From an uncultured Pseudomonadota bacterium (GTDB lineage: Bacteria; Myxococcota_A; Polyangia; Fen-1088), in NCBI GenBank assembly GCA_963847705.1, contig CAWKBC010000025.1, positions 1-64,000 on the forward strand: DNA of 64,000 bases, given 5' to 3'. This document shows positions 1 through 64,000 of this stretch, in pieces (the first letter of the stretch is position 1; every line of letters starts with the position of its first letter). The notes beneath the pieces were generated by a model that did not search any database, was not told the origin of the DNA, and worked only from the letters and a program-made list of their open reading frames with translations. Made by a program: the position numbers and the translations under genes.

Positions 1-1178
<1,178 letters not shown>

Positions 1179-1280
1179 CGACTTGTCCTCTTTATCTGAC
1201 CTGGAACCCCGGGAGGGTTCCAGACCTCCCGCGAAGGAACCCTGCGAGCAAAGCTCGCCGAGCTCCACGCGACTTGCTTG

Positions 1281-1353
1281 AGCCCACGACCCGGATTGAA
1301 CGGGTGACCTCGTCCTTACCAAGGACGTGCTCTGCCAACTGAGCTACGTGGGC
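1281..1353 (-). tRNA. tRNA-Thr(GGT)
   Basis: GCCCACG acceptor stem, anticodon arm CGTCC-TTGGTAA-GGACG, TTCAATC T-loop; CCA not encoded. Confidence 0.97.
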
Positions 1354-1364
1354 GCCATTGCTAG

Positions 1365-1437
<73 letters not shown>

Positions 1438-1506
1438 GTATGTCCGGTTCGTCATGAAAGCCGTGCTTCTCTTCCACTGTTTTCTTTGTTGGCTCGGTTG
1501 GCTCTC

Positions 1507-1591
1507 TGGTGGACGGGGAAGGATTCGAACCTTCGAAGTCAGAGACGACAGATTTACAGTCTGTTCCCTTTGGCCACTCGGGAACCCGTCC
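1507..1591 (-). tRNA. tRNA-Tyr(GTA)
   Basis: Anticodon arm ACAGA-CTGTAAA-TCTGT, long variable arm, GGTTCGAATCC, encoded CCA. Confidence 0.97.
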
Positions 1592-1607
1592 GAAAAAACG
1601 CCAACGG

Positions 1608-1679
1608 AGCTGGCGATGGGACTCGAACCCGCAACCTGCTGATTACAAATCAGCTGCTCTACCATTGAGCTACGCCAGC
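1608..1679 (-). tRNA. tRNA-Thr(TGT)
   Basis: GCTGGCG acceptor stem, anticodon arm CTGAT-TTGTAAT-CAG region, GGTTCGAGTCC. First gene of the canonical thrU-tyrU-glyT-thrT-tuf order. Confidence 0.95.
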
Positions 1680-1777
1680 GCCGGTATCCATCCCTGTCCA
1701 TTGTCGTGTGATTCTGATGACTTTGACTTTGTTCCCGCATCGACATAGGTATCCCAGGCCGGCGCGCAGAGCGCGAA

Positions 1778-1806
1778 CGTATAGTTCGATCACATGACAG
1801 AGTCAA
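1778..1806 (-). promoter_or_regulatory. Putative sigma70-type promoter of the tRNA-tuf operon
   Basis: Minus strand TTGACT-N17-TATACG followed by a GC-rich discriminator-like stretch. Confidence 0.55.
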
Positions 1807-1900
1807 GCGACAATGAGCAGGCTGGCCGGCTTCTTGCCAGCTCGCCCTTGGCCCATCGCGTTAGCCGGCCGCCTTTTAGCTGATTTTGCTGCTGATCTGG

Positions 1901-1978
1901 CTGGGCCGCCTGCCGGGCGGCACGTCGTCGGGCATGGTTCGCCTCGCTCACCCTCGCCTTTCGGCGACGCCCTCCTAG
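1901..1978 (+). repeat. CTAG-bounded two-hairpin dispersed repeat, copy A
   Basis: CTGG-GCCGCCTGCCGGGCGGC-ACGTCGTCGGGCATGGTTCG...TCGCCTTTCGGCGACGCCCTC-CTAG; aligns with copies at 6103, 14827, 52950, 56910. Confidence 0.85.
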
Positions 1979-3255
1979 AGAATCTGGCGCGCCGGCCCGG
2001 TCGCCGCCGGGCTCTGGTCCTTGGGATCGCGGATGGACGGGGCCGAGGTACCCTCTCCGGGCGTGCCGCCGTGCCCCGCCGGCGGGGTCGGGACCTGGGG
2101 CGGAGGGGGCGCAGGGGTCTCGCTTCCCGCCGTCGCCGGGTCGGCGAACTCGAACTTGTAGGTCGGGTCGAGCAGCTTCTGCAGCTTGGCGAAGGCCAGC
2201 TTCGACTTGTCCCGCCATTCGTTCTGCACGCCCAGCCGCTCCAGCATCAACAGGTTTTGCTCGTGGGTGCGCAGCGACTTCTCGAGCAGGATGCGGATGC
2301 GCTTGCGCAGCTCCTCGTAGTAGACCTCGCGCTTCTCCTGGTTGGCCTCCCCCTGCAGTTCGTCCGGGATGGGGGCATGGATGAAGGCGTCGTAGAACTC
2401 TTCATACAGTGACCCGATCTGGTAGCCGGAGGCGGCCGCCCACTGGGGGTTGCCGAGCTTGATCGTCTCGATGTACTGGCGCTGGGCCGCCAGCAGGAGG
2501 CGGGCCTTGTCCTCCATGTCGATCCCCATCTGCTTCTCCGGCAGCCGGAGCGGGATGGCGCGGAACCGCTCGTGCGGGATCTCCCCCAGGTGGTAACGCA
2601 CGAGGCCAAGGTAGAAGTCGGTGTCCAGCCGCTCCTCGCTGGCGATGCTGTTGAAAAAGTAGATCGCCGACTGGAACGTCCGCTCAGCCGTGTCCAGATC
2701 CTTCAGCTGGAACTGGGCGAACCCGCGCCGCCCCATCGCCTCGATCTTGTCGTCGGCGTTCAGGTCCTTGCGCTCGAGAATCTGGGCGAACGTCGTCGCC
2801 GAGGTGGGCCAGTTTCCCATCTCCGCGTAGCAGGCGCCGATCTGAAACTGGGCGTCCTTGGCGTCCGAGCTGTCGGCGTGCTCGGTGGCCAGCCGCTGGA
2901 ACCGGGCGATGGCGGTCTGCCAGTCCTTGGTCCCTTCGTACGCCAGGCCCGCGTTGTAGAGCGCCGCCTTGGTGTAGCGGGTGTCGGGAAACTCCTTGAG
3001 CAGCTGGTCGTAGTCGCGCGCGGCGTCGGCCGGACGCTTCGCCGACAGGGCGGCCCCTGCCCGCTCGAACAGCTCCGTCACGTCGTAGGTCTCGAGGTGG
3101 GTCCCCTCCGGCCCCTTCACCGCGGCGATCTTGATGGGGTCCATCTCGATCTCTTCCACCGGCCCCCCCGGCGGGACCACGGTCACATCGTTCTTCCCCT
3201 TGCCGGCGCAGGCCGCCAGCAGCATCAGCGGAACCACCCAGAGTCGTTTCGTCAT
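1975..3255 (-). CDS. TPR-repeat lipoprotein; C-terminal helical region resembles AgmU/GltD-type gliding TPR proteins
   Basis: Start MTKRLWVVPLMLLAAC (lipobox); TPR motifs (ALYNAGLAYE, AQFQIGACY); Pro-rich tail. The AgmU/GltD resemblance is recalled, not searched. Confidence 0.8.
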   Translation of the reverse strand: MTKRLWVVPLMLLAACAGKGKNDVTVVPPGGPVEEIEMDPIKIAAVKGPEGTHLETYDVTELFERAGAALSAKRPADAARDYDQLLKEFPDTRYTKAALYNAGLAYEGTKDWQTAIARFQRLATEHADSSDAKDAQFQIGACYAEMGNWPTSATTFAQILERKDLNADDKIEAMGRRGFAQFQLKDLDTAERTFQSAIYFFNSIASEERLDTDFYLGLVRYHLGEIPHERFRAIPLRLPEKQMGIDMEDKARLLLAAQRQYIETIKLGNPQWAAASGYQIGSLYEEFYDAFIHAPIPDELQGEANQEKREVYYEELRKRIRILLEKSLRTHEQNLLMLERLGVQNEWRDKSKLAFAKLQKLLDPTYKFEFADPATAGSETPAPPPPQVPTPPAGHGGTPGEGTSAPSIRDPKDQSPAATGPARQIL

Positions 3256-3402
3256 GTGAAGGTCCTTCTCGTCAGTCTTAAGGACAACGTCCCAGGGTGC
3301 CAGGTTCCCATCCGCAGGTTCCCATCCGCTCGGTCCTATCGGATGCTTGGGCCATTTCATTGACGGTTGATCCCAGGCAACCGGTCGGGCACCGTGGAGG
3401 GC

Positions 3403-3912
3403 ATGCCGGTTCGCGAGCTGATCCCCGCCGACGCCATCGCCAGGCGGATCGCCGAAATGGGGGCCGAGATCGACGCCCGACTGCCACCCGGACCGCTCAC
3501 GGTGGTGGGCGTCCTGCGGGGGGCCTTCGTCTTCATGGCCGACCTGGTCCGGGCCATCCCGCGGGAGCTGACCTGCGACTTTCTGGCCGTCCGGAGCTAC
3601 GGCGACGCGACCGTCTCCTCGGGCGTCGTCGAGATCACCAGCGATCTGGGCGCCCCGATCGCCGGCCGCCAGGTCCTGCTGGTCGAGGACATCGTCGACA
3701 CCGGTCTGACGCTCCGCTACCTGCTCGACCTCCTGAAGGCGCGGGGGCCGGCCGGCGTCCACGTCTGCGCGCTCCTGGCCAAGCCGTCATATAAGGAGGT
3801 GGCCCTCGACTTCGTGGGCTTCCCAGCGCCCGACGCCTTCGTGGTGGGCTACGGCCTCGACGCCCGTCAGCTCTACCGCAACCTGCCCGGGATCTGCGCG
3901 CTCGAGGAGTAG
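3403..3912 (+). CDS. hpt: Hypoxanthine phosphoribosyltransferase
   Basis: VGVLRGAFVFMADL, VRSYG, PRPP-binding VLLVEDIVDTGLTL, FVVGYGLD..YRNLP. Confidence 0.95.
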   Translation: MPVRELIPADAIARRIAEMGAEIDARLPPGPLTVVGVLRGAFVFMADLVRAIPRELTCDFLAVRSYGDATVSSGVVEITSDLGAPIAGRQVLLVEDIVDTGLTLRYLLDLLKARGPAGVHVCALLAKPSYKEVALDFVGFPAPDAFVVGYGLDARQLYRNLPGICALEE

Positions 3913-3940
3913 CGCCTTCCCCCTCGAGCCCCGAATCCCG

Positions 3941-4982
3941 CTACCTGTTCTTTTTGCGCCGGTCGAGCTCGTCCTTGAGCCGGGTCTTGATGCCGTTGTA
4001 GCGCTGCAGGAACTCGAAGTGCTTCTGCCGGAAGGCCTGCAGGTAGCGGCGCTCGTGCGCCTTCTGCTTGAGCGCCTCGCGGATCTCGCCCAGCGGGCCG
4101 ACCAGCTGTCCAGCCTCGCTGTAGCTGCCGACCAGGGTCATCACCCGTCCGGCGTCGATCAGCTTCACCTCGCCCGTGCGCCCGCTCCGGCCGGGCGGGC
4201 TGTAGAGGAGCGTGAGGACGTCCGGGGCGCTCGCCTTGACGGTGGTGACCACCATGCTCCCCGGCAGATCCGGCAGGTCCTCCTTGACGATGACGATTCT
4301 GGGGCCGCATCTGGGTCACGACGTCCAGCGCCTCGCCGCCCGAGAGCGCGGCGCGGAAATGCCACCCCTCCGCCGCCGTGAGCACCTTCTCCAGCTTTTC
4401 GAGCGCCTCCGGATCGTCGTCGACCAGGACGACGCTGACCGCCGCCGAGGTGGTCGCATCGTCGGAGGTCCGCCCCGAGGCGCGGTCCTCGTGGTCGAGC
4501 AGCTCGTGCGACACCTCGCGCAGGCGGCGCAGGAACTCCTCGTGCGTCTCGGCGACCTCCTCGAGCAGGCTGTTGCGATCGGCGGTCGCCTTGATCTCCC
4601 CGGCCGCCTCGATCACCCGTTCGCGCAGGTAAGGGACGACGTCCGGCTCCTTGAGCACGACGTCGGCCGCGCCCGCACGGAACGCCTTCACCGCCGTCTC
4701 GTACGACTTGCGGGCGGTCATGATCACCACCGACGTCAACGGCGACTTGTCGCGGGCGAACTGCAGGAGCTCGATCCCCCCGCCCGGGGTCGGCGTGTCG
4801 GCGTCGACCAGCGCGACGGCGTAAAACTTGTTCAGCAGCTGGTCGCGCGCCCGGACCGGATCGTGGGTCCCGGTGACGATCAAGCCAGCCTTGGTCAGCA
4901 GCCGGTCGAGCCCCTTGACGACCTGGTCATCGGCGTCGACGACCAGGACCTCTTGCCCGGCGGCGGCGGGTTGGTTGGCCAC
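3941..4982 (-). CDS. Response regulator with two receiver domains (one-base frameshift at ~4297)
   Basis: REC1: VLVVDAD...VALVD...KEP. REC2: VVLVDDD...ALSGGEAL. Removing one base in CAG-A-ATC restores RPQIVIVKEDLPDLPG and joins the 3941..4255 ORF. Confidence 0.8.
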
Positions 4983-5083
4983 GGTGCGGATGAACTTACC
5001 CCGGCGCTCGGTCAGGCATCAAGAGAACCTGGCGCGCGAGCTGGTACTCTTTGAGGAGTTTGGGCATCGCAAGGGCCTCGGAC

Positions 5084-6106
5084 ATGGACTCCTTCTTCGA
5101 CAGAGCGCTGCTGGCGGCGCGGCGCCTCGGCGCCTCCGACGTTCACCTGAAGCCTGGCTTGGCGCCAATTCTTCGGATCGCGGGCGAGCTGCGCACGCTG
5201 AGCGACGTTCCCCCCTTGTCGCGCGAGTTCCTGCACAGCCTGGGGCTCTCGCTGCTGAACGATCGGCGCCGAGAGACGCTGGAGCGGACCGGCGACGTGA
5301 TCGTGGCGCTGGCCACCAGCAATGGCGGACGGCAGCGCGCGCATCTTTTCCACCATCGCGGCGGACTCAGCCTGGCGCTTCGGTTGATCCCGCCCGAGGT
5401 CCCGGCGCTCGACACGCTCGGGCTCCCCGCCGAGGTGCGCGCGCTGACCGAGCCCGGCGCGGGGCTGGTGCTCGTGGCCGGCGGCCCCGGACAGGGGAAG
5501 ACCACCACGCTGGCAGCCCTGGTCGAGGACCTCACCGCGCGGCGCCCCTGCCGGGTGGTGACGATCGAAGAGCCGGTCGAATACCTGCTCAAGGATCGAC
5601 GGGGGTTGGTCGTCCAGCGGGAGGTCGGAACGGACGTCCCGTCGACCGCGGCGGCCCTGCGTTCGTTGAGCCGGCAGGACCTCGACGTTCTGCTCGTCGG
5701 CGATCTGACGGACCCGGCGGCCGCGCGGCTGGCCGTCGAGGCGGTGGAGACAGGCCGGCTGGTGCTGGCCGGCCTCCTGGCCGGAAACATCCCGCAGGTG
5801 GTCGAGCGGCTGACCGCCACGCCGGAGGACGACGCACCTCTGACGCGCGCGCGGATCGCTGCTAGCTTGCGGGGCATCATCGTTCAGCGTCTGGTTCCCG
5901 CCTCCGACGGCAAGCGCCGGGGGCCCGCCGGCACGTTGCTGCGGGTCGGACCCGAAGCTCGAGCGCAGCTCGCGGAGGGAGCCCTGGCGCAGGGAACGCC
6001 AGAGCTACCGGGGAGCCTGACCTTCGAGCCCCCGGCCGAGCCGCCCCGCAAGCGGCGGACCAGTGATCCGCGCGCGGCCGTCGAGGACGACACCCCGGGT
6101 GACTAG
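5084..6106 (+). CDS. PilT/PilU-family ATPase paralog, degenerate
   Basis: ASDVHL, Walker A GGPGQGKTTT, TIEEPVE, QREVGTD; Walker B and His box altered. Confidence 0.85.
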   Translation: MDSFFDRALLAARRLGASDVHLKPGLAPILRIAGELRTLSDVPPLSREFLHSLGLSLLNDRRRETLERTGDVIVALATSNGGRQRAHLFHHRGGLSLALRLIPPEVPALDTLGLPAEVRALTEPGAGLVLVAGGPGQGKTTTLAALVEDLTARRPCRVVTIEEPVEYLLKDRRGLVVQREVGTDVPSTAAALRSLSRQDLDVLLVGDLTDPAAARLAVEAVETGRLVLAGLLAGNIPQVVERLTATPEDDAPLTRARIAASLRGIIVQRLVPASDGKRRGPAGTLLRVGPEARAQLAEGALAQGTPELPGSLTFEPPAEPPRKRRTSDPRAAVEDDTPGD

Positions 6107-6180
6107 GCCGCCTCCGGGCGGCACGTCGTCGGGCATGGCTCGCTTCGCTCGCCGTTGCCTTTGCGGCAACGCCCTCCTAG
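6103..6180 (+). repeat. CTAG-bounded two-hairpin dispersed repeat, copy B
   Basis: CTAG-GCCGCCTCCGGGCGGC-ACGTCGTCGGGCATGGCTCG...CGTTGCCTTTGCGGCAACG-CCCTC-CTAG. Confidence 0.88.
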
Positions 6181-6194
6181 TCTTCGCTGCGCCC

Positions 6195-8846
6195 ATGTCC
6201 CCTTCCCTTTCGATCGACGCCCGTCGGGCCTTCCTCGACTACTTCGTGAAGCGCGGCCATCAGGAGGCGCCGAGCGCGTCGCTGGTCCCGCTCAACGATC
6301 CGACACTGCTCTTCACCAACGCCGGGATGAACCAGTTCAAGGACTTCTTCACCGGCAAGGCCAGGACGACCTTCTCGCGCGCCACCAGCTCGCAGAAGTG
6401 CGTGCGTGCCGGCGGCAAGCACAACGACCTGGAGAACGTCGGCCGCACGGCGCGCCACCAGACGTTCTTCGAGATGCTGGGGAACTTCTCCTTCGGCGAC
6501 TACTTCAAGCCCGACGCCATCGCCTTCGCGTATGAGCTCCTGACCAAGACCTACGCCATCAAGCCCGAGCGGCTGGTCTACACGGTTCACGAGTCGGACG
6601 ACGAGGCGCGCGTGCTCTGGAAGAAGATCGCGGGGGTCAGCGACGATCGCGTCATCGGCCTGGGCGACAAGGACAACTTCTGGGCCATGGGCGAGACCGG
6701 CCCCTGCGGCCCCTGCAGCGAGATCCACTATCTGCAGGGCGCCGAGATTCACTGCGCGGTCGAGACCGCCGGCGGCCACTGCCAGGGTCCCGCCTGTGAC
6801 TGCGACCGCTGGGTGGAGATCTGGAACCTGGTCTTCATGCAGTTCGAGCAGGTGGCCCCGGGCGATCGCCGCCCGCTGCCCAAGCCGTCGGTCGACACCG
6901 GCATGGGGCTCGAGCGCCTCTGCGCCGTGCTCCAGGGCGTGCGGTCCAACTACGAGACCGACCTCCTGCGTCCGCTCATCGATCGGGTGGCCGATCTCTC
7001 GAAGAAGCCGTTCGTCCCCGCCGACTACGAGGGGCAGAGCGTCTCGCTGCGGGCCATCGCCGACCACGCGCGGGCGGCGGCCTTCCTGATCGCCGACGGC
7101 GTCTTCCCCGACAAGACCGGCCGCGAGTACGTGCTGCGCCGGATCATGCGGCGGGCCGTCTATCACGGCTGGTTGCTGGGGATCAAAGAGCCGTTCCTCG
7201 ACGCGCTGGCGGCCGACGTCGTGACGAAGATGGGCGGCGTCTATCCCGAGCTGGTCGAGCGGCAGAGCCTCATCGCCAAGATCACGCGCGAGGAGGAGAC
7301 CCGGTTTCGCGAGACGCTCGAGCGCGGCGTGCGGCTGCTCGACGAGAAGGTCTTCGCCGCCGGCGGCGCCAAGCAGATCAACGGCGCGACGGCCTTCATG
7401 CTCTATGACACCTACGGGTTCCCGCTCGATCTGACGCGCGTGATCGCCGAGCAGCACCACTATGACCTCGACGAGGCCGGTTTCCAGACCGCGATGAACG
7501 AGCAACGCCACCGGAGCGACTTCCACGGCTCGGGCGAGGTCGCGGTGGCGGCCGTGTTCCAGCAGATCGCCGACCGCGTCGGGGCCACGAAGTTCCTCGG
7601 CTACGACCGGACCTCGGCTTCGTCCAAGGTCGTGGCCCTCCTCGCCGACGGAAAAGAGGTCGACGTCGTCGGCCCGTATTCCAAGGACGTCGCGGTGATC
7701 GTGGCCGAGACGCCGTTCTATGGCGAGCAGGGCGGGCAGATGGGCGACGCGGGGACGATCGCCTCGTCCAAGGCGCGCCTGGCCGTGCGGGACTCCAAGC
7801 GGCCGGTCTCCACGCTCTGGGTCCACTTCGCCGAGGTCGAGAGCGGCGAGCTGCGCGTCGGCGACGCCGTCGAGCTGACCGTCGACACCGAGCGGCGCGA
7901 CGACATCCGGCGCAACCACTCGGCGACGCACCTCCTGCACTGGGCGCTGCGCCACGTCCTCGGCACCCACGTGACCCAGAAGGGCTCGCTGGTGGCCCCC
8001 GATCGCCTGCGCTTCGACTTTTCGCACACTGCCCCATTGACGGACGAAGAGAAGCAGAAGGTCGAGGATCTGGTGAACGCGCGTGTCCGCAAGAACGTCG
8101 CCACCGACACCGCCGTGCTGGCGATCGCCGACGCCAAGCAGGCCGGCGCCATCGCCTTCTTCGGCGAGAAGTACGGCGACACGGTGCGCGTGGTGACGAT
8201 GGGCGAGTCGAAGGAGTTCTGCGGCGGCACCCACGTCGCGCGCACCGGCGACATCGCCTTCTTCAAGCTGACCGAGGAGACCGGCGTCGCCCAGGGCGTC
8301 AGGCGCGTCGAGGCCACCACCGGCGCCGGGGCCGTGGCCTTCGTCCGGAAGATGGAGAGTGAGCTGCTGGAGTCCGGGCGCCTTCTGCGCGCGGGCGAGT
8401 TCGAGGTCGCCGCGCGCATCACCAAGCTGCAGGCCGACCAGCGGGGGCTGGAAAAAGAGCTCGAGAAGCTGCGCCGCAAGCTCGCCTCCGGCGGCGGACG
8501 CGATCTGGCGGCCGAGGCGCGCGACGTCAACGGGGTGCGCGTGCTGGCGACCCGGGCCGACGTCGCCGATCCGAAGGCGCTGCGCGAGGTCGCCGATCAG
8601 CTGCGCGACAAGCTCGGCTCGGCCGTGATCGTCCTGGCCGGCGTCGAGGGGGACAAGATCGCGCTCGTCTCGATGGTCTCCCCCGATCTGGTCGGCAAGC
8701 ACCACGCCGGCAAGATCGTCGGCGAGGTGGCCAAGGCCGTGGGCGGCAAGGGGGGCGGTCGGCCCGACATGGCGCAGGGGGGGGGCTCCGATCCCACCGC
8801 GCTCGACGCGGCGTTGGCGAAGGTGTTCGATCTCGTCCGTGGCTGA
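6195..8846 (+). CDS. alaS: Alanine--tRNA ligase
   Basis: DPTLLFTNAGMNQFK, RHQTFFEMLGNFSFGDYFK, editing-site NHSATH and EFCGGTH, C-terminal GKGGGRPDMAQGGG. Confidence 0.99.
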   Translation: MSPSLSIDARRAFLDYFVKRGHQEAPSASLVPLNDPTLLFTNAGMNQFKDFFTGKARTTFSRATSSQKCVRAGGKHNDLENVGRTARHQTFFEMLGNFSFGDYFKPDAIAFAYELLTKTYAIKPERLVYTVHESDDEARVLWKKIAGVSDDRVIGLGDKDNFWAMGETGPCGPCSEIHYLQGAEIHCAVETAGGHCQGPACDCDRWVEIWNLVFMQFEQVAPGDRRPLPKPSVDTGMGLERLCAVLQGVRSNYETDLLRPLIDRVADLSKKPFVPADYEGQSVSLRAIADHARAAAFLIADGVFPDKTGREYVLRRIMRRAVYHGWLLGIKEPFLDALAADVVTKMGGVYPELVERQSLIAKITREEETRFRETLERGVRLLDEKVFAAGGAKQINGATAFMLYDTYGFPLDLTRVIAEQHHYDLDEAGFQTAMNEQRHRSDFHGSGEVAVAAVFQQIADRVGATKFLGYDRTSASSKVVALLADGKEVDVVGPYSKDVAVIVAETPFYGEQGGQMGDAGTIASSKARLAVRDSKRPVSTLWVHFAEVESGELRVGDAVELTVDTERRDDIRRNHSATHLLHWALRHVLGTHVTQKGSLVAPDRLRFDFSHTAPLTDEEKQKVEDLVNARVRKNVATDTAVLAIADAKQAGAIAFFGEKYGDTVRVVTMGESKEFCGGTHVARTGDIAFFKLTEETGVAQGVRRVEATTGAGAVAFVRKMESELLESGRLLRAGEFEVAARITKLQADQRGLEKELEKLRRKLASGGGRDLAAEARDVNGVRVLATRADVADPKALREVADQLRDKLGSAVIVLAGVEGDKIALVSMVSPDLVGKHHAGKIVGEVAKAVGGKGGGRPDMAQGGGSDPTALDAALAKVFDLVRG

Positions 8847-9834
8847 AAACCGGCTCGCGCAGACCTTCCAGCTCGACGCGACCGACGCTGGTGTCACGCT
8901 GGCCGCGGCGTTGCGCCGGCGCTTCACCGGGGAGAGCTGGAGTGACGTGCGCGCGCTCTGCACGACCGGCAAGGTGAGCCTCGACGGCGAGCGGGCGCTC
9001 GATCCCGCCGTCCGCGTGAGCGCCGGCCAGCGGATCGAGCTGCGACCGAACGCGCCGAAACCGCACACCGTCCCGGCGGGCTTCCGGATCGCGTTCGAGG
9101 ACGCTCACCTGGTGGTGATCGAGAAGCCGTCCGGCATCACCAGCGTCCCCTACGAGCGCAAGGAGACCGGCACCGCGCTCGATCTCATTCGCGCCAGCTG
9201 GAAGCGGGCCGGCAAGCGCGCCACGGTGACGCCGCTCTACACGGTGCACCGGATCGACAAGGACACCTCCGGCCTCCTGGCGTTCGCCAAGACCAAGCTG
9301 GCCGAGCGGGCGCTGCATGAGGTCTTCCAGCGCCACACCGCCGCCCGCGCCTACCTGGCCGTCGCCGAAGGGGACGTGACCGCGGCGCGCATCGAATCAC
9401 AGCTGGTCGCCGACCGCGGCGACGGCATCCGCGGCTCCGCCCGCCACCCCAACCCCAACGAAGGCCAGCTGGCCATCACCTACGTCGAACCGCTCAGGCA
9501 CTACGCGCGCAAATCGACCGGGCCGGCCGGGCGAGCGGGCACGATCGTCGCTACACTTTGTCGCGTGCGACTCGAGACGGGACGAACGCATCAGATCCGC
9601 ATCCACCTCTCCGAGCGGGGCCATCCCCTGGTCGGCGAGACGGTCTACATCCGCGATCTCTTGCGCGACGGCCGCCAGCCGCTCCCCGCGCCCCGCCTCA
9701 TGTTGCACGCCGCGTTGCTGGGCTTCCCGCACCCTGTGACCGGCGCGCCGATCAGGCTCGAGGCGACGCCGCCAGACGATTTCATGAAGGTGATCGAATC
9801 GTTGGGGGGCGCCCGTGGCGACTGCCGGATCTGA
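8839..9834 (+). CDS. RluA/RluD-family pseudouridine synthase with S4-like N-terminus
   Basis: VIEKPSG, VHRIDKDTSG (catalytic Asp), LETGRTHQIRIH, GHPLVGE, LMLHA. Confidence 0.93.
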   Translation: MAENRLAQTFQLDATDAGVTLAAALRRRFTGESWSDVRALCTTGKVSLDGERALDPAVRVSAGQRIELRPNAPKPHTVPAGFRIAFEDAHLVVIEKPSGITSVPYERKETGTALDLIRASWKRAGKRATVTPLYTVHRIDKDTSGLLAFAKTKLAERALHEVFQRHTAARAYLAVAEGDVTAARIESQLVADRGDGIRGSARHPNPNEGQLAITYVEPLRHYARKSTGPAGRAGTIVATLCRVRLETGRTHQIRIHLSERGHPLVGETVYIRDLLRDGRQPLPAPRLMLHAALLGFPHPVTGAPIRLEATPPDDFMKVIESLGGARGDCRI

Positions 9835-10672
9835 CGGCACGATCAAGTCGGCCCTCGCCGCCGTGATGGAGGCGGTCCGCTCAGCCTACGGACCCGACGC
9901 CCAAAGGGCGGCGGAGCTGCCCGATGGCGGCCACGATCCCGCCTTCCTCGATCGCACGGCGCCCCTGCTCGAGTTTCTCTGGTCGCGCTACTTCCGGGTG
10001 CGCCTGCTCGGGGTGGAGAACGTCCCCGCGACCGGCGCCGCCATGCTGGTCGGCAACCACTCGGGCGGGATCCCCTACGACGGTGCACTGTTGCTGCACG
10101 GCGTCCACCGTGACCATCCGAGCCACCGGCGCGTGCGTCCGCTGGTGGCGAACTTTGCCTTCCGTCAGGGCTGGATCGCCAACGTCATTTCGCGCATTGG
10201 CGGCGTTCGGGCCTCGCGCGAGATCGCGTTGCCCCTCCTGGCCAAGGGGGAGCTCATCGCCGTGTTTCCAGAAGGTCTGCGTGGGGTCGGGAAACTCTAC
10301 CGAGAACGTTACAGGATGGCCCGTTTCGGCCGGGGCGGGTTCGTCCGGTTGTCGAGCGAAGCCCAGGTGCCCCTGCTGCCCGTGGCCATCGTCGGCGCCG
10401 AGGAGATTCACCCCATCATCGGGAAAATCACCTCCCTGGCGGAACCTCTGGGTCTACCTTACATCCCAATAACGCCCACGTTTCCATGGCTTGGGCCACT
10501 CGGTCTGCTTCCGGTCCCCACCAAATGGACAATCCAGATAGGCGCCCCGATTCCGCCACCTGCGCCAGGGGATGGACCGGGGACCGTGCGTGTGGCCGAG
10601 GCGGTCCGCACGGCGATCGACGGGATGATCGCCGATCTTCTGGTCAAGCGACGTTCGATTCTTTTCGGATAG
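9815..10672 (+). CDS. Lysophospholipid acyltransferase (PlsC family)
   Basis: NHSGGIPYD (HxxxxD-like), VFPEG, GRGGF, PLLPVAIVG. Confidence 0.9.
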   Translation: MATAGSDGTIKSALAAVMEAVRSAYGPDAQRAAELPDGGHDPAFLDRTAPLLEFLWSRYFRVRLLGVENVPATGAAMLVGNHSGGIPYDGALLLHGVHRDHPSHRRVRPLVANFAFRQGWIANVISRIGGVRASREIALPLLAKGELIAVFPEGLRGVGKLYRERYRMARFGRGGFVRLSSEAQVPLLPVAIVGAEEIHPIIGKITSLAEPLGLPYIPITPTFPWLGPLGLLPVPTKWTIQIGAPIPPPAPGDGPGTVRVAEAVRTAIDGMIADLLVKRRSILFG

Positions 10673-10776
10673 TGGGGACAGTCGATTGATGGGCGGGAAA
10701 CGTTTGGCTTCTCGTACGTTATATTCGTGCGGCACTATACAGTTCAGTTATAAACTGAGGACTTAGCCCCGGCTTC

Positions 10777-12327
10777 ATGATCGATATCGGGCACACGATC
10801 GGAAACTACAAGGTTACCGCCAAGCTCGGAGAGGGGGGCATGGGGGTGGTGTACCTGGCGGAGCATCCGGTCATCGGGAAGAAGGTCGCCATGAAGGCGA
10901 TCCACCCGGAGCTTTCGAAGAACTCCGACGTCGTCTCGCGCTTCATCACCGAGGCCAAGGCGGTCAATCAGATCGGGCACGAGCACATCGTGGACATCGC
11001 TGACTTCGGCAACACGCCGGAGGGCGAGTTCTACTTCGTGATGGAGTACTTGCAGGGCGAGTCGCTCTCCGACCGCCTCAAGCGCGAGAAGCGGATTCCC
11101 CTGGGACAGGCGATGTCGATCGGCGCGCAGATCGCCGACGCGCTCAACGCCTCGCACCAGCAGGGGATCATCCACCGCGACCTCAAGCCCGAGAACATCT
11201 TTCTCTGCCACCGCGGCGCCAACCGCGAGTTCGTCAAGGTGCTCGATTTCGGGTTGGCCAAGCTGACACAGAACGATCAGAAGGTGACACACAAGACCCG
11301 CACCGGCTCGGTGATGGGCACGCCCTACTACATGTCCCCCGAGCAGTGCGAGGGGAAGACGGAGATCGACTACCGCGCCGACATCTACTCGCTCGGCGTG
11401 CTGATCTTCGAGATGCTGACCGGCAAGGTTCCCTTCGGCGGCGAGGGCTACGGCGAGATCATCGTCAAGCACGTGACGATGCCGCCGCCATCGGTGCGCA
11501 GCGTCGTCCCCGAGCTGCCCGAGTTCATGGACCCGATCATGTATCGGGTGCTGGCCAAGGATCGCGACCAGCGGTTCCAGACCATGGCCGACCTGCGCGA
11601 GGCGCTGCTCGACCCCGAGCGCTACGCCAGCTCCGCCCCCGAGCTCAGCATCCCTGACGATCTCTCCGGCATCGCCCGCGCCGCAGCCCCGATGGCGCGC
11701 GCCGAGCTGGAGCTGCGCTCGGCGCTCGGGCACCCCTCGCAGATCCTCACCCCGCCACCGCCGGGCGGGACACCGTCGGGCCGCGGCGAGCTGATCGAGA
11801 ACATCGACAACTTGATCCGCACCCGCTCGGGGAGCCGCCTGGTCCTGCTGCTGGGGCTGGGATCGGCGGCCGTGGCGCTGTTCGCGGTGTTCGGGCGCCA
11901 CGACACCCGCCGCCCCCTGCCGGTCGCGAGCATGCCGCTCCACCCGGCGACCGTGCGCGTGAACTTCAACTCCGATCCGGACGGCGCCGTGGTGGTCCGC
12001 CCCGACGGAAAGACGCTGGGCCTCACGCCCCTGTCAATCGAGATCGCCTACAGCGACTCGGCGGTCGAGTTCCAGTTCAAGAAGCAGGGCTACGAGCCCA
12101 AGACGATGTACGTCGTCCCCAACCTCCCCTCACCGCTGTTCGCGACGTTGCGGCGCGCAGACATCGAACCGGCGGCGACCGAGGGCGCTGGCGGGTCGAC
12201 CGGCGCGCCGGCACCGGCGCCGTCCCATTCGCGCCGCTCGCGCGCGGCGGCGGCCGCCGCCCAGGCTCAGCAACAGCATCCCCCGAAGGACGACGAAGAC
12301 GGCGTCCTCGAGCCCAGCATCAGGTAG
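10777..12327 (+). CDS. Membrane Ser/Thr protein kinase with PEGA-like extracytoplasmic domain
   Basis: GEGGMG, VAMK, HRDLKPEN, DFG, YMSPE; TM segment; SDPDGA..LGLTPL..KKQGY. Confidence 0.95.
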   Translation: MIDIGHTIGNYKVTAKLGEGGMGVVYLAEHPVIGKKVAMKAIHPELSKNSDVVSRFITEAKAVNQIGHEHIVDIADFGNTPEGEFYFVMEYLQGESLSDRLKREKRIPLGQAMSIGAQIADALNASHQQGIIHRDLKPENIFLCHRGANREFVKVLDFGLAKLTQNDQKVTHKTRTGSVMGTPYYMSPEQCEGKTEIDYRADIYSLGVLIFEMLTGKVPFGGEGYGEIIVKHVTMPPPSVRSVVPELPEFMDPIMYRVLAKDRDQRFQTMADLREALLDPERYASSAPELSIPDDLSGIARAAAPMARAELELRSALGHPSQILTPPPPGGTPSGRGELIENIDNLIRTRSGSRLVLLLGLGSAAVALFAVFGRHDTRRPLPVASMPLHPATVRVNFNSDPDGAVVVRPDGKTLGLTPLSIEIAYSDSAVEFQFKKQGYEPKTMYVVPNLPSPLFATLRRADIEPAATEGAGGSTGAPAPAPSHSRRSRAAAAAAQAQQQHPPKDDEDGVLEPSIR

Positions 12328-12333
12328 CCCGCT

Positions 12334-12585
12334 GTGCGGACGGCGGTGCGCTGGGGCTGTGTGTTGGCTCTGTTGACCGTGGGCGCCTGCGACGAGCTGA
12401 TTCCGAGCATTCCGGGAGTGGAGGTGTGCACCACCGGCTGCTTCTGTGGAAGCCCGAGCGAATCTGACTGCGCCGCGGAGGAGTGCGAGCGGGTCTACAC
12501 GCGGCAGTCCGACGGATCACTCAAGTACGACCACTGTGCCAACGGACCAAACAGCAGCTTCGTCCTGGACGGCGGATCACAGTAA
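12334..12585 (+). CDS. Small Cys-rich lipoprotein
   Basis: Signal peptide with lipobox VGAC, six further Cys; starts 6 nt after the kinase stop. Confidence 0.55.
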   Translation: MRTAVRWGCVLALLTVGACDELIPSIPGVEVCTTGCFCGSPSESDCAAEECERVYTRQSDGSLKYDHCANGPNSSFVLDGGSQ

Positions 12586-12642
12586 ACGGGCGCCTCGGAC
12601 GGGCGCCCCGGAGCGAACGCCCGCGCGCGCCGTCGACCGCCT

Positions 12643-13563
12643 TCAGGCGCAGACGCGGTTGCGCCCGCTGGCCTTGGCCTCGTAGAGCCGCTCGTCCGCG
12701 CGCTTGATGATGGCCGCGCCCTCGGTGAGCTCGGCGTCGACGGTGGCGATCCCCATCGAGATGGTGACGGGGATGCGCACGTTCTCGAACTTGAAGTCCG
12801 TCTTCTCCACGATCTGGCGGATCTTCTCGGCGAACGGCAGGCAGCTGCCGCCGTCGATCTCGGGGAGCACGATGGAGAACTCCTCACCGCCGTAACGGGC
12901 GAAGCAGTCCTCGCGACGAATCTTGGCGCGCACCGTCTGCGCCAGGTGCTTGAGCACGTAGTCGCCCGCCAGGTGGCCGTAGCCGTCGTTCACTTTCTTG
13001 AAGTGGTCGATGTCGAACATCACCAGCGAGAGCGGGCGGCGGTAGCGATGCGCGCGCGCGACCTCGCGCTCCAGCGTGTCCAGGAAGTAGCGCTTGTTGA
13101 AGATCTGCGTGAGGCCGTCGACCGTGGTGAGGCGATAGATCTCCTCGTGGTAGGCGTTCTCGATGTTGCCGCCGGTGAGGAACTTGAAGATCGTTCGGCC
13201 GATCTTGATCAGGTCGCCGTCGCGCATGACGTATTCGTCGACGGGCTCGTCGTTGACGTAGGTCCCGTTGGTCGAGCCGAGATCGCGCACCAGGATCGAT
13301 TTGCCGGTATTCACAATCTTCGAGTGATTGCGCGAGATCGACTCTTGGTCGATCTGGATGTCGCACTTCGAGGAGCGGCCAATGATCATCGACGCCGCGT
13401 TGAGGTTGTATTTCTTCCCCAGCTCGGAGCCGTAGATCACCACCAGACACGCTTCATTGCCGGCTGGCCGCTCGGTGATGCGGCTGATGCTGGTGACGAC
13501 CGTCTTCGCTCGGACGTGGTCCGATTCGGAGGTGTCGTTGGGATCTCGGGGATGGCGCGCCAC
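12643..13563 (-). CDS. FHA-domain diguanylate cyclase
   Basis: FHA motifs [19 protein letters not shown]; GGDEF domain with [10 protein letters not shown] and RYGGEEF; I-site RRED. Confidence 0.95.
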
Positions 13564-13620
13564 GGGGTCCGGCGAAGCAGGCTAGGTCAAAGCCACGAAG
13601 GCGGCAAGGGGAGGATAATT

Positions 13621-13652
13621 TGACACCTATACCTACATGTAAGACGGTGTCA
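13621..13652. promoter_or_regulatory. Inverted repeat, candidate operator between divergent genes
   Basis: TGACACC-N18-GGTGTCA enclosing the palindrome TACATGTA. Confidence 0.45.
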
Positions 13653-13654
13653 TT

Positions 13655-14830
13655 ATGGCACATACCCACCGGATCGCAACGGTCGCCGCGCTTCTTTTCG
13701 TTTCGTTGCCCGCCCGGGGCCAGTCCCCCTCTCTCAAGCCCGATTCGATCCGGCTCGTCGGACACCATTACGTGGCCGATCTCACCGACGGAGGGCACGC
13801 CGAGCTGACGCTGGATCCGCGGCTGCAGACCAGCACGGACGACGTTCTGCGCACCTTCCAGATCCCCTACGCGGGCGCCGTCGTCATCTCGATCCCCGAC
13901 GGCCGCGTGCTGGCGATGGTCGGACGCTCGGCCGCCGATCCGCGGCTCGGCCCGGCCGAGCTGGCGCTGCACCCGTGGGCCCCCTCAGCGTCGGTGTTCA
14001 AGGTCGTCTCCGCGACGGCGCTCGTCGAGAGCGGCGTTTCGGGCGCGACGCGGATCTGCTACCACGGCGGCGTCTCGTCGATCCTGCCCGACAACCTGAT
14101 CGACATCCCGGCCATCGACCGCAGCTGCGCCACGCTGGCGTACGGGATCGGCAAGTCGCAGAACGCCATCGTCGCCAAGCTGGTCACCACCCATCTGACC
14201 GCCGCCGATCTGGCCCGTGAAGGGCGCAGCTTCGGCTTCGGCGAGGCGATCCCGTTCGAGCTCGCGATCGAGCCGTCGCACCTCGATGTGCCGGCGAACA
14301 ACAAGCTGGAGATGGCGCGCGCCTCGGCCGGCTTCTGGCACTCGACGCTGTCGCCCATGCACGGCGCGCTCGTGGCCGCGACGATCGCCAACGCCGGCGA
14401 AATGCCCGCTCCCACCCTGATCGAGCGCGCCGTCGACGGAGAGGGCCAGCTCGAACAGCTGCCGGTCGCCGCGCCCCGTCACGTCGCCGCCAGCGCCGCC
14501 GCCTCCGAGGTGGGACGGATGATGGAGCTGACCACCCGGATCGGCACCGCCAAGGGGACGTTTCGCAACAAGCGCGGCCAGCGCTACCTGCCCATCGAGG
14601 TCGCCGGCAAGACGGGGACGCTGAACGCCGAAACCGACCACGGCCCCCTCGGCTACAGCTGGTTCGTCGGCTACGCGCCGGCCGATCACCCCACCATCGC
14701 TTTCGCCGTGGTGCTGGGGAATGCCCCCAACTGGCGCATCAAGGCCACCTACGTCGGCCGCCACATCGTGACCGAGTACCTGAACGAGAAGAACGAGCGC
14801 GCGGGGACCCACCTGGTTGCGGCGCGCTAG
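13655..14830 (+). CDS. Penicillin-binding protein, transpeptidase domain only
   Basis: SxxK (SVFK), SxN (SQN) and KTG motifs; N-terminal signal peptide. Confidence 0.9.
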   Translation: MAHTHRIATVAALLFVSLPARGQSPSLKPDSIRLVGHHYVADLTDGGHAELTLDPRLQTSTDDVLRTFQIPYAGAVVISIPDGRVLAMVGRSAADPRLGPAELALHPWAPSASVFKVVSATALVESGVSGATRICYHGGVSSILPDNLIDIPAIDRSCATLAYGIGKSQNAIVAKLVTTHLTAADLAREGRSFGFGEAIPFELAIEPSHLDVPANNKLEMARASAGFWHSTLSPMHGALVAATIANAGEMPAPTLIERAVDGEGQLEQLPVAAPRHVAASAAASEVGRMMELTTRIGTAKGTFRNKRGQRYLPIEVAGKTGTLNAETDHGPLGYSWFVGYAPADHPTIAFAVVLGNAPNWRIKATYVGRHIVTEYLNEKNERAGTHLVAAR

Positions 14831-14909
14831 GGTGCCTGCGGGCGACGCGCCGTCGGGCCACGTCGTCGTCCACCACGCTCACCATCGCCTTGCAGCGACG
14901 CCCTCCTGG
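14827..14909 (+). repeat. CTAG-bounded two-hairpin dispersed repeat, copy C (diverged)
   Basis: CTAG-GGTGCCTGCGGGCGAC...CCGTCGGGC...GCTCACCATCGCCTTGCAGCGACGCCCTC-CTGG. Confidence 0.75.
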
Positions 14910-15001
14910 CCTTTTTGGGCTGATTCCCGACGGGGTCTTGTGGCCGGTGACCGTCGGCGTATAAACTGAGCGGCGCTTTCGAAAGGCCCTCCGCCCGCAG
15001 C

Positions 15002-16492
15002 ATGCAGCTTTACGAATGGCTTTCGAGCGTCGCCTCGAACCGGAGCAGTGAAAAGGCTCTGGTCTATCGGGACACGTATCTCTCCTGGCGGGGCCTCCTC
15101 CACCGGGTCGACCGGCGCGCGCAGGAGCTGCACGCGCTGGGGATCGCGCCGGGCGCCTGGGTCGGGCTGATGCTCGGCAACGTCCCCGACTTCGTCATCC
15201 TGGCGCTGGCGCTGTCGAAGATCGAGGCGGTGATCGTGCCGCTCGATCCGACCACCGGGAACCGCGAGCTGGAGATGGTGCTGGAGGCGGCGCCGCTGCG
15301 CGCGCTCATCACCCGGCCGCGCGGCGGCGAAGGGGGACAGGTGGCCGCCGGGCTCCCCTACTACGCCGGCGCGGTCCTCCCGCGGCCGCCCGCGGGACCG
15401 CCCTCGAAGTTCATCCCCGAATCGCGGCGAAGGCTGCAAGGAACCCTCCTCACCTGCGGGCTCTACAAGCGGACGACGCTCACCAACCTGACGCCGGGAC
15501 CGGGGGGCCCGGAGGTCGTGCAGCTCACCGCCAGCGTGGGCGGCGACCCCAAGGGGGTGGTCAAGACGTCGGCCAACCTCGAGGCCTCGGCCGAGGCGAT
15601 CCGCAAGACGCTCGACGCCACCGCCGCCGATCGCATCCTCTGCTCGCTGCCGCTGCACGGGAGCTACGGCTTCGACTTCGGCCTGCTGACCTCGCTGGCC
15701 ACCGGCGCCACGCTGTTCCTCGAAGACGAGGTGGCGCCCAAGAGAATTGCCAAGCTGCTGCGCGAGCAGCGGATCGATCTGTTCGCCGGGACGCCCGCTC
15801 TCTTCGGATCGCTGGTGCGGGTCCCCACGGTGAAGCCGCTCAAGAACGGCGACGCGCGCTTCCTGAGCTCCGGCTCGGCGCTGCCGGCGAGCATCGCGGA
15901 CGCCTTCCAGGAGCGGTTCGGGGTGCGGTTGCTCTCCTGCTACCACAGCACGCAAGCCGGGCCGCTGGCGATCGACCGCAGCGGAAAGGACCCCGAGAGC
16001 GTCGGACGCTCGTTCGAGGGCGTCGAGCTGCGCGTCGCCGGCCCGAAGGGCGATCGGCTCTCCGCCCACGAGGCGGGGCCGATCTGGGTCCGCTCGCGGG
16101 CGCTGTCGACGGTCTCGGTGCCGAAGATCCATCTGCCCAAGCGCAGCGACGGCATTCCGATCGGCGGCGTCGACGACGGCTGGCTGCGCACCGGTGACCT
16201 CGGTCAGCAAGACAAAGCGGGGCGAATGGTGATCACCGGCCGCGAAGACGACCTGGTCAAGGTCGACGGCAAACGCCTGGCGCTCGGCGAGGTCGAGGGG
16301 TGCCTGGAGGCGTTCCCCAAGGTGAAGGCGGCGCAGGCACGCGTCATCACCGACGATCTGGGCGGCCCGATGGTGGTGGCGCGGGTCGTGCGCGCCGGCG
16401 TCTGCCGCGCCGAGGACATCATCGATCACTGCGCCCGCAACCTGGCGCCCTACAAGGTTCCGCGCCAGATCGAGTTCTGCGAAGTCATTTGA
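15002..16492 (+). CDS. Class I adenylate-forming (acyl-CoA ligase-like) protein with degenerate motifs
   Basis: LTASVGGDPKGV, LPLHGSYG, GWLRTGDLG, GREDD, LAPYKVPR. Confidence 0.85.
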   Translation: MQLYEWLSSVASNRSSEKALVYRDTYLSWRGLLHRVDRRAQELHALGIAPGAWVGLMLGNVPDFVILALALSKIEAVIVPLDPTTGNRELEMVLEAAPLRALITRPRGGEGGQVAAGLPYYAGAVLPRPPAGPPSKFIPESRRRLQGTLLTCGLYKRTTLTNLTPGPGGPEVVQLTASVGGDPKGVVKTSANLEASAEAIRKTLDATAADRILCSLPLHGSYGFDFGLLTSLATGATLFLEDEVAPKRIAKLLREQRIDLFAGTPALFGSLVRVPTVKPLKNGDARFLSSGSALPASIADAFQERFGVRLLSCYHSTQAGPLAIDRSGKDPESVGRSFEGVELRVAGPKGDRLSAHEAGPIWVRSRALSTVSVPKIHLPKRSDGIPIGGVDDGWLRTGDLGQQDKAGRMVITGREDDLVKVDGKRLALGEVEGCLEAFPKVKAAQARVITDDLGGPMVVARVVRAGVCRAEDIIDHCARNLAPYKVPRQIEFCEVI

Positions 16493-16522
16493 TCCGGTTT
16501 TCGGTCAAGAGCTGCTGCGTGG

Positions 16523-16635
16523 GAGCGGGGCCGGACGGGGCGGCGCGGCCGGCGGACCAGTTGAGCGCGAGTCAAGCGGCGAGCTTCACGGTCGCGAACA
16601 TCCTGGCGGGCTGGACGCCGAGCTACAGCCAGTAG
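16523..16635 (+). pseudogene. Probable 3' remnant of a pectinesterase (CE8)-like gene
   Basis: Reads ...QLSASQAASFTVANILAGWTPSYSQ*, resembling the recalled pectin methylesterase C-terminus; no start codon; directly upstream of a GH28 gene. Confidence 0.5.
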
Positions 16636-16678
16636 CTCCTTTTGGTGATCGATTCGCTCGCCAGGCGCATCTATCGCC

Positions 16679-18361
16679 ATGCCGATGCGCGCCCTGGTGG
16701 TGGCCGCAGCCCTCGCCGGACTCGCCGGGTTGGCCTGCGCCAGTGGCTCTGGAGATGCGACCCAGGATTCGGGGGACAGCTCCGGGACAGGCGGGAGCAA
16801 CGCCGGAAAGGGCGGCGGCACCGGCACGGGCGGGACCGCTCCCAGCTCGGGTGGGACGACCGGCACGACCGGCTCCGGGGGGAGCGGCGCGGCGGGCAAG
16901 GCCGGCAGCGGGGGGACGACCGGGACCGGTGGAACCGGCACGGGCGGCACGGCTGGCACGGGCGGAGCGGCAACGGGCGCAGCGGGCGCGACAGGGCGCG
17001 GCGGGGGTGCGGGAGGCGGCTCGGGGAACAGCGGTGCGGCGGGCCAAAGCGGCACGGGCGGAACGGCCAGCGGCGGCAGTTCCGGGGCGGCGGGGCACGG
17101 CACAGGCGGCGGCACGAGCACCGGTGGCGCCACCGGGGCCGCGGGCTCCGGCCCCAACGATCCTTGCAGCGCCAGCAACGCCGCCGTTCCATTGCCGACC
17201 ATCGGCTCGGGAACATTCAACGTGACGACCTACGGGGCCGTGGGCGACGGCAAGACCGACAACACCACGGCGATCCAGGCCGCGCTGACGGCAGCAGGGG
17301 CGGCCGGCGGTGGCACGGTCACCATCCCGTCCGGGACTTTTCTCTCGGGCCCGGTCGTCATCAGCAGCGGCACGCGCCTCGATCTGGCGTCGGGCGCTGT
17401 GCTCAAGATGTTGCCGATGGCGAGCTACCCGACGAGCGGGGTCGCCTTCATCACGTCCACCGGGACCAGCCACGACATCGCGCTCACCGGCACGGGGACG
17501 ATCGACGGTCAGGGTCAAGACTGGTGGGACGCCTTCGCCAACGGCTCGACGGCCGCGCGCCCCCAGGAGGTCAGCCTGGGCAAGGTGACGCGCGTCCAGA
17601 TCAGCGGCATCCGCCTGCAAAACTCGCCCGAGGAGCACATCTGGGTGAAGGGCGACACCGACGTGACGATCACCGGCATCACCATCGCCACGCCGGGGAC
17701 GTCGGGGAAGTCGCCGCCCAAGAACACCGACGGCGTCGACGTCAGCGCCACCGGGATGTACTTCTGCAACAACAACATCGTCGCCGGCGACGACAACATC
17801 GCCATGGGGGGCACCAACCTCTACCTCGGCCACTCGAGCTTCGGCGTCGGCCACGGCTGCTCGATCGGCAGCATCACCGAGAACGGTGTCTCCGGGGTGA
17901 CCGTCGACCACCTGACCTTCGACGGGACCACGTCGGGCATCCGGATGAAATCGGCGCGCGACCGCGGCGGCACGGTGCAGAACCTGACCTACAGCAACAT
18001 CACCATGACCAACGTGCAGAACCCCATCTTCATCACCTCTTACTACCCCACCCTGCCGACCGATCCGTCGGCCGACACGGCGATGGCGGTCACCGCGACC
18101 ACGCCGATCTGGAAGAACATCACGATCAAGAACGTGACCGTCACCGGCTCGACCAACGCCGGCATCCTCTGGGGTCTACCGGAAGAGAAGATCGCGACCG
18201 TCGTGTTCGACAACGTGAAGATCCAGGCCACCACCGGCATGGAGATCTTCCACGCCACCGGGGTCTCGTTCACCAACGGCTCCAGCGTCACGCCCAAGTC
18301 GGGCGCCGCCGTGACGACCTACGACGCCGCAGTGTCCGGCATCACCACCACGGCCTTTTGA
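16679..18361 (+). CDS. Secreted GH28 polygalacturonase with Gly/Thr-rich linker
   Basis: Signal/lipobox GLAC, YGAVGDGKTDNT, GH28 motifs NTDG, GDD, GHGCSIGS, RMK. Confidence 0.93.
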   Translation: MPMRALVVAAALAGLAGLACASGSGDATQDSGDSSGTGGSNAGKGGGTGTGGTAPSSGGTTGTTGSGGSGAAGKAGSGGTTGTGGTGTGGTAGTGGAATGAAGATGRGGGAGGGSGNSGAAGQSGTGGTASGGSSGAAGHGTGGGTSTGGATGAAGSGPNDPCSASNAAVPLPTIGSGTFNVTTYGAVGDGKTDNTTAIQAALTAAGAAGGGTVTIPSGTFLSGPVVISSGTRLDLASGAVLKMLPMASYPTSGVAFITSTGTSHDIALTGTGTIDGQGQDWWDAFANGSTAARPQEVSLGKVTRVQISGIRLQNSPEEHIWVKGDTDVTITGITIATPGTSGKSPPKNTDGVDVSATGMYFCNNNIVAGDDNIAMGGTNLYLGHSSFGVGHGCSIGSITENGVSGVTVDHLTFDGTTSGIRMKSARDRGGTVQNLTYSNITMTNVQNPIFITSYYPTLPTDPSADTAMAVTATTPIWKNITIKNVTVTGSTNAGILWGLPEEKIATVVFDNVKIQATTGMEIFHATGVSFTNGSSVTPKSGAAVTTYDAAVSGITTTAF

Positions 18362-18439
18362 TCTGGTCGGGACCCCAACGGGGTCCTGCGTCCCCCGCGG
18401 CGAGCTCGCGGCGGCGACGCCGGCGCGCCCTCAGGCGAT

Positions 18440-18784
18440 CTAATCCAGCAGCTCGCGGAGCCTGGCGTTGACGACGGTTCGGCTGCCGGGCGGCAGGTCG
18501 ACCTCCTGGAAGAACGAGAAGTAACCGGGGTGCCGGATCTCGATCCGGTGGAAGCCGGCGCGGATCTGGTGCCCTTCGCTCTTCCACTCCTTGGCGCTCC
18601 CGGCCAGCAGATCGTCGATCCAGACGGTGGCGTCGGGCACGTTGCACTCGACGCGAACGCCGACCGCCCCGGAGCTCAGCGTGTGGGCGCACCCGCCGAG
18701 CGCGGAGGCGCCCAGCAGGAACGCCACGAGGAACAGGGCGCGAAGCGAACGATACGGACGAAGCAACCGACTGAATCTGGTCAT
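18440..18784 (-). CDS. PEGA-domain lipoprotein
   Basis: Lipobox LGGC; VECNVPDATVWID...GFHRIEIRHPGY; ATGA overlap with the upstream gene. Confidence 0.8.
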   Translation of the reverse strand: MTRFSRLLRPYRSLRALFLVAFLLGASALGGCAHTLSSGAVGVRVECNVPDATVWIDDLLAGSAKEWKSEGHQIRAGFHRIEIRHPGYFSFFQEVDLPPGSRTVVNARLRELLD

Positions 18785-19941
18785 GGATTGTTCCCGGTCT
18801 CCGGGGCTGCCGGGGCGCGCAAGCGGGCGCGCAGCTTGATGACGGCGCCCGAGGTCTGCACGTCGCTCAAGCTGATCATCGCGTCGGCGTCGCGCGAGAG
18901 GGCCGTGGCCAGGAGGGCGGGGCCCGAGCGCGTGCGCGCCCAGATCTCGGCGCGGCCACCGCCGACCCGCACCAGGTCGGCGGCCGAGACCGCCCCCACC
19001 GAGCGGACGGTCTTGAGCAGCGCGGGAACCGCCCCCGGCTCGACGACGTCAGCGTCGATGGTGAGGAGCGGCAGATCGGCCGACGGTGCCGCGGCCGCGG
19101 TCAGCGCCGAGGCGGTCTCGGTCGCCAACGCGGTGGCAAGACGGCCGAGGCAATCGGTGCGACCGGCGTCCACGGCCTCGGCGAACGCCCGGGCGGCTGC
19201 CGTGCGGTCCGGGAGCGAGACGCCGGTGAACCGCGCCGTCGCCCGGCAGGCCACCGAGAGGCGGCCGGTGCCGCGCAAGGCGCCCTCGTCGACGGTCTCG
19301 ACAGTCACCGTGGCGGCGGCGGACGCAGGCGCCCTGGCGAGGGGATCCCCGGCCCTTGCGCGCAGGCCAGCCGACGACAGCGCCGCGACCATGTTCGCCA
19401 CGAACACCGGAGGGGTCCGATCGCCCGGCAGCACGACGATGGCGGGCGCCGCGGCGCGGGGCGCCACGGACGCCGCGGGCGGCGCGGCCCCGCGGTCGAT
19501 CCTGCTCTGGATGGCGGACCGGTCGACCTCGACCTGCACGCGCATCGTGTAGACACCGTTCACCTCCCCCTCCTCCAGCGTCCGGTAACGTCCGATGAAG
19601 CTGTGCGCCTTGGCTTCGATGGCGCGGAGCGTCTTCCCCTGCGCCGCTCGCGCCTGCGGGTCGACGACGAGCTCGTTGATGATCAGGTCGACGGCCTGCC
19701 GGAGGGCGTCCTCGAGCGCCCGCTCGCGCGCGCCGGCGGCGTTTCCACCCACGACCGGCGCCTGGCCGGTGGTGACGCGCGCGTTGGGCGAGCTCGGCTC
19801 GCCCAACGGTTCGCCGACCCCGGGCGGAGGCGGGGCAGCGACCGGCGCGGCGGGCGCCGCCGCCTGGGCCGAGGCGATGGCCGAAAGCGCGAACGCCAGG
19901 CCGAGCGCGCCCAACCACGAGATGCCGAACTGCCTCTTCAC
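18781..19941 (-). CDS. Secreted protein with FlgT N-terminal-like domain
   Basis: GTG start at 19941, signal peptide, GQAPV..ARERALEDALRQAVD...YTMRVQVEVD. Confidence 0.65.
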   Translation of the reverse strand: MKRQFGISWLGALGLAFALSAIASAQAAAPAAPVAAPPPPGVGEPLGEPSSPNARVTTGQAPVVGGNAAGARERALEDALRQAVDLIINELVVDPQARAAQGKTLRAIEAKAHSFIGRYRTLEEGEVNGVYTMRVQVEVDRSAIQSRIDRGAAPPAASVAPRAAAPAIVVLPGDRTPPVFVANMVAALSSAGLRARAGDPLARAPASAAATVTVETVDEGALRGTGRLSVACRATARFTGVSLPDRTAAARAFAEAVDAGRTDCLGRLATALATETASALTAAAAPSADLPLLTIDADVVEPGAVPALLKTVRSVGAVSAADLVRVGGGRAEIWARTRSGPALLATALSRDADAMISLSDVQTSGAVIKLRARLRAPAAPETGNNP

Positions 19942-20647
19942 CGCAGCACCTTCTGAACGTAGACCACCGCGACGCCCCGGGCGAGCTTTGCGGCCAGATC
20001 GGCCCCGCCGTCGAGCATCAGCCGGCCCGAACGGTCCATGCGGGCGGCGCGCGCGCCGGCGTCGGCGGGGGGGAGCCGACCCGATAGGTCGCCGCCCCCA
20101 GGGAGATCTCCTGACCACCGACCACGGCCCTCGGCGTCGCCACCAGGCGAGCCTCACGAACGGCCAGCGCCGTGGTCGGCGCGCCGGGATCCTCGAGCCA
20201 GTCGGCAAACCCGACCTCCATCCGGACCACCGCCCCGCCGTTCGACTGGTACTGCACGTCGGCGGTGCGCGCCCGGTTGAGCGCGCGGTCGATCCGATCG
20301 GGGTCGAGCCTGTGCCCGCCCCCCGTCGGGAGCCCCCCGAGCGCGTTCCGAAGCTTGGCCGTGGCCGCCGCACGCGCCCGCCGCTCGGCGCCGGGGCGCG
20401 CCAGGTCGACGCTGGGCATCCGCAGGTCGGCGGCCGCCCCCCCGGAGGCCGAGAGCGTCCCGGCGCGCCAGTCGACGGTCACACCCTCGTGCGTGTCGAT
20501 CAGATCGGCGGAAAGGGGCGACGGCGACGGCGATGGCGACGGCGAGGAAGGCTCCGCCGCGGCGACCGCCCCGAGGGCGATCGACGCGAAGACCAGCGCT
20601 GCCCTACTCCCACTCGATCGTCGCGGGGGGCTTCGACGAGATGTCAT
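19938..20647 (-). CDS. Secreted LPP20-like hypothetical protein (frameshift in 7-G run at 20067-20073)
   Basis: [14 protein letters not shown]...[13 protein letters not shown]. Adding one base to the run gives ...[11 protein letters not shown], whose TGA overlaps the next GTG. Confidence 0.6.
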
Positions 20648-22184
20648 AGACGACGCGGTTCACCCCTTTGACCTCGTTGACGATGCGCGACGAGAGGGTG
20701 GCGAGCAGATCGTACGGCAGCGGCACCCAGTCGGCGGTCATGCCGTCGCGCGAGTGGACGGCGCGCAGCGCGAGCACGTCGGCGTAGGTCCGTTCGTCGC
20801 CCATGACGCCGACGGTGCGAACCGGCAGGAGCACGCCGAACGACTGCCAGATCGACTCGTAGAGGCCGGCGGCGCGGATCTCCTCCTCGATGATGACGTC
20901 GGCGGCGCGCAGCACGTCGCAGCGCTCGCGGGTCACCTCGCCGAGGATGCGCACCGCCAGGCCGGGGCCGGGGAACGGCTGGCGCCAGAGCACGTGGTGG
21001 GGCAACCCCAGCTCGGCGCCGAGCGCGCGCACCTCGTCCTTGAAGAGCTCACGCAGCGGCTCGACCAGCTTGAGGTTCATCCGCTCGGGCAGGCCGCCCA
21101 CGTTGTGGTGCGACTTGATCATCGCCGACGGTCCCTTGAAGGAGACCGACTCGATGACGTCGGGGTAGAGCGTCCCCTGGACCAGGAACTCGGCCCCGGA
21201 TGAGGACCCGGCCAGCTTCTTGGCCTCTTCCTCGAACACGGCGATGAACTCGCCGCCGATGATCTTGCGCTTCCGCTCGGGATCGGTGACCCCCGCCAGC
21301 TTGCTCAGGAACCGCTCGCTGGCGTCGACGACGCGCAGATCGGCCTTGAAGGCGTCCCGAAACAGCGACTCGACCTGCGCCGCCTCGTTGGCGCGCTGCA
21401 GGCCCGTGTCGACGAAGATGCAGGTGAGACGTGACCCGATCGCCTTCAAGACAAGCGCCGCCGCCACCGACGAGTCGACCCCGCCCGAGAGCCCACAGAC
21501 GGCGTGGGCGTGGGGACCGACGCGCGCCGCGACGGTGGCGATCGCCTCGTCGACGAAGCCGGCCATCGTCCAGCTCGGCGTGCAGCCGCAGATGCGAAAC
21601 AGGAAGTTGGCCAGGATCTCTCCGCCCCGCGGCGTGTGCACCACCTCCGGGTGGAACTGCACGCCCCAGAACTTCCGCGCCGGGGCCGAGACCGCCGCCG
21701 CCGGGCAGTTGGCGCTCTCGCCGACCAGGTCGAACCCGGCCGGCAGCGCCTCGATCCGATCGCCGTGCGACATCCAGACGGGGATCTCCTCGCCGGGGGT
21801 GAAGCCGTGGAAGAGGTCACCGGTCTCCTTCACCTTCACCGTGGCGCGGCCGTACTCGCGTCGATCGGCGGCGGCCACCTTCCCACCGAGCAGCAGCGCG
21901 GTCAGCTGCACGCCGTAGCAGATCCCCAGGATCGGCACGCCCAGGTCGTAGAGCTCGGTCGAGATGCGCGGCGCGCCTGCGTCGTAGGCCGACGAGGGCC
22001 CGCCCGAGAGGATGATCCCGCGCGGCGCCAGCTCGCGGATGCGCGCGAGCGGCAGGTTGAAGGGGTGGATCTCCGAGTAGACCTTCTGCTCGCGCACGCG
22101 CCGCGCGATGAGCTGCGTGTACTGCGAACCGAAGTCGAGGATGAGGATGAGGTCGCGGGTCGATTTGACGGCGGGGCGGGACAT
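20604..22184 (-). CDS. guaA: GMP synthase (glutamine-hydrolysing)
   Basis: [50 protein letters not shown]. Confidence 0.99.
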
Positions 22185-23653
22185 CACTGCTCGACGCGGT
22201 AGTTGGGCGCCTCTTTGGTGATGATGACGTCGTGGACGTGCGACTCGCGCAGCCCCATCGCCGTCGCCCGCACGAAGCGCGCCTTGGTCCGCAGGTCTTC
22301 GATCGTCCGGCAGCCGGTGTAGCCCATGCCCGATTTGACCCCGCCGATCAGCTGGTAGAGCGACTGCGAGAGCGGCCCGCGGTACGGCACCCGCCCCTCG
22401 ATCCCCTCGGGGACCAGCTTGGCGTCGCTGGTGACCTCGCCCTGGAAGTAGCGGTCGCGGCTGCCGGCGCGCATGGCGCCGATCGACCCCATCCCTCGGT
22501 AAACCTTGTAGCTGCGCCCCTGGTACAGGATGATCTCGCCGGGCGCCTCGTCGGTGCCCGCGAACAGGCTCCCGATCATGACGCTGTGGGCGCCCGCGGC
22601 CAGCGCCTTGGCCACGTCGCCCGAGTACTTGATGCCGCCGTCCGCGACGATGGTGACGTTCATCGAGGCGACCGCCCGGGCGCAGTCATTGATGGCGGTG
22701 ATCTGCGGAACGCCCACGCCGGCCACCACGCGGGTCGTGCAGATCGAGCCCGGGCCGATCCCCACCTTGATCGCGTCCGCCCCGGCCTTGGCCAGCGCCA
22801 GCGCCGCCTCGCCGGTCGCCACGTTGCCGGCGATGATCTGCGCCTTGGGGAAGTTCTTGCGCACGTCGGCGACCGCCTGAACCACGGCGCGCGAATGGCC
22901 GTGGGCGGTGTCGATGCAGATGACGTCGGCGCCCGCCTTGAGGAGCGCGTCGACCCGCTCGTCGCGGTCGGGCCCCACGCCGACTGCCCCGCCGACGCGC
23001 AGCCGGCCGAAGTCGTCCTTGGCGGCGAAGGGATGCGCCTGCGCCTTCTCGATGTCCTTGATGGTGACGAGCCCCTTCAGGAACCCGCCGCCGTCGATGA
23101 CCAGCAGCTTCTCGATCCGGTTCCGGTGCAAGAGCTCCTTGGCGCTCTCGACGCTGGTCCCCTCGGCGATGGTGATGAGCTTCCTGGTCATCATCGCGCT
23201 GATCGGCTGCTCGAGGTTCCGCTCGAACCGGATGTCGCGGTTGGTGAGGATCCCGACCGGCCGCCCGTCGGAAGCGACCACCGGCAGGCCGGAGATCTCG
23301 TGCCGCTTCATCAGCTCGAGCGCGACCGCCAGCTTCTGGTCGGGGCCGACGGTGACCGGGTTGACCACCACGCCGCTCTCCGCCTTCTTGACCTTGGTGA
23401 CCTCCAGCGCCTGCTGGGGAATGGTGTAGTTCTTGTGGACGATGCCGATGCCGCCCTCGCGGGCCATGCAGATGGCGGTGGCCGCCTCGGTGACCGTATC
23501 CATGGCCGAGGAGACGATCGGGATGGCCAAGCTGATCCCTGGCGTCAGCTGCGTCCGCACGTCGACGTCCTTCGGAATGACGTCGCTGTCGGCCGGAACC
23601 AGCAGCACGTCATCGAAGGTGAGCGCTTCCCGAAGGTGACCGTCCGGCAGCAT
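22184..23653 (-). CDS. guaB: IMP dehydrogenase
   Basis: [20 protein letters not shown] pair, [24 protein letters not shown]. Confidence 0.99.
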
Positions 23654-23735
23654 CTCGGGAGATTAGCCGAACGACCTCCGGTGCGGCAAGGCCATCTGCC
23701 CGGTTTCCGGAGGCGTCTGCCGGAGGTTCCCAGCC

Positions 23736-24770
23736 TCAGTGAACGCCGTGTTTGGTGCAGCTGGCGACGATGGCGTCGGCCTGCTTCTGCGCCTCGGGCT
23801 TGACGCCCGGGAGCGCCTTGAGCTTGCCCAGCTCCGCCCTGGCATCCGGGCAGTCCCCCTTGGCGACCAGGACCTTCATCAGCTCGTAGTGCCCAAGCGG
23901 GCTCCTGGGGTCGAGGTCGACGGCGGCCCGGCACTCGCCAGCGGCGCGCGCGGCGTCCTTCTGCTCCAGCAACGCGCGACAGAGATCGGCGGCGAAGGCG
24001 GCGCTCTTGCCGTCCAGCTTGCGGGCCCGCTCCTGGGCCGCCACCGCGGCCGGAAGCTGTCCGCGTTTGAGCTCGACCCGGCCGAGGCGGTTCCAGCCGA
24101 GCGCGAAGTCGGGCTTGAGCTTGGTCGCCTTGTCGAGCGCCGCCTGCGCGCCGTCGAGATCCTTCTGGTCCGACAGCACCATGCCGAGATCGGCCCAGGC
24201 GACCGGATCGCGCGGGGCCAGGCGGGTGGCGTCCTTGAGCGCGGCGACCGCGCCGGGCAGATCGCCGGTGCGGCGAAGAGCCGCGCCCAGGTTCAGGCGG
24301 TAACCTGCGTCGGAGGGCTTGAGGCGCACGGCGGTGCGGTAGGCGGCGACCGCCTCTCCGTTCTTGGCGAGCGCGTCGCGGGCCACCCCCAAGTTGTAAG
24401 CGGCTTCCGCGTAGTCCGGCTTGGTCCGCAGGGCCGCCTCCAGCTCGGCGGCGGCGCCGGCCGCGTCGCCGCGGGCGAGCAGCAGCGCCCCCAGGTTGTT
24501 GTGCGCCTCGGGAAAGTCGCTCTTGAGTCCCACCGCCTTGCGGTAGGCGGCGGTCGCGCCCGGCGCGTCTCCCTTCTTTTCCAGCGCCACGCCCGTGAGG
24601 TATTGCGGGCGGGCGTCGCGCGGATCGGCCTGGGCGGCCTCCTGAAACGCGGCCAGCGCGCCGGCGGTGTCGCCCTGGCGAAACAGCCGCTCCCCTTTTT
24701 CCAGGAGCGGCGCGGCGCCGCCGCCTGTCTCTTGAGCCAGCAGCACCAACAGCAGCGGGAGCGCGTTCAT
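23736..24770 (-). CDS. Secreted TPR-repeat protein
   Basis: Signal peptide followed by ~8-9 TPR units (AHNNLG, AAYNLG, AWADLG). Confidence 0.9.
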   Translation of the reverse strand: MNALPLLLVLLAQETGGGAAPLLEKGERLFRQGDTAGALAAFQEAAQADPRDARPQYLTGVALEKKGDAPGATAAYRKAVGLKSDFPEAHNNLGALLLARGDAAGAAAELEAALRTKPDYAEAAYNLGVARDALAKNGEAVAAYRTAVRLKPSDAGYRLNLGAALRRTGDLPGAVAALKDATRLAPRDPVAWADLGMVLSDQKDLDGAQAALDKATKLKPDFALGWNRLGRVELKRGQLPAAVAAQERARKLDGKSAAFAADLCRALLEQKDAARAAGECRAAVDLDPRSPLGHYELMKVLVAKGDCPDARAELGKLKALPGVKPEAQKQADAIVASCTKHGVH

Positions 24771-24780
24771 CGCGCGCAGT

Positions 24781-27444
24781 CTACCTTTCGGTCAGCAGGT
24801 CCAGAAGCCTGGTCTTGATCCGCGCCATCCGCTCGGGGTCGGTGATCTTCACCAGGTTCGCCTTGTCGCGCACGTAGAAGACGTCGATGGCGCGGTTCGC
24901 CTCGGTGGCGATCTTCGAGCGGTGGATGTCGAGACCCTCGTTGAACAAGGTGCGGGTGATGGCGTAGAGGACGCCCGGCCGGTCCTCGGTGATCACCTCC
25001 AGGACCGTGAAGTCGCGACTGACCTCGTTGTCGAGCTTGAGCTCCGAGGGAACGGCCGGCGTCCTCCAGGACGCGATCGAGTCGCCGCGCGGGCGCGCCG
25101 CCACCAGCGCCTCGCCGGTGACCTTGCCCGAGAGCACCGCCTCCAGATCCTCGCGGACTTTCTTCCAGCGCCCCTCGTCCATGACCGGGCGCCGCATCCC
25201 GTCCCGCACGCGGAAGACGTCCAGCGCCTCCGCCTCCTCGCCGACGCCGACGGGCTGGCGCGAGTAGATGGCGGCGTCGACGACCTCGATCCGGTTGGCG
25301 TAGAGGACCCCCGCCACCTCGGCCAGAAGGCCGGGGAGGTCGCGCGCCGCCAGCACCATCTCGGTGATCCCCAGGCGCGGCTCGTGCGAAACCTCGACGA
25401 GCGCGCTCTTGTGGGCCTGGCGCCGCTCCCGGATGAGGCGGACGTGCTTGGCGATCCGCAGGGCCGAGTTTTCGGCGAAGTAGCGATCGGGAAAGCCGCC
25501 GAAGAGGGTGGTGAGCTCCGCGTTCTTCTCCGGCTCCTCGAGGATGGCGGCCGCGCGCTTCTGGCGCCGCTCGACGATCTCGGCGCGCTCGGCGCCGAGC
25601 AGGTCAGGCCCGCGGCGCAGGAACTTGAGCGTGCGGGTGTAGAGCTCGCCGAGCAGCGTCTCCTTCCAGCTCGACATCGCGTCCGGCGCCACCGAGGCGA
25701 GATCGCAGAAGGTGAGGAGGTAAAGCTCGTGCAGGTTCTCCTCGTCGCCGCACAGGGCGGCGAAGTCGGAGATCATGCCGATGTCGTCGAGGTCGCGCCG
25801 CTGCGACATCTGGCCCATCACCAGGTGCTGGCGGACCAGGAACTCGACCCGCCGGATGTCCTCCTCCTCGATCCCCAGGCGCTGGCAGATGGTGACCGCC
25901 AGCCCGGCGCCGATCTCGCTGTGGGGGCTGCCGTACGGTTTGCCCACGTCGTGGAGCAGCGTCCCGGCGGCCAGCGCCACCGGGCGGGTCACGGCGCGCA
26001 CGGTCTCGGTCGGCATCGGGAACTGATCGGCGTGGTCGCCACGGCCGAGCGCATGCAGCCGCCCGACCGCGTAGAGCGCGTGCTGGTCGACGGTGTAGAC
26101 GTGATAAATGTCGTGCTGCACGCGCCCCGTCGAGGGCTCCCACTCGGGCATCAGCGCGGCGAGGAGACCGAGGTCCTGCATCTGCTCCAGGCGCGACGGG
26201 TTGGCCTTGTCGCGCCCGTCGCAGACGATCTCCATGAAGCAGCGTCCAGAGTCGGGATCGGCGCGCAGCGCCTCGCCGTGGGTGGCGGCCAGCTCGCCCA
26301 GCATCTCCAGCGTCCGCAGCGACAGCGGGATGTCGAAGGCGATCGCCACCTGAAAGATGCGGAGCATCTCCGAGGGCTTCTTCTCGAACACCGAGCCGTC
26401 CTTCCCCTCGAGAGCCCCCTCGCGCACGACGAAGCTGTCATCAACAGCGCCTCCGTCGAGCGTCGGAACGGGTTGGCTGGGGCGGCGCGGCTCGTCGCGC
26501 GCGGTCGCCCGCTGGAGCAGCCGCTCGGTCTCGTTGCGGATCAACTTGGCGTGCGCGTGGTACTGGTGCATCAGCGCTTCGACGGCCGGGTGAACCGCCG
26601 GACGAATGACGCCGCCCCGGTCCCGTGCGTCTGGACAGAGCACCGGCGCGATCGCCTCCTGCAGCGCGAACCTCAGGTGATCCATCCGGCGGCCGGCCGC
26701 GGCGTGCATGGCGATCCGGACGCGCAACAACCACTCGGTGGCGGCGACGAACGCCTGCGCCAGCCGCCCGGTCATCACCCCCTTGGCCAGGAGCTCCTTG
26801 GGATCGGAAGTCCCGAAACGGGCCATCGCCGCCCAGCGGCCGACGCAGAGATCGCGCATGCCGCCCGGGCCGTTCTTGAGGTCGGGCTCGAGGAGAAAGA
26901 TCGTGTCGCCGAACCGGCTGTGGCGCGCCGTCTGCTCGGCCCGCAGGCGGGCCACGAAGTCCTCGGCGGCGGTCTTCGCCACCCGCTTGCGGAAGGCGTC
27001 CAGGAAGCGGCGCCCCAGCACCTCGTCCCCGGTCAGGAAGCGTGCGTCGAGGAGCGCGGTGGCCGCCGCCAGATCGCTGGCCGGCAAGGAGAGCGCCTGG
27101 TCGTACGACCGGACCGCATGCCCGGCGTCGACCTTGGCGTCCCACAGCGGGTAGAGGATCGCCTCGGCGAGCGTCTGGACCTCCGGCCCCGGCGTCTTCG
27201 GGCAGAGGACCAGGAGGTCGAGATCGGAATAGGGCGCCAGCTCGCAGCGACCGAAGCCGCCGGTGGCGAACACCGCCACCGGCGTCTTGCACTTCGCCAC
27301 CTCGCGGCCAGCCGCCTCGACGACGATCGCGTCGACGTCGCTGGAAAGCGCCCGCGACACCTCGATCCCGTTTCCGCCGGCGCGCACCGCCGCCGCCGCA
27401 CGCTCGCGGGCCTCCGAAAATGCCCGGACGATATCCAACGTCAT
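24781..27444 (-). CDS. glnD: [Protein-PII] uridylyltransferase
   Basis: GGFGRCELAPYSDLD, EPDLKNGPGGMRD, YHVYTVDQH, LLHDVGK, two ACT domains (DLPGLL, DRPGVL). Confidence 0.97.
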   Translation of the reverse strand: MTLDIVRAFSEARERAAAAVRAGGNGIEVSRALSSDVDAIVVEAAGREVAKCKTPVAVFATGGFGRCELAPYSDLDLLVLCPKTPGPEVQTLAEAILYPLWDAKVDAGHAVRSYDQALSLPASDLAAATALLDARFLTGDEVLGRRFLDAFRKRVAKTAAEDFVARLRAEQTARHSRFGDTIFLLEPDLKNGPGGMRDLCVGRWAAMARFGTSDPKELLAKGVMTGRLAQAFVAATEWLLRVRIAMHAAAGRRMDHLRFALQEAIAPVLCPDARDRGGVIRPAVHPAVEALMHQYHAHAKLIRNETERLLQRATARDEPRRPSQPVPTLDGGAVDDSFVVREGALEGKDGSVFEKKPSEMLRIFQVAIAFDIPLSLRTLEMLGELAATHGEALRADPDSGRCFMEIVCDGRDKANPSRLEQMQDLGLLAALMPEWEPSTGRVQHDIYHVYTVDQHALYAVGRLHALGRGDHADQFPMPTETVRAVTRPVALAAGTLLHDVGKPYGSPHSEIGAGLAVTICQRLGIEEEDIRRVEFLVRQHLVMGQMSQRRDLDDIGMISDFAALCGDEENLHELYLLTFCDLASVAPDAMSSWKETLLGELYTRTLKFLRRGPDLLGAERAEIVERRQKRAAAILEEPEKNAELTTLFGGFPDRYFAENSALRIAKHVRLIRERRQAHKSALVEVSHEPRLGITEMVLAARDLPGLLAEVAGVLYANRIEVVDAAIYSRQPVGVGEEAEALDVFRVRDGMRRPVMDEGRWKKVREDLEAVLSGKVTGEALVAARPRGDSIASWRTPAVPSELKLDNEVSRDFTVLEVITEDRPGVLYAITRTLFNEGLDIHRSKIATEANRAIDVFYVRDKANLVKITDPERMARIKTRLLDLLTER

Positions 27445-27516
27445 CGAGACCAGACACTATCAGAATCCGACGGGACTCATTTGACGTCCGTCGGGGCGTG
27501 CGGCACGGTTATCCCC

Positions 27517-27990
27517 ATGGCCGAGATCGAGCTGGCGCCGCTGTCGCATCGCCTTGACGAAGATGAGACGCGGACGCTCGCCAAGCTTTTGGCCGACGCG
27601 GGCGCGTCCCCGGTGGAAAAAACCGACGAGCACGCCTCGCACACCATCGCCGCCCGCCTGTCCGAAGAGGCTTTGACCGAGTTCCTGGATTGGCTGGACG
27701 CCCACGATCTGGGCGCGGAGATCTACATGCCGGTCGAGTTCGAGGGGCGCGTCGTCGTCGGCGACTTCCGCGTCGCGTCGTCGCAGGCGCTGCTCGACGT
27801 CCTCGAGGAGATGCGCGAGGAGCTCTCGGTCGACACCGAGGAGCCGGAAGAGGACGAAGAGGAAGACGAGGAAGAGGAAGAGGACGAAGGGACCGTCATC
27901 GAGGCGCAGCTGCGGCACATCTGGCACCTCGTCGCCGACGGGGCCACCGAGTCCATCGAAAAAGGTCTCCCGCTGCATATTCAGCTCTGA
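27517..27990 (+). CDS. Acidic hypothetical protein
   Basis: MAEIELAPLSHRLDE...; genome-typical codon usage; poly-Glu/Asp tract; divergent from glnD. Confidence 0.75.
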   Translation: MAEIELAPLSHRLDEDETRTLAKLLADAGASPVEKTDEHASHTIAARLSEEALTEFLDWLDAHDLGAEIYMPVEFEGRVVVGDFRVASSQALLDVLEEMREELSVDTEEPEEDEEEDEEEEEDEGTVIEAQLRHIWHLVADGATESIEKGLPLHIQL

Positions 27991-27998
27991 AACACCCC

Positions 27999-28078
27999 CC
28001 CGAACAGCCCCCTAGTTCCTTCCAGTTCCCGAACTGCCCCTGGTTCCTTCCCGCTCCCGAACTGCCCCCTACTCCCCT
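27999..28078 (+). repeat. Three imperfect ~28-29 bp C-rich tandem repeats
   Basis: Units approximating CCCGAAC(A/T)GCCCC(C)T(A/G)GTTCCTTCC; the third is partial. Confidence 0.7.
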
Positions 28079-28106
28079 GAGCGGTCCCCGGATTGTCCCG
28101 GGCACA

Positions 28107-28278
28107 CCTCGCAAGTTACGTACGGAATCGAGGACAGCCCTCGATTCACCGCTCTCCTCCGTACGTGGGCTTTTGCCGGCGCGTGGTCTGCAACAACTTC
28201 AACGGCAGACCACGCGCCGGCAAAAGCTCCGAGCGGAGGAGAGCGGGTGTTCGAGCCGCCGCCCTCGATTCCGCGAGG
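28107..28278. other. Long imperfect inverted repeat (candidate structured ncRNA, MITE or terminator)
   Basis: Perfect 23-bp stem 28169-28191 / 28205-28227, extended by CCGCTCTCCTCC/GGAGGAGAGCGG and CGGAATCGAGG/CCTCGATTCCG. Confidence 0.75.
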
Positions 28279-28334
28279 CCCTGACCTGAGGTCCCCATCG
28301 TGAGGTCCCAGTCGTGGGAACTGGAGGGAGGCCT

Positions 28335-29380
28335 TCAGGCGCGCATGAAGACGTGCGGCGGGATGGGATCGGGGTACACAGACCGGAGCTCGACCTTGCG
28401 CTCGAGGTCCCGGATGATGGCGGTCGCCACATCGATCTCGTAGAGGTCGTTGATGTTGGCGATCCCGCCGGGCGCGAAGACGTTGATCTCGAGGATCTTG
28501 TCTCCCACCAGATCGACGCCCACGAAGTAGAGGCCGTCGGCCACCAGGCGCGGGCGCAGCAGATCGCAGATTCGCCGCTCGGCCTCGGAGAAGTCGGTCC
28601 GCTTGCGCGAGCCGCCGACGTGGATGTTGTTCCGGATGTCGTCCTTCGGGCGCATCCGTTTGTACGCCGCCACGACGCCGCCGACCTCGAGCGGCACGCC
28701 CCCCAGGAGGAGCACACGCTTGTCCCCCTTCGCCACCGCCGGCAGATATTCCTGCACGATCACGTACCCGGCGCGGCGCACGGTCGAGATCATCTGTTGC
28801 AGGTTCGCGCTCTGCCCGCGCGCGACATAGAAGACGTTCTTTCCGCCGAAGCCTGCCAGCGGCTTGATGATCGCCGGCCCGTCGAGCTCGCGCAGGAACG
28901 CCCGGACGCGCTCCATCGATCGGGTGACCAGCGTCTTCGGGCGAAGCTCGACCGGAAATCCGGCCAGGTACATCTTCGACCCCGCGCGCGACAGGCCGTC
29001 GGGATCGTTGAGCACGAGGACGCCGAGCTGCTTGAGACGCCGCCCGAAGTCGAGCGCCGGGTTGAAGCGGTCCCCCCCTCTCCGCCCCCCGCGTTCGGGT
29101 TGTTGCGCAGGAAGATCACGTCGAAGTCGACGAGCCGCGCGTCCTCGCGCGGGGCCTCCGGTCCCGTCAGCGCCTTGGCGTAGGCGACGGCGTCTCGGAG
29201 ACGGCCGGGCTTCGGGCGCACCACCTCGGCCACGATGTCGGCGCCCTCCCCCTGCGAGAACGCGTCGACCGAGGCGAAGGCGACGTCGTGCCCGCGCCGG
29301 TAAGCGGCGAACGCCAGGTGCAGGGTCGTGTAGCTCGCTCTTTGCGTCCGGGCGCTGTTGACGACGAAGCAAAGCCGCAT
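28335..29380 (-). CDS. gshB: Glutathione synthetase (frameshift in 7-C run at 29072-29078)
   Basis: N-terminal half: YTTLHLAFAAYRRGH, FDVIFLRNNP. C-terminal half: VLNDP, IIKPLAGFGG, QEYLPAVAKGDKRV, RNNIHVGG, EINVFAPGG. Confidence 0.85.
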
Positions 29381-29459
29381 GGGCGCGGCGAAAACTATAC
29401 CCCGCCGCGCCGCCTGAACGCTGGGTCTTTATGTCGACATCCGCTAAGATTCCAAGCTA

Positions 29460-30686
29460 ATGGCCGGTAAGACCTTTCCAGGGATTGGCGACCTGGAGGA
29501 TGAGGTGCCCCCGCTGGATCCGGCCGACGCCGCGGACAGCAGCAGCAACTCGCAGGGTCACTATTCGGGCCCGACCGTCGTCGACGATGCCAAAGTCGAG
29601 CAGGGGCTGAAGAAGCTCCGCTCGCTCGACCTGCCGCTCGGTCCCCTGACCGGGATCGACCAGGCGATCGTCGAGGTGCTCGCCGACCCGGCCCGCGTGA
29701 CGCCGTCGGTCCCGGTTCCTGCGGAGCTCCTGATGCCGGAGATCACGATCGATCCCTCGCGCGGGACGGCCGTCGGACGCAGCGTGAGTGGCCCGGTCGT
29801 GGGGCAGCAAACCACGCAGCCGTTCGATGATCGGGCCCTGCGCGGAACGATGTTCGGACATGGCGTTCACCTCCCCGATCTCGAGGAGGCGAGGCGCGCG
29901 ATGCTGGTCGAGACGTCGACCGCGCTCGCCGTCGTGGAGCGGGGCGTTCCGACCACCAACGAGATCACCGTCTTCCAACCGGGCACCTATCCCCAGCGGA
30001 CGGAGATCCCGGTGGGGCGGGAGCCCCCTCCGCCGCGCTCGAGCCGGTTTCAATCAGAGGACACGCCGATCGCCCTGCGCACGGTTTCATCGCGCAAGCT
30101 CGCCATCCGGATCGCAGTGGCAGGAGCCGGGATCGCCGCGATCGTGGGGGCGGCGCTGCTCTGGGTTCACTCCAATGGCGAGACCGACCTCGGCGCGCGT
30201 GCCCCAGTGTCCATCCCGGCGCCGCGACCGCAGAGGGCCGCCGAGGTCCAGCAGATCGCAGCACCACCGGCCCCACTGCCGGCGACGACGCCGCCGCGCG
30301 CCACGACCGCGCCCACGGCGACGACGCAGCCGCCCGCCGGGCCCGCGCCCGCGGCGGCTCCACCCCCGCCTGCCGCCAGGCGCCCCGCACCGGCGGTCGC
30401 GCCGCGCAGGGCCGCGGCGACGCCGCCCCACGACGACGATCCGGCGGCCGCGGCCCTTCCGCCAGAGACGACGCAGCCGTCGAGCTCGGCTGAATCAACG
30501 GCGCGGCGCCCTCATTCGGCCTCGGCACACGCCGATCGGCGCCGTTCGGCGGCCTCGTCCGAGGCGACCGGGGGAGCCACCAAGCCGGACGAGGGCGCGA
30601 AGCCGGACAGGCCCGACAAGTCGACGAGGGGCAAGAAGCCGGTCGAGGAAGACCCTGACGCCACCATGGCGCCGTCGATCGAGTGA
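29460..30686 (+). CDS. Single-pass membrane protein with Pro/Ala-rich tail
   Basis: TM segment IAVAGAGIAAIVGAALLWV; low-complexity regions; ends EEDPDATMAPSIE. Confidence 0.7.
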   Translation: MAGKTFPGIGDLEDEVPPLDPADAADSSSNSQGHYSGPTVVDDAKVEQGLKKLRSLDLPLGPLTGIDQAIVEVLADPARVTPSVPVPAELLMPEITIDPSRGTAVGRSVSGPVVGQQTTQPFDDRALRGTMFGHGVHLPDLEEARRAMLVETSTALAVVERGVPTTNEITVFQPGTYPQRTEIPVGREPPPPRSSRFQSEDTPIALRTVSSRKLAIRIAVAGAGIAAIVGAALLWVHSNGETDLGARAPVSIPAPRPQRAAEVQQIAAPPAPLPATTPPRATTAPTATTQPPAGPAPAAAPPPPAARRPAPAVAPRRAAATPPHDDDPAAAALPPETTQPSSSAESTARRPHSASAHADRRRSAASSEATGGATKPDEGAKPDRPDKSTRGKKPVEEDPDATMAPSIE

Positions 30687-30823
30687 CGTCTGCCAGCGCT
30701 CCTGGCGCATGAATTTCGCTCCTGCGCATGAGAGCGCGCGCCTGCGGATGAGCGTGCCCAGCTGCCCCTGACGACCGTTCATGCGATTGCCGTGGCCAGA
30801 TCGGCGTGTTACCCCTAGACGCA

Positions 30824-32323
30824 ATGAACATCGCCCTGGATCGAATCGATCCCGACGCGGCCAACGTCGTCCGGAGGTTGAAAGACTCCGGGCACGCCGC
30901 GTACCTGGTGGGCGGCTGTGTGCGCGACCTCCTGCTCGGCCTCAAGCCGAAGGACTTCGACGTCGTCACCAGCGCCACCCCGCAAGAGATCAAACGCCGC
31001 TTTCACAACTCCCGGATCATCGGCCGCCGTTTTCGGCTGGCCCACGTCTTCTTCGGCCCGAAGATCATCGAGACGTCCACCTTCCGCGCCAACCCGCGGG
31101 AGATGGAGGACGACGACAACGACGGCGCCGCGCCCGAGACCGGCGACCTGCTGATCCGGCGGGACAACGTCTTCGGCACGCCCGAACAGGACGCCCGGCG
31201 CCGCGACTTCACCATCAACGGTCTCTTTTACGACATCGATGCCAAGCAGGTGATCGACCACGTCCAGGGGCTGCCCGACCTGGAGACGCGGCTCGTGCGC
31301 ACCATCGGCGACCCCGACATCCGGTTTCGCGAGGATCCCATCCGGATCCTGCGCGCGGTGAAGTTCGCCGCGCGTTGCAACCTGACCATCGAGCCCGAGA
31401 CCTACCGGCGGATGATGGAGCACCGCCAGGAGATCGCCAAGTGCGCTCAGGCCCGCGTCTCCGAGGAGTTTTATCGGTTGCTGCGCGGCGGGGCCGCCAA
31501 GCGCTCGCTGGAGCTGCTGGTGGAGATGGATCTCCTCGAGCTCCTGGTCCCCGAACTGGCCCGCGGGCTCAAGGGGGAGCCGGCCGACGACGAGGCGACG
31601 CTCCGCCGCGCGCGCCTGTGGGGCTACATGGCGGCGCTCGATCGCTCGACGGCGGCCCGTCCGGTCGCGCCGTCGAACGCCCTCATCCTGGCGGCGCTGC
31701 TGCTGCCGCCGCTGCGCGACTCGCTCGATCCCGACAGCAACGGCGTGCGCGACGTGGGGCAGCTGGTGGCGCAGGCGATCGCGCCCGCGCTGGAGCGGTT
31801 GCGCCCCTCGCGCCGGGACAGCGAGCTCGCCCGCCAGATCCTCCTGGCGCTCAGACACCTGCTGGCGTCGAAGAATCCGCGCCGCAGGAAAACGAGGGTC
31901 AACGGAGAGTTCGCCGGGGAAGCGCGGCGGCTGGCCGAGATCGTGCTGGACGCCGAGTCGGCCGACCCGATTCTCGCCGGACGCCCCATCCTGCTCGAGG
32001 GAACCGTGCTCGGCGAAGGGACGCCGGACGAGGCCGCCGCGGGCGGCGAGGAAGAAGAGCCCGAGATCATCTACGTCGACGACGATCGGCACCGCGGTCG
32101 CGGCCGAGACCGGGGACAAGATCGAGGGCAAGACCGGGGACAGGACCGGGGGCGAGGACCCTCGAACGCGCCCCGTCCGCCCCTGGCGCCGTCCACCGCC
32201 GCATCGCCGCCCATGAACCTCGCGGCGCTCGCCAGCGCCGCCCGCGCGCTCCTCACCCCCGAGCTCCGGCCGGCCTTTCTGGGCGGCGGGGCCTTCGGCG
32301 GCCCCTGGAGCCGCGCCGAGTAG
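30824..32323 (+). CDS. pcnB: Poly(A) polymerase I
   Basis: VGGCVRD, KDFDV, PAP-specific IGRRFRLAHV, RRDFTINGLFYD, EDPIRILRA. Confidence 0.93.
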   Translation: MNIALDRIDPDAANVVRRLKDSGHAAYLVGGCVRDLLLGLKPKDFDVVTSATPQEIKRRFHNSRIIGRRFRLAHVFFGPKIIETSTFRANPREMEDDDNDGAAPETGDLLIRRDNVFGTPEQDARRRDFTINGLFYDIDAKQVIDHVQGLPDLETRLVRTIGDPDIRFREDPIRILRAVKFAARCNLTIEPETYRRMMEHRQEIAKCAQARVSEEFYRLLRGGAAKRSLELLVEMDLLELLVPELARGLKGEPADDEATLRRARLWGYMAALDRSTAARPVAPSNALILAALLLPPLRDSLDPDSNGVRDVGQLVAQAIAPALERLRPSRRDSELARQILLALRHLLASKNPRRRKTRVNGEFAGEARRLAEIVLDAESADPILAGRPILLEGTVLGEGTPDEAAAGGEEEEPEIIYVDDDRHRGRGRDRGQDRGQDRGQDRGRGPSNAPRPPLAPSTAASPPMNLAALASAARALLTPELRPAFLGGGAFGGPWSRAE

Positions 32324-32326
32324 CGC

Positions 32327-33004
32327 TCACGCGTAGCGGGTCGGATCCTCGACGCCCGCGAGCTCGAACCCCCGCCGGCGGAGCTGGCACGAGTCGCAGC
32401 CGCCGCAGGCCGCGCCCGCAGGCGAGGGGTCGTAGCAGGAGTGGGTCAGGCCGTAATCGACCCCCAGCTTGATCCCCGCGCGAATGATCTCCGCCTTCGA
32501 CATCTTGATGAGCGGCGCGCGGATGGTGACCGGACGCCGCTCGACGCCGCTCTTGGTTCCGAGGCGCGCCACCTCCTGCATCGCCGCCAGCCATTCGGGC
32601 CGGCAGTCGGGATAGCCGGACGAGTCCAGCACGTTGACCCCCACGACGATCTCCGAGGCCTCGCGCACCTCGGCCAGCGCGATCGCGTAGGCGAGAAAGA
32701 TCGTGTTGCGCGCCGGCACGTAGGTGACCGGAATGCCGCTGCCGATCGCCGCCTCGTCGCGCCCCTTGGGGACGGCGATCTCGTCGGTGAGCGCCGAGCC
32801 GCCAATCGCCCGCAGATCGAGCGTCATGACGTCGTGGCGGGAGGCGCCGAGGGCGCGGGCCACGCGCGCCGCCGCCTCCAGCTCGACGTGGTGTCGTTGC
32901 CCGTAGCGAAACGAAAGCGCGTGACAGCGGTGCCCCGCCGCCCGGGTCATGGCGAGGGCGGTCGCCGAATCGATTCCACCTGACAGAAGCACGATGGCGT
33001 CCAT
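32327..33004 (-). CDS. queC: 7-cyano-7-deazaguanine synthase
   Basis: [28 protein letters not shown]...CGGCDSC. Confidence 0.97.
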
Positions 33005-33135
33005 GGGGGGCCCAAGCTCCCGCAGCCGACGCCGCGGAGTCAAGCGCCGCCGGCCCGTACACCTCGGCCGCCGGGGCCGCCACATCCGCCAACGGCGATC
33101 CCTCGCCGATCGCCCGCGTACAATGCCCATCGACG

Positions 33136-33981
33136 ATGCCCTCCGCACAGAGCCCGTTCGACGACCCGCTTCTCTACGACTGGGAGTACCGCCGGCGACG
33201 GGACGACGTCCGCTTCTACCGGACGCTGGCCGGCGAACGCGGCGGACCGGTGCTCGATCTCGGCTGCGGGACCGGGCGTCTCATGCTGCCGCTGCTGCGC
33301 GACGGGCACGTCGTCGTCGGCGTCGACCGCGCGCGGCCGATGCTGACCCGCGCCGCTGCCCGGGTGGCGCGCCTCCGCGCCGAGCTGCGGCGGCGGGCGC
33401 TGCTCGTCCGTGGCGATCTGCGGGCGCTGCCTTTCGCGGAGCGAAGTTTCTCCTTCGCCGTGGCGGCGTTTCACACGATCCAGCACTGCGAATCGGACCG
33501 CGAGCTGTTGCAGTTCTTTCGGGGGGCGGCCGCCGCGCTCTTGCCCGGGGGGTGGCTGGCGTTCGACACGTTCGCGCCGACCCGCCGGTTCGTCGAGCGG
33601 CGCGGGCCGTCGGCCCCGACGCGGTTTCGCGATCCGCGGAGCGGACGCGCGACGATCTACACCGAGAGCCACGTTCTCGACGGTCGTGTCCTGGCGATGA
33701 CGTTCCGTTATCAACCCGTCACCGGGGGGACAAAACGAGCCCGGACTGTTTCATTGCGTCACCGTCTGCTTCAACCCCGCGAAATCGAAGCACTGCTGGC
33801 CCGCGCCGGGCTCAGACTGATCGCCAGTTGGGGCTCGTTTGACGGTGTTCCACTCGATCCCGACGACGAGCGCGGCGAGCAACACATCTATTTGGCACGC
33901 ATCGAGCACACCAAAACGAGGGACACCAAAAGCAAGACGAAGCGGAGGACGACGCGCCGCGTGGGCTCGAAACAAAGCTAA
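33136..33981 (+). CDS. Class I SAM-dependent methyltransferase
   Basis: [27 protein letters not shown]. Confidence 0.9.
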
Positions 33982-34021
33982 AAACAGGGGCCGGACAGGC
34001 GATCGGCGCCGGGAATCCCCC

Positions 34022-34049
34022 TTGACAGCCCTGCGGCCCCCGATACGAT
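34022..34049 (+). promoter_or_regulatory. Sigma70-type promoter
   Basis: TTGACA-N16-TACGAT, 57 nt upstream of the 34107 start; GGAGG RBS present. Confidence 0.65.
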
Positions 34050-34106
34050 GCACGTGACCTTTTGCAGCTGATTTTTTCGCAAACTTTCTGACGGAGGGCC
34101 TCCGAG

Positions 34107-34505
34107 ATGGCGGAGAAAGTCGCAAAGCTGGGTGTCGAGCGTGAGAAGGACTTCATGTATTACGTGAAGGACGGCGAGGTCTGGAAGGTTCAGCGAAAGC
34201 AGCCGGGCGTGCCCAAAGGACGGCCGGAGAAGGTCGCCGACGGTGGTTTTCAGGTCGATACGAACTACATCTACTTCGTCGATCGTGACGGCGACGTTGC
34301 ACGTGCCAAACGGGCCGTCGGCGGGCAGAAGCGAAAGAAGAAGACCGGGCCCGGCAAGTCGAAGAAGGCCGCCGCCCGCAGGAAACCGGCCGCCAAGAAG
34401 AAGGTGGCCGCCAAGAAGAAAGGCGGCCCCAAGAAGAAGGTCGCCGCCAAGAAGAAGTCGGCCGGCAAGAAAAAGCCGGCGGGCAAGAAGAAAGGCCGCC
34501 GCTAG
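34107..34505 (+). CDS. Small basic protein with duplicated beta-rich motif and histone H1-like Lys/Ala tail
   Basis: EKVAKLG..FMYYVKDGEV / EKVADGG..YIYFVDRDGDV followed by KKKVAAKKK repeats; own promoter, RBS and terminator. Confidence 0.85.
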   Translation: MAEKVAKLGVEREKDFMYYVKDGEVWKVQRKQPGVPKGRPEKVADGGFQVDTNYIYFVDRDGDVARAKRAVGGQKRKKKTGPGKSKKAAARRKPAAKKKVAAKKKGGPKKKVAAKKKSAGKKKPAGKKKGRR

Positions 34506-34567
34506 TTGAGCGACCGGTCAGTTGATCAGTTGCTCGGCCGTTGGAGCAGTTGAGCCAACGACGATTC

Positions 34568-34603
34568 AAAGGGCCGCCAGGCATTCGTGCCGGCGGCCCT
34601 TTT
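34568..34603 (+). terminator. Intrinsic terminator, likely bidirectional
   Basis: AAAGGGCCGCC-AGGCA-TTCG-TGCC-GGCGGCCCTTTT between convergent genes. Confidence 0.8.
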
Positions 34604-34626
34604 CATTTGGTCACGGCCGCTCTGCG

Positions 34627-37089
34627 CTATCGACCGCGCCCGCGTCGACCGCCGCCGCCACCGCGACGCCGGCTGTTCCCTCCGGCGGTGCCGCCGCGCC
34701 GCGAGGGCTTGCGGCGATTGACCGAGGCTGCGGCAGCCGCATCAGCGACGACCACCGCCGACGCCGGGGTCGCATCCCAGGGCGGCTGGTAGGCGAACCG
34801 GTAGAGGATCCAGACGAACCCCAGCAGCGTCGCGATCGACATCGCCATGTACTGCTCGTCGAGCCACTGCGACCACTTGAGCCCCATCCAGGGCTTCACG
34901 TCGGGGATGTAACGGGTCGGCGACCAGTCGATGAGGCCGGTCATCGCCGTGATCCCCAGCAGGATGACGCCGGCCTCGCGGCGCTTGTGATAGAGCAGCG
35001 CGATCGCGAACAGGAACGAGTAGTAGTAGCAGGTCAGCTCGACGCCCACGGCCATCATCATCGCGCCGAGCGAGCAGGCCACCCACGGCTCGGCGTCGCG
35101 CAGCGCTTGATAGAGCAGCACCACGAATCCGCCAGCCAGGAGGACATAGAGCGGATAGCGCGCGTGGAAGGTCCTCACCTTCTGCCGCTTCCAGGGGCCC
35201 CAGGGGTCCTCCTGCCGATCGTCCTTCATCACGCGGCCCGCTTCCGACGGGCTGTAGGCGACGACCGTGCGCAGCCCCATGTAGTTGGTGAGCGGCGTCT
35301 CCTTGTGCTTGTTGGTGTTGAAGATGAAGGCGCGGTAGCCGGCGATGCCGTTGCTCGTCACCAAGCTGATGGGCACCAGGATGGCGGCCGCCAGCGCCCC
35401 GCCGGCCAGGATCGCCACGAAGCGGCGATCCGCGCGGGCGACGAGCGCTCGCCAGGAGTCCCAGGGCTCCGGCTTCCACCAGGGGCGCGGCGGCGGCCCG
35501 TCGCTCGCCGCCACTGTGCCCGCCCCCGCGGCCTCGGCAGAGCCCTTCTCGGACGGCGTGTCCGAAGGGAAGACGCCCACCTTGCCCCAGAGCTGCCGGA
35601 TCAGCACCAGGATCGGGCCGGAAAAAATGAAGAGCGGGAAGATGCGCAGCAGCGTCGAATAGCCGAGGAAGAACCCGCCCAGGAGCGGGCGGTCCTTCTT
35701 CACCAGGCAGACCCCCCCCACCAGGTAGAACAGCCAGTCCCAGCGCAAGAGCGAGCCGCCCGTCCAATAGAAGCGTGAGGGGAAGTTGGTGGCGAACACC
35801 GCCAGCGCGACGCACATGGTGCGCCAGCCGAACGCCCACCAGGACATGAGGATGATCCCGAAGATGAAGAACGGATCGATCTTGGTGAGGAAGCTGACCT
35901 GGGCGTCGCTGATCGGCGACAGGTTCGTCAGCGTCGTACCGACGATGTTCCAGACCGGCGAGCCGTTGTAGCCGTGGTCGGTCTGCGCCTCTTCCCAGCG
36001 CTTGATGTCGTGGTGGTTCCGGAAGTAGGCGACGTCGTGCCTGAAGTCGGCCCAGCGCTCCGCCGTGAAGTGGACCTTGCAGGTGCCGATCGGGTCGGCC
36101 ATGACGTTCTTGGTGTCGACCATCATGTTGGTGCGCAGGTTCATGATCTTGCGCAGCTCGACCCGACGCTTCAGCCCCGGCTCCTCGGCGTCGGCCACCG
36201 CGACGCACTCGTAGAGGCGGTCGTACGACAGCTCTTTGAAGTACTTCGAGCCGATGTAGTAGTGGAACGTGTCCCACATGTGGACGTAGTTCCCGAAGTG
36301 GAAGCTGAAGAAGTTCCAGTAGGCGCAGAACGACAGCACGCCGACCACCATCAGCAGGCGATCGCGCAGCTTGCGCTTCCAGTCGGGGCGCCCCTTCCTG
36401 GCCAGCCAGATCCCCCAGCCGATGAGCGCCATTGCCGCCAGCGCCAGGCACATCTCCAACCGCGAGCTGGCGTCGTTCTCCCACCAGGCGAACTTCCAGA
36501 ATCCCGGCTCGACGACGATGGCCGGCGGCGCGTTGCTGATGTTCAGCTTCGGGGGGAACGGCGTGGGCGCGCGGCAGTAGGCCTGGAACTCGGCGATCGA
36601 GTAGGCCCCGTCACCGACCGGCTCGCCGACCTTGAGGAAGCGGACCGGCGTGGGGTCGATGGTGGCGGTCCGCGTGCGGAAGCCGTGCCCCTGCGAGGCG
36701 ACCACGTTGTCGATCTCGACCAGCAGCTTGAACGCCTCCGGTCTGTTCACGTCGGCGCCGAAGATCTTGTAGGTGTCGTTGGCGTCGGCCTGGAGCAGGA
36801 ACGACGAGACCGGACGGATCGACCCGAGGTCGTAGGTCAACGACCCGGCGGGCGTCTCCAGGATCACGCCGACCGGCGCGTCCCACTGCGCCCCCTCGGG
36901 CGCGGCGGCGTTGTCCGTGGGCAGGTTGAAATCGCCTCGGATGTCCTGGCGCCAGACGGGGACCTTGCGCCCGAGAAGGTTGTCGGTCGTGCAGTCGCCC
37001 GACGACTGCAGCGCCTGCGCGCCTGCGCGGCCCGACGCCAGCGTGACCAGCGCGAACCCCAACCCCAAGGCTAATTTACGGGAGATCAC
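34627..37089 (-). CDS. Polytopic membrane protein with N-terminal discoidin-like domain; possible GT-C glycosyltransferase
   Basis: Signal peptide, LTYDLG..YSIAEFQAY beta-domain, ~10 TM helices, loop WDTFHYYIGSKYF after a TM pair. Confidence 0.7.
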   Translation of the reverse strand: MISRKLALGLGFALVTLASGRAGAQALQSSGDCTTDNLLGRKVPVWRQDIRGDFNLPTDNAAAPEGAQWDAPVGVILETPAGSLTYDLGSIRPVSSFLLQADANDTYKIFGADVNRPEAFKLLVEIDNVVASQGHGFRTRTATIDPTPVRFLKVGEPVGDGAYSIAEFQAYCRAPTPFPPKLNISNAPPAIVVEPGFWKFAWWENDASSRLEMCLALAAMALIGWGIWLARKGRPDWKRKLRDRLLMVVGVLSFCAYWNFFSFHFGNYVHMWDTFHYYIGSKYFKELSYDRLYECVAVADAEEPGLKRRVELRKIMNLRTNMMVDTKNVMADPIGTCKVHFTAERWADFRHDVAYFRNHHDIKRWEEAQTDHGYNGSPVWNIVGTTLTNLSPISDAQVSFLTKIDPFFIFGIILMSWWAFGWRTMCVALAVFATNFPSRFYWTGGSLLRWDWLFYLVGGVCLVKKDRPLLGGFFLGYSTLLRIFPLFIFSGPILVLIRQLWGKVGVFPSDTPSEKGSAEAAGAGTVAASDGPPPRPWWKPEPWDSWRALVARADRRFVAILAGGALAAAILVPISLVTSNGIAGYRAFIFNTNKHKETPLTNYMGLRTVVAYSPSEAGRVMKDDRQEDPWGPWKRQKVRTFHARYPLYVLLAGGFVVLLYQALRDAEPWVACSLGAMMMAVGVELTCYYYSFLFAIALLYHKRREAGVILLGITAMTGLIDWSPTRYIPDVKPWMGLKWSQWLDEQYMAMSIATLLGFVWILYRFAYQPPWDATPASAVVVADAAAAASVNRRKPSRRGGTAGGNSRRRGGGGGRRGRGR

Positions 37090-37190
37090 AGCGGGGCGAC
37101 ATTACCACCAAATTCGCCGGGCCAACCTGGGGTTTGCCGCGCACAGTCCAGTCGCGGCGAGCCCCCACCTATGCGATTCTTCGGGGCTTC

Positions 37191-38510
37191 ATGCACCCGA
37201 GTCTCGCGCTGCTGCTGACGGCGGTGATGGTCCTGGCCAACGCCTTCTTCGTCGCGGCCGAGTTCGCCTTCGTCAAGATCCGCCCGACGCGGCTGCAGCA
37301 GCTGGCCAAGGAGGGACGCCGGCGCGCCCGTCTCCTCATCACCATCACCCAGCAGCTTCCGGCCTATCTGTCGGCCAGTCAGCTGGGCATCACGGTGGCG
37401 TCGCTGACGCTGGGCTGGCTGGGTGAGCCGGCCTTCGCCGCAATCCTGCGGCCGGCGCTCCACCGCGCCGGCGCGATGTCCGAACGAACGGTGCACACGC
37501 TGGCCGCCACGGTCAGCCTCATCGTCATCACCTTCCTGCACACCGTGCTGGGGGAGCTGGCACCGAAGGCGCTGGCGATCCAGCTCACCGAGCCGATCGC
37601 GCTGTGGGCGGTGGTGCCGTTCCGGGTGTTCTACGTGATCACCTTCCCGATCATCTGGATGCTCAAGGGGGCGGCGGCGCTGGTGCTCAAGATCCTGCGA
37701 CTGCCGCCGGTCTCCGAGGCAGAGATGGTCCACTCCCCCGACGAGCTGCGCCTGGTCCTGCAGCACGTCCACCTCGATCCCGGAGCCCGCCGCCTCATCG
37801 ATCGGGTGTTCGACTACACCCATCGGCTGGCGCGCCACGTGATGACGTTGCGGCGCGACGTCGTCACCCTGGAGGCGGGACGGCCGTTCGAGGACAACCT
37901 GCGGATCGCCGTGGCCAACCAGTACACCCGATACCCGCTGGTCGAGCCGGTGACCGACCGCGTGGTCGGCTACGTCCACCTCAAGGACATCGTGACGGCG
38001 CTGGCCTCGGACACGCGACCGGCCCGGATGCGGGAGCTGGTGCGCGAACCGATCTACGCCTCGGAGGACACGCGGCTCGAGTGGCTGCGGCGCGAGTTCC
38101 AGCGCCGCCGCGTGCACATCGCCGTCATCCTCGGCTCGGGCCACACCTTCACGGGGATCGTCACGCTCGAAGATCTCGTCGAGGAGGTGGTCGGCGAGAT
38201 TCAAGACGAGCAGGACGCCGAGGAGATTCCCCCCATTCGTCGCAACGCCGACGGCAGCTTCGACGTCGACGGTCGCCTCACGCTCGACGTCGCCGCGCGC
38301 GAGCTCGGTCTCATCTTCCCCAAGGTCCCGCCCGAGGTGGAGACGCTGGGCGGCTTCATCATCACGCAGCTCCCCGAGCTCCCCGTCCCCGGCGACGAGA
38401 TCTCGACGGTGGGGTTCCACTTCACCGTCCTCGACGTGCGCGATCGGCGCGTCCGGCGCCTGCACGCCGTGCCATTGCCCGCCGGGGAGCCTCCGACCTC
38501 CGAGGGGTGA
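37191..38510 (+). CDS. Hemolysin-family CNNM/CBS/CorC_HlyC protein
   Basis: NAFFVAAEFA, QLGIT, GELAPK, YTRYP, GIVTLEDLVEEVVGEIQDE, ETLGGF. Confidence 0.95.
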   Translation: MHPSLALLLTAVMVLANAFFVAAEFAFVKIRPTRLQQLAKEGRRRARLLITITQQLPAYLSASQLGITVASLTLGWLGEPAFAAILRPALHRAGAMSERTVHTLAATVSLIVITFLHTVLGELAPKALAIQLTEPIALWAVVPFRVFYVITFPIIWMLKGAAALVLKILRLPPVSEAEMVHSPDELRLVLQHVHLDPGARRLIDRVFDYTHRLARHVMTLRRDVVTLEAGRPFEDNLRIAVANQYTRYPLVEPVTDRVVGYVHLKDIVTALASDTRPARMRELVREPIYASEDTRLEWLRREFQRRRVHIAVILGSGHTFTGIVTLEDLVEEVVGEIQDEQDAEEIPPIRRNADGSFDVDGRLTLDVAARELGLIFPKVPPEVETLGGFIITQLPELPVPGDEISTVGFHFTVLDVRDRRVRRLHAVPLPAGEPPTSEG

Positions 38511-38597
38511 TCCCTATCATTTCGGTGATTTGCGACGGCGCTTACAAAAAAACCAACTTTTTTGAGCCCGATCACGCCGGAATAGCCACTTACCCAT

Positions 38598-40625
38598 ATG
38601 GTGCGCCCCCGGTACCGAGGATTGGGTGCGGGCATTGTCGCGCTGGCATTGGCGACCCTCACCCCAGGTTGTGCTCCCAGCTCCCCGGACACGAACGGTC
38701 CGGACATCGGCGCGGTCGACAGCGATCCGCACGCGGTCACCGGCGAGTTCGTGACCTACATCGCCGACAAGCGAGACGGCACCACCGAGTGGTGGCACGC
38801 CGTCCGCACGTCCGACGGACGTGAGGTCCGGCTCGACTTCGACACGCCGTCCCTGACCGCGACCGGGACCCAGGTGCGCGTTCACGGCGACGTCGTCGGC
38901 GCACGAATGCACGTCGCGACGCTGGAGGAGCTCCCGGCGCTGCAGATCGCCGCCGAAGGGGAGCCGCCGCCGACCACCTACGCCGCGCCGTCGCCCGACT
39001 CCTACGCACTGGTGCTCGTCGATCTGGGCAGCGGCGTCAACCTCACGGCGGCGCAGGGGCAGGCCTACCTCGCCAGCCAGACCCCGACCGATAAATCATT
39101 CGCCGCGTATTACGACGAGGTGTCGTACGGGAAGTATCAAGTGACCGGCTCGGTCATCGGCCCCTACCCCTTCTCGATGACCACCTGTGACACCACCGGG
39201 ATGTACAAGGCGATCGAGCCGATGATCACCGGCACGTACAACCACCTCATCTACTACTTCAACGAGACCAGCCTCTGCGACTTCGGCGGGCTCGGGGAAG
39301 AAGGCTCCTCTTTGAAGCCGGCCAAGCGGACCTGGATGAACGGCTCGCTCAGCTGCGTGGTCCTGATGCAGGAGCCGGGGCACAACCTCGGCCTCATGCA
39401 CGCCAACACCATCAAGTGCGGCACCAGCAGCTTCTCCACCACGCCGGCCACCTCCTGCACGATCACCGAGTACGGCAGCTCGATGACGACGATGGGTGGC
39501 GGCTGCAAGCAGTTCAACGCCTACGAGCGCTGGTACATGAGCTGGCTCTCCGGCTGCAACGGCGTCAAGACGCCGGCGAACGGCACCTTCAACCTGCTGC
39601 CTCTCGAGACCAACTGCTCGGGCGGCACCGGGATCCAGGTGTTGCAGGTCCCGTTCCCCGCGACGCTGACGGTCAGCGATCCGCAGTCGACGACCACCGC
39701 CGTCAACCTCAACGACTACTACGTCGAGCTGCGCACCGCGGGCGGCATCTTCGACGCCTACGCCACGCGCGCGCCGACCTCGGGCGTCGTCTTCACCGGG
39801 CCCACGGTCTTCGTCTACGCCAGCGACAACATCCGGGTGCCCACGACGAGCACGCGCGGCGGCACCACCCAGCAGAACAGCGTCTGGACCGAGCTGCTCA
39901 ACATGAACCCCTCCGCGAACGCCTTCGCCGGGCTCACCACGGCCGGGCAGAGCTTCGTCGATCCGGCGGGCGGCCCGACGATCACGCTGACCTCGATCAG
40001 CGCGACGGGCGCCACCGTGACCGTCAGCTACCCGAACGGCGGAACCGGCTCGCCCACCTGCATCGACGGCACGGCGCTGACGGCGCCCGGGCCGACCAGC
40101 TGCACGGGCTCGACGACCGGCACCGGTGGCACGACCGGCACCACTGCCACCGGCGGAACGACCGGCGCCGCGGGCGCCAAAGGCACCGGGGGAACCACCG
40201 GCGCGGCTGGTGCCAAGGGGACCGGCGGGACGACCACCACCGGCGCCGCCGGCGCCAAAGGGACCGGCGGGACGACCACCACCGGCACCGGCGGCTCCAC
40301 CACCGGCACCGGAACCGGCGGCTCCACGACGGTGACGGGAACGGGCGGCTCCACGACCACCGGGACCGGCGGCAACGGCACAACGACCGGTGCCGGAGGG
40401 ACCTCCACCTCCGGAAACGGCGGCGCGACGGGCGCCGGAACAGGAGGCGCCGGCGCCGGCAGCGCGACGCCGATCGACGAGACCCCCGCCACGCTGACGG
40501 GCGGATGCTCGTGCAGCTTCGATGCGGCTCACCCGTCCGGCTCGCCCCCCGGGCTCTGGTTGGCGCTCGGCGGCCTCGTCGGTGTCGGCCTCGTCCGCGC
40601 GCGGCGCCCCCGCAAGCGCGGCTGA
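38598..40625 (+). CDS. Secreted M11 (gametolysin)-like zincin with Gly/Thr linker and MYXO-CTERM
   Basis: QEPGHNLGLMH, EYG...TMG Met-turn, C-terminal GGCSC-TM-Arg tail. Confidence 0.75.
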   Translation: MVRPRYRGLGAGIVALALATLTPGCAPSSPDTNGPDIGAVDSDPHAVTGEFVTYIADKRDGTTEWWHAVRTSDGREVRLDFDTPSLTATGTQVRVHGDVVGARMHVATLEELPALQIAAEGEPPPTTYAAPSPDSYALVLVDLGSGVNLTAAQGQAYLASQTPTDKSFAAYYDEVSYGKYQVTGSVIGPYPFSMTTCDTTGMYKAIEPMITGTYNHLIYYFNETSLCDFGGLGEEGSSLKPAKRTWMNGSLSCVVLMQEPGHNLGLMHANTIKCGTSSFSTTPATSCTITEYGSSMTTMGGGCKQFNAYERWYMSWLSGCNGVKTPANGTFNLLPLETNCSGGTGIQVLQVPFPATLTVSDPQSTTTAVNLNDYYVELRTAGGIFDAYATRAPTSGVVFTGPTVFVYASDNIRVPTTSTRGGTTQQNSVWTELLNMNPSANAFAGLTTAGQSFVDPAGGPTITLTSISATGATVTVSYPNGGTGSPTCIDGTALTAPGPTSCTGSTTGTGGTTGTTATGGTTGAAGAKGTGGTTGAAGAKGTGGTTTTGAAGAKGTGGTTTTGTGGSTTGTGTGGSTTVTGTGGSTTTGTGGNGTTTGAGGTSTSGNGGATGAGTGGAGAGSATPIDETPATLTGGCSCSFDAAHPSGSPPGLWLALGGLVGVGLVRARRPRKRG

Positions 40626-40647
40626 GCGTGCCGGGCGCCGCAGCACC

Positions 40648-42138
40648 ATGAGCGCACGTTCGTCTCTCGGACTCCGGGCGGCGGCGCTGCCGCGCGCCCG
40701 TCTGTTCGGGCTGGCGCTGCTCGCCGCCGGGGCGCCGATCTTCTGGAGCGGCGCTGCCCGCGCCGACGGCGCCTTCCCCAACTCGCTCAGCATCCTGACG
40801 CCCGCCCAGCTGCCGAACGAGACGCTGCTGGCCACCAACTTCGGCCTGGTGATGTCGTTCGACCACGATCAGACCTGGATCTGGTCGTGCGAGCAGCCGC
40901 TGAACAGCTTCGCGACGCTCTACCAGATGGGGCCGCCGCCGCTCAATCGCATCTACGCCGTCTCGCCGACCAGCCTCATCACCACCGACGACAGCTCCTG
41001 CACCTGGAACAGCTCCGCCAGCGGCGCGGTCGACGCCTTCGTCGACCCGACCAACCAGAACCGCGTGCTGGCGGTGGTCGCCAAGAGCGCCGACGCCGGC
41101 AGCGTCTACTCGGTGGTCGAATCGGCGGACGCCGGCACCAGCTTCCCCCAGCTCCGCTACACGGCGGTGGCCGGAGACCACATCACCGGCGTCGAGATCG
41201 CCCGCTCGGACCCGCAGACGGTCTACCTGACGCTCACCAGCGGCACGGCGTACGCGCCGAAGGTGGCGGTGACCAGCAACGGCGGCACCAGCTGGACGCT
41301 CCACGACCTCAGCACCACGCTGCCCGCAGGCACCTACAGCATCCGGCTGGTCGCCATCGATCCGACCGACCCCAAGCGGTTGATCCTCCGCGTGGGCAGC
41401 AGTGCAGGCGAGGCGCTGGCGATCAGCACCGACGGCGGCGCCTCGGCCGCCACGCCGCTCACCTTCCCCGGCGGGGTCTTCACCGCGTTCGCGCGCATGC
41501 CGAGCGGCTCGCTCATCGCAGGCGGCGTCGTCGGGACCACCAACGTCGGGTACCGCTCGACCGACGACGGCGTGTCGTTCCCGGCGCTGCCGGCGGTGCC
41601 GTTCACGTTCAAGGCGATGTCGGCCCGCGGGACGACGCTCTACGCCGCCCTGGACAACATGAGCGACGCCTTCGCGATCGAGACCTCGCCGGACGAAGGG
41701 ATGACCTGGCAGCCGTTGATGCGCTTCAACAAGGACGTCGACGGCGGCGCCACCGGCTACCTCCAGGCGATCCAGACCTGCCTGATGTCCTTCTGCCAGC
41801 CCGACTGCGAGACCCGCTCCAGCGCGGAGCTCTTCTCCGAGGACGTCTGCTCGGCGGCCGTCATCCCCGATCCGCTCGACGCGGGCGGGACCGGCGGGGC
41901 GCCCGGTAGCGGTACAGGCGGCGCCAACGGCAAAGGTGGCGCCAACGGCACGGGCAGCAGCGGAAGCGGCGGGAGAACGACCTCCGACGGCGGGTCCCCC
42001 GACGCGCCTGGCGGTACGTCCTCCGGCAGCGGCTGCGGCCACTGCGCTCTCGAGCCCGAGCCGGCCGCCGGGTCGCTCTCCCTCAGCGCGCTCCTCGGCA
42101 TGGTGGTCTTTCTCGGCCTCCGGCGACGGCGCCGCTAA
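40648..42138 (+). CDS. BNR/Asp-box beta-propeller surface protein with MYXO-CTERM
   Basis: ADGAFP, ATNFGL, repeated SxDxGxSF/W (SADAGTSF, SNGGTSW, STDDGVSF, SPDEGMTW); GCGHC-TM-RRRRR. Confidence 0.8.
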   Translation: MSARSSLGLRAAALPRARLFGLALLAAGAPIFWSGAARADGAFPNSLSILTPAQLPNETLLATNFGLVMSFDHDQTWIWSCEQPLNSFATLYQMGPPPLNRIYAVSPTSLITTDDSSCTWNSSASGAVDAFVDPTNQNRVLAVVAKSADAGSVYSVVESADAGTSFPQLRYTAVAGDHITGVEIARSDPQTVYLTLTSGTAYAPKVAVTSNGGTSWTLHDLSTTLPAGTYSIRLVAIDPTDPKRLILRVGSSAGEALAISTDGGASAATPLTFPGGVFTAFARMPSGSLIAGGVVGTTNVGYRSTDDGVSFPALPAVPFTFKAMSARGTTLYAALDNMSDAFAIETSPDEGMTWQPLMRFNKDVDGGATGYLQAIQTCLMSFCQPDCETRSSAELFSEDVCSAAVIPDPLDAGGTGGAPGSGTGGANGKGGANGTGSSGSGGRTTSDGGSPDAPGGTSSGSGCGHCALEPEPAAGSLSLSALLGMVVFLGLRRRRR

Positions 42139-42149
42139 AATGCGGGGAA

Positions 42150-42659
42150 GTGCCTCGCCCCACCCCCCTTTGCGCCGCTCTGCTCGCCGCCGTCGGCCTG
42201 CTGCTCGCAGGCCCCGGCCGGGCAGGTGCAGCCGGGGCCTGCGGCGCGGCTGACGCGCGGATCGTCGTCGAGACCGGCGCCCACCGGCTGGTGCTCTGCG
42301 AACGCGAGCGCGAGGTCGCCACCTTCTCCGTCCGCCTCGGACGCGGCGGCGTCGGCAAGACGGCCGAGGGGGACGGCAAGACGCCGCTCGGCACCTACCC
42401 GCTCGGCGAGCCGAGGAAGTCCGACCGCTACGGCACCTTCATCCCGATCGGCTACCCCACCCCGGACCAGCGGCGGCGCGGCTTCACCGGCGGCGACGTC
42501 GGCGTCCACGGCCCACACCGCTGGGTCCGCTGGCTCGGCTCGCTGGTCAACAGCTTCGACTCCTCCAACGGCTGCGTCGGCCTCGCCACCGACGGCGAGA
42601 TGGCGACCATCGCCACCTGGGTCCGAACCGCTCACGCCCAGACGGTCGAGCTTCGCTAG
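42150..42659 (+). CDS. L,D-transpeptidase (YkuD family)
   Basis: KTAEGDGKTPLGTY, IGYP, GGDVGVHG...SSNGCVGL. Confidence 0.9.
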   Translation: MPRPTPLCAALLAAVGLLLAGPGRAGAAGACGAADARIVVETGAHRLVLCEREREVATFSVRLGRGGVGKTAEGDGKTPLGTYPLGEPRKSDRYGTFIPIGYPTPDQRRRGFTGGDVGVHGPHRWVRWLGSLVNSFDSSNGCVGLATDGEMATIATWVRTAHAQTVELR

Positions 42660-42786
42660 CACCCTTCAGCGCCTCTTCTGGCCGTTCCTGGGTCCGCACC
42701 TTTTCCGGACCCGGGCCGAAGATGTGCCAAATTGAGCCACGAACTGGAAGATCGGCCGCGACTAGATGTAGCGTCTAAGCCCAAAC

Positions 42787-43653
42787 ATGATCTCGATGCG
42801 TGGCTTAGGGATGCTCTGCGCAGCGACCTTCGTGGCGGCCCTCGTGCCGGCCGCGGGTCTCGCGGCGCCAGGGGAAGCGGCGCGGCCGCGGGTGGTGGTG
42901 GTGAACGCGGTCGACCTGCCGGACAGCCTGGCCGACATCCGCGCCCAGCTGCGCACGACATTGAACGACGCGGTCACCAAGCACGGCTACGACCTGGCGC
43001 CCGAGGCCGGGTCGTGCGCCGATCGCGAATGCCTGAAGGTCGCTGCGGTGAGCGCGGGCGCCAGTGACGTCCTGGTCGCCACCGGCGGCCGCAACGACAT
43101 GCGCGGCTACCACGTCGAGCTGCGGATCTGGAACATCGCCAGCGACCGCGAAGACAACGCCGTCGCCGAGTGCAACATCTGCGCGGCCCAGCAGATGGTC
43201 GACAACGTCCAGAACGCCGCCGACCCCCTGCTCGACCGCGTCCCCACCCTGCACGCCAACCTCTCGGCGACCGCGGTCCCGTCCGTCGCGGTCGAGCCCG
43301 CCCCAGGAACGGTTCCCCTCCTCGAAACCCCCGCCCCAACGCCAGAGCACAAAAAGCACCGCTGGCTCGGCTGGACGCTGATCGGCGCGGGCGTCGCGGC
43401 AGGAGCGGTGAGCGGGGTCTTGATCGCCATCAATGGAAACAACATCGACAACTGCATGACGGGCCTGCCGGCGGATATCTCCCCATGCGCGCACCAGCGG
43501 ACGACGCTGGTCCCAGGGATCATCACCGCCGGAATCTCCGCCGCGGCGATCGTCGGCGGCGTCGTCTATCTTCTCCACGGCAGCGAGGACCACCCCGGCG
43601 GCGTGGCCCTCACGATTCAACCGTTCGGTCTGACTCTGGGAGGTCGCCTGTGA
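42787..43653 (+). CDS. Secreted/membrane hypothetical protein
   Basis: Signal peptide, CADREC and CNIC pairs, two hydrophobic segments, ends GLTLGGRL; GTGA-coupled to the next gene. Confidence 0.75.
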   Translation: MISMRGLGMLCAATFVAALVPAAGLAAPGEAARPRVVVVNAVDLPDSLADIRAQLRTTLNDAVTKHGYDLAPEAGSCADRECLKVAAVSAGASDVLVATGGRNDMRGYHVELRIWNIASDREDNAVAECNICAAQQMVDNVQNAADPLLDRVPTLHANLSATAVPSVAVEPAPGTVPLLETPAPTPEHKKHRWLGWTLIGAGVAAGAVSGVLIAINGNNIDNCMTGLPADISPCAHQRTTLVPGIITAGISAAAIVGGVVYLLHGSEDHPGGVALTIQPFGLTLGGRL

Positions 43654-45206
43654 GCGCTCGTTGGCTGTGTGGTCTAGCTCTGCTCGCAACCGCAGCCTTC
43701 GGTTGCACGAAGCTCAACCCAGGCCGCTGCGATCAGTCGAGTGACTGCAGCACGGGACATTGCAACCTCAAGAACAACCTATGCGAGGTTGACGGTGGGG
43801 TTGGTGGCCGCGGCGGCGTCGGCGGATTCGGAGGAGCGGCCGGCGCCAAGGGCACGGGCGGCACGCCTTTCGCCTGCCCCAATTCCACATGCACCGGGAA
43901 GACCCCCATCTGCGACGTGGATGCCGGGAGCTGCCGCGCTTGCAACAGGGCGACGATCGGCGCTTGCGGCAGCCCGGATGGCGGTTCGCCAGTCTGCGTG
44001 CCGGGCGACGCCGGCTCGCTGGCCGGAATGTGCGTTGGTTGCCTGGCGAACAGCGACTGCAAGACGCCCCAGGCCCCCATCTGCAACACCTCCACGGGAA
44101 CCTGCCAGGCATGCGCGGATTCCAACGCGTGCGCGACGAAGGATCCGACCAAGCCCGTCTGCGTGACGATCGCGACCGCCACCTTGGAGAAGGGGACGTG
44201 CGTCGGCTGCCTCGCGAACAGCGACTGCAGCGCCACCTCCCAGGCCCCCATCTGCAACACCTCCACGGGAACCTGCCAGGCATGCGCGGATTCGAGCGCG
44301 TGCGCGACGAAGGATCCAAACAAGCCCGTCTGCGTGACGACCGCGACCACCACTTTGATGAAGGGGACGTGCGTGGTCTGCGTAAGCAACAGCGACTGCA
44401 CCACGCCGACTGCGCCGATTTGCAGCCAGTCCTCGAACACCTGCGTTCCCTGCGGCCCGGACTCGGACTGCACCGGAGGCCCGGGGGTCTGCATGACCGA
44501 CGGCCACTGTGCGACCGACTCCGAGTCGATCTACGTTCAGAACAACACGACGAGCTGCACGACCACTGCTTCCAGTTCGGGCGGGACCAAGACACAGCCG
44601 TTCTGCTCGATGGAGCCGGTGGCAACCGCCCTCGCCCCGGGACGCGATCTGGTCGTCGTCAATGGAACCAGCGGGACGATCACCGGGGGAAGCTGGACCT
44701 ACGCCAACCAGGTCGGCGCGCAGCTCTCGATCGTCGGCAAACAGAACCCCACGATCGGAAGCGTTTCGATTCCCGCCTTCGGCATGCAGTCGGGGACGGT
44801 CAACATTCGCTCAGTGACTTTCCAGTCCTTGTCGTCGATGGGAATCAGCGCCTCCGGCGGCACACTGGATCTCGAATACGTCACAGTGACCAGCTGTGGG
44901 GGCGGCGGAATTCTATTGAGCAATGCCGCTTTCGACATCGAGAACACGACCGTCAAGAACAACGGTCCGAGCTCCGACTTGACCTGGGGGGGGATTAAAG
45001 TTCAATCGTTGCCGGCCAGTGGCCCGGCCAAGTTCAACCTGGTCACGATCACCGGAAACACCCCATCAGGAATCTCTTGCGCTTCCGGCGCGGCACCGAT
45101 GGGCACCGGGGTGTTGGCTTCGGGGAATGGTTCTGGCGACATCAGCGGGACCTGCAACATCACGGCGTGCACGCCGGCGACTGCGACGTGTGGGTCCCAG
45201 CAATGA
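43650..45206 (+). CDS. Cys-rich repeat lipoprotein with C-terminal beta-helix
   Basis: GTG start, lipobox AFGC, CVGCLANSDC..PIC repeats, GGGILL..FDIENT..GGI beta-helix-like region. Confidence 0.8.
   Translation: MSARWLCGLALLATAAFGCTKLNPGRCDQSSDCSTGHCNLKNNLCEVDGGVGGRGGVGGFGGAAGAKGTGGTPFACPNSTCTGKTPICDVDAGSCRACNRATIGACGSPDGGSPVCVPGDAGSLAGMCVGCLANSDCKTPQAPICNTSTGTCQACADSNACATKDPTKPVCVTIATATLEKGTCVGCLANSDCSATSQAPICNTSTGTCQACADSSACATKDPNKPVCVTTATTTLMKGTCVVCVSNSDCTTPTAPICSQSSNTCVPCGPDSDCTGGPGVCMTDGHCATDSESIYVQNNTTSCTTTASSSGGTKTQPFCSMEPVATALAPGRDLVVVNGTSGTITGGSWTYANQVGAQLSIVGKQNPTIGSVSIPAFGMQSGTVNIRSVTFQSLSSMGISASGGTLDLEYVTVTSCGGGGILLSNAAFDIENTTVKNNGPSSDLTWGGIKVQSLPASGPAKFNLVTITGNTPSGISCASGAAPMGTGVLASGNGSGDISGTCNITACTPATATCGSQQ
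44030..44400 (+). repeat. Intragenic tandem duplication, ~168-171 bp x 2.2
   Basis: CCCAGGCCCCCATCTGCAACACCTCCACGGGAACCTGCCAGGCATGCGCGGATTC occurs twice identically. Confidence 0.9.
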
Positions 45207-45230
45207 GACTCGCCGCCAGGGGAATCTGCC

Positions 45231-47072
45231 GTGAGTGACGAACACGACTACATTCAGTTTGGTCCCTACCTGATCGTGCGCCTCTCGGGCGCCGGCGGGA
45301 TGGGGCGGGTCGAGGTGGCGTTGCGGACGGACGGAGAGGATCCCAACGTCTGTGTGATCAAGCGGCTGCACGGGGCGCTGCACGACGAGGAGCAGGAGGC
45401 GCGGTTCCGGCGGGAGGCGCAGATTGCGGCGCGGCTCGAGCACGAGAACATCGCGCGCACGCTGCGCATCGAGAAGATCGAGGGCGAGCTGTGCATCGTG
45501 CAGGAGCTCATCGAAGGGGTGAACCTGGGGAAGGTCATGCGGCAGCTGGGGGTGCGGCCCTTGCCCATCGTCGTCGCGGTTCACGTGGTGAGCGCGGTCG
45601 CCCGCGCGCTCGCGCATGCGCACGGGTTTGGCCGCCTGGGAATCGTGCACCGCGACGTGACGCCCGAGAACGTCATGTTGTCTTTCGCCGGGGACGTGAA
45701 GCTGATCGATTTCGGGACGGCCCGCTCCGCGGTCGACGCGCGGCTGACGGACACAGGTGTGGTCGTCGGGCGGCGCAGCTACGTCCCCCCCGAGGCCTGG
45801 GAAGGGGAGAGGGTCGACCACCGCGCCGATGTTTACGCCCTCGGCGTGGTGCTGTGGGAGGTGCTGACCGGCCGCCGTGCCGAGGAGGCGCCCGACGCGT
45901 CGCTCCCCGACGCCTCGACGCTCAACCCGGAGGTCACGCTGTTGCTGGGCCAGGTTGTCTCGCGCGCGATGGCGCCGGCGCCCGAGGATCGCTACCAGTC
46001 GGCGGACGAGGTCGCCGCGGCGCTGGCGGCGTTCATCCCGCCAGAGACCGACCCGAGGCGCGATCTGGCCGATCTGCTGGGGCTCTGCTTCAACGTCACG
46101 CTTCAGAAGCAGCTTTTGGCGGATGACATCGCCGAGGCGAAGCGGTTCCTTTACGACGGACATGTCGTCACTCTCCCTTTGCCGGCCCTGTCCGAGCTTT
46201 CGGAACCGCAAGACGTCGAGGAGATCGTGCCGGTGCTCGAGCCGGCGATGCCCGCCGATGCGACGGTGCGGACCGTCCCGGTGGCGAACGCCCCGACAGC
46301 GACCGTGCCGAACGCCCCGGTGGCGTACGCCCCGACAGCGACCGTGCCGAATATCCCGGTGGCGAACGCCCCGGTGGCGACGGTGGCGAATGCCCCGGTG
46401 GCGAACGCCCCGGCGGCGACGGTGGCGAATGCCCCGGTGGCGAACACCCCGACAGCGACGGTGCCGAATGCCCCGCGCGCGACGGACAGGCGACGCGCCA
46501 GCCCCGGTCCGTGGTTGGCTGCCGGCGTGGCCGCCATCGTGGCGACCTCCGGGATCGGGCTCCTTCGCACGCACGGCCGGTCGGCGCGGTCGCGCGCCTC
46601 GGCGGCGTCGATGATCGTGGCGCCACCGGTCGTGGCGCCGCCGGTCGTGGCGCCGCCGCTGCCCGAAGCCCCCGCGGCGATCGCGGCCAGGCCGGCGGAG
46701 CTCGAGGCCCCCGTTCCCACAACCGACGGTGCACGCCCGGTCGTCGGCCCTGCGCCCGATGCGTCCCATGCGGTCCATTCAATCGACCGGCCGCCGCACA
46801 ACGCCCCCGCAGACAAGTTGCTCCGCCAAGCCAACGATCTGTGGGAGCGCGGAAACACGCCCCGGGCCTACGCCCTGGCGCGCCAGGCCGTGGCGGCCGG
46901 CGCAGGGGCACCCGCGCACGTCCTGCTGGGTGCGCTGCTCATCAACATGAAGAACTACGCCGCGGCGGAGCCGGAGCTGGCCACCGCCGCCCGTCTCGAT
47001 CCCCGCAACGCCGAGGCGCGCAGAATGTTGGCGCTCCTCGATCGCACCGCCGCCGAGCATCAGGGAAAATAA
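45231..47072 (+). CDS. Membrane Ser/Thr protein kinase with C-terminal TPR
   Basis: GAGGMG, VIK, HRDVTPEN, DFG, YVPPE; TM segment; TPR AHVLLGALL..LDPRNAEA. Confidence 0.92.
   Translation: MSDEHDYIQFGPYLIVRLSGAGGMGRVEVALRTDGEDPNVCVIKRLHGALHDEEQEARFRREAQIAARLEHENIARTLRIEKIEGELCIVQELIEGVNLGKVMRQLGVRPLPIVVAVHVVSAVARALAHAHGFGRLGIVHRDVTPENVMLSFAGDVKLIDFGTARSAVDARLTDTGVVVGRRSYVPPEAWEGERVDHRADVYALGVVLWEVLTGRRAEEAPDASLPDASTLNPEVTLLLGQVVSRAMAPAPEDRYQSADEVAAALAAFIPPETDPRRDLADLLGLCFNVTLQKQLLADDIAEAKRFLYDGHVVTLPLPALSELSEPQDVEEIVPVLEPAMPADATVRTVPVANAPTATVPNAPVAYAPTATVPNIPVANAPVATVANAPVANAPAATVANAPVANTPTATVPNAPRATDRRRASPGPWLAAGVAAIVATSGIGLLRTHGRSARSRASAASMIVAPPVVAPPVVAPPLPEAPAAIAARPAELEAPVPTTDGARPVVGPAPDASHAVHSIDRPPHNAPADKLLRQANDLWERGNTPRAYALARQAVAAGAGAPAHVLLGALLINMKNYAAAEPELATAARLDPRNAEARRMLALLDRTAAEHQGK
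46276..46474 (+). repeat. Intragenic tandem repeat encoding (VANAP/TATVPNAP)n
   Basis: About five ~39 bp units such as CCCGGTGGCGAACGCCCCGACAGCGACCGTGCCGAACGC. Confidence 0.85.
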
Positions 47073-47126
47073 TCCCTACGTTCGTTCGTCGGCGTCGTTA
47101 GTTTAAGGAACGCCCGCACAGCGACG

Positions 47127-47993
47127 ATGGCCGATTCCCTGATCAAAGGCGTCTCCGACACGGCGTTCATGGTGGCGGCCTGGCGGGCCGCCGAATCGGA
47201 ACGGCCGGACGCGCTGTTTCACGATCCATTCGCCGCGCGGCTGGCGGGCGCGCACGGCCGGGCGATCGTCGCCAGCCTGCGCGGCTTCCTGGGCGGCTGG
47301 CAGGTGGTGATCCGGACCCTGATCATCGACGACCTGATTCAGAAAGCCATCGTCGCGGGGGTCGACACCGTCGTGAATCTGGGCGCCGGGCTCGACGCAC
47401 GGCCGTATCGCCTGGCGCTGCCCGAGTCGCTGCGTTGGATCGAAGTCGACTATCCACCGGTCATCGATTGGAAGGCCGACAAGCTGGCCAGCGATCGCCC
47501 GCGTTGTCGCCTCGACCGCCTCAAGCTCGACCTCGCCGATCTGACCGCGCGCCGCGCGCTGCTCGCCGATCTCGGCGCCTCGTCGAAGAAGATGCTGATC
47601 CTGACCGAGGGCGTGCTCCCCTACCTGACGACCGACGCTGTTGGCGCGTTGGCCGAGGATCTCAAGACGATCCGCGGCGTCTCCTGGATCGTCGACTACT
47701 TCTCGCCCGAGACGATGCGCTATCGCAAACTGATCGGCGTCAGCCGGCAGATGCGCGCGGCGCCTTTTCAATTCGAGCCAGGGGATTGGTTTGCGTTCTT
47801 CGCCCAGCACGGATGGAAGGTGGCCGAGATGCGCTATCTCGCCGACGAGGCGGTCCGCCGCGGGAGGCGGATGCCGCTGCCGTTCTTCGTGAGGTTGGTG
47901 GTGAAGTCCCGCCGGCTGCTCTCTCGCGGAAAGGGCGACGGACTGCAGAGATCGGCCGGCTATGCTCTGCTGAAGCCGACCGACGGCGCGTAA
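47127..47993 (+). CDS. SAM-dependent methyltransferase (leucine carboxyl methyltransferase-like family)
   Basis: TAFMVAAWRA, FHDPFA, VVNLGAGLDARPYRL, WIEVDYP, EGVLPYL. Confidence 0.92.
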   Translation: MADSLIKGVSDTAFMVAAWRAAESERPDALFHDPFAARLAGAHGRAIVASLRGFLGGWQVVIRTLIIDDLIQKAIVAGVDTVVNLGAGLDARPYRLALPESLRWIEVDYPPVIDWKADKLASDRPRCRLDRLKLDLADLTARRALLADLGASSKKMLILTEGVLPYLTTDAVGALAEDLKTIRGVSWIVDYFSPETMRYRKLIGVSRQMRAAPFQFEPGDWFAFFAQHGWKVAEMRYLADEAVRRGRRMPLPFFVRLVVKSRRLLSRGKGDGLQRSAGYALLKPTDGA

Positions 47994-48138
47994 ACGCCTC
48001 ACAACGGAAAACGGCTCAGCCAAACGAGCTGAAGTTTCACTTCGTGCAACGCTCGCCGGCGCATCCCATTGCGCAACGGGGCTAGGACCGCAGGCGATTT
48101 CGCGCTATGAACAACGAAAATCCGGCCGAGGTGTCCCG

Positions 48139-51100
48139 ATGGTCGAGATTCCCGACTCTCTCGTCGAGAGGCTCAAGGCGCGTCAGGTCGTTCTGGTCAC
48201 GGGTCTTGGTTGCAGCGAGCTGGCAGGCGCGCCGAGCTGGAAAACATTCATCGACTCGCTCGCCGATCGTCCGGTGTTCTCGGACGTGCGCGCGCAGATC
48301 GCCGGGCTCATCGCCGCCGGTCGGCTGGGCGACGCGCTGGCGCTGATCCGCGATCTGCTCCCACCGGCGCAGGTCGAGGAGGCGATCGAGCGGGCGTTCG
48401 CCGACGGAGCGCCGCTCCCCGACAGCGTCCGGCAGGCCGCTGATTTTCCCTGGCGCGCCGTGGTGACCACCGCCTTCGATGATCAGTGGGCGCGCGCGCT
48501 GGCGGCCGCGACGACCCGGCGCGATCCGCTGCGCGTCCTGGTCGGGATCGACGCCTCGGCGCGCGCACAGTTCGGCGGCCCCGACACGCCGCTCCTGCAC
48601 CTGTGCGGCCGGCGCGCGCTGCCCAAGAGCCTCTGCCTGGGTCCGGCCGACGCACGCCTCCGCCTCCTGCCCTCCGCCGGGATCGCCTGGCTCGAGCAGC
48701 TGCGGCGGCGGCGCTCGCTGGTGCTGATCGGGTTCCGCCCCACCGATCCCGATCTGGTGTGGCTCAGCTCCTGGCTCGCCGCGCATCCGGCGCAAGGCGG
48801 TGCCGGGCCTCACTATCTGTTCCTCGACCTCTCGGCGGAGGACGACCCGGACCGCGAGGCGATGGTCTGGGAGCTGCGCACCGGCCTCACGATCCTCCCC
48901 TGCCTCGAGGGGACCGGCGAGGCGATGGCGCGGCTGGCGATGATCGCCGGATCGATCGGCACCCAGCTCCCGTCCTCGGACAGCGACGTCGATCTGGCGG
49001 CCTTGCTCGACCGCTGGGCCCGCAACCCGGACGATCCCGAGCCGCGTCAGATCTTGGCCCGCGCCGAGGGGGCGCTGCGCGACGAAGAGCGCTGGGATCG
49101 CCTGGTCGAGCTCCTGCTTCGCCGCCTCGACCTGCAGGACGAGCCACGCCAGCAGATCGCGGCGCTCGGCGAGGTGGCGCGCCTGTTTCGCGATCGGCTC
49201 GATGCGCCGGAGCGAGCCCTCAAGGCGGAGATCGTCATGTTGCGCCTCCTGCCCACCGACGATGATCTCTGGGAACGGCTGCGCGCCGACGCGCGCGCGG
49301 GTGGCGCCTGGGGTGCCCTGTCGACCGAGGCCCGCTGGGTCGCCGAGATGGCGGGGGCCACACCGGCGGCGACCCGGATCTGGCGCGAGATCGCCCGCGT
49401 CGAGCGCGAGGAGCTGGATCGCCCGGACGACGCGCTCGCCGCGCTCGAGCAGGCGTTGCTGGCGACGCCCGGCCACCGCGAGGCGCGCGCGGAACAGGTC
49501 GCGCTCCTCCGCGCGCTCGGCCGCTGGGGTGAGCTGGTGGCCGCGTTGAAGGCGGCCGCGGCGGAGACCGACGAGCCGGAGCAGGCGATCGCTGGCCTCC
49601 TGGAGGCGGCCGAGATCCTCGAGGGTCCCGCCAACGATCCGGTCGGCGCCGCCCAGGCTTACGAGGCCACGCTGACGATCGCCCCCGAGCGCGAACAGGC
49701 CGCCGCCGCGCTCGAGCGGCTCTACGCCCGCGAGAAGCGCTGGGCCGATCTGGCCGCGCTGCTCGAGCGACGCGCCGACCGGCTGCCGGCGAGCGAGGCC
49801 TCCGCGCTGCGCCACCGGCGCGTCGACATCCTGGTCGACCATCTCGATGCCCTCGGCCAGGCGGCGGAGCAGCTGGAGGCGCTGGCGGCCGAGGGGGATC
49901 GCGGGGCGCTTCTCAAGCTCGAGCAGATCTACCGGCGTGCCGAGCGCCACGACGACTATCTCCAGATCTTGCGCCGGCTGGCCGATGCGGCCGGCAGCCA
50001 GCCGGAGCGGATCACCGCGCTGCGCCGCCTGGCCGCCGAGGGGGACGCGCTCCCCGACGGCGCGGAGCAGGCGGCGGACGCGCTGGACGAGATCCTGCGG
50101 CTCGACCCGCGCGACAGCGACGCGTTCGAGGCGCTCACCCGGCTCTGTCGCGCCCGCGGGCGTTTCGCCGCCCTGGCCGAGGCGCTCTCCCGTCGCCTGG
50201 AAGTGACCGAGACGGCGGAGGCGAAGCGAGAGCTGCTGGTGTCACTGGCCCAGATCTGCGAGACCGAGCTGGGGGATCCGGAGAGGGCGCTCGACGCCTA
50301 CGTCGCCGCAAGGAGCGCGGGCGATCGCCGCGAGGAGATTCACGAGGCCACGGCGCGCCTCGCCGAGCGTCTCGGCCGCTGGTCCGTTTGCGCGGAGGCG
50401 CTGGGGGCCTGGGCGGAGGCGTCGACCGAACCGGAGCTGCGGGCAGAGGTCCTGGTCGAAGCGGCGGGCGTGTTCGTCGAGCACCTGCATGACAGTCCCG
50501 CCGCCGAGGCGGCGCTGGAACGCGTGGCAGCGCTGGCGCCCGAGCACCCGCGGGCGCTCGCCATCCTCGGTCGGGTCCGGGAAGAGGGCGGCGGCTACGA
50601 GCAGGCCGTCGCGCTCTACGAGCGGGCGGCCAGCCAGGAGCCTGACCGCAGCGAGCAGTCGGCGCTGCTGACCCGCGCCGCCGTGGTGTTGATGGAGCAC
50701 GGCCAGGACGAAGATCGGGCCGCCGATCTGCTGGTGCGGGCGCTGGCGGCCGATCCGGGCCACCGGGACGCCAACCTGCGCCTGGTCGACGTCTACACCC
50801 GCCGCGAACAGTGGGCCGACGTCGAGGCGCTGCTCGACCGCGAGCTGGAGAGCGCGCGGACGCCGGGCGAGACGGAGAGGGACACCGAGCGCGTGGCCGC
50901 GTTGCAGACGCAGCTGGCGCGCGCCGCGCTGGCTCTGGGAAACGCGGAAAAGGCGCTCGCTTGCCTGGAGACCGCGCACCGGCTGCGGCCAGAGCTGCTG
51001 CCGATGCTGCGCACCTTCGCCGACCTTCGGTACGGGCGCGGCGAATGGAAGGAAGCGATCGTGCTCTACGAATCGCTGCTCGCGCTCCACCGGGAGGCAT

Positions 51101-52953
51101 TGCCCTTCGACGAGATCCCTGACCTCTTCCTGCGTGTCGGCCAGGGAAAGGCGGAGGTCGGCGATCCGGAAGGAGCGATCGTCGCCTACCGCGAGGCCGC
51201 GGCGCTGGCCCCCAGCTCACGCGCGGCCCGCGAGGCACTGGCCCCGCTCCTGGCGGCCAAGGAGGATTGGGGCGGCTGGATCGCCGCGCGTGAGGCCCTG
51301 GCCGCGCTCGTGGCGGAGCCCGAGAGGGCCGCCCTCTGGGAGGAGATCGGCGACGCCTGCGCGGCGCGCCTCGGCGACCGGGCGCGCGCGGAAGCCGCCT
51401 ACCGCCGGGCGTTCGAGGCCGAGCCCGCGCGGCGAGCGCCGATCGAGAAGCTGCTGGCGATCTACCAGGAAGAAGGCAGGTTCGAGCCGGCGGTCGAGAT
51501 GCTGGCGGCTCTGGCCAAGGTGGAGACGTCACCGGCGGAGCGCGCGGCGCTGCGGCGAGAGGCGGCGCGGCTGCTGCTCGACCAGGTGAACCGCCCGCTG
51601 GAGGCGATCGAGATGCTGGAGCGCGCCCTCGACGACGCCCCCGACATGCTCGACGCCTTCGACGAGCAGAGTCGCCTGCGCGAGGACGCCATGGACTGGA
51701 CCGGCCTGGTCGCCAGCCACCGCGCGATGCTCGAGCGCCTGCCACCGGATGCCCCGCGGCCGCTCCGGCTGCGCCTGTGGACCCGGATCGCCACCGTGGC
51801 GATGCGCCAGCTGCGCGACCGCAAGCTGGCCATGACGGCGTACGAGGCGGCGGTGGCGCTCGATCCCGGCGACCACGCCAAGCAGGAGATGCTGGCTCAC
51901 GTCTACCAGCTGGTGGGGCCCGACGCGCGCGAGCGCGCCATCGCCGCGCATCAGAAGCTGATCGCCCACGATCCCCACCGGACCGATTCCTACCTGGCGC
52001 TGGCGAAGCTGTACGGTGAGACGGGCGAGACCGACAAGCGCTGGTGCGTCGCCGCCACGCTCTGGTACCTCAAGAAGAACACCCCCGCGCTCGACGAGCT
52101 GTTCCACCGCCACCGGCCCCCGCGCGCCCGCGCCGCCCTGCGCCCCTTCACCGACGAGACCTGGCGCCAGGTGCGGCACCCCGACGAGGACCTGCGGATC
52201 GGCGGCTTGTTCGCCGTCGCCTCGCCGTTCCTGGCGGTGTCGGCCGCCTACGACCCGGCGCACGTCGGGCTCAAGAAACGCGGACAGGTCGACCTCCAGC
52301 AGGACGCCAGCCTCTGGGCGCGCACGCTGGTCGAGCTGGCCGGAACGCTGGCCCTGCCGCTCCCCGACGTCTACGCGATGGACGGCGAGGCCGGCCAGAC
52401 CACCCTGGTCAATGTCCGTCACCGCAATGGCCCGCGGCCGACGCTGCTGCTCGGGCCCCCGACGATGCGGCGGAACAGCTTCGATCTGGTCTTCGATCTG
52501 GCGCCCCATTTTTCCTTCTTGCGCCCCGAACGGTTCCCCAAGGTGGCGCTGCGGACGCCGCCCATCCTGCAGGGCGTGCTGGGGGTGCTGCGTGCGCTCG
52601 GCCGACCGAACGGCGGGCCGCCGCTCGAGGGTGAAGCGGGTCAGCTCAAGGCCCACCTCGCACGCACGATGCCTCCCGCGGCGCTGGCCCGGCTCGCCGA
52701 GGCCAGCCGCGATCTCGGCGCCGAGGGGGAGCCGGTGGACATCGAGCGGTGGATCGCCGCCACCGATCTGTCCGCCGCGCGCCTCGCGCTCTCCCTGACC
52801 GGGGAGCTGGCGGCGGCGTTCCGGGTGATCTCCAGCGAGCCGATCCCGCTGTCGACGATCCCCGCCCACCGGCGGATGGCCGACCTGGTGGCCTTCTCCG
52901 TCAGCGACGACTACTTCGCGGTCCGGCGCCAGCTCGGCCTGGCGATCGCCTAG
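48139..52953 (+). CDS. Degenerate SIR2-like domain fused to giant TPR solenoid (AgmK-like C-terminus)
   Basis: VLVTGLGCS..GAPSW, VVTTAFD, LLHLCG, LIGFRPTDPD; >1000 aa of TPR repeats; ends DLVAFSVSDDYFAVRRQLGL. Confidence 0.85.
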   Translation: MVEIPDSLVERLKARQVVLVTGLGCSELAGAPSWKTFIDSLADRPVFSDVRAQIAGLIAAGRLGDALALIRDLLPPAQVEEAIERAFADGAPLPDSVRQAADFPWRAVVTTAFDDQWARALAAATTRRDPLRVLVGIDASARAQFGGPDTPLLHLCGRRALPKSLCLGPADARLRLLPSAGIAWLEQLRRRRSLVLIGFRPTDPDLVWLSSWLAAHPAQGGAGPHYLFLDLSAEDDPDREAMVWELRTGLTILPCLEGTGEAMARLAMIAGSIGTQLPSSDSDVDLAALLDRWARNPDDPEPRQILARAEGALRDEERWDRLVELLLRRLDLQDEPRQQIAALGEVARLFRDRLDAPERALKAEIVMLRLLPTDDDLWERLRADARAGGAWGALSTEARWVAEMAGATPAATRIWREIARVEREELDRPDDALAALEQALLATPGHREARAEQVALLRALGRWGELVAALKAAAAETDEPEQAIAGLLEAAEILEGPANDPVGAAQAYEATLTIAPEREQAAAALERLYAREKRWADLAALLERRADRLPASEASALRHRRVDILVDHLDALGQAAEQLEALAAEGDRGALLKLEQIYRRAERHDDYLQILRRLADAAGSQPERITALRRLAAEGDALPDGAEQAADALDEILRLDPRDSDAFEALTRLCRARGRFAALAEALSRRLEVTETAEAKRELLVSLAQICETELGDPERALDAYVAARSAGDRREEIHEATARLAERLGRWSVCAEALGAWAEASTEPELRAEVLVEAAGVFVEHLHDSPAAEAALERVAALAPEHPRALAILGRVREEGGGYEQAVALYERAASQEPDRSEQSALLTRAAVVLMEHGQDEDRAADLLVRALAADPGHRDANLRLVDVYTRREQWADVEALLDRELESARTPGETERDTERVAALQTQLARAALALGNAEKALACLETAHRLRPELLPMLRTFADLRYGRGEWKEAIVLYESLLALHREALPFDEIPDLFLRVGQGKAEVGDPEGAIVAYREAAALAPSSRAAREALAPLLAAKEDWGGWIAAREALAALVAEPERAALWEEIGDACAARLGDRARAEAAYRRAFEAEPARRAPIEKLLAIYQEEGRFEPAVEMLAALAKVETSPAERAALRREAARLLLDQVNRPLEAIEMLERALDDAPDMLDAFDEQSRLREDAMDWTGLVASHRAMLERLPPDAPRPLRLRLWTRIATVAMRQLRDRKLAMTAYEAAVALDPGDHAKQEMLAHVYQLVGPDARERAIAAHQKLIAHDPHRTDSYLALAKLYGETGETDKRWCVAATLWYLKKNTPALDELFHRHRPPRARAALRPFTDETWRQVRHPDEDLRIGGLFAVASPFLAVSAAYDPAHVGLKKRGQVDLQQDASLWARTLVELAGTLALPLPDVYAMDGEAGQTTLVNVRHRNGPRPTLLLGPPTMRRNSFDLVFDLAPHFSFLRPERFPKVALRTPPILQGVLGVLRALGRPNGGPPLEGEAGQLKAHLARTMPPAALARLAEASRDLGAEGEPVDIERWIAATDLSAARLALSLTGELAAAFRVISSEPIPLSTIPAHRRMADLVAFSVSDDYFAVRRQLGLAIA

Positions 52954-53028
52954 GAGGGGGCGTCGCCGTCAGGCGACGGTGAGCACCGCGAACCATGCCC
53001 GACGACGGCGCGCCCGAAGGCGCCCTAG
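52950..53028 (-). repeat. CTAG-bounded two-hairpin dispersed repeat, copy D
   Basis: Reverse complement CTAG-GGCGCCTTCGGGCGC-GCCGTCGTCGGGCATGGTTCG..GCTCACCGTCGCCTGACGGCGACG-CCCCCTC-CTAG; fills the whole gap between two convergent TAG stops. Confidence 0.88.
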
Positions 53029-53984
53029 CCCGCGGAGGTCGTCACGCCCGACGCGTCGGGAGGTCGAAGCCGGAAGCCGGTCCGCGCCAGGACGCCCAGA
53101 CCGGCCAACGTCACGGGGACGACCTGCACCAGGTGATAGAGGAGCGCGAAGGCGACCGCGGTCGGCTTCCCCACCTTGGCCAGCACCAGGACGACGGCGG
53201 CGGCGCTCTCGAACGTCCCGGCGTTGGCCGGAAGGGCGGGGACCGCCATGGCCAGGTTGATGCCCAGGAGGACGACGATCGCCAGCACCGGCGCCAGATG
53301 CAGACCGATGGCGCGGGCGCAGAGGATGATCATGGCGATCTCGCACGACCAGGCCGCGAGCGACGCCCCCAGCGTTTCCGCCGTCGCCTCGGAGCTCCGG
53401 AGCACGGTCATCCCGGGCGCGATCCGCGCCGCGGCCGCTCGAAGGAATCCAGGGATTCGCCCGCTTCGACCGTCCGCCATCCCCCGCAGGATGACCAGCA
53501 CCGCCAGCGCCACGCCCAGGGCGGCCGCCCCGGTTCCCAGCACCCACGACTGCGCCGGGGCAAAGCAGCTGGCAGAGAGCGCGAGCGCCGCCAGGACCAC
53601 GACCTCCAGCAGCTTCTCGACGACCGCGATCGCCATCGCGGCCGATTTCCCGATCCCCGCGCAGCTCTCCAGCATGTAGAGACGGGCCACGTCGCCCGCC
53701 CGCAGCGGAAACACGTTGTTGATGGCCGAGGAGCTCAAGACGGCGCGAACCAGGCATCCGAGCGACGCGCGGGCGGGCGCGAGCAGGACCTGCAACCGCG
53801 CCGCCCGGATGGTCAACATCAGGCCGTTGATGGCCACGACCACCACCAGAAGCTCGAGCTTGGCCCTTCGGAGCGTCCCCCAGACCTCGCGCCAGCTCAC
53901 ATGATGAGCGACGAAGCCGACGGCGGCGACCCCCACCAACCCGCGGGCCACCACCGCGAGCGCCCGACGCCGAGGCGTCGGCAT
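53025..53984 (-). CDS. Lysylphosphatidylglycerol-synthase TM (flippase-like) protein
   Basis: IRAARLQVLL, NNVFPLRAGDVAR, VEKLLE, PALPANAGTFE, AFALLYH. Confidence 0.88.
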   Translation of the reverse strand: MPTPRRRALAVVARGLVGVAAVGFVAHHVSWREVWGTLRRAKLELLVVVVAINGLMLTIRAARLQVLLAPARASLGCLVRAVLSSSAINNVFPLRAGDVARLYMLESCAGIGKSAAMAIAVVEKLLEVVVLAALALSASCFAPAQSWVLGTGAAALGVALAVLVILRGMADGRSGRIPGFLRAAAARIAPGMTVLRSSEATAETLGASLAAWSCEIAMIILCARAIGLHLAPVLAIVVLLGINLAMAVPALPANAGTFESAAAVVLVLAKVGKPTAVAFALLYHLVQVVPVTLAGLGVLARTGFRLRPPDASGVTTSAG

Positions 53985-53988
53985 GGCC

Positions 53989-54897
53989 CTACCCGACCTG
54001 GTGGGACCGGCCACGCAGAGCCGCGGCCGCGGCCGCGCCCGTCGTGGCTGCAGGCGCCTCGACCGGCACCAGACGCTCGATCCGCGCGGCCTCCGTCTGT
54101 CGCGCCTGGGCGGAGAGCAGCGCCGGATCGCCCAGCTGTTTCATCGTCCAGACGATCCGGGCGATCGCCGTCCCGGTGTTGAGCAGCGCCATGATGAACA
54201 GGGCGACCGCCGTGACCGCGTAGGTCGGGTGAGGCACGAAACCCTCGACGTGGTGTCCCACCAGCGGCGAGAAGGCCAGGGCGATCGAGAGCAGTGTGAT
54301 CCGGTCGGCCCGCTGCATGAGCCCTTCCGCGCCGGTCAGGCCGAGCGTCTCGGCGCGCGACCGCGCGTAGCTGATGACGAAGGACATGACCAGCGCCACC
54401 AGCGCCGCGTACATGACCACCGTCCCCGCGTAGTAGACGACGCAACCGCCGAACATGAGGCCGTCGGCCACCCGGTCGATGGTCGAATCGAAGAACGCCC
54501 CGCGCGCGCTGGTCGACCGCAAGGCGCGCGCGACCTCGCCATCCATCACGTCGAGCGCCCCCGTCGAGATCAACAGCACCGAGCCGAGGGCGAAGTGACC
54601 GGCACCGACCGCGATCGCCGTGGCGAACGCCAGGAGCAGGCCCAGCACGGTGAAGAAGCTGGCCGACTGTCCGCTGCGGATGGCCAGGCGGCAGATGGGC
54701 TTGGTCAGCCAGTAAAAGTACCCGACCAGCAGCGAGGGGAGCAGGCGACGTCCAGCTCCGCGCGGGCGCAGCGGCGGCAAGGTCGACAGGCGGAGCGCCA
54801 CCCGCACCGCGTAGGTGAACAGCGCGAGCGAGAAGAAGGAGGCGAATCCCACCAGGAACACGACATCCATAACCTTCGGCGATAGGTGAAGGCTCAC
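53989..54897 (-). CDS. CDP-alcohol phosphatidyltransferase
   Basis: DVMDGEVAR..GAFFDSTIDRVAD, SYARSRAE, GLMQRADR; AAGGAG RBS before the GTG. Confidence 0.92.
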   Translation of the reverse strand: MSLHLSPKVMDVVFLVGFASFFSLALFTYAVRVALRLSTLPPLRPRGAGRRLLPSLLVGYFYWLTKPICRLAIRSGQSASFFTVLGLLLAFATAIAVGAGHFALGSVLLISTGALDVMDGEVARALRSTSARGAFFDSTIDRVADGLMFGGCVVYYAGTVVMYAALVALVMSFVISYARSRAETLGLTGAEGLMQRADRITLLSIALAFSPLVGHHVEGFVPHPTYAVTAVALFIMALLNTGTAIARIVWTMKQLGDPALLSAQARQTEAARIERLVPVEAPAATTGAAAAAALRGRSHQVG

Positions 54898-55061
54898 GGC
54901 GAGGTCTCCTTTGGCGGTGGGATGTCGTCGACCGACCACAATCGTTCCGCGATCACGACCCGCAACAACTTCAGATAGGCCACGAGGGTCAGCTGACCAA
55001 GGCGCCCAAGAAACACGAGCTGGCTTTGCAACGTCGGTGTCCTACTGACTGAATTAACCAT
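54894..55061 (-). CDS. Small hypothetical protein (55 aa)
   Basis: MVNSVSRTPTLQSQLVFLGRLGQLTLVAYLKLLRVV...; its TGA overlaps the next GTG (GTGA). Confidence 0.4.
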   Translation of the reverse strand: MVNSVSRTPTLQSQLVFLGRLGQLTLVAYLKLLRVVIAERLWSVDDIPPPKETSP

Positions 55062-55219
55062 TTGAGCCACTGCCGCCAGATGCAAGCTCAGCACCGTGGA
55101 GCGTGCCATTCGAAGCGGTCCCGGAGATCACTGGGAATTGGCCCAAGATCAGCCGTGAGACAGGTCGCACAGCCGTCAGGTTTTGGACGAATCGTCCAAT
55201 GGCTGATGACTCGGCCGCG

Positions 55220-55480
55220 CCAGCGCCGCCCATCCAGAGCAGGCCAGTCAAGAGCGAGGTCAGCACCAGGGCGGTGCTCCGGATGTTGCCGAAGAGGATC
55301 GCCACCAGCAGCGCGACGCCGGCGAAGGCCACCCCGGTCGCCAGCGGCCCGGCGCGCGAAATCGACCGCAGCATCGCCGCGAACATCGAGGAATTGCCGG
55401 CGGCGCTCACCAGCTCGCCACCTGGCAGTTGAACAGGACCAGGCACACGCCCAGCAGCAGGAGCGCGTTCCGAGCCCGCG
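55220..55480 (-). pseudogene. Internal fragment of an MMPL/RND-family transporter
   Basis: AAGNSSMFAAMLRSISRAGPLATGVAFAGVALLVAILFGNIRSTALVLTSLLTGLLWMGG resembles MMPL TM7-8; the rest of the gene is absent. Confidence 0.6.
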
Positions 55481-55483
55481 CCG

Positions 55484-56677
55484 TCACGCGGACCGCGCCG
55501 TCGACTGAGGCTCGCTCCCGCCGCCGCGGAGGAGCCGGGCGTAAAGCGCGAGCACCTGATCGGTGACGACCGGCCAGTCGAAGCGCGCCGCCGTGCGACG
55601 TCCGGCCTCCGCGCAGCGCCGCCGCGCGGCCTCGTCAGTCAGCAGCCAGTTCGCGCAGCGGGCGAGCTCGGTCGATGCGGGGTCGGCCGCGACGTCCACC
55701 AGATGGCCCTCCACACCGTCCCGCATGACGTTGCGGAAACCGGGCGTGTCGGCCGCCACGACTGCGCACCCGGCGGCCATCGCCTCGAGCACGATGATCC
55801 CGAAGGTCCCGCCGACGGCCGGGCAGAGCAGCAGATCGCCCGAGGCATAATATGATCGGCGCTCCGGACCGGGGACGAACCCCACGAAGTGGACGTCGTC
55901 GCGGAGGTCGGAGGGGACCATCGCCTCGTACCTCGGCCGCAGGGGACCGTCGCCCACGACGATCAGGCGGGCGTCGGTCCCCAGGCGCCTCACCCCGACC
56001 CACGCGCGGATCACGTGGTCGACGCCGTTGCGGGGATCGAATCGCCCGACATGCAGGACGTTCAAGCGGCCGTCGTCGAACTCCGGACGGCGGCGGCCCG
56101 AAGAGAACGCCGCCACGTCCACCCCGTTGGGAATGATCTGCCAGGGCGCCCGAAAATAGCGGCGGACCCCGGTGAGCGCCGTGTCGGAGACGCCGACCGC
56201 CGCATGGAGCCGATCGACGTAGGGCTGCAACCGCCGCCTGACGAGCGCGAGCAGCAGGCTGCGCTCGAACGCGCTGTGAAAGGTCCCGACGTTGACGGCG
56301 TCGGAGCAGCGCAACGCCAAGAGGGGAAGCGTCGGCATCAGCGGCGAGTGGACGTGGACCACGTCGAACCTCTCCGCGCGGATCACCTCGCGCATTCGGG
56401 TCGAGAGATCGCTGCCGGTCGACGTCCGCGCGATCGAGCCGCCCGAGAGCACGGGAACGGAGACGCCGATCCGGATGACGCTGTTTTCCTGGTCCGCGCG
56501 CCGCGCGGCCTCCGCGGAGAGCACCTCCCTCTCGGAGGCCAGGTTGTCCCTCACCACCGGTGTCAGGATTCGAACGTCGTGACCGACACGCCGGGCCGCC
56601 CGCGCGAAGTGGTGGACGTGCTCCTGAATCCCACCCAGCGTCGGGTAGTAGTATTCGGTGACAATCCCAATTCGCAT
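55484..56677 (-). CDS. GT4 glycosyltransferase, PimA-like
   Basis: MRIGIVTEYYYPTLGGIQEH, VHVHSP, GTFH, IPNGVD, GRFDPRNG, FGIIVLEAMAAG. Confidence 0.9.
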   Translation of the reverse strand: MRIGIVTEYYYPTLGGIQEHVHHFARAARRVGHDVRILTPVVRDNLASEREVLSAEAARRADQENSVIRIGVSVPVLSGGSIARTSTGSDLSTRMREVIRAERFDVVHVHSPLMPTLPLLALRCSDAVNVGTFHSAFERSLLLALVRRRLQPYVDRLHAAVGVSDTALTGVRRYFRAPWQIIPNGVDVAAFSSGRRRPEFDDGRLNVLHVGRFDPRNGVDHVIRAWVGVRRLGTDARLIVVGDGPLRPRYEAMVPSDLRDDVHFVGFVPGPERRSYYASGDLLLCPAVGGTFGIIVLEAMAAGCAVVAADTPGFRNVMRDGVEGHLVDVAADPASTELARCANWLLTDEAARRRCAEAGRRTAARFDWPVVTDQVLALYARLLRGGGSEPQSTARSA

Positions 56678-56909
56678 TTGAGCGGCGCCCCGCGCAAAGA
56701 GGGATGGGGCCGCCTCGGCGCCGGCGCAAGGCAAAGACCACTTTGGGGCCACAGCTCGAGCATCCAATAACCTCGATCGCCCGGCCCGGTGGCGACCGCT
56801 TCGGCGATCACCAGGCTGTCGCCCGGCAGCTCGCCGAGGCGGCCTTCTCGCTGAGCGTCCAGCGCCAGGAGACCGAGGCTGGTGACCGGAACAAAGAGAG
56901 ACGCGCCGG

Positions 56910-56972
56910 CTCGAGGGGGAGCATCGCCCAGGAAAGTCATGACCCGACGGCGTGGCGCCCGAAGGCGCCTAG
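56910..56972 (-). repeat. CTAG-bounded dispersed repeat, copy E (short, diverged)
   Basis: Reverse complement CTAG-GCGCCTTCGGGCGCC-ACGCCGTCGGGTCATG...GGCGATGCTCCCCCTC. Confidence 0.65.
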
Positions 56973-58543
56973 CGGGATCGGGACGGGCTGGGCGCGCGGC
57001 GCTTGGGGGGCGCCATCTCCAGGGGGACGCCCCGCGGCTGCATGGGGATCGCGATGATGAAGGTCGAGCCACTTCCAGGCCGGTTCTGAACGCGAATTCG
57101 TCCGCCGTGCGCTTCGACGTACTCCTTGGAGATGACCAGGCCGAGCCCGACGCTGGCCCGGCGCCGGCCGTCACTCCCCCAGCGATGCCGATCGAAGATC
57201 TGGTCGACCTCGTCGGGCGGGATGCCCGGGCCGGTGTCGGAGACGGCCACCTCGACGTGATCGCCCACCTGCTTCACCGCCAGATCGACCTGGCCGCCGT
57301 CCTGGCTGATCTCCACCGCGTTGGCGACGACGTTGCTCACCGCCTGCACCATCCGGTAGCGATCGACGTAGGCCGTCAGCCCCTTCTTCTCGGTGACCGC
57401 CCGCAGGCGGACCGCGCGCGCTTCGGCGAGTGGGCGAAAGAGATCGGCCACCTCGCTCATGATCGAGTCGATCGACTCCATGACCCGTCCGAGCACCAGC
57501 GCGCCCGACTCGATCACGAACATGGCTCCCAGATCGGCGAGCAGCCGGTCGGCCAGGGTGGCGGCGCTCCGGATCTGGGTGGCCAGCGGACTTCCGTTCT
57601 GTCGGGCCAGCTCGGTGGCGATGAACCCGATCGCGTTGAGCGAGTTGCGCAGATCGTGAGAGACCATGCTCATCATCTCATCACGGGCGCGCTTGGCGCT
57701 GACGGCCAGCTCGTACAGACGCGCGTTCTCCAGCGCCAGGGCCGCCCGATCGGCCAACGCCTCGATGGTGGGAAGATCGTCCGCCACGAAACGCCGGCGG
57801 TCGTTGGTGATCAGCAGGGAGAGGACCCCCGTCGGTTTTCCCCGCACCAGCAGGGGGACCCGCAGCGCCGACCGAACGCCCAGCGGGGCCAGCCCGTCGG
57901 CGGCTTCGGTGACCGAGCTCAGCAGCTCGGACGCCGCGGTCTGAATGACCCGCCCCGTCCCGACATTCGCGAAGGCGCCGGCCGTGAGCTCCTCCTGCTG
58001 CTTGACCGCGGCCCGGGTCAAGCTCTCGCCCACCAGCAGATCAACGATGCAGACGTCGGCCACGCGCGGGACGACCAGCGAGGTCAGCTTGCGGATGATC
58101 TCGTCGCGCTCGAGCGACAGCGACAGCTCCTCGCCCGCGTCGGCGAGGAGGCTCATCGCCCGCTCCGCCCGCTCCGCCGTCTGGCTTTCGTCGGAGACGT
58201 CGCGCAAGTAGATCGTCAACCCGGATCCCGATGGGTAGAGTCTCTGCCGAACGGGGCGCCGCGTGATCGGCGAGATCGACTCGAACTCGACCGGCGTCAT
58301 TCCGGCGAGGGCCTGCTTGTACCGCTCGCCGCTCGCCGACGCCGCCATGTCGGGGAAGAGATCCCAGCAGATCTTTCCCAACATGTGATCCCGCGGCGCG
58401 CCGAGGTGCCTCTCGGCCGCCTGGTTGATGTAGACGAGGCGCCAGTCGCGATCGAGGGCGACGATTGCGTCGCTCACCCGATCAAGGACGTCAATAAACC
58501 TGCGCTCGAGATCGCCAAATAGTCCCACCAGAGGCTCCCCCAT
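56969..58543 (-). CDS. PAS-GAF sensor histidine kinase
   Basis: PAS (DRDWRLVYINQAA), GAF, H-box SHDLRNSL, DTGPGI, GLGL, HGGRI. Confidence 0.93.
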   Translation of the reverse strand: MGEPLVGLFGDLERRFIDVLDRVSDAIVALDRDWRLVYINQAAERHLGAPRDHMLGKICWDLFPDMAASASGERYKQALAGMTPVEFESISPITRRPVRQRLYPSGSGLTIYLRDVSDESQTAERAERAMSLLADAGEELSLSLERDEIIRKLTSLVVPRVADVCIVDLLVGESLTRAAVKQQEELTAGAFANVGTGRVIQTAASELLSSVTEAADGLAPLGVRSALRVPLLVRGKPTGVLSLLITNDRRRFVADDLPTIEALADRAALALENARLYELAVSAKRARDEMMSMVSHDLRNSLNAIGFIATELARQNGSPLATQIRSAATLADRLLADLGAMFVIESGALVLGRVMESIDSIMSEVADLFRPLAEARAVRLRAVTEKKGLTAYVDRYRMVQAVSNVVANAVEISQDGGQVDLAVKQVGDHVEVAVSDTGPGIPPDEVDQIFDRHRWGSDGRRRASVGLGLVISKEYVEAHGGRIRVQNRPGSGSTFIIAIPMQPRGVPLEMAPPKRRAPSPSRSR

Positions 58544-58621
58544 CCACGCGCTATTGTACCCGCCCTTTAGGCGGCTTGCGTTAACTTTGGGGGCTTAATT
58601 TTGGCGTTGAGTTGCTGGCCG

Positions 58622-60181
58622 TCAGTTGTTGGCCAGGGCACGTTGCAGTGTTTCGAAGGCCACCGGTTTGATGAGATAGGTCTCGAAACCTGCCTCGTCG
58701 CCCATCCGGCGGTGATCGCCCTGACCATACCCGGTAAGTGCGATGAGTCGCAAATTCGGAGCGCCGGATTTCAGACGGCGGGCGACCTCGAAGCCATTCA
58801 TTCCAGGAAGCCCGATGTCCACGATCGCCACCTCGGGCCGTGAGCGCGACGCTTCCTCGAGCCCTCCGGGGCCATCCCCGGCCTGGTAGACCTCGTGTCC
58901 GGCGATCTCGAGCAGCCTGGCCAACGCCTCACGCGCGTCGACGTTGTCGTCAACAACCAGGATCCTCCGCCGCGGCCCCAGCCCGCCACGCGGGTCTCCC
59001 GAGGCGAGGGTGGCGGCCAGCGGGAGGCGAACCGCGAACTCCGTCCCGCTGTTGAGGCCCGGGCTCCAGACATCGATCCGCCCTCCGTGCGCCTCGACCA
59101 GACTGCGCACGATCGCCAGCCCCAGACCGAGGCCGCCGTCTCGCCGATCGAGTCCACGCTCGCTCTGCACGAACAGATCGAAGACGCGGGGGAGGAGCTC
59201 GACCGAGATCCCGACGCCGGTGTCCTTGACGCGCAGGATGGCGTCGCCGCCCTCCGGCTCCACCTCGATGATGATCCTCCCGCCCGCCGGCGTGTACTTG
59301 ATGGCATTCATCAGCAGGTTGTTGACGATCTGTTCCAGGCGCGGGCCGTCCCCGTGCACGTGCGTTCCCGCGCAGCGCAGCTCGTGGCGATGCCGCTCGA
59401 AGAGGCGCCGGTCGACGAAGTCGTGGACGCATCGGTGGACCAGAGCCACCAGGTCGACGTTGGTCCGCTCCAGCGTCAGCTTGCCGGCCGAGAGCCGGGA
59501 GACGTCCATCAGATCGTCGACGATGCGCGCCAGCTGCTCGGTCTGGCGCCGGATGGCGGCGCTGGCCTTTGAGAGGTCATCGTCGCCGCTGGTCAGGTGG
59601 CTGATCAACGTCGACGCGTTCATGATGACGCCGAGCGGATTGCGCAGCTCGTGCGAGACCATGGCCAGGAACTCATCCTTCCGCCGGCTGGTCTCGAGAA
59701 CCGCCTCTTCTTCCCGCTTGCGCTTGGTGATGTCCCAGCAGACGCCGATCATCCGAAAGGGCTCGCCCTTTTCGCCCGACAGCACCCGACCCTTGGCGCG
59801 CATCCAGCGCACCTCCCCAGCTTTCTCTGCCGAGCGAAACTCGATCTCGTAATTGGAGCGCCCCTCGATGCAGCTTCGAAGCGCGTTCACCACCCGCTCG
59901 CGATCGCCCGGGTGGACCATCGCCTGATACGATTCGAAGGTGTTGCCGAAGCTGCCCGGTGGCAGCCCGTGAATTCGCTCCAAGTTGTCTGACCACCGCA
60001 CCACGCCCGTTCCGATGTCCCATTCCCAGCCGCCGATCTCACCGGCGTCGAGGACCAGGCGCAGGTCGGCGTCACTGAGACCGAAGGCCGCCTCGAGGGG
60101 TCCGCTTTTGAGCGACTTGGGCGGGAAGGGAGCGGTGGGCTCCTTCACGACTCTCCGGTCGGGTGGAGGCCCGTGGCTCAT
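58622..60181 (-). CDS. Hybrid PAS histidine kinase with receiver domain
   Basis: PAS3 (WEWDI..VHPGD), SHELRNPL, NAIKYT, GLGLGL, REC ILVVDDN..DIGLPGMNG..KP. Confidence 0.95.
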   Translation of the reverse strand: MSHGPPPDRRVVKEPTAPFPPKSLKSGPLEAAFGLSDADLRLVLDAGEIGGWEWDIGTGVVRWSDNLERIHGLPPGSFGNTFESYQAMVHPGDRERVVNALRSCIEGRSNYEIEFRSAEKAGEVRWMRAKGRVLSGEKGEPFRMIGVCWDITKRKREEEAVLETSRRKDEFLAMVSHELRNPLGVIMNASTLISHLTSGDDDLSKASAAIRRQTEQLARIVDDLMDVSRLSAGKLTLERTNVDLVALVHRCVHDFVDRRLFERHRHELRCAGTHVHGDGPRLEQIVNNLLMNAIKYTPAGGRIIIEVEPEGGDAILRVKDTGVGISVELLPRVFDLFVQSERGLDRRDGGLGLGLAIVRSLVEAHGGRIDVWSPGLNSGTEFAVRLPLAATLASGDPRGGLGPRRRILVVDDNVDAREALARLLEIAGHEVYQAGDGPGGLEEASRSRPEVAIVDIGLPGMNGFEVARRLKSGAPNLRLIALTGYGQGDHRRMGDEAGFETYLIKPVAFETLQRALANN

Positions 60182-60257
60182 GTGGGGAAGTTACACGTGG
60201 CTGGCTTACTCAAAAAGTTTATTTCCAAGATTGGTGCGTCAAATTGAGCAGGGCCGC

Positions 60258-60878
60258 CTAACGGCCATAAACGATGACGTTGTGATAACGGGATTCCGAG
60301 CCACCCGAGTTCTCGTAAACGTGGGGCTTGTTGGCGTCGAAGACCACCGAGTCCCCGGGGCCGAGCTCGTCGCTGTGGTCGCCAACCGTCATCCTCATCA
60401 CGCCGCTCAGAACCACCACGATTTCGCGGGTTCCGGGACCGTGCGGCTCGGAGACGTGGCGCGCGCGGGCCGCCAACCGCAGCTCGTACATCTCGACCTG
60501 CGGGATCCCCACGGCGGGCATGAGCGGCCGGCTCTCGAATTTGCCGTCCATCGAGCGAAGGGGCTGGGCCTCTCCCCGCCGCAACACGGAGAGCTCGGCC
60601 CGGGTCTCGCCGATCAGGTCGGCGAACGTGATCCCGAGCCCAGAGGCGATTTTCCACAAGACACCGATCGTCGGATTGGTCTTGCGGGTTTCGATCTGAG
60701 AGAGCGCCGCGCGGCTCACCCCGGTCAGCTGGGCCAGCTCGTCCAGCGACATCGCCCGCCGTTTCCGCTGGGCCCGCAGGTTCTCCGCGACCCGCCCGGC
60801 CAGCTCGGCCGCACCGAGCTCATCGCCCGAGGGGATGGGCGCACCCCGCAGCCCCGCCGGACCCTGTTTTTTGGGCAT
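60258..60878 (-). CDS. XRE-family transcriptional regulator with cupin domain
   Basis: SLDELAQLTGVSRAALSQIETRKTNPT; cupin EPHGPGTRE..GDSVVFDANKPHVY. Confidence 0.93.
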   Translation of the reverse strand: MPKKQGPAGLRGAPIPSGDELGAAELAGRVAENLRAQRKRRAMSLDELAQLTGVSRAALSQIETRKTNPTIGVLWKIASGLGITFADLIGETRAELSVLRRGEAQPLRSMDGKFESRPLMPAVGIPQVEMYELRLAARARHVSEPHGPGTREIVVVLSGVMRMTVGDHSDELGPGDSVVFDANKPHVYENSGGSESRYHNVIVYGR

Positions 60879-61017
60879 GACGGAGATTCTAGTTTAGGAG
60901 ACGGCGGCTCGAAACTTTTCGGCCCGGGAGGTGGCGCAGCACGGAGCGAGGTGGCGCAACCGACGCGGTGAGGCCCACACCGTCGGCCGGCGGCCGGCGG
61001 CTGCGGCCTCGCGCGGG

Positions 61018-61317
61018 CTATCGCCGGCTGCCGCGATCCGGTCGCCCCAGCCCCAGGAACCCCCGAATTCGCCTGATCGAACCGGCCAGCGCACCGGTCA
61101 GCTGGCCTGCCGGGCCACCGGCGGACGTTCCCACAGACCTGCCCACAGACTGGCCCGCCGCCGCGCCGGCCTCCGCGGCGCGGGCGCCGGTCTCCGCGGC
61201 TTCGCCGCACCGGCACCGGTCGGCCGGCGGAACGTCACCGAGCACGCTCTCGACATGGAGGCCGCACCCCGCGAACGAGGGCCTCGCGCAGACGTTGCAG
61301 GTGATTCGTCGGCACAT
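61018..61317 (-). CDS. Small Cys/His-rich putative metal-binding protein
   Basis: MCRRITCNVCARPSFAGCGLHVESVLGDVPPADRCRC; embedded in the longer ORF 61018..61758. Confidence 0.7.
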   Translation of the reverse strand: MCRRITCNVCARPSFAGCGLHVESVLGDVPPADRCRCGEAAETGARAAEAGAAAGQSVGRSVGTSAGGPAGQLTGALAGSIRRIRGFLGLGRPDRGSRR

Positions 61318-61341
61318 CGTTCTCGTTCTATCATTCCTGCC

Positions 61342-61860
61342 ATGCCCTTGCTCTCCCCGAAACTGACCAAGGTTCTCAAGCGCGGCCTCCTGATGGCGAT
61401 CGTCGGGTTCGCCCTCCTCCAGGTCTTCCCGGTGAAGCGCCTCTTCGGCATTCCGACCGAAGACATCGGGACGAATCCACCGGAGCGCTTCGCCTTCGAC
61501 GGCCCGCCGGAGGTCGAACGCATCATGCGGCGAGCCTGCTTCGACTGCCACACCAACGAAACGCGCTGGCCGCTCTACGCGCGCGTCGCGCCCGGCTCGT
61601 GGCTCATGGCGCGCGACGTCCACAAGGGGCGCAACCATCTCAACTTTTCCAAGTGGGCCGACGCGGACGAGGACGAGCGTCAGACCGACCGCGAGAACGC
61701 CTGGGAGAAGGTCGAATCGGGCGAGATGCCTCCCTGGTTCTACATCTTGCCGATGCACCCCGACGCCAAGCTTTCACCGGAGGACAAGGCGCTCCTCAAG
61801 TCCTACCTGATGGGCAAGGCGCAGAAGGACAAGGAGACGGACAAGAAAGCGGAGAAGTAG
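61342..61860 (+). CDS. Heme-binding domain protein (c-type cytochrome, Haem_bd-like)
   Basis: N-terminal TM, ACFDCH (CxxCH), TRWPLY, GRNHLNFS, EMPP. Confidence 0.9.
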   Translation: MPLLSPKLTKVLKRGLLMAIVGFALLQVFPVKRLFGIPTEDIGTNPPERFAFDGPPEVERIMRRACFDCHTNETRWPLYARVAPGSWLMARDVHKGRNHLNFSKWADADEDERQTDRENAWEKVESGEMPPWFYILPMHPDAKLSPEDKALLKSYLMGKAQKDKETDKKAEK

Positions 61861-61902
61861 CCCAGAAAAACGAAAGCCCTGGAGAACGACCCGGAGCTTT
61901 TC

Positions 61903-61943
61903 TGGCGCGAGGACGGGGACCGAACCCCCGATGGCTGTTAACC
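61903..61943 (-). other. Degenerate tRNA(Ser-like) 3' fragment; possible att remnant
   Basis: Reverse complement GGTTAACAGCCATCGGGGGTTCGGTCCCCGTCCTCGCGCCA: variable arm, T-arm-like sequence and a GCCA end. Confidence 0.4.
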
Positions 61944-62082
61944 GCGGGCACCTCGACTACCGAAGGTCTCCTAACGTATTTTAACTATTAACGATTTTTT
62001 CGTCAGCCGGTAACCAGGCGAGCCCGCTCCCGAGTTGATCGGTAGATGCGTGCGGCGGTTGGGTGTTCGGATGGAGGTGCCG

Positions 62083-62190
62083 TCGCCCGTGGCGCCCCAC
62101 CCATGTAGGACGAAGACGGCGCTGCCGCCGGGCTCGTCCTCGCTCATGCCCGATACGCGGACCACGCTCAGCCCGCCCCACGGTTGCGAC
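62083..62190 (-). pseudogene. N-terminal fragment of a phospholipase/carboxylesterase-like gene
   Basis: WGGLSVVRVSGMSEDEPGGSAVFVLHGWGATGD, then the similarity is lost. Confidence 0.45.
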
Positions 62191-62234
62191 ACGCCCGCGT
62201 CCACTCGCGCCGAGATCCTCCGCGGCCCGAACAA

Positions 62235-62800
62235 GATCGCCTCCCGTGACGTACCAGGAGACGAGGAGAGTCTCCTGAGTCTCCGCAATCGTTCCGGACG
62301 CGGGATCGAACACCGGGTACATCTCGATGGCGCCGGCCAGCCAGGTGGCCGCTGTCGTGACGTGGGCTCCAGGCCGAACGGCCATCGGGTCGACGGGCGT
62401 GCCCCCGACCATGAAGCTCAGACCCGAGATGGTTGGGTTCTGGTTCGGGAGATACGCCGCTCGGAAGCGGCTGACGTCGCCCAGGAGGCATCGGGCAGCT
62501 CACAGGTGACGCGCTCGAGACCGACCGCCAAGGAGTTGCCGAGCGAGACTGTCAGCGGCTGGTAGTAACCACCGGTCGCGTCTGAGTCGTTCGGGCGTGT
62601 CGGCGGCGCTCCAGGAGCGGGTTGTGCCGTGTCAGGTCCGAAGGTGCGACAGGCGTCGGTCGGGATCACCACCTGCACGGCGTTGCCGACAGCGTCGGCA
62701 GACGTCGGGATCAAGCAGTCAGGAGATACGACCCGGCTCTCGGCGAGCGGTTTCTCCGTATGGCACAGGCTCCACGAGGTGTCCGTCAAGTCGGGCCCGC
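62235..62800 (-). pseudogene. Frameshifted, truncated remnant of a myxobacterial lipoprotein-type gene
   Basis: DACRTFGPD..DATGGYYQP..ERVTC in one frame continues as YLPNQNPTI..ETLLVSWYVTGG in another (shift ~62485); no intact ends. Confidence 0.55.
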
Positions 62801-63111
62801 CGGCCTCCTCGCTCCCGTAACGCCGCTACCCCACGAGACGACTCATTTGGCTCACGCTCGAAGAGCACCCTAAAGCGTCTGTTTCCAACACGACCACACG
62901 CGATATCCGCACGGCGGGCGCCACATGACCAAACAAACTCACCCGGCTAACCGCGTAACCTATCTCGCCCCTTAACGCTCATTTGACTGCTTGGTAACCC
63001 ATTCGACATAAGCGCCTTGGTACAAGAAATCATCGGCGGCAACACACAGTCACTGAATCGATGAGTCGCCTAACAACAACACCAAAACGTAATTGGCAAG
63101 GAGACCCACGC

Positions 63112-64000
63112 ATGCACTTTGCTCCTAGACAGAGCCGCAATCGCCAACGTGCACATTTGCCGCCGCGTTCGCTGCTTCCCTTGCTCCTGGTGACCACCGT
63201 CACCTCTCTCGCCACATACGAGGGGCCAGCCAGGGCCGAGCTTCCGACCTCTGCGGTCGACACCACCGGCTTGGCGGTGACGGACAGCGAAGTCACCGTC
63301 GGCCAATTGCATAGCGCCACGGGCACCATGGCGATCAGCGAGACGGGATCGATCCAGGCCGAGCGGCTGGCGATAGAGCAGATCAACGCCTCGGGCGGAA
63401 TTCTCGGGCGCCAGATCAAAATCATCCAGGAGGACGGCGCCAGCGACTGGCCCACCTTTGCCGAGAAGGCCAAGAAACTCCTGGTGTCCGACAAGGTCGC
63501 CGCCGTGTTCGGTTGCTGGACCTCGGCGTCGAGGAAGGCGGTATTGCCCGTTTTCGAAAGGGAGAATGGGTTGCTCTATTATCCGACCTTCTACGAGGGT
63601 CTCGAACAATCGAAGAACGTGTTTTACACCGGCCAAGAGGCGACCCAGCAGATCTTGGCGGGCCTGGACTGGCTCTACAAGGAAAAGAAAGCCAAGACCT
63701 ACTTCCTCATCGGGTCGGACTACATTTGGCCGCGCACCTCCAACAAGATCGCCCGCAAACACATCGAAAACGTGCTGCATGGGACCGTGGTCGGCGAGGA
63801 GTATTATCCCCTCGGCACCACTCAGTTTGGGTCGCTCATCAACAAGATCAAGCTCAAAAAGCCTGATGCGATCTATGCCATCGTCGTGGGCGGCAGCAAC
63901 GTCTCGTTTTATAAACAACTCAAGGCCGCCGGGGTAACGTCGGACAAGCAAACGCTCCTGACCATTTCCGTCACCGAAGATGAGTTGCTCGGTATCGGCG
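63112..64000 (+). CDS. urtA: Urea ABC transporter substrate-binding protein (runs off the window)
   Basis: VGQLHSATGTMAISE, EDGASDWPTFAEKA, VFGCWTSASRK, YPTFYEGLE, GSDYIWPRT; AAGGAG RBS. Absent from the ORF track. Confidence 0.95.
   Translation, partial: MHFAPRQSRNRQRAHLPPRSLLPLLLVTTVTSLATYEGPARAELPTSAVDTTGLAVTDSEVTVGQLHSATGTMAISETGSIQAERLAIEQINASGGILGRQIKIIQEDGASDWPTFAEKAKKLLVSDKVAAVFGCWTSASRKAVLPVFERENGLLYYPTFYEGLEQSKNVFYTGQEATQQILAGLDWLYKEKKAKTYFLIGSDYIWPRTSNKIARKHIENVLHGTVVGEEYYPLGTTQFGSLINKIKLKKPDAIYAIVVGGSNVSFYKQLKAAGVTSDKQTLLTISVTEDELLGIG

Follow-up and report, generated by a model that had tools for sequence, protein, structure and literature searches.

Short CTAG-bounded repeats that lie at stop codons are usually classed as MITEs with target duplication. 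Gene-less derivatives of IS200/IS605 are called PATEs; in IS200/IS605 a guide tetranucleotide 5' of each hairpin pairs with the cleavage site, and insertion of IS608 and ISDra2 is biased to one replication strand (the lagging-strand template). Helitron ends follow a rule of a hairpin near a terminal stop signal, and RNA-guided (IS110) targets are expected to leave a longer flank motif. In the accounts cited here, REP ends often give TAG stops to flanking ORFs (PMC3733652), TnpA-REP requires only CT and can build tandem BIMEs in vitro (PMC3333891), IS200/IS605 elements have hairpins at their ends, insert at a tetranucleotide and carry a final tetranucleotide of their own (PMC6006769), and a gene-less module is mobilised by an IS110 transposase (PMC12288879).

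Here, we describe a gene-less repeat of 74 bases, present in dozens of copies within a single genus of myxobacteria-like soil bacteria, with five copies in the window (the whole 64,000-nucleotide stretch of DNA that was analysed). The evidence supports this CTAG element as a previously undescribed non-autonomous mobile family, as an earlier reading of the sequence only had proposed: there are more copies, there are empty sites, and the element has no match among Rfam families, which returned only four tRNAs in the window. No description of a CTAG-bounded 74-base element was found in a literature search that covered the main texts of openly accessible papers.

Copies and hairpins in the window

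Coordinates, ends and layout of the five copies are as the sequence-only reading gave them (CTGG..CTAG for A, CTAG..CTAG for B and D, CTAG..CTGG for C). Under a covariance model copies A to D are clearly related (45 to 101 bits, E 4e-8 to 1e-20), and the fifth, E, is a worn half that retains only hairpin 1 and the linker and is missing from the final profile search. The features are as follows.

1901..1978, plus strand: copy A, full length, 94 bits; left end decayed to CTGG, right end CTAG, which is the stop of a minus-strand TPR-type gene
6103..6180, plus strand: copy B, full length, 101 bits, CTAG at both ends; between a PilT-like ATPase gene, whose stop is the left CTAG, and alaS
6107..6122, minus strand: hairpin 1 of copy B, with a stem of 6 bp and a minus-strand loop reading (C)G..A
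6137..6153, minus strand: central hairpin of copy B, in which 3 bp are followed by a tandem GA/GA mismatch, another 2 bp and a GNA triloop
6154..6170, minus strand: hairpin 2 of copy B, with a minus-strand G..A loop
6177..6180, minus strand: terminal CTAG of copy B, probably element-borne, by extension from other loci where this was demonstrated; provides the TAG for a minus-strand gene that runs up to it
14827..14909, plus strand: copy C, 45 bits, older, with a long linker; a transpeptidase-domain gene stops at its left CTAG, and the right end has decayed to CTGG
52950..53028, minus strand: copy D, full length, 76 bits, CTAG at both ends; bridges the stop codons of a TPR gene and a flippase-like gene that converge on it
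56910..56972, minus strand: copy E, worn remnant, 23 bits (E 0.0025); a histidine kinase gene stops at its one CTAG

The six stop codons at these copies are real, with D spanning two convergent stops, and match ORF ends at 1975(-), 6106(+), 14830(+), 52953(+), 53025(-) and 56969(-). Seven of the 19 CTAG of the window fall in the five copies, and CTAG is depleted genome-wide (observed/expected 0.25). In relatives, the site of copy A has the CTAG stop without the element, copy C is common to G001 and missing in the 7 other relatives read, and G017 carries a copy in opposite orientation at the same TPR stop as copy D. Contigs of four soil sequencing runs yielded one element-free join at site C, which contains 24 other letters and is silent on excision.

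Both hairpins of the proposed two-hairpin layout are present, and a third hairpin, in the centre and with GA mismatches in tandem, had been overlooked. The stems covary: hairpin 1 shows three pair types at one stem position, and the compensatory change previously noticed in hairpin 2 is real, occurring in 92 T-A and 88 C-G forms among 196 copies (30 versus 28 of 60 alignment rows). The overall stem pairing of 98.9% is inflated, because rows were picked by a pattern requiring near-intact stems. On the minus strand the loop of hairpin 1 follows a (C)G..A rule in 187 of 196 copies, the central hairpin, present in the predicted minus-strand fold, has a GAA, GCA, GGA or GTA loop in 183/196, and hairpin 2 has a G..A loop in 170/196. 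These G..A loops suit one strand only, and the element is likely moved as single-stranded DNA. The direction of G-T wobbles (18 versus 12) does not choose a strand. DNA folding energy is modestly better than that of shuffles (z -1.3 to -1.6), and the RNA fold of the copy B minus strand reaches z -2.25; many loops are GNRA or UNCG (95/118 four-base loops are GNRA).

No terminal inverted repeats are present, only CTAGG being mirrored at the ends. CTAG stands ahead of hairpin 1 and, on the other strand, CTAG-GAGG ahead of hairpin 2, which sits 5 bases before the terminal CTAG; the two CTAG-led hairpins face each other and are unlike in sequence. No guide tetranucleotide 5' of the hairpins was recognised by eye in the alignment, and the consensus has no U-tract.

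Distribution, empty sites and the element-borne stop

The genome of the window holds 58 matches at about 52 loci. The element occurs in 19/26 genomes of the genus and in 0/11 other genomes of the same family, and reaches over 90 copies in G007 (a young burst). The claim that it always sits at a TAG stop is true of the window; family-wide, 95/135 scorable copies (70%) touch a stop, in both orientations, versus 41% of non-coding CTAG sites. In this genome, neither end marks the end of a called gene in 18/59 copies, of which 4 lie between divergent genes, and 1/59 is inside a called gene. Stops lie at the right end in 16 cases and at the left in 13 here, and in 55 and 30 cases in a wider set, an excess not counted as evidence because metagenome copies were chosen by exact right end. 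Tandem junctions precede 25/196 copies, which run head-to-tail on one shared CTAG with loops identical or mixed; extragenic position, proximity to 3' ends and tandem arrays are the placement of REP-type repeats. The same gap is occupied in opposite orientations in different genomes. Orientation relative to replication, read against local GC skew, is unbiased (24 versus 25 of 49 copies). The target is no longer than four bases; outside the tetramer the flanks show no motif, no position exceeding 0.19 bits.

The element is real and recently mobile: orthologous sites show that it was recently gained or precisely lost. At the alaS locus 7/26 orthologues are filled and the rest empty, the filled genomes being scattered on the tree. 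Single-tetranucleotide junctions were found in this genome at 5/37 orthologous junctions located for 158 foreign copies, and at 5/23 located for 103 foreign copies in a second set, in which some sites repeat. The best-resolved site is G000 C27:261946, where the gene ends C-TGA in the closest relative G001 (96% identical) and reads CTAG-element-CTGA in G000 and G035; among the 10 closest relatives an empty site with TGA occurs in 6, an empty site with a non-CTAG TAG in 2 and a filled site with TAG in 2. C27:665138 has a like pattern (CTGA in 12/21 readable orthologues, although the closest relative has TTAG), and L424, compared with empty G003, has the same CTGA-type pattern. This change at one well-resolved site and two agreeing sites therefore indicates that the element supplies the TAG, and the paired CTAG is not a target site duplication; together with the lack of inverted ends, this tells against the IS630- or IS5-type duplication raised earlier. 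Another junction changed from CGAG to CGAG..CTTG, again with no duplication.

All 6 TCAG-left copies use the right CTAG as stop, versus 50/93 CTAG-left copies, and where a single copy begins with something other than CTAG on the left (34 copies), the right end is the same tetramer in 1 and CTAG in 25. Non-stop ends read CTAG in 67/114 versus 35/50 cases (p 0.22). Decay of the non-stop end explains much of the left/right asymmetry, as at sites A and C.

Because the element brings its own TAG, a gene hit at its stop codon still ends correctly, and a TGA stop can become TAG with the protein intact. For the same reason, the case for persistence at stop codons without gene breakage is stronger than when it was first put forward. 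This is a simple and testable way for gene-less elements to persist in dense genomes and for stop codons to be exchanged.

Search for a mobilising enzyme

The search for a transposase gene flanked by the element's ends found no cognate: there was none at 132 metagenome right ends (11 odd ones are truncated or worn) or in 20 half-matches from G007 and G035, and no element ends lie at 30 Y1, 30 IS110 and 28 Y2 loci of the genus. When the 1163 ORFs beside copies were clustered, none of the 25 largest clusters listed represented a recurrent mobility gene, and viral contigs gave 0 matches to the right half and 30 to the linker, none an element. GIY-YIG genes occur in 5/5 genomes, and the 4 small-gene loci checked have no element motif. 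An IS200-type gene is absent from this genome; one is present in G035, with hairpins only generically similar to those of the element. Pfam Y1 and Y2 domains gave no hit in this genome, RAYT-like genes score below the Pfam threshold and were located by self-comparison, and the only HUH-type genes in a motif screen of its called genes are three RAYT-like copies. A cognate RAYT flanked by the same repeats (a REPtron) was not found.

The divergent RAYT-like Y1 cassette (P0001) has its own inverted ends and is joined to the element in 4/62 cassette loci examined. Its copy number gives a Spearman coefficient of -0.09 with that of the element over 26 genomes, and in G007 neither cassette nor cassette end motif was seen, despite 69 exact right ends of the element. 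The cassette inserts into some element copies, 5-7 bases inside the CTAG end (G000 C47; partly in G035 and G034), element ends are not common to it, and three element copies in this genome bear a footprint. Empty sites of the cassette were mostly not recovered. Element and cassette may, as a tentative and rather doubtful proposal, form a two-part system, in which cassette insertion would create a temporary autonomous unit, followed by bursts of precise stop-writing insertions and by cassette loss with a short footprint. If true, such a system would fill a gap between REP repeats and IS200-type transposons, combining a target of four bases with stop repair as part of insertion.

Proposed mechanism, alternatives and known systems

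We favour, with a probability of about 0.6, an element akin to REP/BIME units or IS200 ends, mobilised in trans by an HUH/Y1 enzyme that cuts at CT. The gene-less 74-base element would insert mostly at CTAG, one terminal CTAG being its own and the TAG being handed to the gene. The minus strand, as drawn in the sequence-only reading, would fold into three hairpins and be excised as a single-stranded circle whose junction re-forms CTAG, and the circle would be joined at CT in the target, with C-TAG preferred and C-TGA tolerated. Arrays would arise by insertion beside the element's own end or by rolling amplification. The stop-codon bias would follow because CTAG is rare and often a stop, and selection purges insertions inside genes. 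As far as sequence can tell, the junctions are compatible with a TnpA-REP enzyme that cleaves and transfers strands at CT. Precise ends, young bursts and many empty alleles would make the element a clean substrate for REP-like movement once the enzyme is found.

The change from CT-GA to CT-AG...CT-GA also agrees exactly with a two-base core, CT, that recurs at each junction and stands on both sides on the minus strand, so that an IS110-family recombinase might move the module via a circle. The described gene-less module with IS110 transposase is a precedent (PMC12288879), the element shows no strand bias, and IS110 genes occur in 19/26 genomes of the genus. This is nevertheless unlikely, since element sites have no longer flank motif, 0/30 IS110 loci have element ends and this genome holds only an IS110 fragment. 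Rolling-circle movement (IS91/Helitron-like, Y2), with hairpin and terminal CTAG as the stop signal and read-through producing arrays and partial copies, would suit the spacing of hairpin 2 from the terminal CTAG, the arrays and one-and-a-half copies that exist, and the Y2 genes of 13/26 genomes, G007 and G035 among them. It is less probable still: the 28 Y2 loci have unrelated ends with no significant match to the element, and no Y2 gene was found in this genome (85% complete; control genomes gave no signal either).

If the repeat were not selfish but an RNA structure selected in 3'-UTRs (as stabiliser or terminator) and copied by gene conversion, this would account for the excess at stops over non-coding CTAG sites, for the RNA fold of copy B and for the loop types. 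Such a role, also raised in the sequence-only reading, is improbable, because the element lies behind genes in either orientation (13 versus 16 in this genome), 18/59 copies adjoin no gene end and some lie between divergent genes, most orthologues have no element, copies that fill the same gap can face opposite ways, and the consensus lacks a U-tract. At about the same low level stands a conventional MITE, mobilised by a DDE transposase that targets CTAG (IS630 or IS1182-like) and duplicates TA or CTAG; this reading is largely refuted. CTAG is at both ends of most copies and the same genome has two CTAG-bounded insertion sequences (which we take, from motifs, to be IS630 and IS1182-like), but the element has no inverted ends beyond CTAGG, its ends match neither resident insertion sequence, and TGA sites gain TAG on one side only.

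In part, the element resembles REP/BIME/REPIN repeats and their RAYTs, which, in the accounts cited, comprise extragenic hairpin units led by an xTAG tetranucleotide that often gives TAG stops to neighbours, with paired hairpins on opposite strands, tandem arrays and a TnpA-REP specificity for CT that would fit (PMC3733652, PMC3116915, PMC3333891). Unlike these, its tag is CTAG, common to neighbours and present once at empty sites, and it is a fixed 74-base unit with precise ends, two unlike hairpins and a central GA-mismatch hairpin, for which no REPtron was found. With IS200/IS605 ends and their gene-less derivatives, as portrayed in PMC6006769, it shares subterminal hairpins, the lack of inverted ends and of duplication, and a target tetranucleotide on one side with an element-borne one on the other; it differs in that both tetranucleotides are the same palindrome and in having no replication-strand bias, recognised guide sequence or cognate TnpA. 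Mycobacterial MIRUs, in the account cited, are also short mobile repeats at gene boundaries that spare the neighbouring gene, but they lie at start codons with a coupled mini-ORF, whereas the element lies at CTAG/CTGA, orientation-free and with no kept ORF (PMC12548453). The RAYT-like Y1 cassette described above, which is TIRtron/TIRYT-like (compare PMC3733652), shares the element's genomes and CTAG/stop-codon neighbourhoods, and is set apart by 19-20-base inverted ends and 6-7-base direct repeats.

Extent and anatomy of the family

The five copies of the small element in the window (A to E) align with one another, and their coordinates and ends are as the sequence-only reading had drawn them.

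1901-1978, +, copy A, ends CTGG/CTAG
6103-6180, +, copy B, CTAG/CTAG
14827-14909, +, copy C, CTAG/CTGG
52950-53028, -, copy D, CTAG/CTAG
56910-56972, -, copy E, single CTAG
1195-1281, +, ~80-base multi-hairpin repeat, adjoining the tRNA cluster
1281-1679, -, four-tRNA gene cluster
44030-44400, ~170-base direct repeat, 88% identity

A covariance model trained on 60 copies, all from other genomes, recovered B, A, D and C (101, 94, 76 and 45 bits) as related; E, reduced to hairpin 1 and linker, gave a partial match of 23 bits, and the next best window match 14 bits. Rfam matches in the window were the four tRNAs only, none at the small element. The six CTAG-supplied stops are real, the ORFs concerned being independently kept by a gene caller.

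Further copies were found genome-wide: an iterated profile converged on 58 matches in the source genome G000 (6.1 Mb, 69% GC), or about 52 loci after merging arrays. The exact right end occurs in 19/26 genomes of the genus (maximum 69, in G007), with 0-2 matches in reversed-sequence controls. In a class-wide draw, the covariance model was positive in 4/5 other genomes of the genus and in 0/11 other genomes of the family; one weak match in a genome of another family has only the central hairpin in common. Database records with the group in the title are mostly Polyangia, Myxococcales or Myxococcota, many being just 'uncultured proteobacterium'. In other lineages (L618, at G093:C419:2520-2594, and L068) the central GA-mismatch hairpin also occurs on its own, which suggests a module common to several lineages. 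The genome also contains a larger family of intergenic multi-hairpin repeats, each ~80 bases (200 matches), which likewise makes tandem arrays, mostly without CTAG bounds. G000 contigs C36 and C37 (~19 kb each, about 89% identical over full length) may represent two strains in the bin, whose contamination is 6%.

Across 196 distinct copies the unit runs CTAG, hairpin 1, 11-base linker, short or long spacer, central hairpin, hairpin 2, five bases, CTAG. On the minus strand the hairpin 1 loop reads (C)G..A in 187/196 copies, that of hairpin 2 G..A in 170/196, and the central loop GNA in 183/196, with tandem GA/GA mismatches beside it; in single-stranded DNA, GNA mini-hairpins are stable, as are sheared GA pairs. 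Covariation was borne out at one pair per outer hairpin (of 60 rows, 30 vs 28 at one pair and 53/5/2 at the other), in rows picked for near-intact stems. Folding energies against shuffles (DNA z -1.3 to -1.6; RNA z -0.7 to -2.8) lend the fold modest support only. As noted from sequence, there is no clear terminal inverted repeat, mirrored ends being limited to CTAGG.

Insertion sites and the paired CTAG

Gain or loss is precise, at a four-base target. The expected empty sites exist: upstream of alaS, 7/26 genomes are filled and many others have one CTAG or TTAG at the same place, the two states being interspersed on the alaS tree (25 genomes; some nodes weak), with G017 filled vs its sister G034 empty, and G015 filled in a separate clade. 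Two sets of foreign-copy queries (158 and 103) yielded 37 and 23 junctions in G000, five in each set being clean single-tetranucleotide sites and the remainder likewise filled, or diverged. The same gap holds copies of opposite orientation in different genomes (L076 vs C21:64712; site D vs G017). Copies also form arrays, a head-to-tail junction with one common CTAG preceding 25/196; loop sequences are uniform in some arrays and mixed in others, a pattern that suggests local amplification as well as re-insertion.

The claim that the element always sits at a TAG stop was too strong, since 95/135 scorable copies contact a stop and 40 do not. The excess over background CTAG (514/1245 outside coding sequence in G000 are stops) has p 1e-10, the two counts being made by different methods. 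Genes arrive at G000 copies from one side in 13 cases, from the other in 16 and from both in 9; the stop link is therefore strong, not absolute, and not tied to one transcribed strand.

Nor is the CTAG pair a target duplication, as had been considered, since C-TGA empty sites become CTAG, element, CTGA. At C27:261946 the closest relative, G001 (96%), is empty with a gene end C-TGA, G000 and G035 are filled (CTAG, element, CTGA), and G032 retains a truncated element with a TAG stop; a further five close relatives lack the element and end the gene in TGA, and another two lack it and end in TAG preceded by T or G. At C27:665138 G000 has CTAG..CTGA, 12/21 readable orthologues end CTGA and the closest relative has TTAG. 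L424 is filled where G003 has a bare tetramer, and at L148 the empty allele CGAG faces CGAG..CTTG. Among TCAG-left copies the right CTAG is the stop in 6/6 (one possibly an internal duplication). One terminal CTAG belongs to the element itself. The raw asymmetry of ends (CTAG at 51/89 left vs 73/91 right, p 0.001) should not be over-read, since it shrinks among non-stop ends (67/114 vs 35/50, p 0.22) and the idle ends of A and C have plainly decayed.

Candidate mobilisers

A gene flanked by the same ends, the proposed partner, was absent from the genus's Y1, IS110 and Y2 loci, from half-matches in genomes with many young copies and from 132 metagenome right ends, a weak absence because every genome examined is draft. 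Self-comparison of G000 gave CTAG-bounded elements, IS630 and IS1182-like by their motifs, with ends unrelated to the small element, and three copies of P0001, a RAYT-like Y1 gene.

C29:323729-325442 and C30:98294-100007, IS1182-like, 532 aa, CTAG-bounded
C27:214887-215897 and a C32 copy, IS630-like, split frame, CTAG-bounded
C47:43536-44814, C29:169385-170559 and C2:31360-32330 (L263-L265), RAYT-like Y1 cassettes, inverted ends
C27:564644, C27:832395 and C32:431192, probable Y1-cassette footprints (CTAG, 7 bases, CTGAG, same 7 bases, CTAG)

A short element with IS1182-like ends lies at C17:212600 and also in G035. P0001 (232 residues) carries an HGH motif plus a conserved tyrosine, matches the NCBIfam REP-associated tyrosine transposase below cut-off, and in a low-confidence predicted model (pLDDT 52) best resembles TnpA-REP 4ER8, then IS200 transposases. 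Its cassette has inverted ends, often with 6-7-base direct repeats, next to CTAG, and cassette matches number up to 42 in a genome of the genus. The cassette lies within or abuts a small element in 4/62 loci; the C47 cassette sits in the left end of one, and one copy in G000 is a cassette-element hybrid. CTGAG footprints between direct repeats are present at three free sites, and three small elements also contain one; one convergent gap is occupied by a footprint in G000, by a cassette in G034 and by a small element in G001. Cassette and small-element counts showed no relation across 26 genomes, and in five genomes bearing the small element no cassette end was seen. At L154:1010-1990 (G035:C3) there is a tnpA of IS200 type whose end hairpins are typical; it directly follows a sequence that by eye looks like the 5' portion of a group II intron.

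Mechanism and known systems

We put at about 0.6 the probability that the small element is moved in trans by HUH/Y1-type single-strand cut-and-join at CT. An enzyme of this type, supplied in trans, would cut and join one strand at CT, and the element would pass through a circle; active strand, circle intermediate and enzyme class are what we infer. P0001 is a doubtful candidate for that enzyme. The junctions fit a plus-strand cut after the whole tetramer and a minus-strand cut at CT alike, and IS110-type recombination with a CT core explains them equally well (PMC12288879), but does not account for the flanks of the small element, which show codon periodicity only and no target motif.

For HUH/Y1-type movement, CT is described as sufficient for TnpA-REP, with tandem BIMEs assembled in vitro (PMC3333891). 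GTAG REPs often provide TAG stops in the account that also defines TIRtrons (PMC3733652), and REPIN arrays and excision are treated in PMC3116915; a literature search turned up no description of this family. IS200/IS605 ends have the same asymmetry as the small element's, and insertion there favours the lagging-strand template (PMC6006769), whereas the small element has no replication-strand bias (24 vs 25 copies). The small element behaves like a REP/BIME or an IS200-end element, yet falls outside each by its defining tests.
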